Source of the DNA: an uncultured Chloroflexia bacterium
Lineage (GTDB): Bacteria > Chloroflexota > Limnocylindria > Limnocylindrales > CSP1-4
Reading direction: 5' to 3'
Length of the DNA stretch: 45,383 bases
Assembly: GCA_963766735.1 (NCBI GenBank)
Contig: CAVYBU010000020.1
Coordinates: 1-45,383 of the forward strand
In this document: one piece after another, positions 1 through 45,383 of the stretch
Layout: each line of letters opens with the position of its first letter
How positions within the stretch are numbered: position 1 is the stretch's first letter
Program-made: the position numbers and the translations under genes
The notes under the pieces: model-generated
Told to the model about the DNA's origin: nothing
Databases searched by the model: none
Seen by the model: only the letters and a program-made list of their open reading frames with translations

Positions 1-151
1 AACAAAGGGTGCTCGCCGGTTCCGGGCACGACAGAGCACGGCGGCTCGTCCGCTCGGGAGGACTGCCAGCGACAGGATCGAACGAGGAATTGACTGGCCG
101 AGGCTTCGGCGCCCGGTCTGGGTGCCGGATCGGGTTGCGCAGGCGTCCGAT

Positions 152-769
152 CTATGTGGACGGCATCGCGAGGATGGCCTCCAGGGCCGGGATCGCCCGA
201 TCGAAGGTTCCTGCGACGACATCGACGGGCTCGCCTTGGCCGCTGCCCTGCAGCCAGGTGGATATGCCCGCTCTCAGGATCGCGACCGTTGCGTGCGCCA
301 CGATCCGGGGGCGCGGATCCGTCTCGAGATCGACACCCAGGTCGGCGGCGACCTCGCCCGCCAGTGCGTCTTCCCAGCGGACCTGGTAGGCCAGGGCCGC
401 GGCCGCCACCTTTGGCTCCAGCAGCCCCACACGGGCCTCGGCGCGGACGAGATCCGGCTCGAAGTACACGCCGGCGAGCGCCAGGATGCCCCGGCGCAGC
501 GCAGCGACCGTCGGCTCGTCGGGTGGGCCGTTTGCGAGCGCGACGTGCAGCGTGGCCAGCTTGCCCTCCGGATCGATGACGAAGACCTCCTCCTTGCTGG
601 AGAAGTACCGGAAGAAGGTCCTGCGAGACACGTTCGCGGCGGCGGCGATGTCATCCACGGTCGTCGCGTCGTAGCCGCGCTCTTCGAACAGGCGCATCGC
701 GGCACGGGCCAGGGCGAGCCGCGTCTCGATCTTCTTGCGCTCGCGCAGTCCCTGCGGGATGGGCTCCAT
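152..769 (-). CDS. TetR family transcriptional regulator
   Basis: N-terminal GLRERKKIETRLALARAAMRLFEERGYDATTVDDIAAAANVSRRTFFRYF is a typical TetR HTH; divergent from an MFS gene. Confidence 0.95.
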   Translation of the reverse strand: MEPIPQGLRERKKIETRLALARAAMRLFEERGYDATTVDDIAAAANVSRRTFFRYFSSKEEVFVIDPEGKLATLHVALANGPPDEPTVAALRRGILALAGVYFEPDLVRAEARVGLLEPKVAAAALAYQVRWEDALAGEVAADLGVDLETDPRPRIVAHATVAILRAGISTWLQGSGQGEPVDVVAGTFDRAIPALEAILAMPST

Positions 770-775
770 GACCGC

Positions 776-804
776 ACACTACGTTGCGTGTCAAGGAGTG
801 TCAA
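776..804 (-). promoter_or_regulatory. sigma70-type promoter for a leaderless tetR transcript
   Basis: Minus strand TTGACA (804-799), 17-bp spacer, TAGTGT (781-776), then 6 nt to the ATG at 769. Confidence 0.7.
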
Positions 805-822
805 GTGCTCGGATGTGACATG

Positions 823-853
823 TGGCACTGTGCGCAACTGGCATCGAGTGCCA
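823..853. promoter_or_regulatory. Candidate TetR operator pair
   Basis: Palindrome TGGCA-tcgag-TGCCA (839-853) preceded by an imperfect copy TGGCA-ctgtg-CGCAA (823-837) in the tetR/MFS divergent spacer. Confidence 0.5.
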
Positions 854-946
854 ATATCCGCAGCGTGTCGCGGGTCGCCGGTGCGGACAGGCCGCCGCGA
901 CGATGCTCTAGCCGAACGGGTCCGACGCTGCAAGAGGAGGCCCGTG

Positions 947-2644
947 ATGGCGCTCCAGGCATCCCGCTCCGTCTCACATCCTGCCGATCTGGCGGACCGC
1001 TACGTCTTCCTCCCGCCGCGCGCGCTTCGCGGCGTGCTCGCGAGCCTGGCCCTGGTGATGCTGGCCGCGTCGCTCGACTCGACTGCGGTGGGAACCGCTC
1101 TGCCACGAATTGTCACCGACCTCCGGGGCAACGAGCTCTACACGTGGGTCTTCACGATCTACCTGCTGACGATGACGGCGACGATGCCGGTCTGGGGCTC
1201 GCTGTCCGACCGGTTCGGGCGTCGCTCTGTCCTGTTCGTCGGCGTCGTCATCTTCCTGGGAGGCTCCGCGCTCTGCGGGCTGAGCCAGGAGATGTGGCAG
1301 CTCATCGCCTTCCGCGGGATCCAGGGCCTGGGTGCGGGCGCGATCGTGCCCATCGCCCTCGCGATCATCGGAGACCTGTTCCCTCCCGCCGATCGGGCTC
1401 GCCTCCAGGCAGCCTTCAGCTCGCTCTTCGTGGTCGCGTTCCTCATCGGGCCCACGCTGGGCGGCGTCCTGACCGACACCATCGGTTGGCGGTGGGTCTT
1501 CTACATCAACCTGCCGGTGGGGCTCGTTGCCCTCGCGGTCATGGGTCGCCTCATGCCGCCCCTTCGCGGCAGCATCGAGCGGCGCGCATTCGACGTGCTC
1601 GGCGTGGTGCTCTTCACGGCAGCGGTGGTGCCCTTCCTGGTTGGTGTCCGGAACCTTCCGGACGGGTCGTTGGGTGACCCGACGGTCGGTGGATTGATGC
1701 TGCTCGGCCTCGTGATCGGGGCGGCCTTCCTCGCCGCCGAAGCCCGGGCCGAGGAGCCGATCGTGCCTGTCCGGCTCTTCCGGGATCCAACGTTCGCCTC
1801 GGCGTCGGCCATCGTGCTCCTGTCCGTGGCCGGGCTGTTCGTCTCGATCGTGTTCATGCCCCGCTACTTCCAGTTCGTCCACGGCGCCAGCGCAACGTCG
1901 TCGGGTTGGCAGATCATGACGCTCCTCCTCGGGCTGATCGTGGGCGCGGTCGGCTGCGGCCAGATCGTCGCGCGCACGGGACGCTGGAAGATCCTGTTGC
2001 TCGGGGCCATGGCCATCGGGTCGATCGGCATGCTGCTCCTGTCCGGGCTACGCGCCGACTCGCCGATGCCCCTGGTGTGGGCGGCCATGTTCCTCACTGG
2101 CCTCGGGATCGGCCCCATCTCGTCAGTGCTGACAGCCGTCGTCCAGACGACCGTGCCTGCGGCGGTCATGGGGGTGGCGACGAGCACCATCACCTTCTTC
2201 CGCCAGCTGGGCGCGTCCATCTGGCTCGCGATCAGCGGCTCGATCTTCTCCACCTCCTTCCGGGAGCAGCTCCCGGTGCGCATGACCGCGAACGGGATCC
2301 CCGACGAGCTGGCGACGAGCCTGACGTCTGGGACCGGCGCGGCCGCATCGGAGGCCTCCACGAACATCGGCGACCTCGGAGCCTCGATCCTTGCGGCGCT
2401 GCCGGCAGAGGCTCGGGCGGTCGTGGAGCCGTTCATCAGCGGGATCGTCGCGTCGATGCACCAGGCCTTCAGCCTGGCCACCGGCACAGCCTTCTGGATC
2501 GGGATCGCGGCCGTGGGGGTCGCGTTCGTGATCCTCCTGCCGCTGCGGGAGACACGGCTGCCGCTCGAGCGGCTGGCAGAGATCCGGGGCCGCTCCCGCG
2601 CCACGAGCTCACCGCCGCCCGAGGGCGTGACAGCGGGGACGTAG
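947..2644 (+). CDS. MFS drug:H+ antiporter, DHA2/EmrB-QacA (14-TM) type
   Basis: LASLDSTAVGTALPRI, WGSLSDRFGRR (motif A), WRWVFYINLPVG; AGGAGG 6 nt upstream of ATG 947. Confidence 0.93.
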   Translation: MALQASRSVSHPADLADRYVFLPPRALRGVLASLALVMLAASLDSTAVGTALPRIVTDLRGNELYTWVFTIYLLTMTATMPVWGSLSDRFGRRSVLFVGVVIFLGGSALCGLSQEMWQLIAFRGIQGLGAGAIVPIALAIIGDLFPPADRARLQAAFSSLFVVAFLIGPTLGGVLTDTIGWRWVFYINLPVGLVALAVMGRLMPPLRGSIERRAFDVLGVVLFTAAVVPFLVGVRNLPDGSLGDPTVGGLMLLGLVIGAAFLAAEARAEEPIVPVRLFRDPTFASASAIVLLSVAGLFVSIVFMPRYFQFVHGASATSSGWQIMTLLLGLIVGAVGCGQIVARTGRWKILLLGAMAIGSIGMLLLSGLRADSPMPLVWAAMFLTGLGIGPISSVLTAVVQTTVPAAVMGVATSTITFFRQLGASIWLAISGSIFSTSFREQLPVRMTANGIPDELATSLTSGTGAAASEASTNIGDLGASILAALPAEARAVVEPFISGIVASMHQAFSLATGTAFWIGIAAVGVAFVILLPLRETRLPLERLAEIRGRSRATSSPPPEGVTAGT

Positions 2645-2650
2645 CCCCGG

Positions 2651-2688
2651 GGCCCCAGGGCCGGGTGTCCGCGTCTGGCCCTGGGGCC
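2651..2688. terminator. GC-rich hairpin between convergent genes
   Basis: Perfect 12-bp inverted repeat GGCCCCAGGGCC / GGCCCTGGGGCC just after the MFS stop; no U-tract. Confidence 0.5.
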
Positions 2689-2728
2689 GAGCCGGCGCGC
2701 TCGGGCAAGGCCCCGGTCTCGGCTGCGG

Positions 2729-3634
2729 CTACGCGTCGGCGTCCGCGGCAAGCTCCACGGCTGCTGCCTCGGCTCCGGGCGGCTCTGCCCGCCGGGTCGC
2801 CAGCGTTGATCCAGCGATCGCCAGCGCGAAGCCGACGAGCATCGGCGTCGTCAGGATCTCGTCGAGGATGAGCACACCAAGGGCGGCCGCGACCATCGGG
2901 TTCACGTACGTGATGACGGTGGCGCGGACGGGCCCGACCTCGCGGATGAGCGCGGCGAATAGCGGGAACGCGGCCGCCGTGCAGACCACGGCGAGGATGA
3001 GGATCGAAACCAGGACATCCTGGCCCGGCTGGCTCGTCGGCCAGTTCACGAGCGCTATCGGCGCGTAGAGGAGCGCGGTCAGGGTGAGCGAGAGCGCCAT
3101 GATCCCGAGCGACGACACGCCGACGAGCCGGCGCGACAGGATGAATGGGCCCAGCGCATAGCAGACGACCACGACGGCGACCTGGACGAGCGCCAGCGCA
3201 TTCTCGGCGCCGAAGTCGCCGCCGGCGATCACCGCCACGCCCGTGAACCCGATGAGCAGGCCGACGAGCTGGCGACGCCCGACCCGGTCCGGCCCGCCGA
3301 CGATCACCGCGATCGCTGCGCCGACAAGGGGGACGCCTGCGATGAGGAGGCCCGCGAGCGAGCTCGAGATCGTCTGCTCGGCCGCGCCGAGCATCAGCCA
3401 CGGGATCGCGATCTCGATGGCCGCGAACGCGACGACCCACGGCCAGTGGCGCAGGACGGAACGCAGGTCGACCCGGAAGAGCGCGATGGGCAGGAGCAGG
3501 GTCGCCGCAATCGCGGTGCGCGAGAACACGAGCAGCGCCGGGCTGAGCTCCGCGACGGTGATCCGGATCAGCAGGTAGGGGATGCCCCAGATGATCGACA
3601 TCGCCGCGAACAGCAGGAGCCCCCGACGCGTCAT
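2729..3634 (-). CDS. EamA/DMT family transporter
   Basis: 301 aa, ~10 hydrophobic segments, IIWGIPYLLIR and GPVRATVITYVNPMVA motifs. Confidence 0.92.
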   Translation of the reverse strand: MTRRGLLLFAAMSIIWGIPYLLIRITVAELSPALLVFSRTAIAATLLLPIALFRVDLRSVLRHWPWVVAFAAIEIAIPWLMLGAAEQTISSSLAGLLIAGVPLVGAAIAVIVGGPDRVGRRQLVGLLIGFTGVAVIAGGDFGAENALALVQVAVVVVCYALGPFILSRRLVGVSSLGIMALSLTLTALLYAPIALVNWPTSQPGQDVLVSILILAVVCTAAAFPLFAALIREVGPVRATVITYVNPMVAAALGVLILDEILTTPMLVGFALAIAGSTLATRRAEPPGAEAAAVELAADADA

Positions 3635-3799
3635 CGGCTGGGGCCCGGGCTTGTGCGCATCGCACGATCATGGCAGGTCGTCCACCGGATGGACCCCTTG
3701 ATCGGTCGGCGCCACTGGGTCATCCTTTGACGCGACCCCGACTGTCCGGCCGTGCCGGCCGTCCCACGATGACGGGCTTCTCCGCAACTGGAGGGCAGG

Positions 3800-5461
3800 G
3801 TGCGGGACCAGCGGATCATTGGCTGGCCGATCACCATCGCCTCTTGGGTCGTCCTGCTGCTGGCGGGTGTCATTGGCCTGGCGCCGCTGATCCCCCCGGA
3901 AGTCCCTGACGATCCAGGGCCAGCCGAGTTCTCGACGACCCGCGCGCTGGATTTGATCGGGCAGATCGCGTTCGAGCCGCATCCGATCGGCACTGCGGCC
4001 AATGAGCGGGTGCGCGCGACCATCATCGGTGAGCTCCGGGCGCTGGGCCTGGAACCCGAGCTCCAGGCGATCGACGCGCCCGACTACTACGGCGGCTCGG
4101 GTGGTCTCGTGCCCGTCGTCAATGTCCTGGCGCGGATCTCCGGCACGGATCCGACCGCCGCCGTCGCGATCGTCGGGCACTACGACACCGTCCCCGCGAC
4201 CCCGGGCGCGAACGACGATGCGTCGGCCGTCGCCGTCATGCTGGAGACGGCCCGGGCCGTGCTGGCCGGCCCCGCACTGCGGAACGACCTGATCCTGGTG
4301 TTCACCGACGGGGAGGAGCCGGCGCCTCGTTTCGGCTCGTCGGCGTTCGTGGACACACACCCCTGGGCGCGACAGATCGGGACCGTCGTCAACCTGGAGA
4401 CGATAGGCGGCACCGGGCCGTCGACCCTGATCGGCGTCAGCGGGCCGGACGGATGGATCGTCGATCAATACGCGCGAACTGCCCCGTACCCGGTGGCCTT
4501 CTCGTACGTCACGGCGCTCACCCGGCTCATCGGCGGATCCAACTCCGACTTTGCCGAGTTCCGTGACCAGGGCATTCCCGGGATCGAGCTGGCGTACATC
4601 CACGGCTCGTCGATCTACCACACGCCGGCGGACACGCCGGACCAGGTGAATCCGGGCAGCCTCCAGCAGCAGGGCGCCAACACCCTGGCCTTCGCCCGGA
4701 GCCTCGCGGCTCTTGACCTCGGCGCCGAGCGTGGCCCGGGTGAGACGGTGTTCTTCACTCTCGGCCGCTTCCTGGTGGTGCGCTACCCGGTCGAGGGGGA
4801 GCTGATCGTCGTGCTGCTCGCCGGGTTTGCCCTCGCGGTCGCCGGGTGGCGGCGTCGCAACGCGGGCGCTGGTTCCATCCGATGGGGCCTTGCCCGCAGC
4901 GGGATCGTGGTGATCCTCTCGCCGCTGCTGGCCGCCATGGCCTGGACCAATATCGCGACCGGGCGGTCCACCATGGGCGTCGGGGAGAGCTATCTGTACC
5001 TCGCGTGCCTGGTGGCGATGACCGCCGGGATCGCCATCGTTGTCGGGCGGCTGTTCCGCCGCCGGGACGAGCCCGACCCCGTTGCGGTGGTCGCAATCTG
5101 GTGGGTTCTCGCCCTGCTCACCGCCGCCACCGCCCCGGGGCTCAGCTACCTCTTCGGATGGCCGGCGCTGGCAGGAGCGCTCGTCCTGCTCTGGCGCTCG
5201 CGGAGCAGGGGCCGCGCTCGCCACTGGGAGGAGCTGGCCGGGTTCGCGCTGGTGGTCGGGGTGACCCTCGTCCTGCTCGTCCCGGCGATCGATACCTTCT
5301 ACCAGCTCGTTCAACCGCGACCGGGCAATCCCGACTCGCAGATGCTGGCCGTCGTCGTGGTCCCGGTCGTGCTCATCGCCCTGGTCGTGGAGCTGCTCCG
5401 TGCCTTCTGGGCGCGCGATGCGATCCGCGGCGATGCCGGATCGCCGGTGCCGAGCCGCTGA
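3800..5461 (+). CDS. Membrane-bound M28 family metallopeptidase
   Basis: GHYDTV, GANDDASAVA, FTDGEE, NLE, SDF, YHT zinc-site motifs followed by multiple TM helices. Confidence 0.92.
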   Translation: MRDQRIIGWPITIASWVVLLLAGVIGLAPLIPPEVPDDPGPAEFSTTRALDLIGQIAFEPHPIGTAANERVRATIIGELRALGLEPELQAIDAPDYYGGSGGLVPVVNVLARISGTDPTAAVAIVGHYDTVPATPGANDDASAVAVMLETARAVLAGPALRNDLILVFTDGEEPAPRFGSSAFVDTHPWARQIGTVVNLETIGGTGPSTLIGVSGPDGWIVDQYARTAPYPVAFSYVTALTRLIGGSNSDFAEFRDQGIPGIELAYIHGSSIYHTPADTPDQVNPGSLQQQGANTLAFARSLAALDLGAERGPGETVFFTLGRFLVVRYPVEGELIVVLLAGFALAVAGWRRRNAGAGSIRWGLARSGIVVILSPLLAAMAWTNIATGRSTMGVGESYLYLACLVAMTAGIAIVVGRLFRRRDEPDPVAVVAIWWVLALLTAATAPGLSYLFGWPALAGALVLLWRSRSRGRARHWEELAGFALVVGVTLVLLVPAIDTFYQLVQPRPGNPDSQMLAVVVVPVVLIALVVELLRAFWARDAIRGDAGSPVPSR

Positions 5462-5572
5462 CGGATCGCAGCGACCAGAGCGTGGACCCGGCGCGGCGGT
5501 CCGAGTCCGGATCCCTACCGGCGATGCGGGCAAGGTCGCCATGTGCTGGCGGCGATACCCGACCCGGGGACC

Positions 5573-6181
5573 TCATCCGTCCGCTGAGGGGAGGGTCCAC
5601 GCCCCCTCGAGGTAGTGCGTGATCGCCGGTGCCAGCACCGCGATGAGCGTCTCGCGCGATGCGGATGCGATCGGCTCGATGGCCACCACGTGCCGGGCGA
5701 TGGCCAGGCCCACGACCTGCGAGGCAACCATCGATGCCCTGAGCTCCGGCTGGTCCGCGGACACCTCGCGGGCGATCGGCAGCAGGATCCGCTCGGTCAG
5801 GACCTCTCGCACCAGCTCCGCCGCCTCCCGATCCGTGACTGCCGAGCGGAGGAGACCCATCAGCGCCTGGCGGGACGTGGGCTCGTCCAGGACCGCCAGG
5901 ACCAGCGCGGCGACACGCTCGCCGACCGTACCCGACTCGCCGCGAAACACGCGGCTGACCACCAGCGATGGGTCCACCGGCAGCTCAACCGCCTCCTGGA
6001 ACAGACCGCGCTTGGACCCGAAGTAGTGCAGCACAAGGCGCGGATCGACGCCCACGCTGGCCGCCACGCTGCGCAGCGTCGTCGGCGCATACCCGTTCTC
6101 GCCGAACTGGCGGCGGGCCTCCGCCGCGATCGCGCTCCGGGTGTCCATGCCGCCTGGTCGCCGGCCACGTGTGCGTGCCAT
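5573..6181 (-). CDS. TetR family transcriptional regulator
   Basis: RGRRPGGMDTRSAIAAEARRQFGENGY..TTLRSVAASVGVDPRLVLHYFGSK; start placed at ATG 6181. Confidence 0.92.
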   Translation of the reverse strand: MARTRGRRPGGMDTRSAIAAEARRQFGENGYAPTTLRSVAASVGVDPRLVLHYFGSKRGLFQEAVELPVDPSLVVSRVFRGESGTVGERVAALVLAVLDEPTSRQALMGLLRSAVTDREAAELVREVLTERILLPIAREVSADQPELRASMVASQVVGLAIARHVVAIEPIASASRETLIAVLAPAITHYLEGAWTLPSADG

Positions 6182-6219
6182 GGATTGCCTCTTGCGATTT
6201 CCCCCGATGGAGAATACCA

Positions 6220-6238
6220 TTCCTCCCCAGTTGAGGAA
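6220..6238. promoter_or_regulatory. Candidate TetR operator
   Basis: TTCCTC-N7-GAGGAA inverted repeat in the 80-bp divergent tetR/MFS spacer. Confidence 0.45.
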
Positions 6239-6261
6239 ATCTAGCCGAGAGGGCGTCCCAG

Positions 6262-7824
6262 ATGCACGAACGAACGGTCGATGCTGCACCCGCGGAGTTG
6301 AGCCCAGGGCGGACGCGTGCCGTCCTGGCGGTGGTGGCGCTGAGCCTGATGGCCGTCATCTCGGCCGTGAGCGGGCTCAACGTCGCGCTGCCGGCGCTGG
6401 CCCGCGAGACCGGAGCCACGCAGACCCAGCTGACGTGGATCGTGGACGCCTACACGGTGGTGTTCGCCGGCCTGCTGTTCTTCGCGGGCGCGCTCGGCGA
6501 CCGCTATGGACGCCGCCTCCTGCTGCAGGTGGGCCTCGTCCTGTTCGGGGTTGCCGCAGCGTTGGGCCTGTTCACGACAGACCCGACCCAGCTCGTCTTC
6601 GTGCGGGCGTTCATGGGCATCGGTGCCGCGGCCATCATGCCCACGACGCTCTCGATCATCACCACCTCCTTCCCCGAGGTGGAGCGGCCGCGAGCCATCG
6701 GCGTGTGGGTTGGCATCGCTGGCGGCGGCGCGGTTCTCGGGCTGTTCGTCTCGGCGCTGCTCCTCGAGTGGTTCTCGTGGCAGTCGTTCTTCGCGTTCAA
6801 CGTGGCGCTGTCGGCGATCGCGCTCGTGGGGGTGTTCGCCGTCGTGCCGAGCTCGGTCGATGCCGACCCGCCGGCCCTCGACGTCGTCGGCGGGCTGCTC
6901 TCGCTGATCACGGTTGCGGCGCTCGTGTTCGGGATCATCGAGGCCCCCGACCGGGGCTGGACCGACCCGGTCACGGCCGGTTCGCTGACCCTGGGACTCA
7001 TTGCCGGCGCGCTGTTCGTGTGGTGGGAGCTCCGCCAGCAGCACCCGCTCCTGGATCCGCGACTCTTCCGCCTCCGCGGGTTCAGCGCCGGCTCCCTGTC
7101 GATCTCGATCCAGTTCTTCGCGGCCTTCGGCTTCTTCTTCATCGTCCTCCAGTACCTGCAGTTCGTGACCGGCCGGTCAGCGCTGGAAGCCGCTGCCGCG
7201 CTTCTCCCGCTTCCGTTCGTCCTGATTCCCACTGCCCGCGCCGCGCCGCGACTCGCACAGCGCATCGGTTTCCGGTGGGTGGGGCCCACGGGCCTGCTTG
7301 CCATGGCGCTCGGGTTCGCCCTTCTCAGTCGCCTCGAGGTGGACACGCCGTACTGGTTCTTCGTGATCGGCCTGCTGTTCTTCGGCCTCGGCATGGGCCT
7401 GGCCGGGACGCCCGCCACCACGGCGATCACGAGCTCGCTGTCGATGGCCAAGCAGGGTGTGGCCTCGGCCATGAACGACACCGCCCGCGAGGTCGGGAGC
7501 GCCTTCGGGATCGCGATCCTGGGCGCGGTGCTCAACCAGTCGTACCGCGACGCGCTCGCCCCGGCGGTCGCGAACCTGCCGCCCCAGATCGCAGAGCGGG
7601 TGCTGGGTTCGGTGGCCTTCACGTCGTCTCCCGCGATCGCGCAGCTGGGCGCCGCCGGTCAGACGCTCGTCGAGGCCGGCCGCGCCGCGTTCGTCCAGGG
7701 TGTCGGGGACGCTGTCCTCATCGGGTCCGTCGTGCTGGCGGTGGCGGCGGTCGTGGTGTTCGTGGCATCGGGTCCGAAGGCCCGGGCCGCGATCGTCGCG
7801 GAGGAGCTGACCGCGGCGGCATAG
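6262..7824 (+). CDS. MFS transporter, DHA2 type
   Basis: LNVALPAL, WIVDAYTVVFAGLL, GALGDRYGRR, GVASAMNDTAREVGSAFGIA. Confidence 0.93.
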   Translation: MHERTVDAAPAELSPGRTRAVLAVVALSLMAVISAVSGLNVALPALARETGATQTQLTWIVDAYTVVFAGLLFFAGALGDRYGRRLLLQVGLVLFGVAAALGLFTTDPTQLVFVRAFMGIGAAAIMPTTLSIITTSFPEVERPRAIGVWVGIAGGGAVLGLFVSALLLEWFSWQSFFAFNVALSAIALVGVFAVVPSSVDADPPALDVVGGLLSLITVAALVFGIIEAPDRGWTDPVTAGSLTLGLIAGALFVWWELRQQHPLLDPRLFRLRGFSAGSLSISIQFFAAFGFFFIVLQYLQFVTGRSALEAAAALLPLPFVLIPTARAAPRLAQRIGFRWVGPTGLLAMALGFALLSRLEVDTPYWFFVIGLLFFGLGMGLAGTPATTAITSSLSMAKQGVASAMNDTAREVGSAFGIAILGAVLNQSYRDALAPAVANLPPQIAERVLGSVAFTSSPAIAQLGAAGQTLVEAGRAAFVQGVGDAVLIGSVVLAVAAVVVFVASGPKARAAIVAEELTAAA

Positions 7825-7901
7825 CGGCGTCGGTGAGCGGGCGCCGCCTGATTTCTGTCCGAACGACACTGGGATTCGGCCGCACCACATCGCATCCTCG
7901 G

Positions 7902-9045
7902 ATGATGGGACCGCGTGCGCACGAGACGCCGCCAGCGCCGGGCATCGTCGACCGGGGGCCCGGGTGGCAGTCAGGCCCGGCAGGCGGGTCATCCGCGACA
8001 CCCTCCAAGCCGCTGGCCGGCCTCCTGCGCAGACCGCCGCTCGTCATTCTGATTCTGGCCTTCCTCTGCGGAGGCATCGCCGCGGCGACCGTTGGGCTCG
8101 CCTTGGGGTTCGGTGACACCGAGGATGAGGTCGTCGGCCAGGTCCGCATGTGGGGCGCGCTGTTGACCGGGCTTGCCGCTGGCCTCATCGGCCGTGGCGT
8201 CTGGGGCTGGGTTGCCGCATCGGCAGGGGCGTCACTCGGCAGCGCGCCGTTCTTCCCGGGCATCGACGGCGAGCTCTCCTTCGCACTCGGGCTGCTCCCG
8301 TTCACAGCTGCCGTCCTCGCCCCCGGGTATGTCATGGGAAGAGTCGTGGTGGTCCTGGCGGAGAACCGTTCCGGCCTCCGCCGGGTGCGGCGCGAGGGCC
8401 TCGGCGCGCGACCCGGATCAGTGGCCGGATCGACCGGCCCCGCGTCAACGGCCTTGTGGGAACCCACGGCGCTTCCGGCCGCGTCGGGCAGCGTCCCTGC
8501 GCCGGCCCCCAGCGCCGCGATGATGGTGCTGGTGCTGGTGGCCATCCTCGCCGGGATTACCGTCGGGCTCCTGTGGGTCGTCCTGGCGGCCTCGGCGACG
8601 GATGATTCCGGCGCCCTCGCGCTGCTCGTGTTCTCGATCGGTGCCGGGGTGATTGCCGGCCTGTCGTGCGGCCTTCCCGGACAGGCCGGGTCTGCTGCTC
8701 GCATGGGTCGTCGCAGCCGTGACGAGCGGCGCTGTAGCGGTCTGGATGACGGACCTGGCGACAGACGAGGAGGGCGTGGGCTACGTGATGATTGCCTTCC
8801 TCGCCTTCCTGGTCGTCCCGGCCGGCGGGGGGTTCGGGCTGGCATGGATCATCCGGAGGTTCCGCGCTGGCAGGCCGCCGTGGGGGGTCTTGCAGGCGCT
8901 CGGCATCCTCGCCCTCATCGTGATCGTCCCGAACGGGCTGATGGGCGGGCCGGCGGCCGACTTCGTGTGGCTCGCCGTGATCGTGGTCGGCGGGCTCGTC
9001 GCGATCCTGCTGCGATTGTGGCGCGGAGGTTCCCCCAGGACCTGA
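7902..9045 (+). pseudogene. Multi-pass membrane protein with apparent frameshift near 8665
   Basis: Hydrophobic helices run in one frame from 7902 to ~8665 and continue in the 8653..9045 frame (GLLLAWVVAAV...). Confidence 0.6.
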
Positions 9046-9076
9046 CTGCGCGGAGCAGGTCGCCGGCCGATCCACC

Positions 9077-9098
9077 TGGCGCGTCGCGGAGGCGTTGG
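9077..9098 (+). repeat. Weak, eroded copy of the tRNA-3'-like site
   Basis: TGGCGCGTCGCGGAGGCGTTGG versus consensus TGGCGCGCCCGGAGGGCGTCGG; intergenic, same orientation. Confidence 0.35.
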
Positions 9099-9219
9099 AT
9101 CTGGCCCCCGATCACGGAGCCCGGGCAGCGCCGCGCCTGGGCATCATCGACAAACTGGGCGAGCCCTCCTGGAGAGCGGACCCAGGCGCACGCTGGCCGG
9201 GCGCGTGGCCCTCGGCCCG

Positions 9220-10272
9220 TCACGGTCCTGCCGGAACGGTCCCTCGTGCCTCGGCGACCGCCTTGAGCACCCGGCAGGCGCGCAGGGTCACCCACCGGCT
9301 GGGCCGACCCGGCTGGTCGATGTCGACGATCATCTTGCCGGCGTAGGCATAGCGGTTGGCCCATCGACCGTGCTCGTCCTGCTGGGCGAGCAGCCAGCCG
9401 ATGGCTTGATCAAGCCGAGGATCGCCGGCGGCGCCTGCCTCGCACAGCGCCTCGAGGACCTGGAGAACGTCGGCCACGTATCCCGACGGGAAGCCGAGCT
9501 TGAACCACGAGCCGTTCGGCTTCGTATTGCCGTAGCCCCGCGGGTAGTCCGCACCTGCCGGATCCGTGCCCAGGAGGAACGCGACGCCGGCATCGAGCGC
9601 CCGTGCGACCGGCGGTGTCCGGCGAGCCGGCGGGATCCGGGCGAGGGCCAGGACGGCCTTCGTGGCGCCCCAGGCGCACGGCTCGCCCTCGTTCGCGCCG
9701 CACCGGAAGCCGGGCCCCGGCAGCGATGACCGGTAGAACCGGATCTCGCCCTCGCCGGTGATGGCGGCCGCTTGCCAGTCGATCGCGCGGCCAACCCGCT
9801 CATCGTCCAGCCACCCGAAGCCGACCAGCGCACGCACGAGGTTGCCGTTCAGGCAGTGGATGACCGTGGACGGGGCCGGACGCGCCTCACCGCTCGCGAC
9901 CGCACCGAACCCCCCGTTCGTCGTCTGCGCATGGTCCAGGAGGTAGGCGCACCCGGTCCTGATCCGGGAGTCGGCTCCATCAGCGCCGAGCTGGTCGAGG
10001 AAGACCAGCGTCCACACCGTGGACGCATATTTCGGCCCGTAGCCCGACCCGGGTCGCCCCCACCATCCGTCCGGGTCCTGGGCAGCGAGGATGGCCGCGA
10101 TCGGGTCGGTTCGCATGCCCGCGGCGCTGGCGGCGACCACGCGCGGGTCGTCCTCTGCGGCATCCAGGAGCTGGCGGAGGGCGAGGTGGCGGACGGCCGG
10201 CGCCGCCTCGTCGAGCAGCCAGGGGAGCGGGTCTCCTCGCAACGCGTCGAGCCAGCCTGACATCTGTTCCAC
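9220..10272 (-). CDS. Prenyltransferase/squalene-cyclase-repeat (alpha/alpha toroid) protein
   Basis: QW-like repeats ILAAQDPDGWW, LLDHAQTTNGGF, WLLAQQDEHGRW; C-terminal PSRWVTLRACRVLK. Confidence 0.75.
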   Translation of the reverse strand: MEQMSGWLDALRGDPLPWLLDEAAPAVRHLALRQLLDAAEDDPRVVAASAAGMRTDPIAAILAAQDPDGWWGRPGSGYGPKYASTVWTLVFLDQLGADGADSRIRTGCAYLLDHAQTTNGGFGAVASGEARPAPSTVIHCLNGNLVRALVGFGWLDDERVGRAIDWQAAAITGEGEIRFYRSSLPGPGFRCGANEGEPCAWGATKAVLALARIPPARRTPPVARALDAGVAFLLGTDPAGADYPRGYGNTKPNGSWFKLGFPSGYVADVLQVLEALCEAGAAGDPRLDQAIGWLLAQQDEHGRWANRYAYAGKMIVDIDQPGRPSRWVTLRACRVLKAVAEARGTVPAGP

Positions 10273-10373
10273 CTGGGTACAGGCCCCGCCATCAGCGGCG
10301 CCGTCCTCGTGATACTGCGTTGCGCCGAGGGCGGCCGCCTAGGGCCGTTCGATCGAAAGGCCCGAATCCGATC

Positions 10374-10408
10374 GAGTGCCCTGAACGGCGTCGAGCGTGC
10401 GCGAACGG
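10374..10408 (+). repeat. Eroded copy of the tRNA-3'-like site
   Basis: GAGTGCCCTG-AACGGCGT-CGAGCGTGC-GCGAAC keeps the spacer length, right arm (7/9) and GAAC tail. Confidence 0.45.
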
Positions 10409-10428
10409 CGTCGGGTTGTTCCGACCGG

Positions 10429-12612
10429 CTACGGGAGCGTGGGCGGGAGCAGATACAGGTTCGGGCCGGAGACCCACACCGCGCCGTCGGGTGCAACTGA
10501 CACGGCGTCGAGCCGGAGGCCACTCCACGACCGGTGCCATCGGTGTCCGTCGAACGTGGCGATGCCGTCCCCGACCGCGATCAGAGATCCACCAGGGAGC
10601 AGTGCGAGCGTCGTGACGTCGTCGATGCCCCCGCCGTCGCCGCGGAACACCCAGTGCCCGTCGACCAGCTGCATCACGGCGGTGCGCACTGAGTCGGCAG
10701 CCGGATCGAACGTGATGGCCGCGACCCACAGCGACCCGTCCCGGTCGACGACGATCGCCGTCGGGCTCGCCTCGACGCCGGGTATCGTGACCTCTTCCCA
10801 CGCCCCGCCCGCCGAGCGCGACAGGCGGCTGCCCCACCCTCGTTCGAGGAGCCAGGTCGTGCCATCGGCGGTCGTCGCCAACGCGGTTGTGCAGCTCCCG
10901 CTCTCCATCCGAGGCTCACTGCCGAGGCTTGCTTCCCACGAGTCGCCGAGCGGGCGCAGACGTCACCAGACGGTGCCCCGAGCGCGGTCCGCATGTAGCC
11001 CGCGACCCCCTCGCCGCCGATGAAGATGGCACCTCCGCAGTTGCCGTCTACCTCATCTGCATCGGGCACCGCCGTTCCCGCGATCGTGTCACCAAGATCG
11101 ATCCAGGTGCCATTCCGGCGGACCAGCGGACCGCTGTCGGCGGTCACCCAGAGCGCTCCGTCCGGCGCGACAACCACCTGCCTGACGGCATCCTTGACCG
11201 GCAGCCGCTCCTGGTGCCATGTGGCGCCGGAGCGGCGGTAGAGCCCGTCGCCCGGCTGGCGGTCACCCCACCATGTCTGGGCTGACCGCCCACACCTCGG
11301 ACCGAGACATCGCCGCGAGCCATGCTACGTCCGTCGCTAATGCCCAACCAGGGGCGCCGGTGACACGGAGCGCATCGCGATCTCCAGACGTCGCCACGAC
11401 CCGTCCGCCAGCCGGTGGAGCCCGGCGTCCGTTGCTGCGAGCACGTGGCCCGGCCCGGGCAGGCAGTCGGTCGCCCCGACGTCGTCCTCGCCTCGGGCAG
11501 CCCGTCGCTTACGTCGTAGGTGGTCAGCGTCGATCCGTCGTCCACCTGGATCTGGACACCGCACTCGTCGCAGTCCTCCCGGACGAACCAGAGCCGGCCG
11601 TCGTCGTCGACGGCGCCCAACGACACGCATCCTTCGAGGCCGCCACGTCGTAAGTCGTTGACGTTCGCCCGCGTGGAACCGCACCAGGATCCTGCCCCTG
11701 ACCAGTCCACACCGTTCCGTCACCGCCGCGACGAGATCCGGCAGGGTGTCCCCGAAGACAGGATCCGGCAGGCCTCGCGGCTGAACGTGGTCCAGCCTGA
11801 CCCGGTCCAGGCGGAGATGCCTCGCGAGGTCCAATCACCACCCTCACCTTCGTCGAAGTTGACCGTCCAGACCCGGCCCCCGGTATCGACGACGATGCTG
11901 CTCGCGCCGCGGCCTGGGCGGCCATGGGGACCACTGGCCCAGGCGCCGTCAGCCCAGCGGATCAGCCCGTACGGTATCGGTCTGTGCCCAGAGGCGCCGT
12001 CGGCGATCCTCGACGACGAACCACAGGGGCTCTGGCGTATCGATGACCGCTGCGGAACCGCTCCCCGTCGAAGAGGCGGATCTGCTCCGGGCCCACGAGC
12101 CAGACGCCGCCCTGCCGCGAGGTGGCGAGGTCGGCCATCGCGAATGCCGGATCGTCGGCGAGGGTCCACTCGCGGGTTCGACCCGTCCGAGGGTCCACGT
12201 TGAGGACTGCGCCTGCGCGGGTCGCCCAGACCGTACCGTTCACGTCGGCCACGAGACCGTGGAGGTCGGGGTCACCGATGTCGGCCACGATCACCCCGGT
12301 CGGGGCGAGTTCGGCCGTGCTGATCGCGGCGACCATGGGCGCCAGGGTGGGCATCGGGGTCGGCGCCGGTGTCGGGCCACGGGTGGCACGGGGCGTCGCG
12401 ATCGGCGTCGCGGTTGCGGTCGCCGCCGCGACCGGAGCGCCGGAGGGCTGGAGCGGCAACGGCGGCTCGCCGTTGCTGTCACCAAGAAGACTGGCCAGCA
12501 ACCCCACCCCCACCACGAGCACGGCCGCAGCGGCAACCACGTAGGCCTGCACCCGCGATCGATCATCCCGAATCGACCCCCGGAACGCCCTTGGCTGGTT
12601 CGACGGATCCAC
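10429..12612 (-). pseudogene. Membrane-anchored beta-propeller protein broken by several frameshifts
   Basis: TM + Pro/Thr linker, then propeller repeats (DVNGTVW, DTGGRVW, DDDGRLW, APDGALW, DRDGSLW, APDGAVW) spread over at least 5 overlapping ORF pieces in different frames. Confidence 0.75.
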
Positions 12613-12857
12613 GCCTCGCCTGCTGCCTGCGATGGCACCGGTGACTCAACTCGGCCCCGGCAGCCGGATGTCGAGCGGCGCGTCATCGAGCGGCGCGTCG
12701 CCTGCCCGCGCAGGTCCCCAGTCTGAGAGGGAGGATCGCCACTGGCCACGGGCATCGGTCATAAACCCGGCGGCGTTCTGAGCTGCCCGGGAAGCGGCCC
12801 ACTGCGGCCTGACCGATCCCGCCGCCTTCGGGTGCGCTGCCCGAATGCGGTGCCGCC

Positions 12858-14054
12858 TCAGCCGCAGAAGTCCCGCCCGATCTCCACGAGGGCTCGCGCG
12901 CAGGCCACGGTGCCGCTCACGCTCACCCATTCGTCGTCGGCGTGGGCGCCTTCGCCGGGTGGTCCCAGCAGCACGGTGGGGATGCCCGCGGCTGCGGTGT
13001 AGGCCGAATCCGCCCAGAAGCTGAGGCCGGCGATCCCAGGCAGTGCACCGGTCACGCGGGCGGTCGCGCCCCTGACGAGCGCGACAAACGGATCGTCGGC
13101 CGCGATCTCGAACGGATCGCGGGCGAGCGTGACCCGCGCGGAAGCGACGAGCGCGGGATCGGCCGCACGGCAGCCGTCGAGGACGGCCTCGATCTCGGCG
13201 AGCACGCGCTCGGGCGTCTCGCCGGGCAGCGTGCGCCGTTCGACCGAGAGCAGGCAGCGATCCGGCAGCGTGGCCATCTCGCTGCCGCCCTGGATGAGCG
13301 AGGCGTGGAGCAATCCCGCGCCGAGCAGGGGATGGAGTCGTTGGGCAAGCCGTTCCGTGTGACGTTCCAGCGCGGCGATGACAGGGGCCGCCCTGAAGAT
13401 GGCATCGACACCGAGGTGCGGCCGCGAGCCGTGGGCGGCCTTCCCGCGGACCTCGATCTCGATCCAGGCGAACCCGCGGTGGCCGATCCCGACCGCCATC
13501 TCCGTGGGCTCGGTGATGACCGCGCCGTCGGCACGGACGTGGCGGAGCACCTCCTGGATCCCAGTGCTCTCCGCTTCCTCGTCGGCAACCGCAACGACGA
13601 TGGCACGGCCCCGGGCGCCCGATCGAGCGGCCTCGCGGGCCAGGTCACGGGCGGCGATGAGCGCCGCGGCGAGGCCGGCCTTCTGGTCGTACGCGCCGCG
13701 GCCGGTCAGCCGATCCCCGTCGAGGCGGGGCTCGAGTGGGGCTGCCATGGACCCGAGCCCGACGGTGTCGAGGTGCCCGTAGAGCATCAGGACCGGGGTG
13801 TGCGGGGCTTCAGCGTCGCCCCCGGACGAGCCCGTCCCGGCGTCGCCCGCGCCTGCCGACGCGTCGCCGATCACCAGGTTGGGCCGCCCATCGGGTGAGG
13901 GGATGACCCGGCTCGCCAGCCCGTTATCCGCGGCCCATCGTTGGACGAACCGCGCGATCTCGTGCTCGCCGGCGCCTCCCGGGACCAGCGTCGGGTTGAC
14001 GGAGTCGATCGCGATGAGGCGTCGAGCCAGGTCGATGACGTCTTCGGTCGGCAT
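12858..14054 (-). CDS. M20 family ArgE/DapE-like deacylase
   Basis: LYGHLDTV, GRGAYDQK, ADEE, ITEPT, GKAAHGS, GAHADDEWV; start placed at ATG 14054. Confidence 0.92.
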   Translation of the reverse strand: MPTEDVIDLARRLIAIDSVNPTLVPGGAGEHEIARFVQRWAADNGLASRVIPSPDGRPNLVIGDASAGAGDAGTGSSGGDAEAPHTPVLMLYGHLDTVGLGSMAAPLEPRLDGDRLTGRGAYDQKAGLAAALIAARDLAREAARSGARGRAIVVAVADEEAESTGIQEVLRHVRADGAVITEPTEMAVGIGHRGFAWIEIEVRGKAAHGSRPHLGVDAIFRAAPVIAALERHTERLAQRLHPLLGAGLLHASLIQGGSEMATLPDRCLLSVERRTLPGETPERVLAEIEAVLDGCRAADPALVASARVTLARDPFEIAADDPFVALVRGATARVTGALPGIAGLSFWADSAYTAAAGIPTVLLGPPGEGAHADDEWVSVSGTVACARALVEIGRDFCG

Positions 14055-14119
14055 GGGCCAAGGATGTCGCAATTCGATCCGCGCCGCCTGCGGCTGGCAC
14101 CGGAGGACCGCTCGAGCAC

Positions 14120-14737
14120 GGCGCTGACTGGTGACCTGGCCGACTATCCGCCGAGGAGCCGCTGGAAGAACTCGCTGCGGTCGATGTTGGCGACGTGCGT
14201 GAAGTACTCGTCCTGGATCTTGTAGATGACGATGAGCGTGCCGATGAGCCACCGGTGGCGGTGCAGGAGGGCGAAGCTGCGCTCCTGCCAGTCGGGGAGG
14301 CGGCGGATCACCCGCTCCCAGGCCAGGATCGAGGCGGTCACGAGGAACAGCGGTTCGAGGAAGTTCGGGAAGACGGCGAGGAACAGCTCGTTCCCGGTGA
14401 GCAGGAAGCCCACCTGGCCGACGGAGCGGAACAGGAACAGCCCGAGCATCAGCCGCCTCGTCGGCCACTCGTTCCGGTACGCCACGACGACGATCGCGAC
14501 GTACGTGACCCAGTCGGCCAGCTTGTCGATAGGCTGGTAGGACTCGTTCGGCAGGCCCAGGGGGACGAGCAGGTCGCCGTCCACGGAGTCGAGGACGAAG
14601 TTGGCCCAGCCGGCCGCGAACGGGAAGCGGACGATGAGGATCGGGAGCCCGAACTTCGCCGCGATGATCAGGGCGATCGCAAGGACCTCGATCGGGCTGG
14701 TTCCTGCTGCAAGGATCCGCTGCATCACGAGGGCCTC
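14120..14737. repeat. ~618-bp direct duplication, copy 1 (partner 20705..21321)
   Basis: Direct comparison shows 4 substitutions in the CDS and one 1-nt indel past the stop. Confidence 0.97.
14144..14728 (-). CDS. Membrane protein with CDP-alcohol phosphotransferase-like Asp motif (copy 1)
   Basis: 194 aa, hydrophobic; LDSVDG...IDKLAD resembles DxxDG...DxxxD; protein identical to 20728..21312. Confidence 0.7.
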   Translation of the reverse strand: MMQRILAAGTSPIEVLAIALIIAAKFGLPILIVRFPFAAGWANFVLDSVDGDLLVPLGLPNESYQPIDKLADWVTYVAIVVVAYRNEWPTRRLMLGLFLFRSVGQVGFLLTGNELFLAVFPNFLEPLFLVTASILAWERVIRRLPDWQERSFALLHRHRWLIGTLIVIYKIQDEYFTHVANIDRSEFFQRLLGG

Positions 14738-14759
14738 GACTTCACGGGCGGCTGTGGGC

Positions 14760-15230
14760 TCAGCCGACGGTCTTGCGCATCATGACGTCGGTCTCCATGT
14801 AGCCGGACGACCGGTAGAGGTGACGCGCGACCTCGTTGTCCCCGAAGACGTGCAACCCGATCGCGTCATAGCCGAGGTCGCGCGCGAGCGGCTCCAGCGC
14901 GACCAGGGTGGCCCGGCCGTAGCCTCGGCCGCGAGCCTCAGCCAGGACCTCGATGTCCCAGATGAAGCAGGTGCTCCGGGGACCCTCCCGGAGCGGCCCG
15001 AACCAGAGCGTGCCGACCACCTCGCCCGACTCGTTCACGATCGAGCGCAGCTCGTGGTCAGGCGTGTCGATGCCCCGGGGCAGGAGCTCCGTGAACTCGC
15101 GATCCGCTCGCGCTTCGGCACCCTCCGCCGACCAGGCGCCGACGCGCACCTTGTCGGCCGCGTACCCGCGCACCGCACCAACGCGCCACTGCTCCCATGT
15201 CTCGAGGGACATCGGCTCGAGTGTGACCAT
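14760..15230 (-). CDS. GNAT family N-acetyltransferase
   Basis: FIWDIEV..EARGRGYGR (acetyl-CoA motif A), LHVFGDNEVARHLYRSSGY. Confidence 0.92.
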   Translation of the reverse strand: MVTLEPMSLETWEQWRVGAVRGYAADKVRVGAWSAEGAEARADREFTELLPRGIDTPDHELRSIVNESGEVVGTLWFGPLREGPRSTCFIWDIEVLAEARGRGYGRATLVALEPLARDLGYDAIGLHVFGDNEVARHLYRSSGYMETDVMMRKTVG

Positions 15231-15251
15231 CGGCGGGAGGATATCGGAACA

Positions 15252-15277
15252 GTGCCCCCGGAGGGCGTCGTGCTGGG
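15252..15277 (+). repeat. Eroded copy of the tRNA-3'-like site
   Basis: GTGCCCCCG-GAGGGCGT-CGTGCTGGG has the same 8-bp spacer as the 31099 copy; intergenic. Confidence 0.5.
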
Positions 15278-15438
15278 TCTGGGGCGCCGCGTGCCGCTCG
15301 TGAGTTGCTGGGTCGCGTCACCGCGGAGTCAACAACGCCGGCCTCGTAGGGAGACGCCCGAGCAGGTATCGGCCCGCGCAGCCGACTTGGCGCGCCAGCG
15401 GCACCCAATCGGCCTCGGACGGGCACTTGGCCCCGCGC

Positions 15439-16891
15439 TCAGGACGGGGGCCGAGTGTCGTCGGCCCGGCGCACCGCCCGCTCCGCGAGGACGCGGACCG
15501 TCCCGCGGAAGATCAGGCCGTGGACCGGGTACAGCAGGTACCAGTAGGCGAGTCCCGGAAGCCCCTTCGGCTCGAAGAAGGCCGTCTGCACCAGGCGGCT
15601 GCCGCCCTCGGTCGCTGCTACCTCGTACTGGAGCCAGGCCCGGCCCGGCACCTTCATCTCCGCCCGCAGGCGCAGCAGGGTCGGCCGCCGGATCTCCTCC
15701 ACCCGCCAGAAGTCGAGCGCGTCGCCAACTCGCAGCTGATCGGGATCACGGCGTCCCAGTCGCATCCCGACGCCACCGACGGCCCGGTCCATGAGGCCGC
15801 GGGCCCACCACAGCCGGTTGCCGTACGGCCAGCCGGCTTCGCCGCCCACCCGCTCGATCTCGGCGAACACCATGCTCGGGTGATGCGGCGATCGTCCGCT
15901 GCCGTCGCTCGACGATCATCCCCTCGTGGGATGCGACCGACGAGAGGCTCGCCTTGTCGGGGGCCGCGAGCGCGTCGAACCACGTCGACTCGACGTCGTG
16001 TCGGTCGGTCCGGTCGATCGCCCGCTGGAGCGCCTCGACGTATGGCAGCGGACGGATGTCGAATGCTGCGGCCGGCCCGGGGTCGCGGACCACCACCTCG
16101 TTGCGGAGGCCCTCGATGAGCGGCCGGGCGATTCCCGCCGGCACCGGCGAGACCAGGTTCACCCAGTACGAGGAGAGGCGCGGCGTGAGGACGGGGACCG
16201 GGATCATCAGGCGGCGCAGCCCCCGGAGACGGGCGTACGTCCGCATCATGTCGCCATAGGAGAGGACGTCCGGGCCGCCGATCTCGACGACCCCGGCCAC
16301 CTCGGGATGGTCGAGTGCATCCGCGAGGTAGTCCAGGACATCGCGGATCCCGATCGGCTGGCAGTGGGTACCGACCCAGCGAGGGGTGATCATGATCGGC
16401 AGCCGCTCGGTCAGGTGGCGGAGGATCTCGAACGACGCGCTGCCCGATCCGATGATCACCGCCGCCCGGAACTCGGTGACCGGCACGCCGTGCGCCGCGA
16501 GCTCGGCGCCGGTCTCGTGGCGGCTCGCCAGGTGGTGCGAGAGATCGGCTGAGTCGTCGCCAAGGCCACCGAGGTAGATGATCTGCGACACGCCGGCGCC
16601 TGCCGCGGCCTGCGCGAATGAGCGGGCCGCCTGCCGGTCCCGCTCGGCAAACCCGGCCTCGCCGCCGCCCATCGAGTGGGCAAGGTAATAGGCGACCTCG
16701 ATCCCCTCGAGCGCCCCGGGCAGGGTCGATGGGTCGAGGAGGTCGGCGGCGACCACCTGCGCCCCCGGGAACCGGTCTGCGAGGGGGCGGGCATCGCGGC
16801 TCGTCAGGACGAGGTCGTGACCCCGCGCCTGGAGCAGCGGAACGAGGCGACTCCCGATGTAGCCGCTGGCACCGACAACAAGAATGCGCAT
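15439..16891 (-). pseudogene. NAD(P)-binding SDR/epimerase with C-terminal DUF2867 (YbjT-like), frameshift near 15873
   Basis: MRILVVGASGYIG Rossmann motif; C-terminal GDALDFWRVEE..LRLRAEMKVPGRAWL lies in a different frame. Confidence 0.8.
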
Positions 16892-16944
16892 GACGCGAGT
16901 ATGCGCCAAGATCCTCCACGCGCCGTCCGGGGCTCTCGGAGCTC

Positions 16945-16980
16945 GTGCGCCCGGAGGGCTCGAGCGGGCCAGAACGACAC
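16945..16980 (+). repeat. Degenerate copy of the tRNA-3'-like site
   Basis: GTGCGCCCG-GAGGGCT-CGAGCGGGC-CAGAACGACAC between divergent genes. Confidence 0.7.
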
Positions 16981-17051
16981 CGCCGCGAGTGCCGCCCCGC
17001 GGAGAGCCCTCGCAGAGGCGGGTTGCTGCCTCGGGTAATCTTCGCCCCATC

Positions 17052-20000
17052 GTGAACTGTCCCAACTGCGGTACCAACAACCCGGCTGACGGCCGCTTCT
17101 GCCTGGAGTGCGGCGCGCCGCTCGGTGGGTGTCCGGCGTGCGGCGCCGTCAATCCAACCGGCGCGCGCTTCTGCGGCACCTGTGGAAAGCGGTTGCTCGA
17201 GGCACCGGACGGTGCCTCGAGCGCGACGGGCGCCTCGCCGGAGGGCGTGCCGGTGAGCGAGATCGGATCGCGGGCAACCGCGCCCGCCTCCGGGCAGGGT
17301 CCGGGCTCCGAGGGGGTCGGATCAACCGAGCGGCGCATGGTCACCGTGCTGTTCGCCGATCTTGTCGGCTTCACTGCCCTCTCGGCGAGTCGCGACGCGG
17401 AGACGGTCCGCGAGATCCAGGGTCGCTACTTCGAGCGAACGCGGGAGATCCTCGGCCGCTACGGCGGCTCCGTGGAGAAGTTCATCGGCGACGCCGTGAT
17501 GGCGCTGTGGGGCGCACCCGTCGCCCACGAGGACGACGCCGAGCGGGCCGTCCGCGCAGCCCTGGACCTCGCGGACATGGTGCCGGCCCTCGGTCGAGAG
17601 TCGGGCGTGGAGGACCTCCAGCTCCGTGTCGGAGTCATGACGGGGGAGGCAGCCGTGGTCGTCGGCGCCGAGGGTCAGGGCATGGTCACCGGCGACATGG
17701 TCAACACCGCGGCGAGGCTCCAGTCGGCTGCGGCCCCGGGAACCGTCCTGGTCGGCGCCGCAACTCGCCTCTCGACCCAGTCAGCGATCGCCTACGAGAT
17801 CGCCGGCGATCACCTGCTCAAGGGCAAGGAGGCGCCGGTCCCCGCCTGGCGTGCGGTTCGAATCCTCGCAGAACGCGGCGGCGCCCGGCGGCCCGAGGCC
17901 CTGGAGCCGCCGTTCGTCGGCCGGGCGGACGAGATCCGCTTTCTCAAGGAGCAGTTCCATGCCACGGGTCGCGAGAGACGGGCTCGGCTGATCTCGCTCG
18001 TCGGCCAGGCGGGGATCGGCAAGAGCCGGCTCGCATGGGAGCTCGAGAAGTACCTCGACGGCGTCGTTGAGACGGTCTTCTGGCACCGTGGGAGGGCACC
18101 CTCGTACGGCGAGGGCATCACCTTCTGGGCGCTCAGCGAAATGATCCGGCGGCGGGCTGGGCTGGCCGAGGGCGACGACGCCGAGACAACCCGTGCCGCG
18201 ATCGCCGCGATGGTCGCCCGGTACGTGCCGGATGTCGCGGAGCAGGCCTGGATCGAGCCGCGTCTCTACACTCTCCTCGGGGTGGGGGAGCCGGTGACCG
18301 GCGGACACGAGGAACTGTTCGCCGCGTGGCGGACCTTCTTCGAGCGACTGGCGATCGAGGGCACGGTGGCGCTCGTGATCGAGGACCTTCAATGGTCCGA
18401 CGACGGTCTGCTCGACTTCCTGGAGCACGTTATGGATTGGGCGCGGTCCAGCCCGATCTTCGTCCTGACGCTTGCCCGGCCGGAGCTGCTGGAGCGCCGG
18501 CCGGGATGGGGCGCGAACCGGCGTGGCGCGATCTCCATGCGCCTCGAACCGCTCGCGGACGACGCGATCCGAGAGCTTCTCACGGGCATCGCCCCCGCCC
18601 TCCCGGAGCCGGTCGTCCGTCGCGTCGTGGACAGAGCGGACGGCATCCCGCTCTATGCCGTCGAGACCGTCCGGATGCTCGTCTCCTCCGGGCGGCTGGT
18701 GGCGCGCGACGGCGGGCTCGTGGTCGATGGCGAGATCGCCGAGCTCGACGTCCCGCCGACCCTTCACGCGCTCGTCGCGGCCCGGCTGGATGGGCTGGCA
18801 CCGTCCGACCGGGCGCTGCTCGAGGACGCGTCGGTCCTCGGTCAGTCGTTCACGATGACGGCCCTCTCGGCGATGACCGGGGAGACGCCGGACACGCTGG
18901 CTCCACTGCTCGATTCGCTCGTGCGGCGCGAGATCCTCGCAGTCGAATCGGATCCGAAGGCGCCCACCCGTGGCCAGCATGCCTTTGTGCAGGCGCTCGT
19001 CCGCGAGGTCGCCTACTCGACGCTGTCCAGGCGCGAGCGGCGCGCCCGCCACCTCACGGCGGCCCGCTACTTCGAATCGCTGGTGGACGAGGAGCTCGCC
19101 GGGGCCGTGGCAACCCACTTCGTCGCCGCCTATCACGCCGCGCCCGACGGACCGGAGGGTGAGGCCGTGGGGACGCAGGCGCGGATCGCACTCGTTGCCA
19201 CGGCCGATCGGGCGGAACGACTTGGGGCCCTGAGCCAGGCCATCGACGCCCTTCGCGAGGCGGCCGAGGTGAGCCGCGATGCCGCCGAGCGGGGGCGCAT
19301 CCTGGAACGGCTCGGCTACCTCGCCACGGAGGCGTCATCTTCTGACGAGGCGGTCACGGCGCTCGACGATGCGATCCGCGTCTTCGAAGCCGCAGGCGAC
19401 CGGGTGGGCATCATCCGGGCGACGGCCGGGCTCATGCTCGCCTATTCGGCGGCGACTCGGATCGCGGAGGCCGTCAGCAGCGGGGACACCGTCAAGGCCG
19501 AGGGCGAGGCGCTGGTGGAGGAGGTCCTCTCGGCGGGCCCCGGCGGCGCCCGCGACCGGGCGGAAGCCGCGGCAATCTTCGCGGAGGCGATGGGCCGCGT
19601 GGAGTTCCGGGCCCAGCGCCCCGACACGTCGATCGAGTGGTGTGACCGGGCGCTCCGCATCGCAGAGCCGCTCCGCCTCGACGAGGTGATCGCGATGGCC
19701 CTCACCACGAGGGGCACCGCCCTCAGCCATGGTGGCCGGGCACGGGAGGGCGTGGCGCTCCTCGAGGGCGCCCTGCTCGACGCCCGCTCGCACGGCCAGC
19801 ACCTGGCAGCGCTTCGAGCTGCCAACAACCTCGCCTCGAACCTGACCCTGACCGACCCGCGTGCGTGCCTGGACCGGATCCGCGAGGCGCTCGCCCTCGC
19901 CCACCGGCTCGGCTTCCGCGCGTTCGACGGCTATCTTGCGGGCAACGCCGTGGGCGCGGCCGACTCGACGGGTGAATGGGACCTCGTGACCGGGTGGATC

Positions 20001-20690
20001 GCCGAGATGCTCGAGAGCTTCCCGGATCGGCCGGAGAGCGAATGGCTCCGATTCTGCCTGCAAAGTGCGTCGCCCTGGCGAGGCGGAGCGGACCTCGCGC
20101 TGGTCCAGAACCTGCTCGAGGAGGCCCAGCGGGAGGGCGACTACCAGAGCGAGATCAACGCGCTGGCCTTCATGGTCGATGTCGCCGTGGCTGCCGGGCG
20201 GCACGAGGAGGCCGTCCAGCAGGCCGAGCGCCTCCTGGCGGTCGACCGCGTGGGGATGATGGCCGTCATCACGGCCCGGGCCGGCCTCCACGGCGGCCGC
20301 CCCGACATAGCGGGCAGGGCCCTGGAGGCCGCGGGTCAGGGGTTCGGCGGCGTCCACGATCACGACCTGGCGACCGTCCGGGCCGGTCTCGCCGCCGTCG
20401 AGGGCCGTGCTGCCGAAGCCGTTCTGCTCTACCGCTCCGCCATTTCCGGTTTCCGGGAGTACGGCGTCCGGTTCAGCCTTGCGCTCGCCATCTTCGACAT
20501 GCTGACCTTCATCGGCCCGGCGGACCCGGCGGTGCACCCCCTCTTGGACGAGGGCCGAGGGATCCTGGCGGACCTGGGTGCCACGGTGCTCCTGGATCGG
20601 TTCGATGCGCTGGTGGCCGGTGGGACGTATGCGGCAAAGGGGTCAGAGAAGGATGGCGGCGGCGTGACCGAGGCGACCGCGCGTCACTGA
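17052..20690 (+). CDS. Double zinc ribbon + class III adenylate/guanylate cyclase + AAA ATPase + TPR-like protein
   Basis: Four CxxC pairs; VLFADLVGFT, EKFIGDAVMA, VNTAARL; Walker A GQAGIGKS; Walker B VIEDLQW; helical C-terminus; start placed at GTG 17052. Confidence 0.93.
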   Translation: MNCPNCGTNNPADGRFCLECGAPLGGCPACGAVNPTGARFCGTCGKRLLEAPDGASSATGASPEGVPVSEIGSRATAPASGQGPGSEGVGSTERRMVTVLFADLVGFTALSASRDAETVREIQGRYFERTREILGRYGGSVEKFIGDAVMALWGAPVAHEDDAERAVRAALDLADMVPALGRESGVEDLQLRVGVMTGEAAVVVGAEGQGMVTGDMVNTAARLQSAAAPGTVLVGAATRLSTQSAIAYEIAGDHLLKGKEAPVPAWRAVRILAERGGARRPEALEPPFVGRADEIRFLKEQFHATGRERRARLISLVGQAGIGKSRLAWELEKYLDGVVETVFWHRGRAPSYGEGITFWALSEMIRRRAGLAEGDDAETTRAAIAAMVARYVPDVAEQAWIEPRLYTLLGVGEPVTGGHEELFAAWRTFFERLAIEGTVALVIEDLQWSDDGLLDFLEHVMDWARSSPIFVLTLARPELLERRPGWGANRRGAISMRLEPLADDAIRELLTGIAPALPEPVVRRVVDRADGIPLYAVETVRMLVSSGRLVARDGGLVVDGEIAELDVPPTLHALVAARLDGLAPSDRALLEDASVLGQSFTMTALSAMTGETPDTLAPLLDSLVRREILAVESDPKAPTRGQHAFVQALVREVAYSTLSRRERRARHLTAARYFESLVDEELAGAVATHFVAAYHAAPDGPEGEAVGTQARIALVATADRAERLGALSQAIDALREAAEVSRDAAERGRILERLGYLATEASSSDEAVTALDDAIRVFEAAGDRVGIIRATAGLMLAYSAATRIAEAVSSGDTVKAEGEALVEEVLSAGPGGARDRAEAAAIFAEAMGRVEFRAQRPDTSIEWCDRALRIAEPLRLDEVIAMALTTRGTALSHGGRAREGVALLEGALLDARSHGQHLAALRAANNLASNLTLTDPRACLDRIREALALAHRLGFRAFDGYLAGNAVGAADSTGEWDLVTGWIAEMLESFPDRPESEWLRFCLQSASPWRGGADLALVQNLLEEAQREGDYQSEINALAFMVDVAVAAGRHEEAVQQAERLLAVDRVGMMAVITARAGLHGGRPDIAGRALEAAGQGFGGVHDHDLATVRAGLAAVEGRAAEAVLLYRSAISGFREYGVRFSLALAIFDMLTFIGPADPAVHPLLDEGRGILADLGATVLLDRFDALVAGGTYAAKGSEKDGGGVTEATARH

Positions 20691-20704
20691 GGCGGTGCTC
20701 CGTG

Positions 20705-21321
20705 GGCGCTGACTGGTGACCGGCCGACTATCCGCCGAGGAGCCGCTGGAAGAACTCGCTGCGGTCGATGTTGGCGACGTGCGTGAAGTACTCGTCCTGG
20801 ATCTTGTAGATGACGATGAGCGTGCCGATGAGCCACCGGTGGCGGTGCAGGAGGGCGAAGCTGCGCTCCTGCCAGTCGGGGAGGCGGCGGATCACCCGCT
20901 CCCAGGCCAGGATCGAGGCGGTCACGAGGAACAGCGGTTCGAGGAAGTTCGGGAAGACGGCGAGGAACAGCTCGTTCCCGGTGAGCAGGAAGCCCACCTG
21001 GCCGACGGAGCGGAACAGGAACAGCCCGAGCATCAGCCGCCTCGTCGGCCACTCGTTCCGGTACGCCACGACGACGATCGCGACGTACGTGACCCAGTCG
21101 GCCAGCTTGTCGATGGGCTGGTAGGACTCGTTCGGCAGGCCCAGGGGGACGAGCAGGTCGCCGTCCACGGAGTCGAGGACGAAGTTGGCCCAGCCGGCCG
21201 CGAACGGGAAGCGGACGATGAGGATCGGGAGCCCGAACTTCGCCGCGATGATCAACGCGATCGCAAGGACCTCGATCGGGCTGGTTCCTGCTGCAAGGAT
21301 GCGCTGCATCACGAGGGCCTC
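20705..21321. repeat. ~617-bp direct duplication, copy 2 (partner 14120..14737)
   Basis: Direct sequence comparison. Confidence 0.97.
20728..21312 (-). CDS. Membrane protein with CDP-alcohol phosphotransferase-like Asp motif (copy 2)
   Basis: Protein identical to 14144..14728. Confidence 0.7.
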   Translation of the reverse strand: MMQRILAAGTSPIEVLAIALIIAAKFGLPILIVRFPFAAGWANFVLDSVDGDLLVPLGLPNESYQPIDKLADWVTYVAIVVVAYRNEWPTRRLMLGLFLFRSVGQVGFLLTGNELFLAVFPNFLEPLFLVTASILAWERVIRRLPDWQERSFALLHRHRWLIGTLIVIYKIQDEYFTHVANIDRSEFFQRLLGG

Positions 21322-21450
21322 ACCCGCACGGTTCGGTGCGGTCGGTGGTCACATCGTCCTGCCCGTCGGGCCGTGGACGCGGTCACTCCACCGCACCGAT
21401 GGGGTCGCGGTCGAGAGCCGAACGACCCTGACACCGGTAGCATCGAGAAC

Positions 21451-23154
21451 GTGCGCCTCGACATCACGCTCCTCGGCGAACCCGCGCTCTCGATCGATGG
21501 TCAACGCCAGCCGCTCGCCGGCGCCAAGACCTGGGGACTCCTGGCCAGGGTGGTCATCGGTCCACCGATCACCCGCCGTCAGCTCGCGACATTGCTCTGG
21601 CCCGAGGCAGACGATCCGCGGGCTGCCTGTCGATGGACGATCCTCCAGGTCCGCCGGGCCCTCGAGCCTGCGGCAACGCTGCTCGACGCGGACGACGGGT
21701 TGCGTCTGGCCACCCTTGACGGAGCGACGATCGTGGCTGACGTCCTGATGCTCCACGAGGGTCGGACGCCCATGGATGAGCTCGGAGCCACCGGCGGCGT
21801 GCTGCTGGAGGGCATCGATCCGCGCGACGCGCCGGAGTTCGAGGACTGGCTGGATCGGGAGCGAAGACGGGCGGCCTCGGCTCTTGGCGCCACCCTCCGG
21901 TGGGCGGTCGCGGTCACAGCCACGACCGATACCGGTGCGGCCATCGCACTCGCGCGCCGGGCCATCGCGCTGGACCCCTTTGACGATGCCGCGCAGGAGG
22001 CGCTCGTGTCGTTGCTGGTGGCGGCGGGGACACGGACGGCCGCCGAGGCGCACATCCAACTCGTCGAGCGGCGCTATCGAGAGGACCTGGGGGTCGCAAT
22101 GCCCGACGTCATCCGTCGCGGACTCGATCGTGCGCCCGCGGTTGGCCACGGCGCCTCGACACCTGAGACGGCGGAGGCACTTCTGGAGGTCGCCCGTAGC
22201 CGCGCGGCGAGCGGCGACTATCCCGGCGCGATCGACGTGTCCACGCGAGCCGCGGCCTCGGCCGCGGGGTGGCCAGCCGTTCAGGCGCGAGCCTTGCTTC
22301 AGCTGGGAGGGATCCTCGTCCATTCGGTACGCGGTCGAGATCGCGAGGCCGTTGGGCTCCTGCATCGCGCGCTGCAGCTGTCGCTGAGCGCCGGCGACGA
22401 GAGCGCCGCAGCCGAGGCGGAGCGCGAGCTCGCCTACATCGAATTCCTGGCAGCCTCGTACGGGGCCGCTGAGGGGATCCTCCATCGCTCCATCGCTCGG
22501 TCCGAGGCGGCCGGCGACGATGCCGGTGCCGCTCGGGCGTTCGTCATCCTTGGGGCGTGCCAGTCCGATCGCGCGGAATACTCCCTCGCGGCGGTCACGC
22601 TCGAGGAGGCTATCGCGCGACTTCGCGTCCTCGGCGATCGCTGGGAGGCGTATGCCGTGACCTTCCTCGCTCGCGTTCACCTGCTGACGGGCGATTATCT
22701 CGCTGCCAGGGAGCACGCCGAGGCCGCCGTCGCCCGATGTCGGGAGACCGGTTGGCTGTCCCTCGTGCCGTGGCCGATGATGGTTGCGGCAGAGGCCGCT
22801 CTGCGGCTCGACGCTGACGTGGATCACAGTTCCTCGTTCGATCGCGCGTACGCGCTCTCGTGCGAGATCAGCGATCCATGCTGGGAGGCCCTGGCCCTCC
22901 GAGGCAAGGCGTTGGTGGCTCGGGCTGCCGGCCGGGACGAGGAAGCCGAGCATCACCTCCTGGCAGGCCTCGACCGGGCGCGTTCTCTCCCGGACGTCTA
23001 CGTCTGGGCGCAGGCATCGCTGCTGACCGATCTTGTCGAGCTGGAAGGGGGCCGGGACGCCACGCATCTTGCAGCGGCCTTCGCGATCACCCGCCGCGGC
23101 CCGATGTCGAGTCTGCTCGACCGTGTCCTCGCGGTCTCCGGGGACTCGGGCTAG
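21451..23154 (+). CDS. SARP-type regulator (wHTH + BTAD + TPR)
   Basis: ITLLGEPALSIDG, RRQLATLLWPEAD, LLEGID..APEFEDWLDRERRR, AIALDPFDDAAQ; start placed at GTG 21451. Confidence 0.88.
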   Translation: MRLDITLLGEPALSIDGQRQPLAGAKTWGLLARVVIGPPITRRQLATLLWPEADDPRAACRWTILQVRRALEPAATLLDADDGLRLATLDGATIVADVLMLHEGRTPMDELGATGGVLLEGIDPRDAPEFEDWLDRERRRAASALGATLRWAVAVTATTDTGAAIALARRAIALDPFDDAAQEALVSLLVAAGTRTAAEAHIQLVERRYREDLGVAMPDVIRRGLDRAPAVGHGASTPETAEALLEVARSRAASGDYPGAIDVSTRAAASAAGWPAVQARALLQLGGILVHSVRGRDREAVGLLHRALQLSLSAGDESAAAEAERELAYIEFLAASYGAAEGILHRSIARSEAAGDDAGAARAFVILGACQSDRAEYSLAAVTLEEAIARLRVLGDRWEAYAVTFLARVHLLTGDYLAAREHAEAAVARCRETGWLSLVPWPMMVAAEAALRLDADVDHSSSFDRAYALSCEISDPCWEALALRGKALVARAAGRDEEAEHHLLAGLDRARSLPDVYVWAQASLLTDLVELEGGRDATHLAAAFAITRRGPMSSLLDRVLAVSGDSG

Positions 23155-23170
23155 CCCATCCGCGGAGCCA

Positions 23171-23204
23171 CCAAACGCGAAGCCAAACGGTCCTGGCCTA
23201 GGGT
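23171..23204 (+). promoter_or_regulatory. Candidate SARP-binding direct repeats and -10 box
   Basis: CCAAACG at 23171 and 23183, followed by TAGGGT (23199-23204), upstream of the DUF4242 gene. Confidence 0.45.
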
Positions 23205-23246
23205 CACGGCACGGCGCCGGAAGGGCGCCCTGCAAGGAGACCAGAG

Positions 23247-23495
23247 ATGGCGACATTCATGGACGTGCACGACGGCTTCTTCGGCGTCACGGGCGATCAG
23301 CTGCGCGAGGCCCACGACCGCGATCTCGCGATCGAGGCGGACGAGGGCGTGCACTTCGAGCGAGCCTGGCTCGACCCGGAGTTGGGCAAGGTGTTCTGCC
23401 TGGCCACCGGCCCGTCGAAGGCAGCCGTGATGCGGATCCACGAGCGGGCGGGGCATCCGACTCCCGAGGTGTACGAGCTCACGGTCGAGGTCTGA
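23247..23495 (+). CDS. DUF4242 / SCO4226-like nickel-binding protein
   Basis: FMDVH, EAHDRDLAIE, GKVFCL..GPSKAAVMRIHERAGHP; AAGGAG RBS. Confidence 0.9.
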   Translation: MATFMDVHDGFFGVTGDQLREAHDRDLAIEADEGVHFERAWLDPELGKVFCLATGPSKAAVMRIHERAGHPTPEVYELTVEV

Positions 23496-23716
23496 GCGAC
23501 CCACGCGCATCGCCTCGTCGGCTGCACCTCCGGCTGTGCGTCCCTGAACAGTCACAGGCGGGTTGACGAACGCCTGTCGCGCCTCCGCCTCGAGGTTGCC
23601 CCCTGGGATGGACCCCGCCCGCGGCATCCGTCGCATGTGACCCAGGGTGCCGCATCGAGACATGGAGAGCACAGCTGGACCGGGGACTGCCAGGGTGACT
23701 CCGTCATCCGGTAGCG

Positions 23717-26146
23717 TCAGGTGGTCGGTGCATTCCCCTCGATCAGCACGCTGCCGGTCATCCCGTCGAGCACCACGGTCGCTCCGTCCGGGATTCGGGT
23801 GCATGCCGCGGGCACGGAGACGATGCACGGGATCCCGTACTCGCGCGCGACGATCGAGCTGTGGGACAGGATCCCGCCCGCCTCCGCGATGACGCCCGAG
23901 GCCCGTGCGAACAACGGACTCCACGCGACGTCCGAGAAGGGGATGACGATGACATCGCCGGCCGCGACGCGCCCGAAGTCCGCAGCTCCGCGCACCACCC
24001 GGGCCGTACCACGCACGGACCCGCGCGAGGTCGGGATCCCGCTCAGGGCCGTCTCCGGCGCATCCGACGCGTGCCGGGCGACGAACGCGTCGCCGTACAC
24101 GACCTCGGGGACGACGAGGTCGGCAGCCCCGGCGATGTCCTCGCGGCGATGGGCGACGAGCGCCCGCGCCTCGCCGGCCGCCGGCGTGGCGCCACGGACC
24201 ACGGCCCGGACCTCGTCCACGGTGAGCATGAACACGTCGTCCCGCACGTCGAGGACGCCCAGGTCCACGAGCCGGTCCCCGATTGCGATGAACGTCGGAC
24301 GGTTGAGGCCGTAGACCCGGGCCCATGCCGCGCCGACGGCGTCCCGGTACGCGCGGAAGGCGCCCGCGCGCCGCCAGAGCAGCCGGACGAGCGGGCGCCG
24401 GGCGCGCGGGGCACGGGCCAGGATCTCGTCGATGCCGGGGCCGCGTCCGGGTGTCTCGGCGCCGTTGGCATCCGGACGCTCCCGGTGCGCCAGCACGAGG
24501 TCCACGACGTGGTCCGGGTCTTCGCGCCAGGTGGGAAGCGAGAGGTCGTTGCCGCTGTCGGACAGGTGGCCGAAGCGGCCGAGGTAGTCGTCCAGGGCGT
24601 CGCGGAACTCGGCCAGGGCCTCTCGCTCCCGGAGGGCCGCGCTGCGGCGCGCGGCCAGGTCATCCCGGGCGTCCGGTGGCAGGTCCCGGGCGAGGGACGC
24701 CAGCGCGTCGACGGCGGCGGCCGGATCCCAGGCCGCGCGATCGGTCCGTTCCGCGGCGGGGTCCACGGTGGCCGGGTCCACGCCAACTGCGCGCAGTTGA
24801 ACGGCCAGGGCGCGGTCATACGCGAGCATCGTGAGCGGCACGACGATGTTCGCGTACGCTGCCCGGCGTGCGACGACTTCGATCGCGTCGAGGCGGCGGA
24901 GCAGCGCCGGGCCATCGAGCCCGGCCGGATCCTCCTCGGTCAGGGCGGCGTGTGCCGCGCGCAGGTACCGCAGCTCCGCGCGCGTCCAGCGGCCGCGCCG
25001 GAGCAGGCGCCGGCTGGCTCGCAGCATCCGGGGCAGGTGGCGTGCGGCTCCCGATCCCGGGCGGAACCGCGGCGCCTCGGGGCCCTTGGGCAGGCCCAGA
25101 AGAAGCTCCAGGCTGTCGTGGGGCATGCCCAGGGCCTCGAACACCGACCCGATGGTCGTCATGTCGAAGTAGGCGCGATAGCCGAACGAGCGGGCCAGGT
25201 CCTCGGGGCGGACGCCCAGCGGTCCGACGAGCTCCTCGAGGAGCTCCAGCCAGGCCGCGTTCACCAGCGGCACGTTGACCGACCACACCAGTGGCTTGAT
25301 GACGCCCGGCAGGACGTCCCGGGCGATCCGGTTCGAATAGATCCGCAGATCACCCAGCCCGGTCATCGGGCGCGCCTGGAGCCACCAGATCGTGGTGCCG
25401 TCGGTCGCCCACTCGAGGTCGAGCGGCGACCTGCCGGCCTCCGAGAGCCGTACCGTCTCCCGTGCGACGGCTTCCACCACCTGCGCCGGGACGCGCGGCT
25501 CGGGCGGCTCGTCTGTGAACGCTCCCCAACGGCGGACCCAGCGGTCCGGCGTTACGCCGTCCATGGCCAGGGCGTCGCCCCGGCCGGGCACCGCCTCGAC
25601 CACCACCTCGTCCAGGCCCGTCACCGGGTTGCGCGAGAACGCGATCCCTGCGCCGCGCGCGGGCACCATCTCCTGGACCACGACCGCCACGCGATCCGGC
25701 ACGGTCACGCCGGCACGCTCAGCGTAGGCAGCAATGCGCACGGGGTCCGGCGCCGCGACCTCTCCCACGGCCGCCAGCACACCGTCCGCCGGGATGTCCA
25801 GCCGGCTTCCGAGCTGGCCGTCGAACGAGCGGAGCTCACCCTCGTCGCCATCCGCGGACGATCGGACGGCGTAGGTGCCGTGTGGGTCCAGCCACCGCCG
25901 CAGCGCGCCGGCCAGGAGCTCCGTGGCGAGCGTGTCGCCGTCGGCCACCAGCCCCGCGATGTCGGCGGGCACGGCCACGGCCGCGGGCACGGGCACGCCC
26001 TGGGCGGCGAGCCACGCCAGCGAGGCGGCCTTCGCCCCAACCCTTGTTCGGTCGGGCAGTCGGGTCCCGGGACCGAGGGCCACCAGAGGCGACGGGACGA
26101 CCGTATGGGGCCGGGCCGGATGCAACGGGCGGACGACACCGTGCAC
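23717..26146 (-). CDS. PEP-utilising enzyme (ATP-grasp PEP/pyruvate-binding + C-terminal His swivel domain; rifampicin phosphotransferase-like architecture)
   Basis: VGAKAASL, YAVRSSA, VVVQEMV, DLEWA, WLQARP, GGILSHSSIVAREYGIP; start uncertain (26146 or 26203). Confidence 0.85.
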   Translation of the reverse strand: MHGVVRPLHPARPHTVVPSPLVALGPGTRLPDRTRVGAKAASLAWLAAQGVPVPAAVAVPADIAGLVADGDTLATELLAGALRRWLDPHGTYAVRSSADGDEGELRSFDGQLGSRLDIPADGVLAAVGEVAAPDPVRIAAYAERAGVTVPDRVAVVVQEMVPARGAGIAFSRNPVTGLDEVVVEAVPGRGDALAMDGVTPDRWVRRWGAFTDEPPEPRVPAQVVEAVARETVRLSEAGRSPLDLEWATDGTTIWWLQARPMTGLGDLRIYSNRIARDVLPGVIKPLVWSVNVPLVNAAWLELLEELVGPLGVRPEDLARSFGYRAYFDMTTIGSVFEALGMPHDSLELLLGLPKGPEAPRFRPGSGAARHLPRMLRASRRLLRRGRWTRAELRYLRAAHAALTEEDPAGLDGPALLRRLDAIEVVARRAAYANIVVPLTMLAYDRALAVQLRAVGVDPATVDPAAERTDRAAWDPAAAVDALASLARDLPPDARDDLAARRSAALREREALAEFRDALDDYLGRFGHLSDSGNDLSLPTWREDPDHVVDLVLAHRERPDANGAETPGRGPGIDEILARAPRARRPLVRLLWRRAGAFRAYRDAVGAAWARVYGLNRPTFIAIGDRLVDLGVLDVRDDVFMLTVDEVRAVVRGATPAAGEARALVAHRREDIAGAADLVVPEVVYGDAFVARHASDAPETALSGIPTSRGSVRGTARVVRGAADFGRVAAGDVIVIPFSDVAWSPLFARASGVIAEAGGILSHSSIVAREYGIPCIVSVPAACTRIPDGATVVLDGMTGSVLIEGNAPTT

Positions 26147-26259
26147 GTCCGAGTGGTCGTCCTCGCCGCCATGGGCATAGGCGACCGCGCGAGGGCGGAG
26201 CACGGCCGCGATGCGCGGTGTGGGCGGCGAGGTGCGGATCGGGTCCACGGGGGCGGCGG

Positions 26260-27333
26260 TCAGCGGCTCGCGGCGTCGTCGATCAGGGGCGCGATCCAGT
26301 CCGCCGCCATGCCCATCAGATCCGGATCGTCGTTGAGGCTCGGCAGGTGGAGCACCTCGACGTCGGGGTGGACCTTCTTGAGGCGGTCGATCGTGTAGCC
26401 CACGTCGAGCATCGTCTCGTGGTTGTCGGTCACGAATCCGATCGGCGCGAACACGATCGCGCGAGCCCCGGTGGTCACCAGGTTCCGCGCCGCCTGGAGC
26501 ATATCCGGCTGGGTCCAGCGCCCCGGGGTCGGGTGGTTCATCCAGCCGACGCTGATGTTCGGGAACTCGTGCCACAGCTTCTCTTTCACGGCGTGGTACA
26601 GGGTCCGGCTGTCGCGGATGCCGGTCTCGAACCCCTTCGCCTTGTACGGGCAGCCGTGGTTCAGCAGGACCACGCCGATCTGCGAGGTCGCGTGGCGGGC
26701 CTTGAGGGGAGACACCCCATCGCGCACGTGGCGCGCCAGCCGATCGTGGTAGCCCTCGCGGTCATGGAAGCTGGGCAGGTAGCGGATCTCCCGCACCCAC
26801 ATCCCATCGGAACCGAGCGCCTTGTTCACCTGTTCCAGCGAAAGGCCGCCCGTGTACACGGAATCCACGACCAGCAGCGGATAGATGACCAGGCGGTCGT
26901 AGCCGGCGGCGCGGATGCCCGGCAGCACCTGCTCGGGCAGGTAGCCCTCGCAGAAGTTGAGCGCCGTGAAGACCTCGACCCGGTCGCCGTACCGCTCGCG
27001 CAGCGCGAGCTGGAGACCCGCTCGCTGGCGTTCGAAGATCGCGTTGTGTGGGGAGACGAAGCGGTTCGCCCGCTCGTACTCCTCGCGGGCCTTCCGGGCC
27101 AGACGGCGCGACATGAACGGGACCACGCGGTCGGGAATCCGGACGGACTTGCTGACGAGCAGGCGCAGGGACTTCGCGTTGTACTCCGTGAGGTCCGCGT
27201 TGTCCTCGACCTCACCGTAGCCGCACAACAGGACCGCGACCCGGGCACCGTCCTGCCCGTCGGCGTGATCGTGACCATCCTCGTGCTGATGGTCCTGGGC
27301 CGCGGTGGCTCCGGCGGTTCGTCTCGCGCTCAT
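26260..27333 (-). CDS. hemH: Ferrochelatase family protein
   Basis: VLLCGYGE, SPHN, LVIYPL, LLNHG, WTQPD, PIGFVTDNHETMLDV match the HemH pattern. Confidence 0.8.
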   Translation of the reverse strand: MSARRTAGATAAQDHQHEDGHDHADGQDGARVAVLLCGYGEVEDNADLTEYNAKSLRLLVSKSVRIPDRVVPFMSRRLARKAREEYERANRFVSPHNAIFERQRAGLQLALRERYGDRVEVFTALNFCEGYLPEQVLPGIRAAGYDRLVIYPLLVVDSVYTGGLSLEQVNKALGSDGMWVREIRYLPSFHDREGYHDRLARHVRDGVSPLKARHATSQIGVVLLNHGCPYKAKGFETGIRDSRTLYHAVKEKLWHEFPNISVGWMNHPTPGRWTQPDMLQAARNLVTTGARAIVFAPIGFVTDNHETMLDVGYTIDRLKKVHPDVEVLHLPSLNDDPDLMGMAADWIAPLIDDAASR

Positions 27334-27810
27334 GATCCCTCATCTGATTGGCAGGCGCGGGTCGGCGGGCTCGGCCGGGTCCCGTGAGGGGCGATGGTGC
27401 CATATCGTGGCGGAACAGGGAACCGGCAGCGTCGTCCGCGGTGCGCCCGAACACCACGGACGCGCCGACTGCCCAGGAAGAGCGGTCGGCCTTCCCGCGG
27501 TCGTCCTGGCCTGGGAAACGGGCCGCGTCTCAACTGCTCCGGACGGACACGATCTGGTTCGACAGCCAGTCGGGCATCCAGCGCGTCTCTGGAGGCCCCC
27601 TGGTGCCCTGACTGGGGCCGAGACCGTCGCGCGGACTCGCCTGCCGGATGATGAGGCCACACGGGGCAGCCGACGATGGCGCGACAAGCGCCATCCTCGT
27701 CATCGGCCGACCACCGTCGTGTCCGACCGAATCGGCCCACGTCCCGCTTCGGGTGCCGTATGGTCTACACGAGACGTAACGAAGCACGACTCGCGCCTGG
27801 AGGGTCAACG

Positions 27811-28173
27811 GTGGACGAGCAACAAGTTCGCGAACGCGCCGACGCGGTCTGCACTGCGCTCGTCGCCGGAGACGTCGAGGTGGCGATCGGGGCCTTCAGC
27901 ACGGAGCTTCGCCGGAACCTCGGCGAGGTGCTTGCGCTGCTTCCGCTGCCGGCGAGCGAGGCGACGATCGAGTCCATCGACCACGGTGGGCGCGACACCC
28001 ACACGGTCGTCCTCAGGTTCGTCGGCGAGACCGAGGAAGTCCTCCTCCAGACGCGCTGGAAGGAACGCGATGACCGGCCGACCATCGTCGAGGTGAGCCA
28101 CCTGAGCAGGGCGGAGCGAGTCGCCGTGACGGGCGAAGCGGACGAAGAACCCGCAGAACCCGACGAAGGGTAG
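27811..28173 (+). CDS. Hypothetical protein
   Basis: GGAGG upstream of GTG 27811; strong GC3 bias; globular-looking 120-aa sequence. Confidence 0.7.
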   Translation: MDEQQVRERADAVCTALVAGDVEVAIGAFSTELRRNLGEVLALLPLPASEATIESIDHGGRDTHTVVLRFVGETEEVLLQTRWKERDDRPTIVEVSHLSRAERVAVTGEADEEPAEPDEG

Positions 28174-28277
28174 TCAACAGCTCAGCCTCGCTGGGGCAGG
28201 AAGCCCACCCGCGCGCATCCTCATCGAGCTGGCGGTGCCGCTCCCGTCACCCCTCGGTCGATGACGATGCCGTCCCG

Positions 28278-28548
28278 GTGTCCGCGATGACCGAGCGCTC
28301 GGGGCTCACGCGACGGACGTTCGCTCGCCGCTTCCAGGCGGCGACCGGGCGACGGCCGATCGACTACGTCCACGCCGTGCGCATCGAGGGAGCTCGGCTA
28401 CGTCTCGAAACCTGGGCCGGCGTCGACGACATGGGCTTCGAGGGGGTACGAGGATCCGACCTTCTTCCGCCGGCTCTTCAGGCGGACCACGGGCCTCACG
28501 CCGGCCGCGTACCGTCGGAAGTCCGCCCCGACCGTCGCAGTCCGATAG
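28278..28548 (+). pseudogene. C-terminal AraC/GlxA HTH remnant with frameshift
   Basis: SGLTRRTFARRFQAATG.RPIDYVHAVRIEGAR, then after a shift at ~28445 YEDPTFFRRLFRRTTGLTPAAYRRK; N-terminal domain missing. Confidence 0.85.
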
Positions 28549-28800
28549 GCACAAGAACCGCGGTCGAGCCGATCCTCGTCGTCCACCGCGCGGACTTCGC
28601 GCTCTTCGGCTCGCCGCGGTCCATCGGCGAGAAGCCGAATCGGCGCGTGCTGGTCCTGCCGCGCAACGTCTGAGGGGCGGTCCCGCGTCCCAGTCCCGCC
28701 GGCCGAGCGACCGTCGCCTGACAGATTCGCGTGTACGCGCGAAGATAGCGCGGCTGCCGGGGACGAGGCCCGGCGCTGGCCGACCGCGCATGAGCCTCTG

Positions 28801-31047
28801 ATGACCGACCTGCCCAACTCCGCAGCCGACCGGGCTGCCAACGCCTCCGTACCCGAAGGCGAGACGCCCGCCGGCGACCCCGAGCTCGCGGCTCTCGTCG
28901 GGCGCGACGCACCGCCGGACGATGCTGGCCCCGCCGCCGGCGATGCCACGCCCGAGGGCGGGGCGGATGCCACCGAGCCCGTCCTCGATGTCACCTCAGC
29001 CGCGGCGGAATCGACCTCGCCCGATCCCGACGAGCCGGCCGGGGTGGCGGCGAATGCTGGCGCAGCCGGATCGCCAACCGCTGGGGCCTCCTCGGCTGAT
29101 GCGACCACCGCCGATACCCGTGCTCCGGGAGAGCCGACCGACATCACACCGGCGACCACGCCGCCGACCTCCGAGCCAGGCGTCGATGCCGTGCCGGTCC
29201 TGCCCCTCGCGGCCGCCGTGACCGACGGCGAGCCCCCGGCACGCCATCGACGCCGACGGTCGCTCGCCCTCCGCTTCGGCGTGTCGTTCGTCATGGGCGT
29301 CCTGCTCGCCGTCGGCATCGGCGCCGGCGCCCTGTACGCATGGGGCCAGCAGTACGACGGCCGGGTCCTGCCCGGCGTCCGCGTCGGCAGCACGGACCTC
29401 GGCGGGCTCACCCGCGAGCAGGCGGAGGTGGAGATCGCGAACGCCTATGCGTCGCTCGCGACGGGGCAGATTACGTTCAGCGGCCCGGACGGCCGGATGA
29501 CGACCATCAGCTACGCCGACGTCGGCCGCGGCCCCGACACCTCGGCGCTGCTCGACGCGGCGCTCGCCGCAGGCCGCCGGGTCGACCCCCTCGCGAATCT
29601 CATCGGCGCACCCCGGGCCGCGATCCACGGCGTCACGCTCGACTCCGCCGTCACCTACAACCGCGACAAGCTGGCGGCCGCCGTCGAGACCCTCGCCACG
29701 ACGATCGACCAGACCCCCGTGGACGCCTCCGTGTCGGCCGGCCAGGGCGGGACGTTCAGCGTCTCTTCGGCGAGGGACGGTCGCGCCGTGGACAAGGCGG
29801 CCCTGGTGGCCGCGGTCGACCAGCAGCTCGCGGCGCTTGGCACGCCGGCGTCGATCACGCTGGCCGTGCCGGTCGTCCCCTTGGCACCCGCCGTCGCCAC
29901 CGCCTCGGCCGAGGCGGCGAGGGCGGCCGCGGATCGAATTGCCGCCGACGTGGTCGTCGCCCGGGGCGAGGACAGCTGGACGATCGCCGGCACGAGCCTC
30001 GCGCCACTGGTCTCGTTCTCGACGGCGGCCGACGGGAGCATGACCCCGGTCCTTGACGAATCGGGCCTGGACCCGATCCTCACGACACTGGCCAAGGACG
30101 TCAACCAGAAGGTCAAGGACGCGGGCCTCAAGATGGTCGGCGGACACGTCGTCGCCACCGGCACCAGCCGCGAGGGCCGAACGCTCAATGCCGAGGGCAT
30201 GAAGGCTGCGATCGTCACCGAGATTGCGGCCCGCCAGGCGGGCGCGGCGGCATCGCCGGTCGCGGCCGTCGTCGAGGCCGTCGACCCGAAGCTGACCCTG
30301 GCGGACGCCAAGGCGTTCGCGCCCAAGATGAAGGTCATCAGCTCGTACAGCGTCTACTACTGGGTCATCGTCAACAACCACTGGGGCGGGAACATCGAGG
30401 CGCCGGCGACAAAGATCAACGGCACGGTCGTGCCGGCTGGCGCCAAGTTCGACTTCTGGAAGGTTGTCGGAGACGTCAGCAAGCTCCCGGGCGTGGGCCC
30501 CGGCAACGCGATCGTGAACGGGAAGATCACCGTCACCGGAGCGCTCGCCGGCGGCATCTGCACCACGTCCACGACGCTCTTCAACGCGGCCTTCCGGGCG
30601 GGCATGGTGCCGCTCGCCAAGAAGAACCACAACGAGTACATCACCCGGTATCCGCCGGGCCTCGATGCCACCGTGTGGATCATCGGCAACGCCAAGCAGA
30701 CCATGAGCTTCAGGAACGACACCGAGTACCCGATCCTGATCACGCGGACCGTCACCAAGGCCGGCAGCAAGCGATGGCTCACGTTCAAGATCTGGAGCGT
30801 GCCGAACGGACGGACCTACAAGATCAGCAACGTGGTCATCCGGAATGGCCCGCGCGCGAAGGACACGGTCGTCAAGGATCCGACCAAGCCCGTGGGGTAC
30901 TCATACCGCAACAACGCCCCGGCAGACGGTGCCAAGGTGTGGGTCACCGTCACGATCTACGACCACGGCAAGCGCCACTGGACGAAGCGGTACTACTCGA
31001 ACTACCCAGCGGTCGACGGCGTCCTCGTGGTGGGGACCAAGACCTGA
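28801..31047 (+). CDS. VanW family protein with peptidoglycan-binding repeats (YoaR-like)
   Basis: TM, GRVLPGVRVGSTDLGGLTREQA, GGICTTSTTLFNAA, YPPGLDATV, FRNDTEYPILI. Confidence 0.9.
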   Translation: MTDLPNSAADRAANASVPEGETPAGDPELAALVGRDAPPDDAGPAAGDATPEGGADATEPVLDVTSAAAESTSPDPDEPAGVAANAGAAGSPTAGASSADATTADTRAPGEPTDITPATTPPTSEPGVDAVPVLPLAAAVTDGEPPARHRRRRSLALRFGVSFVMGVLLAVGIGAGALYAWGQQYDGRVLPGVRVGSTDLGGLTREQAEVEIANAYASLATGQITFSGPDGRMTTISYADVGRGPDTSALLDAALAAGRRVDPLANLIGAPRAAIHGVTLDSAVTYNRDKLAAAVETLATTIDQTPVDASVSAGQGGTFSVSSARDGRAVDKAALVAAVDQQLAALGTPASITLAVPVVPLAPAVATASAEAARAAADRIAADVVVARGEDSWTIAGTSLAPLVSFSTAADGSMTPVLDESGLDPILTTLAKDVNQKVKDAGLKMVGGHVVATGTSREGRTLNAEGMKAAIVTEIAARQAGAAASPVAAVVEAVDPKLTLADAKAFAPKMKVISSYSVYYWVIVNNHWGGNIEAPATKINGTVVPAGAKFDFWKVVGDVSKLPGVGPGNAIVNGKITVTGALAGGICTTSTTLFNAAFRAGMVPLAKKNHNEYITRYPPGLDATVWIIGNAKQTMSFRNDTEYPILITRTVTKAGSKRWLTFKIWSVPNGRTYKISNVVIRNGPRAKDTVVKDPTKPVGYSYRNNAPADGAKVWVTVTIYDHGKRHWTKRYYSNYPAVDGVLVVGTKT

Positions 31048-31098
31048 CGCAGGCCTGGTCTCGCGAGGAGAAGACATCCTGGCGGCGGCGACTGCGGG

Positions 31099-31137
31099 TG
31101 GCGCGCCCGGAGGGCGTCGGGCGCGCAGGAACAGCAA
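31099..31137 (+). repeat. tRNA-Arg-3'-like recombination-site repeat
   Basis: TG-GCGCGCCCG-GAGGGCGT-CGGGCGCGC-AGGAACAGCAA; perfect 9-bp arms, 8-bp spacer. Confidence 0.92.
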
Positions 31138-31257
31138 TGATTCGCGGGGCAGCGTTTCAAGAGGTTTGGCGAGCTGCAGCCGGCGCCTCGGCCACCGCGT
31201 ACGGCGGGGCCGCCACCGGAGCACGCGGCCGGGTGAGTGGGGTGGCAGACTAGAGAC

Positions 31258-33015
31258 GTGGCACCGAAGAGCGCCCCGCGATCCGCCCCCAATGCTGATG
31301 CCGGGCTCGGAGGACTGGCGTCTGCGTGGCTGGTCGTGCGGTGGCCGCTGTTCGGCGCAGTCGCTGTGGTCGCTTTCCTCCTTGGCTACGTCGGCTTCGG
31401 CTCCTACTTCGAAGACCTCCTGACTCCACGTCCGCCGACTGATCTGGTGTACCTGTCGCTGCAGCTGTTCGTGCTGGAGTCAGGCAGCATTCCGGGACCC
31501 GTGCCCTGGCAGCTGGGCGTCGCCCGCTTCCTGGCTCCTGCCACCACAGTGACAGGGGTCGCGGTGGCCCTGGCGGCCATCTTCGGCGAGGAACTGGCGG
31601 AGGTGCGGCTGCACCTCCAGAGACGACACATCGTTGTGTGCGGGTTGGGTGAGCGAGGAACACGGCTGGTCCGGTCGTTGCTCGACGGTGGGTATCGGGT
31701 GGTGGCAGTCGAGCTGGATCCCGGCAATCGGGCGATCCCCGAGGTTCGCCGTCGAGGGGCTCTGGTGGTGGTCGGAGACGCCCGCACTGCTGGGGTGCTG
31801 CGCCGCGCCCGCGTCCAGCACGCCGAATACGTGGTTGCGTTGACAGGCGCCGACGACGCCAATGCGGAGGTGGCTATCCGCGCGGGAGAGTTGGCGCCGG
31901 TTCATGGGCCGGCGCTGACCTGCCTGGCACATGTGCGGGACCCGGGGCTGTGTGCCCTCCTGCGCTCGCGGGAACTGGCGTCCGGCCACGCGACTCACTA
32001 CCGCCTTGACTTCTTCAACATCTATGAACAGGGCGCGCGGGCGCTGCTGCGCGACCAGCCGGCAATTGGTCTCGCCGTGCAGGAGCCACGACTGGCGGTG
32101 ATCGGTCTCACCCCGCTGGGTCAGGCGGTCGTCCTCGAGTCGGCCCGGCAGTGGCGAGCCAGCGGCCGGGCGCGCGACCATCGCATCCAGATCACGGTGC
32201 TGGATCCGGACGCGGAGCGACTTGTGGGCCTGTTGCAGGCGCGCTACCCCCAGCTCGACCATGTCGCCGTCGTGCAGGGTGTCGAGACCGGAGCCGGCCA
32301 CCTCGATTGCTCGACACTCAGGTCCGGCGGGCCGTGGCAGGCCGCCTACGTGTGCATCGATGATGATTCAATGGCGCTTGACGGGGCGCTACAGGCTCGT
32401 CAGTGCCTGGAAGGCAGCTCGACCCCGGTGGTCGTCGATCTGAGCATGTCACCCGGGCTGGCGGGACTAGTGCAACGCCCGGCGGGTAGCGACGGTATTC
32501 GCGCGTTCGATCTGTTCGAGCGGACGCTCCGACCTGATCTGCTGTTGGGCGGGACGTACGAGATCCTCGCTCGCGCCATCCACGCCGAGTATGTCGATGA
32601 GGCACGCCGGCAGGGGGCCACCGCCACCAGCAACCCATCGGTTGTTCCCTGGGAACAGTTGCCCGATTCCCTCAAGGAGTCCAACCGGGATCAGGCAGCA
32701 CACATCGGGGTGAAGCTGGCTGCGATCGGACGGGGGATAGCCCCGCTCAACGACTGGGAGGCCGATCAGCTCACGTTCACGGGAGCCGAGGTCGAACAGC
32801 TGGCCGAGCAGGAGCACCGACGGTGGGTCGAACAGCGGCTGCGCGACGGCTGGACACTCGGACCCAAGGACATCGACGCCAAGGTCACTCCCTACCTTGT
32901 CCCGTGGGAGCAGCTCAGCGACGAGGTCCGGGAGTTGGATCGCCGACCGGTCAGGGGCATCCCGGGATTTCTGGCCCGGGCCGGTTACCAGGTTGTGCCC
33001 AACTCGATCCCCTAG
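31258..33015 (+). CDS. 2TM channel-like protein with two RCK/TrkA-N domains and RyR repeats
   Basis: TM-loop-TM, HIVVCGLGERG, VVGDA, AVIGLTPLG, then LARAIHAEY..VPWEQLPDSLKESN and LAEQEHRRW..GWTLG..LVPWEQLSDEVRELD. Confidence 0.85.
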   Translation: MAPKSAPRSAPNADAGLGGLASAWLVVRWPLFGAVAVVAFLLGYVGFGSYFEDLLTPRPPTDLVYLSLQLFVLESGSIPGPVPWQLGVARFLAPATTVTGVAVALAAIFGEELAEVRLHLQRRHIVVCGLGERGTRLVRSLLDGGYRVVAVELDPGNRAIPEVRRRGALVVVGDARTAGVLRRARVQHAEYVVALTGADDANAEVAIRAGELAPVHGPALTCLAHVRDPGLCALLRSRELASGHATHYRLDFFNIYEQGARALLRDQPAIGLAVQEPRLAVIGLTPLGQAVVLESARQWRASGRARDHRIQITVLDPDAERLVGLLQARYPQLDHVAVVQGVETGAGHLDCSTLRSGGPWQAAYVCIDDDSMALDGALQARQCLEGSSTPVVVDLSMSPGLAGLVQRPAGSDGIRAFDLFERTLRPDLLLGGTYEILARAIHAEYVDEARRQGATATSNPSVVPWEQLPDSLKESNRDQAAHIGVKLAAIGRGIAPLNDWEADQLTFTGAEVEQLAEQEHRRWVEQRLRDGWTLGPKDIDAKVTPYLVPWEQLSDEVRELDRRPVRGIPGFLARAGYQVVPNSIP

Positions 33016-33132
33016 GATAGGGAGGCGAGATCCACCGGCGATCCGTCCGGGCCTGCCGAACGTCCCTGTCACCGCAGGCCCGCTGCTCCGCCGGACAGGA
33101 CCGGTCCACCGACCGGTTGGGAGCCGGGCGTC

Positions 33133-34260
33133 ATGGCCCACGACGTCTTCATCTGCCATTCGTCCAAGGACCGCACGGTCGCGAACGCGATCTGTGCCAC
33201 GCTCGAGCAGCAACGCATCCGCTGCTGGATCGCGCCCCGGGACGTCCTCCCCGGCAGCGACTATGCCACGTCCATCGTCGAGGCCGTCAGCGCCACAAGA
33301 CTCACGGTCTTCGTCTTCTCGGAGAACTCCAACCAGTCCCCGCACGTCCGCAGGGAGATCGAGCGCACCGTCAGCCGCGGCATCCCGATCCTCCCGTTCC
33401 GGGTGGAGGACGTCGTGCCCTCCCCGTCGCTCGAGTACTTCATCTCGGACGCCCACTGGCTCGACGCCCTTACCCCGCCGCTTGAGCAGCATCTCCAGCA
33501 GCTCGTCGGCGTCGTCCGGGCTCTGCTCGCGAGCCTGCCGCCGAAGAGCGGGATTGTGCCGGTGGCCGCCGGCGCCCAGGAGCCCTCCCCAGCGGAGCGT
33601 ATGCCGACGACCGCGCCGCCGCAGATCGCTCCGGGCACGCCCTGGACGATGGCCAAGCGACGGCCGCCGGTGCTGATCGCTGGCATCGTCGGGGTGGGTT
33701 TGGTGGCTGTCCTGGGACTCGTCGGGGCCATTGCTCTTGCCCCCTCGGGTCCGGCAGCGACGTCGCCGAGTCCGGAAGCGATGTCGCCGAGTTCTGAAGC
33801 GACGTCGCCGAGTCCGGAAGCGACGTCGCCGAGTCCAGCGGCAAAGATTGTCGCGGAGTCGGCGCTCATGGCCGGCGACTGCCTGAGGACGCCGAACGAG
33901 TACGCGGGCAGCGCATCCGATCAGGCTCGTTTCTGGGCGGAAGGCCCGTGGTCTTCGAGTTGGGTCGTCTTGCCATGCGATCAGGACCACGGCGCCGAGG
34001 TGTTCTTCTATGGCGATGTCTGGGGGTCCCGGACAACCTATCCCGGCGACGCCGCCGTCGGGTCCCGGTGGACAGCGCAGTGCGCGGCAGAGTTCGAGCG
34101 CTATGTCGGAGTCCCGTCGGGGCGGTCGGTCCTGAGCATCAACGGATGGACTGGCTTCGGCGCCGACGGGTGGGCCCAGGGGCTGCGCGACATGGCCTGC
34201 ATCGCCTACGACCGCGGCGGCGCAGCTCTGCAAGGGAGCATCAGGGGAACCGGCCGGTAG
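33133..34260 (+). CDS. TIR-domain protein with TM helix and Cys-containing extracellular (septum-formation-like) domain
   Basis: HDVFICHSSKD, CWIAPRDV.PG, SNQSPHVRREIE; TM at VLIAGIVGVGLV; GDCL..PCDQDHGAEVF..C..C. Confidence 0.9.
   Translation: MAHDVFICHSSKDRTVANAICATLEQQRIRCWIAPRDVLPGSDYATSIVEAVSATRLTVFVFSENSNQSPHVRREIERTVSRGIPILPFRVEDVVPSPSLEYFISDAHWLDALTPPLEQHLQQLVGVVRALLASLPPKSGIVPVAAGAQEPSPAERMPTTAPPQIAPGTPWTMAKRRPPVLIAGIVGVGLVAVLGLVGAIALAPSGPAATSPSPEAMSPSSEATSPSPEATSPSPAAKIVAESALMAGDCLRTPNEYAGSASDQARFWAEGPWSSSWVVLPCDQDHGAEVFFYGDVWGSRTTYPGDAAVGSRWTAQCAAEFERYVGVPSGRSVLSINGWTGFGADGWAQGLRDMACIAYDRGGAALQGSIRGTGR
33757..33837 (+). repeat. 21-bp x ~4 coding tandem repeat (ATSPSPE linker)
   Basis: GCGA(C/T)GTCGCCGAGT(C/T)C(G/T)GAA units. 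Confidence 0.9.
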
Positions 34261-34315
34261 CACAGCGCCCGACGGTGGGTTGATCGGCCGTCGGGATGGT
34301 AGGCCCGGAGGTGTC

Positions 34316-34343
34316 TGGCGCGCGGAGGGCGGACGGCGAACAA
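34316..34343 (+). repeat. Degenerate copy of the tRNA-3'-like site
   Basis: TGGCGCGC--GGAGGGCGGACGGCGAACAA; left arm, GGAGGG and GAACAA tail kept, with internal deletions. Confidence 0.55.
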
Positions 34344-34467
34344 GGGACGGGCATGCGAACGCCGACCGCCAGGCTGAGGTTGAACGACCCGCCCTTGGTG
34401 CGCTTGCCGAGCCCGTGGCGTCCCGCCGTCGACGGTGTGTCGCGGATCCCGGGTGAGGTATGGACCG

Positions 34468-34700
34468 ATGCGCGAGGATGTTGAGCGGCTGATCGAGACC
34501 GCAGAGGAGCGCTGGAAGGCTGGCTGGAAGGCCGGCCCCAGTCGGCTCCGCTGGACGTTGCTGCCACCGCAGCCAGGAGATCCAGCTCCTGATCCGTCGC
34601 TGCCGGATCATGAGGGCCGGGAGGTTCGGCTGTCGTCCCTCTGGGCGGAGCGTCCGCTGCTCATCCTCTTCTGGCGCCACTTCGGCTGCTCGTGCGGTGG
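34468..34700 (+). pseudogene. Truncated AhpC/TSA (peroxiredoxin-like) gene
   Basis: GDPAPDPSLPDHEGREVRLSSLWAERPLLILFWRHFGCSCG, then family-like sequence stops. Confidence 0.75.
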
Positions 34701-35061
34701 GAACGGCCGCCCAGATCCTGTTCGACGCCCCGGACCCGATCCTCCGCTGCGACCTGCAGGCGGGCCTTGACCTGGCCCGATGCCTCTCGCCTGGAACGCT
34801 GCGCCGCGCCACGCGAAATCGGGGGGATTTGGGGCAAGGTGAACGGGGCCGGGAACGGCGCTCGCGGAATGGGCTGACTCGCCTCATTCACCCTCGTTCG
34901 ATTGACTCTACCGATCGCGGCCCGCCGAGAGGCCCGCTGCCGTGCTCTTGGCGGCGATCAGGATCGTGGCCAGCAGCCCAGCCACATCGCCCGCGTGCGC
35001 CATCGCTGACCGGCGGCAAAGAGCTGGGCACGTGCTTCCGTCCTTCGAAATGCAGATGCCG

Positions 35062-35934
35062 CTATTTGACCTTCTGGGTCGAAACGGCAACGGCGTACTT
35101 GTTGATGGCGCTTGCGGGCACATCGCGGCCGTAGATCTTCCACGGCGGAGCGGTGCTGGGCAGACCGACGCTTTGACCACAGGCCGGGACCGTGCCGTAG
35201 ATGGTCTTGGTCTGCAGCACCTTGGTGGTGCGGGCCACCCGCACCCGCACCACAATCGCCTCCTTGTAGCGGGTGACCTTGCCGATCTTGCCGTCGCTGG
35301 CCCGCTTGTAGGTGCCGCAGACGCTGACCTTGACCGATTTCTGCCATTCGACACAGGCCACCAGCTGGATGTCCGAACCCGCCCAGGTCTGGTCGAGCCA
35401 GTGGTCGTTGATGTCATGGGAGGTGAGCTTCCAACCGTCGGTCGAGCCCCACTGTTCGACCACCACCAGGGGATGGCTCTTGCCGCCGTACTTGGCGGCT
35501 TGCGGCAGGGCGGTGCCGTGGCACACCAGTTCGAGATCAAGGTCGCTGATCGGCACCGGGGTCGGCTCGGGGGTCGGGGTGGGCACCGGTGTCGGAGAGG
35601 CCGTCGGAGCCGGGGTCGGAGCCGGTGTCGGAGCGGGCGTTGGTGGGAGCGTCGGGGCCGGGGCCTCGCGGCCGGGCGGCTGAGCCGAAGCGGCCTGGTC
35701 GACCGGCGGGGGAGTGGCGGGGGCCGTACCGCAGGCGGCGAGGAGAGCCGCTATCAGCGCAAGGGAAAGGAGGGAACGAAACCTTCGCGGGGGCTCGTCG
35801 GTCACCAGCAGCGCCTCGACCTCGGCCTCGGTCGCCCGGACCACGCCGGACTCGAAGTAGAAGGACTCCAAGTGGTCACGATCCCCCGGCTCGGTCTCGA
35901 ACCACGAGAGCCGCTGCTCGCCGGCGTCAGTCAT
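35062..35934 (-). CDS. Putative lipoprotein with Pro/Thr-rich linker
   Basis: Lipobox-like ALLAAC, PTPAPTPAPTPA linker, Cys-containing C-terminal domain; true start may be GTG 35805. Confidence 0.75.
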   Translation of the reverse strand: MTDAGEQRLSWFETEPGDRDHLESFYFESGVVRATEAEVEALLVTDEPPRRFRSLLSLALIAALLAACGTAPATPPPVDQAASAQPPGREAPAPTLPPTPAPTPAPTPAPTASPTPVPTPTPEPTPVPISDLDLELVCHGTALPQAAKYGGKSHPLVVVEQWGSTDGWKLTSHDINDHWLDQTWAGSDIQLVACVEWQKSVKVSVCGTYKRASDGKIGKVTRYKEAIVVRVRVARTTKVLQTKTIYGTVPACGQSVGLPSTAPPWKIYGRDVPASAINKYAVAVSTQKVK

Positions 35935-36386
35935 CGGGCAATCCCTCACAGATGTGGACTGGGGGACGCCTCACTACTGTCTTGGCACCACTATGACGAG
36001 CCCGCCTCGCTCGCGGGCGCTCATTCCGTGCCTGACTCACCGCATCGAGTGCTCCGAAACCACCCAATCAGCGCTCCTGACCGTCAGGTCAAATCACCCT
36101 GATCTTGCACGGGGTGGCCACCCCGCTTGACGCGCGCACGTTCCCGCCGAGGCTGTTGCGGACAGCCAGGTCGGCTGGTCGTGCCGCATAGGCGATGCAG
36201 TGGTCGCAATTCAAGAAATCTGATGTCCGACTGAGCAGGCGTGACGCGGCGGAGGAACACACGAAGATATGAGCATCATCGCGATCGACTGGGCCGACTC
36301 GGGCCTCGACTGGGGCACCGAGGACGGCGCCACGCCAACTCATGGTGCCGTTCGTCCTGTGTCACCGATGTCGCGACTCAAGTCAC

Positions 36387-36425
36387 TGGCGCGTCCGGAG
36401 GGCTGTGAGCGCGCACGAACAACAC
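36387..36425 (+). repeat. tRNA-Arg-3'-like recombination-site repeat
   Basis: TGGCGCGTCCG-GAGGGCTG-TGAGCGCGC-ACGAACAACAC; upstream GTCACCGATGTCGCGACTC nearly identical to that of the 45370 copy. Confidence 0.88.
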
Positions 36426-36459
36426 CGCACCCGGGTGCAGCGTCGCGGTCTGGGGCGGG

Positions 36460-36555
36460 TCAGTCGCCCGCGGCCCGCGACCCCTGCATCATGCCGTAGG
36501 CGTTGCCGTCCGGGCCGCGGAAGTGGAACCAGCCGTAGCCGTGGATGCTCCCCGC
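36460..36555 (-). pseudogene. 3' remnant of a VOC/glyoxalase-family gene
   Basis: Manual translation GSIHGYGWFHFRGPDGNAYGMMQGSRAAGD*; no plausible start 5' of the motif, and an in-frame stop lies just beyond the adjacent repeat. Confidence 0.65.
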
Positions 36556-36582
36556 CCCGGAGGGATGCGGGCGCGCAGGAAC
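36552..36582 (+). repeat. Hybrid copy of the site (right half intact, left arm replaced)
   Basis: ccgcCCCG-GAGGGATG-CGGGCGCGC-AGGAAC. Confidence 0.88.
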
Positions 36583-36610
36583 CGAGGATCAGGCCGATCC
36601 CCAGGGCGGG

Positions 36611-37516
36611 TCACTTGGAGCGGTGGTCGGGCAATGCCGCGGCGACGAGCAGGTCACGGATCACGTCGTTGCCCTTCTGCGAGGGGTGCGTGTAGTCGCC
36701 GCCCACAAAGTCGCCGGCGGGGTCCGTTCCATCGGCTCCGTTGAACGCCCGATGAACATCCACGCAGACCGCGTCGATCGCCGCGGCCTCACCGCACAGA
36801 GCGGGGTTCCAGGTTCGGAACCAGTAAGCCTCCGCGTCAAGGAGGGCTGATCGCGTTTCCTCGTCGAACTGATCGAGGAAGCTCCAGCCCCTCCACGTGT
36901 CGTAGGGGGCGAGGACCCCGACAGCGGCGTGCGGGGCTGCTCGGCGGATCCCCGCGAACACCTCGGCGACCTGGCCACGGGTCACCGGGACCACGGAGTC
37001 GATGCATTCCCTGCTGGTCGCGGCGGCTGCCTGGATGGCATCGGTGTCGCTCGCCGACGGACCAAGTGCGGGCGGGCAGGCGTCATGGGGATCGGAGAAC
37101 GGCGGCTGATCGTTGAACGCGATCGAGATCACGACGACGTCCGCAGCCTCGAGTTGGCTCCTGAGGGTCGCGTCAGACTGCATCTGGTCGACGATGTCGA
37201 TGGCCCGCGCCCCATCGTGGCGAGACCGGTTCACCACTGTCACCGGGCCCCCGAGCTCGGTCTCCAGCGCTCGGGCGTACGAGGTCACGAACCCCGTGCA
37301 GCCCGGACAGTCATCGGCCGAGTTGAAGGGAATGGAGTCACCCATCGCGACCAGAGTGAACGCTTCTACGTCCGTCGTTGGTTCGGCGGACGGCGTCGCT
37401 GGGATGGAGGCGAACACCGTGACGTCTGGGGAGGGGCTCGACTGCGGGGCGCCGCCACAGGCGGCCACCAGCGCCGCAATGAGAGCGCCGACAATGACGA
37501 TGGGACGCCGCGTCAT
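36611..37516 (-). CDS. SGNH/GDSL hydrolase lipoprotein
   Basis: Lipobox LVAAC; LVAMGDSI (block I), IAFND (block III), DYTHPSQKG (block V). Confidence 0.9.
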   Translation of the reverse strand: MTRRPIVIVGALIAALVAACGGAPQSSPSPDVTVFASIPATPSAEPTTDVEAFTLVAMGDSIPFNSADDCPGCTGFVTSYARALETELGGPVTVVNRSRHDGARAIDIVDQMQSDATLRSQLEAADVVVISIAFNDQPPFSDPHDACPPALGPSASDTDAIQAAAATSRECIDSVVPVTRGQVAEVFAGIRRAAPHAAVGVLAPYDTWRGWSFLDQFDEETRSALLDAEAYWFRTWNPALCGEAAAIDAVCVDVHRAFNGADGTDPAGDFVGGDYTHPSQKGNDVIRDLLVAAALPDHRSK

Positions 37517-37721
37517 CCTTCGCTCCTCGGGCTCCGATGCTCGGGACCGGAGTGTACGCGGCGCGATCCTGAGCCACGGGACTACGAGGGGTTGGGGGAT
37601 GTCGTCCGTGGTGGCCGGGCCACATTCGTCATCGGAGGTCTGCAAGCCTGGCGACCAGGCCAGGACGGGTGTCTCCTCATGTTTCACAAGCCCCGCGAAC
37701 GAGAGCGTGTGGAGCGAATCG

Positions 37722-37751
37722 ACGAGGCCCCGCCTTCTGGCGGGGCCTCGT
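37722..37751. terminator. Intrinsic terminator-like hairpin
   Basis: 13-bp perfect stem ACGAGGCCCCGCC-ttct-GGCGGGGCCTCGT 18 bp past the stop of the anti-sigma-like gene. Confidence 0.7.
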
Positions 37752-37769
37752 GCGTTTGGATGGGCTGGT

Positions 37770-38405
37770 TCAGTTGGCGAACGCCGCCTCCCAGGATGCC
37801 GCCGTCCCGGTGTCGAAGTCGAGCGTGTAGCCGCAGGCGTTGATGCTCGTCCCGGCCGCCGTCACGAGGTAGCGCCCGCCGACCTCGAAGTCAGGGACCG
37901 ATCCGATGAGCGCCACACCCTCCGACGGGCTCGTGAGCGTGACGGCGCCATCCACGCCCTTCCAGCCGGTGTTGACGGCGAACGTGATCACACCGCCGTC
38001 GACGGCGGTGACGGTGCCGTCGAAGACGACGTCGAAGGTCGGCAGGATCGCCGGGTCGTACATCAGGCACGAGGCCATCCCGACGCCGGAACCGGTGTCG
38101 ATGGACGGCGCCGGGGCGTCGGGGGACTGCGTCGGGACGCTGGCGATCGCGTCCGGCTGCTGCCGCCCGAGGCCGGGGCCGACGACGACCACGAGGGCGA
38201 CGACGCCGACGAGGGCGAGCCCGCCGAGCAGGGCGAGCGGGCGGCGCGAGTGCTTGTCCGCGGGGGTGGGCTGGACGTCGGTCATGATGTGCTCCTGGAT
38301 CCTCGCCGAGACGCGGGCGAGGCTCGCGTCGGGCACGTCGTGCGCGCGGACCGGGTCGGCATCACGGAGCCGGTCGAACGGATCGGTCCCGTTCGGCATG
38401 CTCAT
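37770..38405 (-). CDS. Single-TM putative anti-sigma factor
   Basis: DPFDRLRDADPV N-terminus, one TM, ATGA overlap with the upstream ECF sigma stop. Confidence 0.7.
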   Translation of the reverse strand: MSMPNGTDPFDRLRDADPVRAHDVPDASLARVSARIQEHIMTDVQPTPADKHSRRPLALLGGLALVGVVALVVVVGPGLGRQQPDAIASVPTQSPDAPAPSIDTGSGVGMASCLMYDPAILPTFDVVFDGTVTAVDGGVITFAVNTGWKGVDGAVTLTSPSEGVALIGSVPDFEVGGRYLVTAAGTSINACGYTLDFDTGTAASWEAAFAN

Positions 38406-38998
38406 TCCGCCACTCCCTTCCATGCGACACCGGTGGTGCCCTTCACATCAGCCAATGTCCGGCTGTGACCGGGATCTTTCACGTCGCGATCCCCTGGTGC
38501 AATTCGTTCGAGCGCCGCCGCGAAGCGGGCCCGGGCCCGATGCAGGCGGATCGCCACTGCGTTGGGCGTGATGTGGAGGACCTCGGCGATCTGGTGATTG
38601 CGCAGCTCCTCCCACGCGACGAGACGCAGGATCTCCTGGTCAGCAGGCGGCAGGGAGGCGAGCGCCTCGAACGCGGGGCCATCGAGATCCTCGCCCGCGC
38701 GAAGCGGGGTTGGGGCGTCCTCGACGCGGAGGAACGCCGCCAGCCGCTGCCGCCGACCATGGCCGCGACGCTGGTTGGCGAGGACCCGCCTTGCGACGGC
38801 ATACAGCCACGGCAGTGGTTCGGCGGGGACCGCGGAGAGCCTGCGCCAGGCGACGGCGAAGGTCTCGGAGGCCGCGTCCTCGGCATCCGCGAGGGTCTCG
38901 GTGCGCCGCATCGCGTAGGCGAGGACGTCACGCTGGTGAGCCGCGACGATCGCCTCGAACCGGGCGAGCGGCTGGATGGGGATCGGGGTTTTGGTCAC
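38402..38998 (-). CDS. ECF RNA polymerase sigma-70 factor
   Basis: DAEDAASETFAVAWRR, PWLYAVARRVLANQRR, DQEILRLVAWEEL..IAEVL.ITPNAVAIRLHRARAR; start approximate. Confidence 0.92.
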   Translation of the reverse strand: MTKTPIPIQPLARFEAIVAAHQRDVLAYAMRRTETLADAEDAASETFAVAWRRLSAVPAEPLPWLYAVARRVLANQRRGHGRRQRLAAFLRVEDAPTPLRAGEDLDGPAFEALASLPPADQEILRLVAWEELRNHQIAEVLHITPNAVAIRLHRARARFAAALERIAPGDRDVKDPGHSRTLADVKGTTGVAWKGVAE

Positions 38999-39172
38999 CA
39001 CCGCGAGACGCCGAGCCGGCAGCGCCGGTTCCGCCGGGACGAGGCTGGCGCGATCGGTCGTGTGGTCGGGTCCGCCGGAGGCCGGAACCCCATGCTGCGT
39101 CGCCGGTTCGCTGGGATCGTCTCCGCGTATCGCCGGATCTGAGTCGGGTCGGGTCCTGGCAGAAGGAGTGCC

Positions 39173-39460
39173 GTGGCAATCAAGGTCATCGTCGAGCTGA
39201 AGGCCAAACCGGGGCGGCGCGACGAGCTGCGGTCGCTCATCGAGCAGCTCGCCACACGCGAGCGACCGAGCGGCTACCACGGGAGCACGTACTACGAGTC
39301 GGTGGACGACCCAGACTTGCTCATCGACATTGCGGACTGGGAGTCGCCTGAGGCACGGGCGGCCCATCTCGCGAAGGCCATGGCCGTCGGTGCCTATGGT
39401 CCGGTGCTCGAGCCGCTGGCGGGGCCCTTCCGGGCCACCGTCATCCGCCGGCTGCCCTGA
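39173..39460 (+). CDS. Antibiotic biosynthesis monooxygenase (ABM) domain protein
   Basis: VIVELKAKPGRRDEL, DDPD, WESPEARAAH; AAGGAG RBS. Confidence 0.85.
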   Translation: MAIKVIVELKAKPGRRDELRSLIEQLATRERPSGYHGSTYYESVDDPDLLIDIADWESPEARAAHLAKAMAVGAYGPVLEPLAGPFRATVIRRLP

Positions 39461-39483
39461 GCCCTGCGTCCACGCGGCGACAT

Positions 39484-39524
39484 TGGCGCGCCCGGAGGGA
39501 TTCGGGCGCGCAGGAACAACAACG
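39484..39524 (+). repeat. tRNA-Arg-3'-like recombination-site repeat (best consensus copy)
   Basis: TG-GCGCGCCCG-GAGGGATT-CGGGCGCGC-AGGAACAACAACG; 39484-39504 reverse-complements to CGAATCCCTCCGGGCGCGCCA. Confidence 0.95.
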
Positions 39525-39924
39525 TGCTTGATCTGGGCCAGGCCGTCCGGGACCGATCGCTCGGCGCGACGGCAGGGTTCCGGGCGGCGTCCGGGGCGAC
39601 CTGGGCGGGGTCCCGAGAGGCGCGGCGAAGACGCCCGAAGCCTTCCGTCATGGAGTGGGTCATCGGCTGCCTCATCTATCGGGGCCCGCCGCCGCCGCTC
39701 GTGTCCTGCCGTGGTGTTATCGAACTGACGGACATCGTGTACACATCAGGACCTGCGGTGTCGGCCCGGGACCCCTGGCACCCCATCGGTGGCTGCGTCC
39801 GCCGGGCGCAACCGTTCGCGACCAATACCCCTGGTTCACGCGATCTGAGCAGCCCACCATCCTCGAAGGAGAACGCGGTCCGGCGGCCGCGCGGACGACT
39901 GTGCCGGCCCGGAGGCGGTTCGTC

Positions 39925-40182
39925 ATGGTTGGGCAGTACCTCGACTTCCAGGCGGTTGTCGGGATCACCAAGCACATGGGCGGCCGGGGGGCCACGAGGG
40001 ATCTCCTCGAGCTCTGCCACGTGGACGAGGCGCGCGATGTCCTCGAGGTCGGGTGCGGGATCGGCGTGGGGCCGGTCGAGCTCGCGCTCAGCCGCGACTG
40101 TCGGGTGGTGGGCGTCGACCGTTCCGCGCAGATGATCGAGTGGGCGCGACGGCGCGCCCGCGAGCACGGTTGCGCCGATAGG
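39925..40182 (+). pseudogene. 5' half of a class I SAM-dependent methyltransferase
   Basis: KHMGGRGATRDLL, VLEVGCGIG, VVGVDRSAQMIEWARRRA; similarity ends at ~40182, 50 bp before the next gene. Confidence 0.8.
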
Positions 40183-40234
40183 CCTGTTGCTGCAAACTCC
40201 GCCGAACGATCGGCGCAGCGATCGGGGAGGGTGA

Positions 40235-43200
40235 ATGACCAACGCAGACGCGCCGGAGCCCGGCTCCGCCGACGGGCCTACGGAGCCTCCCGGCGTATTG
40301 CCGCCGGGCGCCCGGGCGGAGGCGGAGCTCCGGACGTTCCTGATCGCCGACATCCGCGGCTACACGACGTACACGCAGGAGAACGGCGCCGACGCGGCCG
40401 CCGAGCTCGCCGGCCGGTTCGCAGCAATCGTCCGCGAGGTCGTCACTGCCCATGACGGGTTCCTCCTCGAGTTGCGTGGCGACGAAGCGCTCGTCGTCTT
40501 CGTCCTCGCCCGTCACGCTCTCCGGGCCGCGCTCGAGCTCCAGTCCCGGTTCGCTGCCGAGCTCGCTCGCGGCGTCGGCATCGGGCTCGACGCCGGCGAG
40601 GCCATCCCGGTCGAGGGCGGCTACCGCGGCAGCGCACTGAACCTCGCCGCCCGCCTCTGCGGCCAGGCGGGACCGGGTGAGACGCTCGCCTCCGAGGCGG
40701 TCATCCACCTCGCGGCCAAGGTCGAGGGGGTCGGCTACGCGGACCCGCGGACGTACCGCCTCAAGGGCATCGAGCAGCCGATCCGGGCGATGCACATCGT
40801 GGTCCCAGAGCTGGGCTCCAAGAAGCCGATCCGCTACGGCGGTGATGGACGGCGCGCGGACCGCCGCCTGCTCGCCGCGGGCGGGGTCGGCCTGGCCGCG
40901 CTCGCCCTCGTCACCGTCGTCGTGTCGGGAGCGTTGGGCGGATCTGGCGGCGCCGCGCCGAGTCCGAGTGGCGCCGCCGCGTCAGGATCTCCCTCGCCAG
41001 TCGCCTCTCCCGAGCTCGTTGCGTACGAAGACCTCCCGGCGATCGCGTACCTGGACCCGGCGACCGGTCAAGCGACGAGCGTCAAGCAGGTGGACGAGCG
41101 GATCGAGAGTGTTGCGTTCGATGACGGCGCCTTCTGGCTGTCCTCGCCACCGTTCACCAACATCGTGGCGCTCGACCCCGCCACGCACGAGCGGATCCGC
41201 ACTGTCTCCCACCCGGTGGCAACGCCGCAGGACATCAGGGTGGCCGACGGCATCATGTGGGTGGACGACTTCGATCGGCCGCGGGTGGTCGGCGTGGACG
41301 TTGCCACGTCGAGGGTGGTGCACGACTACGACCTGCCGAGCGAGGACGGCGGCGGCACCGCCGGTCTTGCCTTCGCCGACGGTTCGCTCTGGGTGGGCAC
41401 CAGGCACTCCGAGGAGCTCTTTCGCCTGGACCCCGCGACCGGTGACGTGGAGGCCACGATCCCCGTGGCGTCTCCTGTCCTGGCCTCCGACGGCGACCTG
41501 CTCATCGCCCAGAGTTCTGGGAAGTTGCACCGGATCGACACGGCCCGGAACGTCGTCCTGTGGAGCACCGCCGAGATCACCGCCCCTGACATCTGGACGG
41601 CCGTTGCGTTCGGCGGCGGCTACATCTGGGTCAGTGACGACACGCGGGGGACCGTCACGAAGGTCGAGCCGACGACCGGAAAGGTCGTCAGGGTCTTCGA
41701 CGTCGGGGTCGGCGCCCTGCCGATGGCGGCCGCGGGGAACACGCTGTGGGTCGCCGTGCAGGACGCGGGAAGGCTGGTCGCCATCGACATGACGACGGGC
41801 GAGACGCGGGACGTCGACATCGGTCACTTCATCGGTGGCCTGGCGGCGTCGGACAGCGAGCTTCTCGTCAGCCTGGATCGCACGGGAGACGACGTGATCG
41901 CGCACCTCTCGGGCGACGTCCTCACGATCACCGCGCCTACCTTCCCGTTCCACGATCCTGACCCCGCGAGGAACGGCTCGTTCCAGGGTCGCCAGGCAGC
42001 CTACGCGACCTGTGCGGGCCTTCTGCGCTATGCGGACATGCCCGCGCCCGAAGGTTGGGCCCTCGTGCCCGAGGTGGCGGTCGCGCTGCCCGACGTCTCG
42101 GCCGACGGGACGACATACACCTTCGCCGTTCGGCCGGGCTGGAAGTTCTCGGACGGCCAGGCGCTGACGGCGGAGACCTACCGATCCTCGATCGAACGGG
42201 CACTGTCACCCGAGCTGGACAGCTGGTTCGGGCGCCGCTACGCGCCACCGTTGGTCGGCCTGCAGGCGTACCTCGACGGAACTGCGACGCACGTCGAGGG
42301 CATCGCGGTGGACGGAGAGCGGATCACCTTCACACTCGCCGAGCCAGCCGGCGACTTCCTCGACCTGCTGACGCTCCCCTGGTTCTGTCCGGTGCCCACA
42401 GGGACACCGGCTGTCCCCAACCTCGACCCTACGCCACCCTTCCCGTCAGCCGGTCCGTACTACCTGGCCGAGCACCTGTCCGCTGAGCTGGCGGTCTTCA
42501 AGCGCAACCCGAACTACGCGGGTGACCGGCCGCAACCGTTCGACGCGATCGTCTTCCGCGAGGGGATCGAGCCCGGCACGGCCGTCTCGCTCGTCGATGC
42601 GGGCGCGTACGACGCCGTTGCCGACGAAACCGGGGAGCTGAGCGTCCAAAGCGCGCTGGCCCGGACCTGGGGACCCGGCAGCGACAATGCAGTGGCGGGT
42701 GACCAGCGCTGGTTCGGAGGCGCACGACCCGCCACCGGCTTCCTCGCGCTCAACCCGGCTGACCCCTTGCTGAAGGACCCTCAGGTCCGTCGCGCGATCA
42801 GCCTGGCCCTCGACCGATCGGCGCTGGCCGCTCCTTCGAACGAGACGCCATCCGACCGGCTTCTCAGCCCGGCGGTGCGCGGATCTGACCTCTCCGATCC
42901 TCCAGTCCCGGCGCCCGACCTGGAGGCCGCCCGAGCACTGATGGCCGGCCGGACCGGGACCCTCGTGCTCGCCACCGGCCCGGAGGGTGAATGCGCGACC
43001 TGCGACGCCCGGGCCAATGCTGTGGTCGGCCAGCTGGCCGCCATCGGCCTGACCGTCGAGATCAAACGTCACCCGTGGGCGGAGCTCGGAGCAGCCATCA
43101 CGGCTCCCGACTCGACGGTGGACCTGTGGCTTGAGCCCGTCTGGGCGGACTATCCGGACCCGGTCGCCATGCTACGCGGGCTGCACGATCTGGCCGCCCT

Positions 43201-43426
43201 CCCGGAGGGCGACCTGGCCGAGCTCGATCGCCTCGAGGCCCTGGCGGGCCAGGAGCGCGTCGACGCCGCCGTGGCCCTCGCGACAAAGGTCACCGAGACC
43301 GACCACCTCGTCCTGCCGTTCGGCTACCGCGTCTACCCCATGTACCTCGGCGCCGACGTCGGCTGTGCCTTCGTGCAGCCGGCGATTGGGGCGGTCGACC
43401 TGCTGAGCTTGTGCCGGAAGCCCTGA
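40235..43426 (+). CDS. Class III nucleotide cyclase + TM + beta-propeller + family 5 solute-binding domain fusion
   Basis: FLIADIRGYT, RGDEALVVF, ALNLAARL; TM; DGSLWV/GGYIWV repeats; VSADGTTYTF, SAGPYY, KRNPNY, VRRAISLALDR. Confidence 0.9.
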   Translation: MTNADAPEPGSADGPTEPPGVLPPGARAEAELRTFLIADIRGYTTYTQENGADAAAELAGRFAAIVREVVTAHDGFLLELRGDEALVVFVLARHALRAALELQSRFAAELARGVGIGLDAGEAIPVEGGYRGSALNLAARLCGQAGPGETLASEAVIHLAAKVEGVGYADPRTYRLKGIEQPIRAMHIVVPELGSKKPIRYGGDGRRADRRLLAAGGVGLAALALVTVVVSGALGGSGGAAPSPSGAAASGSPSPVASPELVAYEDLPAIAYLDPATGQATSVKQVDERIESVAFDDGAFWLSSPPFTNIVALDPATHERIRTVSHPVATPQDIRVADGIMWVDDFDRPRVVGVDVATSRVVHDYDLPSEDGGGTAGLAFADGSLWVGTRHSEELFRLDPATGDVEATIPVASPVLASDGDLLIAQSSGKLHRIDTARNVVLWSTAEITAPDIWTAVAFGGGYIWVSDDTRGTVTKVEPTTGKVVRVFDVGVGALPMAAAGNTLWVAVQDAGRLVAIDMTTGETRDVDIGHFIGGLAASDSELLVSLDRTGDDVIAHLSGDVLTITAPTFPFHDPDPARNGSFQGRQAAYATCAGLLRYADMPAPEGWALVPEVAVALPDVSADGTTYTFAVRPGWKFSDGQALTAETYRSSIERALSPELDSWFGRRYAPPLVGLQAYLDGTATHVEGIAVDGERITFTLAEPAGDFLDLLTLPWFCPVPTGTPAVPNLDPTPPFPSAGPYYLAEHLSAELAVFKRNPNYAGDRPQPFDAIVFREGIEPGTAVSLVDAGAYDAVADETGELSVQSALARTWGPGSDNAVAGDQRWFGGARPATGFLALNPADPLLKDPQVRRAISLALDRSALAAPSNETPSDRLLSPAVRGSDLSDPPVPAPDLEAARALMAGRTGTLVLATGPEGECATCDARANAVVGQLAAIGLTVEIKRHPWAELGAAITAPDSTVDLWLEPVWADYPDPVAMLRGLHDLAALPEGDLAELDRLEALAGQERVDAAVALATKVTETDHLVLPFGYRVYPMYLGADVGCAFVQPAIGAVDLLSLCRKP

Positions 43427-43472
43427 TCGTGACGTGGCGCGCGATCGCGCGATCAGTGGTCGGGCCTGGACC

Positions 43473-43510
43473 TGGCGCGCCCGGAGGGATCCGAACACGC
43501 AGGAACAACA
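43473..43510 (+). repeat. tRNA-Arg-3'-like recombination-site repeat
   Basis: TGGCGCGCCCGGAGGGATCCGAACACGCAGGAACAACA; first 24 nt match the reverse complement of GTTCGAATCCCTCCGGGCGCGCCA with one mismatch. Confidence 0.93.
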
Positions 43511-43653
43511 CGCGTCGCACCGCGGTATCACACGGACGATGCATGACGCGCAGGAGGGACCGGTGGGCCGCGCGGCGTACCCATTGGGTTGGCGCTCACT
43601 GGCTGGGTCGACGTATGTGGTCGTCCAGTCGATGGGCCCCTTCGCGTCCGCCG

Positions 43654-44166
43654 TCAGGCCGCGTAGCCGCCCCGCAGCGCGGCCAGGATGTCCTGCCATT
43701 CCCGGTCCTGGGGATCGCCGGCGCCCCGGGCGAGGATGGTGCCGTCGCGGGTCACGACCAGTGCGTGGACCTCGTCACCACCCGGGATCGCAAGGGACCG
43801 CTGGAACCTGCCCACGTCGGTGTAGATCGTGATCGTCCGGGCGAGGACGTCCGGGTCGCCGATGCCCGACGTCATGCCGCCATCGATGAATCGCCGGACC
43901 GGCCGCCACGCGGTGGCGAGGACGGGCAGCTCCACCACGGCAACGGGCAGCGCGCCGGTGTGGCCCCGAGGCGTCGGGGGCACGCCATCCGCCACGGCAC
44001 GAGCGATCCAGCGGTCCACCCGGGCCTGGTGCCATTGTCGGAACGCCACGACGGCCAGCGTCCGTTCGGCGGGGAACTCGCGCGGGAGCGCAAGCTCCAC
44101 GCCCAGGAGCGAGCGACCGGTGACGGCAGGGAAGCGGGCGGCGGTCCCGCCGGCGTCGGCGGTCAT
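43654..44166 (-). CDS. Conserved hypothetical protein, possibly ATP10-like/thioredoxin-like
   Basis: FPAVTGRSLLG..LP.EF, VVAFRQWHQARVDRW, ELPVL, RRFIDGGM.SGI, RTITIYTD. Confidence 0.65.
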   Translation of the reverse strand: MTADAGGTAARFPAVTGRSLLGVELALPREFPAERTLAVVAFRQWHQARVDRWIARAVADGVPPTPRGHTGALPVAVVELPVLATAWRPVRRFIDGGMTSGIGDPDVLARTITIYTDVGRFQRSLAIPGGDEVHALVVTRDGTILARGAGDPQDREWQDILAALRGGYAA

Positions 44167-44191
44167 CGCGGGGCAGCCCGTCTGCCGTGCA

Positions 44192-45085
44192 TCAGGAACC
44201 CGTCCCGGGATCGGGCAGGGGATCGACCCCGGTGAGCCCAGCGGCGAGCTCCCAGAAGCGGCGGGCCCTGCCCGCATCGTGAGACTCCGGGCTGGAGTCG
44301 ATGGGCCGCCGCTCTCCAAAGAACTGGCCCCCGACGCCCACGATGGACGGATCGACGGCCATGAAGGCGAGCGAGTCCGCGGCGGCATCCACCGACGTAG
44401 CGAACGGCATGCGGGGAAGGACGACCTGCATGAACCGCCGCTTGACGCCGTGGGCGCTGGCGGAGGCGGTCGCCGGCACGAAGCCCGGACACACGGCATT
44501 CGAGGTGATCGAGCGGGGCGGCAGGCGGCGCTGGAGCTCGTAGGCCAGCCACACCACCGCGAGCTTGGAGTTCTTGTAGGCGCGGTCGGGCTGGTAGCCG
44601 CGCTCCAGCTGCGGATCGTCGAAGTCGAAGTCCACCGGGACGCCGCGCGAGTCCGGCAGGTGGAGCCGGGAGCTGACGAAGACGACGCGGGAGGAAGGCG
44701 ACCGCTCGAGCAACGGCAGCATCAGGCCCGTCGTCAGGTAGGGCGCCAGGTCGTTGACGGCCAGCGTCTCCTCGAAGCCGTCCACCGTGACCCTGCGGGT
44801 CGGGCTCTGCTGCATGATGCCGGCGACGTGGAACAGGACGTCGATGGGCGCATCGAGCTCCAGCTGGGCGTCTGCGAACGCCCGCACGGCGGCCAGTGAG
44901 GAGAGGTCCACGGCCCGCGGTTCCACGAGAGCGCCGGGATGCCGCTGCCGGATCTCCGTCGCCGCGGTCTCCGCAGCAGACGGGGTCCGGGCCGTCAGCA
45001 GGACGCGGTGGCCGGCCGCGGCGAGCTTCTCCGCGGTGGCTCTCCCGAGGCCTCGCCCGCCCCCGGTGATCAGGATGGTCGTCAT
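44192..45085 (-). CDS. SDR oxidoreductase (retinol dehydrogenase-like subgroup)
   Basis: ITGGGRGLG, DLSSLAAVR, DGFEETLAVN, YKNSK (YxxxK), NAVCPGFV. Confidence 0.93.
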   Translation of the reverse strand: MTTILITGGGRGLGRATAEKLAAAGHRVLLTARTPSAAETAATEIRQRHPGALVEPRAVDLSSLAAVRAFADAQLELDAPIDVLFHVAGIMQQSPTRRVTVDGFEETLAVNDLAPYLTTGLMLPLLERSPSSRVVFVSSRLHLPDSRGVPVDFDFDDPQLERGYQPDRAYKNSKLAVVWLAYELQRRLPPRSITSNAVCPGFVPATASASAHGVKRRFMQVVLPRMPFATSVDAAADSLAFMAVDPSIVGVGGQFFGERRPIDSSPESHDAGRARRFWELAAGLTGVDPLPDPGTGS

Positions 45086-45369
45086 CGCACGACCATCGTA
45101 GTCGCGTGTCGCGGACGCGGGGCCTCAGCCTGCATCGGCGCTCGAGGGACGTCGGTCAGTGGGAGCGTCACGAACATTCGAGTCCCGGTCGCGCGGCACC
45201 AAACCTTCGGGGTCGTCTCTTGGGTGGTGACCGCATGGGCACCGAACCGCGCGTCGCCCATGTCGCCGACTGACGCAACCGATGGCACCTTTCGCAGCGT
45301 CGCAACGGCTGGCGCGATCGCCAACCCATGGCGCCGCTGGTCAGTCACCTATGTCGCGACTCGGGACAA

Positions 45370-45383
45370 TGGCGCGCCCGGAG
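45370..45383 (-). tRNA. Possible 3' terminus of tRNA-Arg, or another repeat copy, cut by the window edge
   Basis: Reverse complement CTCCGGGCGCGCCA = part of T-stem, acceptor strand CGGGCGC, discriminator G, CCA; only 14 nt visible. Confidence 0.4.

What the first reader, a model, noticed from the sequence alone, without database searches (positions are those of the whole stretch)
9077..45383. Integron-like array of integrase-less gene cassettes separated by tRNA-Arg-3'-end recombination sites
Seen: a ~38-bp motif recurs in one orientation between genes. Clear copies are at 31099, 36387, 36552, 39484, 43473 and 45370; eroded ones at 34316, 16945, 15252, 10374 and 9077. The units between them carry unrelated cargo: [RCK-RyR + TIR], [AhpC remnant + lipoprotein], [VOC remnant], [SGNH, anti-sigma, ECF sigma, ABM], [MTase remnant + cyclase-SBP], [hypothetical + SDR]. 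No integrase, transposase, relaxase or phage gene is present in 45 kb. Known: tyrosine integrases insert islands at tRNA 3' ends and leave a duplicated 3' fragment, but such islands normally carry their own integrase. Inference: a recombinase acting in trans serially captures small gene units at one tRNA-Arg, giving an integron-like system that uses tRNA-derived sites instead of attC.
Basis: partly seen in the sequence, partly recalled or inferred. Interest (0 to 1): 0.92.

Follow-up and report, generated by a model that had tools for sequence, protein, structure and literature searches.

The report
Recombinase-less gene cassettes stacked at tRNA-Arg
Next to one arginine tRNA gene, this bacterium and many of its relatives have stacked small gene packets that carry no recombination enzyme of their own, each bounded by the same short site, which looks like a gene-collecting system run by an enzyme encoded elsewhere.

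Summary
Five clear 38-bp copies (31099, 36387, 36549, 39484, 43473) share one orientation. The genome has no others, apart from a duplicate of the 43473 copy on overlapping contig C27. The window's last 14 bases are the 3' end of a real tRNA-Arg(TCG) that continues on the next contig. Three "eroded" copies (10374, 16944, 34316) sit exactly where synteny with a same-genus genome breaks.

Each site is 16 nt of tRNA 3' end plus a cassette-borne arm. The two halves form an imperfect palindrome centred on a GG.

The same co-oriented arrays occur in 39 of 401 family genomes (13 of 49 genera). They abut tRNA-Arg(TCG) in 14 of 23 relatives fetched. Cassettes recur at different positions and are 92-98% identical between genera, whereas flanking core genes are 65-73% identical.

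No tyrosine integrase lies in or beside the arrays, with one sub-threshold match beside G224's.

Site symmetry, the break in tRNA identity at the centre, and a family of large serine recombinases that read into tRNA 3' ends all point to a serine recombinase acting in trans. Two intact copies of that family lie inside such arrays.

The closest known systems are SCC composite islands and tycheposon islands. I rate this a new variant of a known kind, not a new category.

The parts
45370..45383 (-). Last 14 nt of the 3' end of tRNA-Arg(TCG). The gene continues on contig C27 (c[1916,1992]). This is the insertion point of the array.
   Evidence: ARAGORN on C27; C27:1-1929 = C20:43455-45383 at 99.8%.
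43473..43510 (+). Clear site: tRNA-like 16 nt plus arm ...CGAACACGCAGGAACAACA.
   Evidence: E = 1e-7 with a profile built from relatives only.
43511..45369 (.). Cassette nearest the tRNA: a 170-aa protein with no family match, and a short-chain dehydrogenase (both on the - strand).
39484..39521 (+). Clear site, identical to the consensus used for the scan.
   Evidence: E = 4.5e-13.
39522..43472 (.). Cassette: a methyltransferase remnant and a 1063-aa protein (weak cyclase-like N-terminus, PQQ-like repeats, SBP_bac_5). A contig in run X1 joins its end back to its start.
   Evidence: Joint 43472->39484 (depth 4.8, side 69, 18 shared letters).
36549..36586 (+). Clear site with a degenerate left half.
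   Evidence: E = 8.9e-4.
36587..39483 (.). Cassette: SGNH/GDSL hydrolase, a 211-aa protein with no family match, an ECF sigma factor and an ABM monooxygenase.
   Evidence: In run X3 a contig has a site directly after 37664, which suggests two fused cassettes (side 32).
36387..36424 (+). Clear site, preceded by the second conserved flank (..atgtcgcgactcaagtcac).
   Evidence: E = 1.1e-9.
36425..36548 (.). Very short unit (124 bp) between two sites; a truncated cassette.
34316..34350 (+). Eroded site carrying small deletions. Synteny with G214 ends at 34323, where G214 has a better-kept site of the second arm class.
   Evidence: Not significant by profile.
34351..36386 (.). Cassette: a weak AhpC N-terminal remnant and a 290-aa protein with no family match (- strand).
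31099..31136 (+). Clear site with the commonest spacer (CGT).
   Evidence: E = 1.6e-11.
31137..34315 (.). Cassette: an RCK(TrkA-N)-RyR protein and a TIR-domain protein. The same cassette lies one unit from the tRNA in G214.
16944..16979 (+). Eroded site. Synteny with G214 ends at 16975, where G214 has a weak site at the matching place.
16980..31098 (.). Large stretch with no recognisable internal site. It holds a zinc-ribbon/cyclase/AAA/TPR protein, a copy of a 194-aa gene, a TPR protein, an SCO4226-like protein, a PEP-utilising enzyme, ferrochelatase and VanW. G214 has different DNA, with two sites, in place of 16976-27765.
15252..15289 (+). Probable eroded site (exact 14-mer CCCGGAGGGCGTCG) beside a GNAT gene, inside a 0.67-kb stretch absent from G214.
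10374..10411 (+). Eroded site at the left edge of a 2.4-kb insertion (10384-12812) relative to G214. G214 has one eroded site at the empty place.
9077..9114 (+).
   Evidence: Read. No profile or synteny support.

Best explanation
**What it is.** From at least 10374 to its end, the window is an array of small gene cassettes that carry no recombinase. They were inserted one after another by site-specific recombination into the 3' end of tRNA-Arg(TCG).

**The site.** Each junction is a 38-bp site.
- Its first 16 bases equal the tRNA's 3' end.
- The rest is a cassette-borne arm (consensus CGTCGGGCGCGCAGGAACAACA) that is the inverted repeat of the first half.
- Together they make an imperfect palindrome centred on a GG.

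**How the array grows.** An incoming circular cassette recombines with the tRNA end. Its own copy of the 16 bases restores the tRNA, and older cassettes are pushed away from the gene, where their sites decay.

**Shown:** the site architecture; strict co-orientation; restriction to this locus; the same arrays at the same tRNA across 13 genera; cassettes with fixed ends at different positions; cassettes far more alike between genera than the neighbouring core genes.

**Inferred:**
- The enzyme acts in trans and is most likely a large serine recombinase (LSR). It would belong to the family that, in relatives, is encoded by small elements whose LSR gene reads into the 3' end of a tRNA gene, this one included.
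- The two-base crossover is at the central GG.
- This genome encodes no such enzyme, so its array is probably idle unless a helper element arrives.
For: **Location and orientation**
- Only five copies plus the tRNA end in 3.62 Mb, all on the + strand.
- The tRNA-Arg(TCG) gene lies at the window's end.
- In 32 fetched loci of 24 genomes, 100 of 100 sites are co-oriented within their locus.
- In 80 metagenome contigs, 113 of 113 sites are co-oriented; 80 of those were seeded by the search, 33 are independent.

**Spread**
- The junction pattern is found in 39 of 401 family genomes and 13 of 49 genera. The reversed-pattern control hit 0 of 401.
- In a class-level draw, the family gave 35 of 263 and four other families 0 of 137.
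- Arrays abut an ARAGORN-called tRNA-Arg(TCG) in 14 of 23 relatives fetched.

**The left half follows the host tRNA**
- G426 and G077 have a C at position 5 in the tRNA and in 6 of 7 array sites. None of the other listed sites has it.

**Cassettes behave as units**
- Median unit is 2.35 kb, mostly 1-2 genes.
- The BTAD/unknown/CMD cassette is next to the tRNA in G137 but several units away in G291 and G156. A 1-kb GNAT cassette occurs in three genomes and twice in one array. Homology starts at the site.
- The window has four more units between the RCK-TIR cassette and the tRNA than G214 does.
- Cassette proteins are 92-98% identical between genera. Core genes beside the tRNA are 65-73% identical between genera and 66-88% within a genus.

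**No tyrosine integrase**
- There is no PF00589 match in or near 21 arrays, except one sub-threshold match in G224.

**Serine recombinase**
- The family consensus is 18/22 symmetric about GG (my count on the consensus with the TGTTGTTC left flank).
- tRNA identity usually ends at position 16.
- An LSR (Resolvase + Recombinase + Zn_ribbon_recom) lies in the array of G006. Another reads into tRNA-Arg(TCG) in G194.
- In 14 of 18 other loci, LSR homologues read into tRNA-Glu(TTC) or tRNA-Arg(CCT).
- One such element is flanked by a 16-nt repeat that ends at the same relative position.
- The two arms of the G194 element are 18/24 symmetric about the same GG.
- Metagenome contig L107 has an LSR gene (N-terminally truncated) reading through TGTTGTTC into tRNA-Arg(TCG), with a cassette-type arm 3 kb away.

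**Possible circle**
- A contig in run X1 joins 43472 back to 39484.
Against: **No LSR where the arrays are**
- No serine recombinase was found in this genome (93.9% complete), nor in G401, G259 or G291, which have large arrays.

**Weak association**
- LSR homologues occur in 12 of 39 array genomes against 64 of 362 others. This is my count; the genomes are related and the draws are assumed identical.
- Only 3 of those 12 have the LSR in or beside the array, and one of the three is a fragment.
- The L107 LSR lacks its catalytic N-terminus.
- No site was recognised after the G006 LSR gene.

**Site details that do not fit cleanly**
- Most junctions, including all five in the window, lack the outer TGTTGTTC motif on the left. 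They are therefore symmetric only in the inner 9 bp.
- Serine integrases normally recombine only attP with attB and need a directionality factor for the reverse (review passages). How half-palindromic sites would be used is unexplained.
- A second arm class (..GCCAACC..) in the same arrays is not accounted for.

**Limits of the data**
- The back-joint comes from assembled contigs laid at 92% likeness in one run. It could be a tandem duplication or another strain.
- Support for the eroded sites rests on one comparator genome.
- Nothing here is experimental.
Confidence: 0.6

Rival explanations
1. A tyrosine integrase encoded elsewhere (a phage- or ICE-type integrase, or the host XerC/XerD pair) captures the cassettes at the tRNA, with strand exchange across a 6-8 bp overlap inside the site.
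For: - Most tRNA-targeting elements use tyrosine integrases (abstract of PMC4383910, listing).
- The site can also be read as a 9-8-9 inverted repeat.
- Every genome searched has at least two tyrosine recombinases.
- This genome has a classical 6.5-kb island with a tyrosine integrase at tRNA-Pro(GGG).
Against: - No PF00589 match lies within or next to 20 of 21 arrays. The exception (G224) sits beside a 50-nt tRNA fragment, which is a different kind of junction.
- G259 and G291, each with 6 sites at E <= 0.01 apart from the tRNA end, have only two tyrosine recombinases. Both score like the Xer pair.
- The three bases just right of the centre vary between sites of one array (ATT, CGT, CCT, CTT, CAT). 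They would lie inside a tyrosine-type overlap, which normally needs identity (recalled).
- The site does not look like a dif site (recalled, not tested).
Confidence: 0.13
2. Decayed tandem islands. Each unit arrived as a complete element with its own recombinase (tycheposon- or CIME-like) and later lost it by deletion. No recombinase-less cassette ever moved on its own.
For: - Tandem integration with decay is documented for tycheposon islands and for CIME accretion (passages).
- Truncated genes lie inside the window's cassettes: a methyltransferase remnant, a weak AhpC remnant and a 124-bp unit.
- LSR remnants exist in G046:C84 and L107.
Against: - Across 68 units in 24 genomes there are only two intact LSR genes and no tyrosine-integrase remnant.
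- Identical recombinase-less cassettes with the same two ends recur in different genera and at different positions, at 92-98% protein identity. This makes the recombinase-less unit the thing that spread.
- Units of 1 kb with a single gene are common.
Confidence: 0.15
3. Not a recombination site. The motif is a structural or regulatory repeat (REP-like element, terminator hairpin or tRNA-like minihelix) that happens to be common in this region.
For: - The site can fold as a 9-bp stem with an 8-nt loop ending in ..GCCA on the tRNA strand (sequence).
- It lies between genes.
Against: - There are no copies elsewhere in the genome on either strand, and no Rfam match.
- It is always in one orientation and always downstream of the same tRNA.
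- Synteny between close relatives breaks exactly at the sites.
- The left half co-varies with the host tRNA.
- Gene strands on either side are mixed.
Confidence: 0.02

Closest known systems
Staphylococcal and enterococcal cassette chromosomes (SCC, psiSCC, SCC composite islands, ECC)
   Same: - Elements insert at the 3' end of one conserved gene without destroying it.
- Several elements stand in tandem, separated by short direct repeats with inverted repeats.
- Many elements, some as small as 2.6 kb, lack the recombinase genes.
- The enzymes are large serine recombinases.

Sources: passages of PMC9430635; abstract of PMC6222049.
   Different: - The target here is a tRNA gene, not rlmH.
- The host is an uncultured lineage; a same-genus record is titled 'Chloroflexia'.
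- Units are smaller (median 2.4 kb).
- Most arrays, and their whole genomes, hold no serine recombinase at all.
- Relatedness of these LSRs to Ccr proteins was not tested.
Tycheposon-built genomic islands at tRNA genes in Prochlorococcus
   Same: - Successive integrations at one tRNA push older elements further into the island.
- Partial tRNA copies separate the elements.
- A minority of the elements use a large serine recombinase.
- Some elements carry replication genes, as the LSR elements here do: AAA_25 and primase-like genes.

Source: passages of bioRxiv 10.1101/2020.12.28.424599.
   Different: - Tycheposons are defined by carrying their own integrase (910 of 937 a tyrosine recombinase), and the islands hold fragmented integrases.
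- Here the repeating unit is a recombinase-less cassette with a conserved 22-nt element-side arm, and integrase fragments are nearly absent.
Integrons and CALINs (attC clusters lacking an integrase)
   Same: - Ordered, co-oriented array of small cassettes.
- One entry point at one end.
- Cassettes without recombinase.
- Toxin-antitoxin cassettes are present (Phd/YafQ-like).
- Arrays without a linked integrase also exist among integrons, as CALINs (recalled).
   Different: - No IntI-type tyrosine recombinase.
- The sites are one conserved 38-46-bp sequence tied to a tRNA, not variable attC hairpins.
- Cassettes face both ways and so must carry their own promoters.
CIME / ICE accretion (cis-mobilisable elements)
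   Same: Elements that kept attL and attR but have no integration genes sit in tandem with incoming elements at the 3' end of a gene. They can move with a helper (passages of PMC5704250).
   Different: - CIMEs are described as decay products of ICEs or IMEs, usually one per site.
- Here up to 6 sites stand in one array at E <= 0.01 (more if weaker hits are counted), and the units look like primary cargo cassettes shared between genera.
- No conjugation genes were seen.

Membership tests
Integron | An IntI-type tyrosine recombinase gene next to the insertion site | tested here: not met
   There is no PF00589 match on C20 or C27. The 12 kb on the other side of the tRNA encodes an M23 peptidase, an HD protein, a CAP protein, a WYL regulator and an ABC transporter. 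There is none near the arrays of 19 of 20 relatives.
Integron | attC sites: variable imperfect inverted repeats of roughly 60-140 bp (recalled definition) | tested here: not met
   The sites are one conserved 38-bp sequence (46 bp with the outer motif), and the first 16 nt equal a tRNA end.
Integron | Cassettes mostly promoterless and in one orientation behind a common promoter (recalled definition) | tested here: not met
   Genes in the window's cassettes lie on both strands.
SCC-like cassette chromosome | Tandem elements at the 3' end of one conserved gene, bounded by direct repeats, some without recombinase genes | tested here: met
   The target is tRNA-Arg(TCG) rather than rlmH.
SCC-like cassette chromosome | Large serine recombinase(s) of the Ccr type that move the elements | tested here: inconclusive
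   LSR genes lie in the arrays of G006 and G194, and as fragments in G046 and L107. None is in this genome. Kinship with Ccr was not tested, and activity cannot be tested here.
tRNA-targeting integrative element (island or tycheposon type) | Partial copy of the tRNA 3' end at the far end of each element | tested here: met
   16-21 nt of tRNA identity at every clear site.
tRNA-targeting integrative element (island or tycheposon type) | Each element encodes its own integrase | tested here: not met
   None of the window's units does. Two intact LSR genes were found among 68 units in 24 genomes.
Serine-integrase attachment site | Recombinase-binding motifs in inverted orientation around a central dinucleotide (review passage) | tested here: met
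   The consensus with the TGTTGTTC flank is 18/22 symmetric about GG (my count on the consensus). The arms of the G194 LSR element are 18/24 symmetric about the same GG. The window's own sites are symmetric only in the inner 9 bp.
Serine-integrase attachment site | Two-base staggered crossover at the central dinucleotide | not testable with these tools
   Indirect only. tRNA identity usually stops at position 16, and the host-specific base at position 5 stays on the left.
REP/BIME-type dispersed repeat | Many copies spread over the genome, on both strands | tested here: not met
Xer-dependent modules (IMEX, pdif modules) | dif-like 28-bp XerC/XerD site | not tested
   The site does not resemble dif as I recall it, and all copies are co-oriented. 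No dif model was run.

The most novel reading that the evidence does not exclude
A serine-recombinase counterpart of the integron. tRNA-Arg(TCG) serves as a dedicated capture site. Self-expressed cassettes of one to three genes, each carrying only a ~22-nt half-site plus the tRNA's last 16 bases, circulate among genera as recombinase-less circles. They are stacked by a rare large serine recombinase that is itself carried on a small cassette-like helper element. A second arm class, and a parallel array at tRNA-Arg(CCG), suggest several such platforms per genome.
Probability: 0.4. Interest if true: 0.85.

Novelty: new variant of a known kind. Interest (0 to 1): 0.7.

Why it matters
Integron-style gene collecting has so far been tied to one tyrosine recombinase family. 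Serine-recombinase cassette stacking has been tied to rlmH in staphylococci and enterococci.

This finding shows the same logic at a tRNA gene. The cassettes are small, carry no recombinase and are shared across genera, and the host is a widespread uncultured lineage from sediment and aquatic samples. Most arrays have no recombinase anywhere in the genome.

If the trans-acting serine recombinase is confirmed, three things follow:
- There would be a second, independent route to cassette platforms.
- It would give a simple rule for finding such platforms: a tRNA 3' end followed by its own inverted repeat.
- It would provide a set of natural serine integrases with short, defined tRNA-end targets.

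The cargo makes these arrays a likely store of adaptive and defence genes. It includes TIR, STAND and cyclase proteins, a toxin-antitoxin pair, a methylase-endonuclease fusion, sigma factors and redox enzymes.

Tried and rejected
**Searches that gave nothing or could not be used**
- Rfam at gathering thresholds on the whole window: 0 matches.
- ARAGORN on the window: 0 genes, because only 14 nt of the tRNA lie inside it.
- The 15-mer with up to 3 mismatches is no better than chance (25 found, 24.8 expected), so I moved to the 38-mer and to profiles.
- I tried to fix the far chromosomal flank of the array by looking for the M28 peptidase (3800-5461) in five same-genus genomes. Nothing matched, so the distal limit of the array is not defined.
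- A scan of viral contigs for the full site found nothing.
- The search of named genome records with the G006 LSR gave only two close relatives. The other 31 loci are distant serine recombinases of other phyla, and I did not analyse them.
- PADLOC gave only weak TIR and cyclase matches.
- PHROGs gave no phage function for the unannotated ORFs.

**Readings I considered and dropped**
- *The 'third' tyrosine recombinase (C2:350416).* I considered it as the trans-acting enzyme and dropped it. It sits directly after tRNA-Pro(GGG), with a 17-nt repeat of that tRNA's end 6.5 kb away, so it belongs to its own island.
- *The arm as a copy of the tRNA's 5' end.* I checked whether the cassette-borne arm simply copies the tRNA's 5' end and upstream flank. 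Only 9-13 nt agree, and the inverted-repeat requirement explains that much.

**Caveats on the laid runs**
- All four runs are assembled contigs laid at 92% likeness.
- Joints with a side under 30 letters (36382->39484, 31126->38769 and others) may come from other organisms, and I do not count them as evidence.
- Stretches without cover are not used for any claim.

**Papers**
- I saw search listings.
- I read passages of bioRxiv 10.1101/2020.12.28.424599, PMC13586533, PMC5704250 and PMC9430635.
- I read the abstract and outline of PMC6222049.
- Supplementary files were not opened. The supplements of the tycheposon paper may list serine-recombinase elements at tRNA genes that bear on novelty.
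- The searches found no description of arrays like this one. That is not proof that none is in print.

**Unpublished genomes.** The tally of 76 of 401 genomes with an LSR homologue includes G178 and G232, which are flagged as unpublished. No other claim rests on them, and no sequence from them was used.

Full report
**1. What is in the window**

The window is a whole contig (C20) of a 35-contig, 3.62-Mb genome with about 70% G+C. Both ends overlap other contigs with a few mismatches:
- C20:1-7809 equals the end of C21 at 99.2% identity.
- C20:43455-45383 equals the start of C27 at 99.8% identity.

On C27 the sequence runs on into an intact tRNA-Arg(TCG) on the minus strand (c[1916,1992]).

**2. 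The motif**

The clear copies read TGGCGCGCCCGGAGGG, then three variable bases, then CGGGCGCGCAGGAACAACA.
- The first 16-21 bases equal the reverse complement of the tRNA's acceptor 3' strand and T stem.
- The rest is not tRNA. It is the inverted repeat of the first half.

Genome-wide tests:
- The 38-mer with up to 10 mismatches occurs only at 31099, 36387, 36549, 39484 and 43473 (plus the C27 duplicate), all on one strand.
- A profile of the five copies finds nothing else below E = 0.02 except the tRNA itself.
- A profile built from 68 sites of other genomes finds the five at E = 4.5e-13 to 8.9e-4.

This is a local array, not a dispersed repeat.

**3. The eroded copies**

Profiles do not separate them from background. 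Comparison with a same-genus genome, G214 (locus L014), does. The two share blocks of about 90% identity, and these blocks end at 10383, 16975 and 34323. Each of those positions lies inside a claimed eroded copy.
- G214 has a single eroded site where the window has a 2.4-kb insertion (10384-12812).
- G214 has a weak site at the place matching 16944.
- G214 has a well-kept site at the place matching 34316.
- 15252 holds an exact 14-mer of the family consensus in a stretch that G214 lacks.
- 9077 stays open.

**4. Relatives**

Spread of the junction pattern (tRNA half plus arm, up to 3 mismatches):
- 39 of 401 genomes of the family and 13 of 49 genera. The reversed pattern hit 0 of 401.
- In a class-level draw: 35 of 263 in the family and 0 of 137 in four other families. 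The reversed control hit twice.

I fetched 34 loci from 23 relatives plus this genome's C27.
- At E <= 0.01 they and the window hold 100 sites (tRNA ends included). All are co-oriented within their locus.
- The sites define 68 units of 59-7487 bp (median 2354 bp), mostly with one or two genes.
- In 14 of the 23 relatives the array ends at an ARAGORN-called tRNA-Arg(TCG). In G214 the contig stops inside the tRNA end, as here. In G224 a 50-nt tRNA fragment is followed by an integrase-like ORF. In the other seven no tRNA lay in the fetched stretch.
- Two genomes whose tRNA has C instead of G at position 5 carry that C in 6 of 7 array sites. No other listed site has it.

**5. Cassettes move as units**

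Clustering the proteins of all loci shows the same cassettes with the same ends in different places.
- A three-gene cassette (BTAD-TPR, unknown, CMD) is next to the tRNA in G137 and several units away in G291 and G156.
- A 1-kb GNAT cassette occurs in three genomes and twice in one array.
- Single-gene cyclase, hydrolase and AlkZ cassettes, and a Phd/YafQ-like pair, recur likewise.
- Similarity between copies starts right at the site's arm.
- The window's RCK-RyR + TIR cassette lies one unit from the tRNA in G214. The window has four further units in between.

Identity figures:
- Cassette proteins are 92-98% identical between genera.
- The conserved genes on the other side of the tRNA are 65-73% identical between genera and 66-88% within a genus.

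That gap indicates recent transfer of cassettes between lineages.

**6. Which enzyme**

*Tyrosine recombinases.*
- The Pfam model, searched in six frames, gives no match on C20 or C27.
- It gives none within or near the arrays of 19 of 20 relatives. The exception is the sub-threshold match in G224.
- G259 and G291 hold only two tyrosine recombinases each, with Xer-like scores.
- This genome's extra integrase belongs to a separate 6.5-kb island at tRNA-Pro.

*Serine recombinases.*
- The model finds nothing in this genome, G401, G259 or G291. It finds three in G006, one of them inside the array region. That one is a large serine recombinase.
- Homologues occur in 76 of 401 family genomes (two of these genomes are unpublished).
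- In 14 of 18 fetched loci the gene's 3' end runs into the 3' end of a tRNA: Glu(TTC) ten times and Arg(CCT) four times.
- In G194 it runs into tRNA-Arg(TCG), at the tRNA-proximal end of an array.
- One such element (G258) is bounded by a 16-nt repeat of its tRNA's end, with the identity stopping at the same relative position as in the arrays.
- The two arms of the G194 element match each other as an inverted repeat at 18 of 24 positions about the GG at site positions 15-16.
- About ten cassette sites in genomes, and 102 stretches in metagenome contigs, carry TGTTGTTC on the left. This is the mirror of GAACAACA on the right and makes a 46-bp palindrome.
- Contig L107 has a serine recombinase gene lacking its N-terminus. 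It reads through TGTTGTTC into tRNA-Arg(TCG), with a cassette-type arm 3 kb away.

*How the site itself bears on this.*
- Serine integrase sites have binding motifs around a central dinucleotide that sets polarity (review passage).
- A crossover at GG explains why everything to its left follows the host tRNA while the variable triplet and the arm travel with the cassette.

*Weak points.*
- No serine recombinase is found in most array genomes.
- The statistical association is poor (12 of 39 against 64 of 362).
- Most sites are only half-palindromic.
- It is unclear how such sites would be used by an enzyme that normally pairs attP with attB.

**7. Signs of current activity**

Twenty of the 21 listed runs, from six studies, hold parts of 35500-45383. 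Four were laid, all as assembled contigs.
- One contig in X1 joins 43472 back to 39484, with 18 letters shared by both sites and 69 letters on the shorter side. A circle of that cassette would give this; so would a tandem duplicate.
- Seven contigs in X1 and three in X3 reach the site at 31099 from different left-hand sequences.
- Other joints have short sides, and I do not lean on them.

**8. Comparison with known systems**

The logic matches SCC and ECC composite islands: serine recombinases, tandem elements at the 3' end of a gene, and recombinase-less members. It also matches tycheposon islands, where serial integration at a tRNA leaves partial tRNA copies, and CIME accretion.

It differs in four ways:
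- the target;
- the small, regular, recombinase-less cassettes with a conserved half-site;
- the sharing of cassettes across genera;
- arrays that persist in genomes with no matching recombinase.

No integron-defining feature is met.

A same-genus public record is titled as an uncultured Chloroflexia MAG.

**9. Verdict**

It is probably wrong about the enzyme class, and it is not a new category. Interest is 0.7.

Noticed in passing
window 1-7809 and 43455-45383: Both ends of the contig repeat the end of C21 and the start of C27 at 99.2% and 99.8% identity. Two close strains were probably assembled together. C27 starts 18 nt before the site at 43473, and C21 stops 15 nt before the stop codon of the MFS gene.
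   Followed up: partly
window 14120-14737 and 20705-21321: A 618-bp direct repeat at 99.2% identity covers a 194-aa gene with no family match. One copy is syntenic with G214; the other lies in the stretch that G214 lacks.
   Followed up: partly
G000 contig C9 (9913, 13951, 32440; also C24:6707) and C19:126901-126976: This is a second array of the same build. Co-oriented sites read TGGCGCGCCCGACAGG plus an inverted-repeat arm of the ..GTTGGCAACC.. class. They match the 3' end of tRNA-Arg(CCG), which lies near the end of C19.
   Followed up: partly
G000 contig C2:350185-356751: This is a classical 6.5-kb island. tRNA-Pro(GGG) is followed by a tyrosine integrase (C2:350416-350913), with a 17-nt repeat of the tRNA end at 356735.
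   Followed up: partly
G000 C7:290801-292127 and C30:241520-243546: tRNA-Leu(CAA) and tRNA-His(GTG) each have one exact 17-nt repeat of their 3' end, 1.2 kb and 1.9 kb downstream. These may be single small units of the same kind.
   Followed up: no
Arrays in L006, L008, L014, L025, L028, L029, L034 and many metagenome contigs (L089-L164): A second, well-conserved arm class stands in the same arrays after the 16 tRNA bases (..ATCTGAACACGCTCTACCAACCATCGTGAT, or ..CGGGCGCGCGTTAGCAACCTACGAGAT). A recurrent left flank (atgtcgcgactcatgaca) often lies next to the tRNA itself. Neither is explained.
   Followed up: partly
L026 14837-16754 (G224:C8): A fragment of about 50 nt of tRNA-Arg(TCG) is followed by a 542-aa ORF with sub-threshold integrase similarity. 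A different, classical element uses the same tRNA with a deeper crossover.
   Followed up: partly
L011 2363 to L018 1043 (G194) and L044 (G006, at tRNA-Arg(CCT)): The serine-recombinase elements share a backbone: an AAA_25 protein (79% identical between the two), three small proteins (one with a weak HTH/small-terminase-like match) and the recombinase. G194 also carries a methylase-Mrr fusion. G006's array element has a primase-like protein and an ImmA/HTH pair. They look like small replicative or satellite-like elements.
   Followed up: partly
window 17052-20690, 33133-34260, 40235-43426: The cargo includes a zinc-ribbon/nucleotide-cyclase/AAA/TPR protein with Pycsar-cyclase-like matches (E = 3e-18), a TIR protein with weak ThsB-like matches, and a 1063-aa protein with a weak cyclase-like N-terminus. 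These are possible defence or signalling genes.
   Followed up: partly
G209:C4:257880: One site of perfect pattern match lies in the opposite orientation, 80 kb from that genome's array on the same contig. Its surroundings were not fetched.
   Followed up: no

Follow-up and report, generated by a model that had tools for sequence, protein, structure and literature searches.

The 41-nt element at positions 39484–39524 is probably an attL-type junction of integrative elements that insert at the 3′ end of tRNA-Arg(TCG) by means of a large serine recombinase. The window (the whole 45,383-nt stretch of DNA analysed) is the entire contig C20 of a 3.62-Mb assembly, 70.6% G+C, and contains five co-oriented copies of a site of ~41 nt. 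Each copy is laid out as 16 nt of the tRNA-Arg(TCG) 3′ end, 7 variable nt, CGCGC and a AGGAACAAC-type tail. The plus-strand start of every copy is TGGCGCGCCCGGAGGG, that is, the complement of CCA, of the discriminator base and of the acceptor and T-stem 3′ strands. Identity to the tRNA covers 16–21 nt at the 3′ end, and 26 nt in one copy (c4).

Copies were scored with R1, a covariance model built from 29 aligned copies from nine genomes, and those in the window were recovered with E values from 1e-6 to 1e-15. The element under study (c3, 39484–39524, plus strand) scores 64.4 bits; its 16-nt core, the complement of the tRNA-Arg(TCG) 3′ end, is followed by ATT, CGGGCGCGC and AGGAACAACAAC. A sequence-only reading of this DNA had described a 9-8-9 geometry, GCGCGCCCG-GAGGGATT-CGGGCGCGC at 39486–39511, with identical perfect arms around GAGGGCGT at 31101–31126. 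Both are present as described, the latter within copy c1 (31099–31139, plus strand, 59.8 bits), which begins 52 nt 3′ of the stop of a VanW-domain gene. The other copies, all on the plus strand, are less regular. Copy c2 (36387–36427, 54.4 bits) carries one core mismatch and its right arm (TGAGCGCGC) is degenerate, and c4 (43473–43513, 53 bits) has a tRNA-like arm (ATCCGAACACGC) and the tail AGGAACAACAC; their spacers end in CTG and ATC, respectively. In the partial copy c2b (36549–36589, start at ~36549, 34.8 bits) the spacer ends in ATG, the first 8 nt of the core are unrecognisable and CCGGAGGG-ATG-CGGGCGCGC-AGGAAC is intact. The 176-nt span from c2 to c2b recurs in a relative (G001) at 89.8% identity. 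A weak and doubtful site-like match (16939–16985, plus strand, 23.6 bits, E 0.0014) lies within the start of an adenylate-cyclase/AAA/TPR gene. When the whole 3.6-Mb genome (G000) was searched, full copies were confined to this one locus, which is not the pattern of many genome-dispersed copies that marks REP or MITE elements. A loose 9-N8-9 pattern with up to 3 mismatches has 5 matches where 2.3 are expected, a count attained in 8 of 100 shuffles, and is by itself weak evidence; the 16-mer of arm plus tail has 7 matches against 1.9 expected, a number reached by none of 100 shuffles.

Across the 29 copies the core is nearly invariant and the most variable part is the 7 nt after it, i.e. the last 3 nt of the spacer and the first 4 nt of the right arm. 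GAGGG, earlier described as invariant, belongs to this core. Variation is not limited to the last 3 spacer nt, as had been thought, and extends over all 7. The fixed spacing that the sequence-only reading had asked for was found, CGCGC lying at a constant distance from the tRNA-derived core in 28 of the 29 copies that were aligned and in 69 of the 88 core copies. Of these 69 in-register copies (25 genomes), 35 have the tail AGGAACAAC or ACGAACAAC, and the arms form 9 pairs in 20 copies, 8 in 21, 7 in 16 and 6 in 12. Covariation of the arms, the companion prediction, did not appear: compensatory changes occur at 0 of 9 pairs in the 29 copies, with pairing of 86.9% against 87.3% in column shuffles. 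The left arm is unable to vary because it is tRNA sequence. As single-stranded DNA the c3 hairpin is stable (z −2.6 on the plus strand and −4.5 on the minus strand) and both c1 and c3 are able to form a 9-bp GC stem; single strands of c2 and c4, two of the four full-length window copies, fold no better than shuffles. An Rfam search with the site gave no match. Taken together, sequence blocks at fixed spacing with neither compensatory change nor consistent folding argue that the conserved feature is not a maintained stem.

No tRNA was predicted by ARAGORN in the window. The last 1929 nt of the window are contig C27:1–1929 with 4 mismatches, and on C27 this sequence leads directly into a complete minus-strand gene for tRNA-Arg(TCG), which encodes its CCA. 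Therefore, the window stops 14 nt inside that gene, whose 3′ end (the last 14 nt, CCA included) occupies 45370–45383 on the minus strand; it is cut by the contig end and the remainder is on C27. The left arm plus GAGGG is complementary to the CCA and discriminator of the tRNA and to the 3′ strands of its acceptor stem and T-stem, and beyond this shared part the tRNA reads CGAACCCCC at the place where the copies read CGGGCGCGC. The comparison with C27 agrees with the earlier assignment of the left arm to acceptor/T-stem sequence and of the right arm, beyond its first CG, to non-tRNA sequence. A repeat made of the 3′ part of a tRNA, by which insertion restores the gene, with the intact tRNA at the end of the array, is the arrangement of att repeats in tRNA islands. 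An IS481-family element that targets the core adds its own core copies and footprints at these loci; in the window, a remnant of its right inverted repeat abuts c2 (36362–36386, plus strand) and a right-end remnant abuts the tRNA 3′ end (45345–45369, plus strand).

Arrays in the relatives lie on the 3′ side of tRNA-Arg(TCG) with unchanged site orientation and with different blocks between the copies, and synteny is kept in the DNA that flanks the tRNA on its other side. Matches to R1 were found in 58 of 70 genomes of the genus (E ≤ 0.01). In a class-wide sample (E ≤ 1e-5) they were found in 14 of 44 genomes of family f1 besides G000, from 7 genera; outside family f1, one family had matches in 2 of its 50 sampled genomes and two further families in 0 of 55. 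Arrays beside tRNA-Arg(TCG) were read directly in two other genera. The exact 18-nt word spanning arm and tail had no match in viral contigs. In metagenome contigs 80 stretches containing it were listed, 42 of them without a full site, and the four arm-tail matches that were inspected proved to be chance occurrences in unrelated sequence.

The window holds four blocks between its sites, all of them integrase-less, with genes on both strands. Block E1 (31140–36361) encodes a TrkA_N-RyR protein, a TIR-domain protein and further ORFs but no recombinase, and a block in G073 matches its first 3.2 kb at 91% identity. Block E2 (36428–39483), also without a recombinase, carries a GDSL lipase, an ORF and an ECF sigma factor on the minus strand and an ABM monooxygenase on the plus strand. 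Block E3 (39525–43472) contains an ORF starting from the GTG at 39524 and a 1063-aa SBP_bac_5 protein, and block E4 (43514–45344) a short-chain dehydrogenase on the minus strand. Together with both flanking sites, E4 is 99.8% identical over 1913 nt to G081:C1:2–1898, against 75.9% identity between G000 and G081 in the core flank on the other side of the tRNA; in G081 three further blocks separate E4 from the tRNA. Similarly, a 1480-nt amidohydrolase block is 97.5–99% identical in G065, G066 and G085, with flanks at 73–76%, and its right neighbour may be another block, an IS or the tRNA; the same block ends are carried by G080. A GNAT block is present twice in G062 (98.7% identity). The blocks thus move as units between species, and the earlier view of the element as a recombination site and not a chance palindrome is borne out, since it bounds gene blocks that differ between species. 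One metagenome contig joins position 43472 to 39484 (69 nt on the shorter side, 18 nt shared, depth 4.8), as expected for a circle or tandem copy of E3. A tandem 42-nt site is present on one other metagenome contig, and seven more agree with the window up to 39524 and then diverge. All three signals are thin evidence, coming from single low-depth contigs of mixed communities. Unbiased clustering of the 378 ORFs of array stretches revealed no common array gene family. An integron with attC sites and a cassette array was also considered and rejected, there being no tyrosine integrase at the array and the blocks holding 1–5 genes on both strands, whereas integrons have IntI, attI and a promoter beside an array of cassettes that are mostly single promoterless ORFs of one orientation.

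Flank comparison locates the exchange. In 18 of 18 site pairs with a common right flank the left flanks are different, and in 8 of these 18 the 7 variable nt are identical; the 10 discordant pairs comprise one amidohydrolase-block lineage (G066) and one pair formed by a G084 site and a G070 site. Where block-specific left flanks are common to several genomes, the variable bases differ whenever the right neighbour differs. The 7 variable bases go with the right-hand block; in no case do they follow the left flank where right flanks are different. Therefore, the junction lies inside the 16-nt tRNA-identical core, and the variable bases that differ despite an equal right flank (G066; G084 against G070) indicate that some exchange or conversion took place to the right of it. 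The crossover region is thus the 16-nt core, with a few further events to the right, in keeping with the earlier placement of strand exchange in the invariant half. The centre of the 9-8-9 dyad is the GG of the invariant GAGGG, which is likely to be the 2-bp crossover, a position inferred from this symmetry.

As the enzyme, the sequence-only reading had favoured a tyrosine recombinase. None was found in or beside the arrays of 16 genomes examined by coordinates, and a home-made tyrosine recombinase HMM had 0 matches in 29 array stretches and 0 in 80 metagenome stretches (392 kb). A small 308-aa integrase at the 5′ end of a tRNA-Arg in G198 was considered and set aside: its family sits at the 5′ ends of tRNA-Gly, tRNA-Pro and tRNA-Asn and repeats tRNA 5′ halves, and is therefore another system. 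Passages of a paper on Dehalococcoides (PMC3146451) led us to search for a serine recombinase that overlaps its own site, and the pattern held. An intact 508-aa ORF of G070, whose Resolvase domain scores 44 bits (cut-off 23.3), points in the same direction as the sites and ends in ..NGLALALPQVV-MARPEG-FEPPTLGSEDRCSDPLSYGRAAPG, thereby passing through the core and the tRNA in antisense; the gene for an AAA_25 protein is next after it. A homologue with 72% identity (G041:C72) crosses a tRNA-Arg(CCG)-type core into ..GFGRSGTHSGFRFVPIEGAEDWEAGCLRSA-stop, and four more full-length homologues (G003, G061, G014, G006) terminate inside tRNA-Arg(CCG). An intact recombinase at tRNA-Arg(TCG) was thus verified once, in G070, the four other full-length ones checked being at tRNA-Arg(CCG). 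Large serine recombinases carry a C-terminal recombinase domain and a zinc-ribbon domain. In Pfam the G070 protein matches Resolvase alone at E ≤ 0.001, and a PDB sequence search with it gave no match. We call it a large serine recombinase because of its size, its Resolvase domain and the Recombinase-domain match of a relative with 34–36% identity (G081:C6). A general rule that the ORF always enters the core from the left was tried and failed. The ORF-into-core pattern gained its meaning after the serine recombinase had been found. Another serine recombinase, 7.5 kb from the G006 array and with only an arm-like sequence upstream, is a different protein without similarity.

Remains of the same gene are widespread. 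Resolvase-domain genes occur in 44 of the 70 genus genomes, and homologues or fragments of the G070 recombinase in 67. C-terminal fragments that stop near residue 485, where the core ends, adjoin sites in G082, G041, G010, G065, G080, G085, G066 and G045. Moreover, many left flanks of sites (of the ..GCCTCAGGTTGTCA and GGTTGTCA types) are the last codons of the recombinase gene and mirror the tail. A second type of right arm was found at 12 sites, with ..IPIEGRDEWLAAARRLA-stop, the counterpart of the G041:C72 ending, to the right of 7 and ..IEGVEEL.. to the right of 5; in the aligned copies its peptide varies mainly at third codon positions. In the same frame the common right arm reads G-x-G-R-A-G-T-T. 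The host of the window differs from G070 and the eight genomes with fragments in having no serine recombinase gene in the element. A Resolvase-domain search of G000 gave no match, its single recombinase fragment (73 aa) is at tRNA-Arg(CCG) on C19 with no intact copy in the genome, and no recombinase fragment is recognisable to the left of window copies c1, c3 and c4. Attachment sites of serine integrases measure ~40–50 bp and have imperfect two-fold symmetry around a non-palindromic central dinucleotide. The sites described here show such symmetry, the 9-8-9 core being framed by the mirror-image outer motifs GGTTGTC (left) and GAACAAC (right). On these grounds the enzyme is most likely a large serine recombinase and not a Cre-like one, as predicted from gene and site sequence, and we infer that a recombinase of the G070 type acts on these sites.

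A loxP/FRT-like core, worked in trans by a simple tyrosine recombinase (either dedicated or XerC/XerD) with exchange beginning in the invariant half of the spacer, is an improbable alternative. Sites of the loxP/FRT type have inverted arms around an asymmetric 8-bp spacer of fixed length, and the 9-bp inverted arms and fixed asymmetric 8-bp spacer seen here fit that geometry, as does a crossover to the left of the variable bases. Moreover, XerC- and XerD-like proteins are the only tyrosine recombinases in the array-bearing genomes G062 and G152, and one family of small integrases in the lineage lacks an arm-binding domain. However, that family belongs to the different system at tRNA 5′ ends, and no linked enzyme was detected in the 16 genomes, the 29 array stretches or the metagenome contigs (392 kb). 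Variability within the site is highest at the inner 4 bp of the right arm and the symmetry extends over ~50 bp, unlike in loxP or FRT, and it is a serine recombinase gene that physically enters the core. A somewhat better case, though still an unlikely one, can be made for dead scars whose blocks are shuffled by RecA-dependent homologous recombination on the 16–45-nt repeats and the tRNA gene after DNA uptake. This would suit the lack of an enzyme for the sites in G000, the many degenerate copies (12 of 69 with only 6 of 9 arm pairs) and the two block families that exchange to the right of the variable bases, as if any conserved stretch would serve. However, RecA would have to act on a very short identity, the 16 nt where almost every informative junction falls. 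Scars would also hardly keep arm and tail in different genera with constant spacing to the core, nor account for site-bounded blocks that are 98–99.8% identical between species with ~75% identical cores, or for a circle-like or tandem joint exactly at two sites.

The repeated tRNA ends might instead be target-site duplications of the IS481-family element. A 1.35-kb IS (rve, LZ_Tnp_IS481) does sit in the core beside the tRNA in G009, G082, G085 and G066 between 15-nt duplicates of the core, remnants of its right end adjoin c2 and the tRNA in the window, and tandem partial cores resemble IS footprints. Such insertions explain 15-nt core copies at the ends of an IS but not an arm and tail at the left end of each block; the blocks themselves have no IS ends on the left, and the best match to the transposase in G000 is only 30% identical, so that a close copy is lacking. 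We therefore regard this explanation as very improbable. Least credible of all is that the hairpins are transcription terminators or RNA-stability elements derived by chance from a tRNA end, even though three of the five window copies lie 25–55 nt 3′ of the stop of a plus-strand gene and the 9-bp GC stem is possible in c1 and c3. The tail is A-rich and the T run of an intrinsic terminator is absent, c2 and c4 fold no better than shuffles, the 29 copies have no compensatory change, and the site has no Rfam match. Furthermore, the copies are restricted to one locus per genome and the blocks that they bound carry genes on both strands.

Under insertion by a large serine recombinase, the 16 tRNA-identical nt would be where the partners match and exchange occurs, and the 7 variable nt, CGCGC and the AGGAACAAC tail would derive from the attP of the element itself. 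The recombinase gene would span this attP when the element is circular, and its last codons before the core (..LALPQVV) would contain GGTTGTC, mirroring the tail. The core would be translated as ARPEG and the arm next to it as G-x-G-R-A-G-T-T or, in the second type of site, as ..IPIEGRDEWLAAARRLA-stop. Core, arm and mirrored codons would together make an attP of ~50 bp with two-fold symmetry, like the sites of serine integrases. The A-rich tail, which had been proposed as a binding site for an accessory factor, looks less likely to serve that purpose and is more likely the outer part of an integrase half-site and of the reading frame; its mirror image on the left is in the ..PQVV codons. New insertions at the tRNA would displace older elements outward. 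The window blocks would be elements that have lost their integrase module, or blocks that may have been mobilised in cis when an integrase-bearing neighbour excised from a more distant site, in the manner of CIMEs and some ssrA islands of Dehalococcoides. The window blocks are therefore read as leftover or hitch-hiking (CIME-like) modules of serine-integrase elements. As G000 has no intact recombinase, its array would change only when an incoming element brings one.

Recombination at a site within the recombinase gene would also swap the C-terminus of the protein. When the G070 element is integrated by the tRNA, the last ~25 residues are tRNA antisense (..FEPPTLGSEDRCSDPLSYGRAAPG). In the excised form, or in one recombined from site to site, we propose from the reading frames a conserved tail ..(I/V)PIEG(R/A)(D/E)(E/D)W... 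The intact G041:C72 gene encodes this tail, as does the DNA next to at least 12 sites, with mostly third-position variation. It is conceivable, though we put it forward tentatively and think it less probable than not, that the swap acts as a built-in switch between the in and out states, biasing integration versus excision without a directionality factor.

The island is of a known kind, seen here in a little-studied lineage of Chloroflexota. The closest parallel is the ssrA islands of Dehalococcoides, which, in the passages of McMurdie et al. (2011, PMC3146451) that concern them, are in tandem downstream of a tRNA-like gene, have the serine recombinase DsiB and are bounded by a ~20-bp repeat of the gene's 3′ end plus a conserved non-gene motif of ~15 bp, with insertion near the T-loop. 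The same passages state that the 3′ end of the CcrB-like recombinase gene always overlaps att and continues into the neighbour or the RNA gene, and that some islands have no integration module, for which cis-mobilisation was suggested. Tandem blocks at an RNA gene, a 3′-end repeat with a non-gene motif, insertion near the T-loop, a recombinase across the site and integrase-less blocks are thus common to the arrays and the islands as described there. The arrays differ in their target, tRNA-Arg(TCG) with a sister set at tRNA-Arg(CCG), and in their host, a Limnocylindrales-like member of the Chloroflexota; in the arrays of 25 genomes the blocks are mostly 1–6 kb and nearly all integrase-less. The recombinase differs in matching the Resolvase domain alone in Pfam, and is likened to DsiB and CcrB by description only.

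Integrase-less blocks stacked at a target gene also recall CIMEs, which, according to the portion of PMC5704250 that treats them, have lost their integration genes, retain attL and attR, are stacked by the target gene and can move with an integrase-bearing neighbour. The cases described in that portion involve tyrosine integrases in ICEs and IMEs of Firmicutes, whereas the enzyme here is a predicted serine recombinase and cis-mobilisation is our supposition. The Prochlorococcus islands are a looser parallel than either CIMEs or the Dehalococcoides islands. In the relevant sections of the preprint on them (bioRxiv 10.1101/2020.12.28.424599), tycheposons carry cargo at a few tRNA genes, older elements are pushed inward by successive insertions, the islands contain scattered partial tRNAs and degenerate elements, and a large serine recombinase is present in some tycheposons. 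Most tycheposons in those sections have a tyrosine recombinase and a replication module, whereas integrase-less blocks dominate here. The T-loop sublocation class of Williams (2002), as summarised in part of bioRxiv 10.1101/2020.11.02.365908, uses the T-stem as the source of symmetry for a tyrosine integrase. As in that summary, identity extends from the CCA end as far as the T-loop, and the 7 variable nt are exactly at the T-loop position; unlike in it, the T-stem 5′ strand is here replaced by CGCGC and the symmetry is on the acceptor strand. Modules dependent on Xer and dif (IMEX, pdif modules) (PMC6449649) have sites that resemble the host dif. Unlike loxP and FRT systems, the arrays have a serine recombinase gene running into the site, and a cognate tyrosine recombinase was not found in the genomes and contigs searched. 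The GC-rich 9-8-9 geometry seen here can be compared with that of dif, which is 11-6-11.

For annotation, the 41-nt elements and orphan recombinase tails would be att junctions and not hairpin RNAs or pseudo-tRNAs. Serine recombinases are used as genome-engineering tools, and the two tRNA-Arg ends with the element arms offer natural site pairs for a family of them. The system is also a clear case in which to ask if the activity of a recombinase depends on the state of its element when the reading frame includes the site. Lastly, the proposed mechanism would explain why one locus, retained throughout a family of uncultured Chloroflexota, is hypervariable; there, small adaptive blocks with hydrolases, acetyltransferases, a dehydrogenase, sigma-factor modules and a TIR protein pass between species almost unchanged.

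Two contig ends in the assembly fall at the sites. The final 1929 nt of the window (43455-45383) overlap the start of a second contig of the same assembly (C27:1-1929) with 4 mismatches; C27 begins 18 nt ahead of site copy c4, and the window itself ends inside the core at the tRNA. Several contigs of a relative, G081, likewise start or stop at sites. The overlap of the two contigs and their ends at sites suggest that the sample contained two strains differing in block content. Near-empty junctions also exist: in the window, c2 and the partial copy c2b (36387-36589) enclose only ~160 nt, a mini-unit that recurs in the relative G001 at 89.8% identity (L029:3573-3746), and in G081 two full sites are separated by 60 nt.

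In at least four species, the tRNA-Arg core is also the exact insertion point of a 1.35-kb IS481-family insertion sequence (rve, LZ_Tnp_IS481), accompanied by a 15-nt duplication. Copies were located in G009 (L026:6308-7640) and G082 (L035:14159-15579), with end remnants only in the genome studied here, G000 (window 36362-36386 and 45345-45369). Right ends of this element that stand alone, and partial cores in tandem, between some of which lie 2-8 nt of its end, look like footprints of the insertion sequence.

G000 also has an ordinary 6.5-kb island at tRNA-Pro(GGG) (contig C2:350185-356780), whose own tyrosine integrase adjoins the tRNA 3′ end and which has a direct repeat of at least 43 nt; it contrasts usefully with the array at tRNA-Arg, which lacks an integrase. 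A further family of tyrosine integrases (~310-350 aa, members 44-80% identical to one another) is encoded 50-130 nt off the 5′ end of tRNA-Gly, tRNA-Pro, tRNA-Asn or tRNA-Arg, with transcription directed away from the tRNA (L054 (G019:C7) 7369-12020; L052, L053, L055, L056; L138:5889-6815 in G198). At the tRNA-Pro of G019, the tRNA 5′ half (43-73 nt) occurs as three direct repeats spaced ~1.1-1.3 kb.

Within block E1 (window 31237-34260), a TrkA_N-RyR-domain protein adjoins a TIR_2-domain protein whose C-terminus is septum-formation-like, a pair that may be a defence module. Elsewhere in the window, a simple CGA/GAC-type repeat (38180-38212, within the unassigned ORF 37770-38423) showed very high metagenome depth (2268, run X1), and loose ends there carry this repeat too. 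The repeat probably encodes an acidic stretch of low complexity that many organisms have in common.

A 531-aa serine recombinase (Resolvase, Recombinase and Zn_ribbon_recom domains), whose sequence shows no relationship to the G070 family, is encoded in G006 (L022:11310-13147), 7.5 kb from an array in which the tRNA gene is missing. Approximately 190 nt upstream of it, the sequence CTTCGGGCGCGC..ACGAAACAACAAC resembles the arm and tail of the sites but lacks the tRNA core. Lastly, a sister set of sites has the tRNA-Arg(CCG) 3′ end as its core (..CCCGACAGG; L042 (G065:C4) 944, 3776, 9841 and 13931; L265:1874-1889). The arm is unchanged in these sites; a single recombinase family, that of the 508-aa serine recombinase of G070, would thus serve two arginine tRNA genes as targets.
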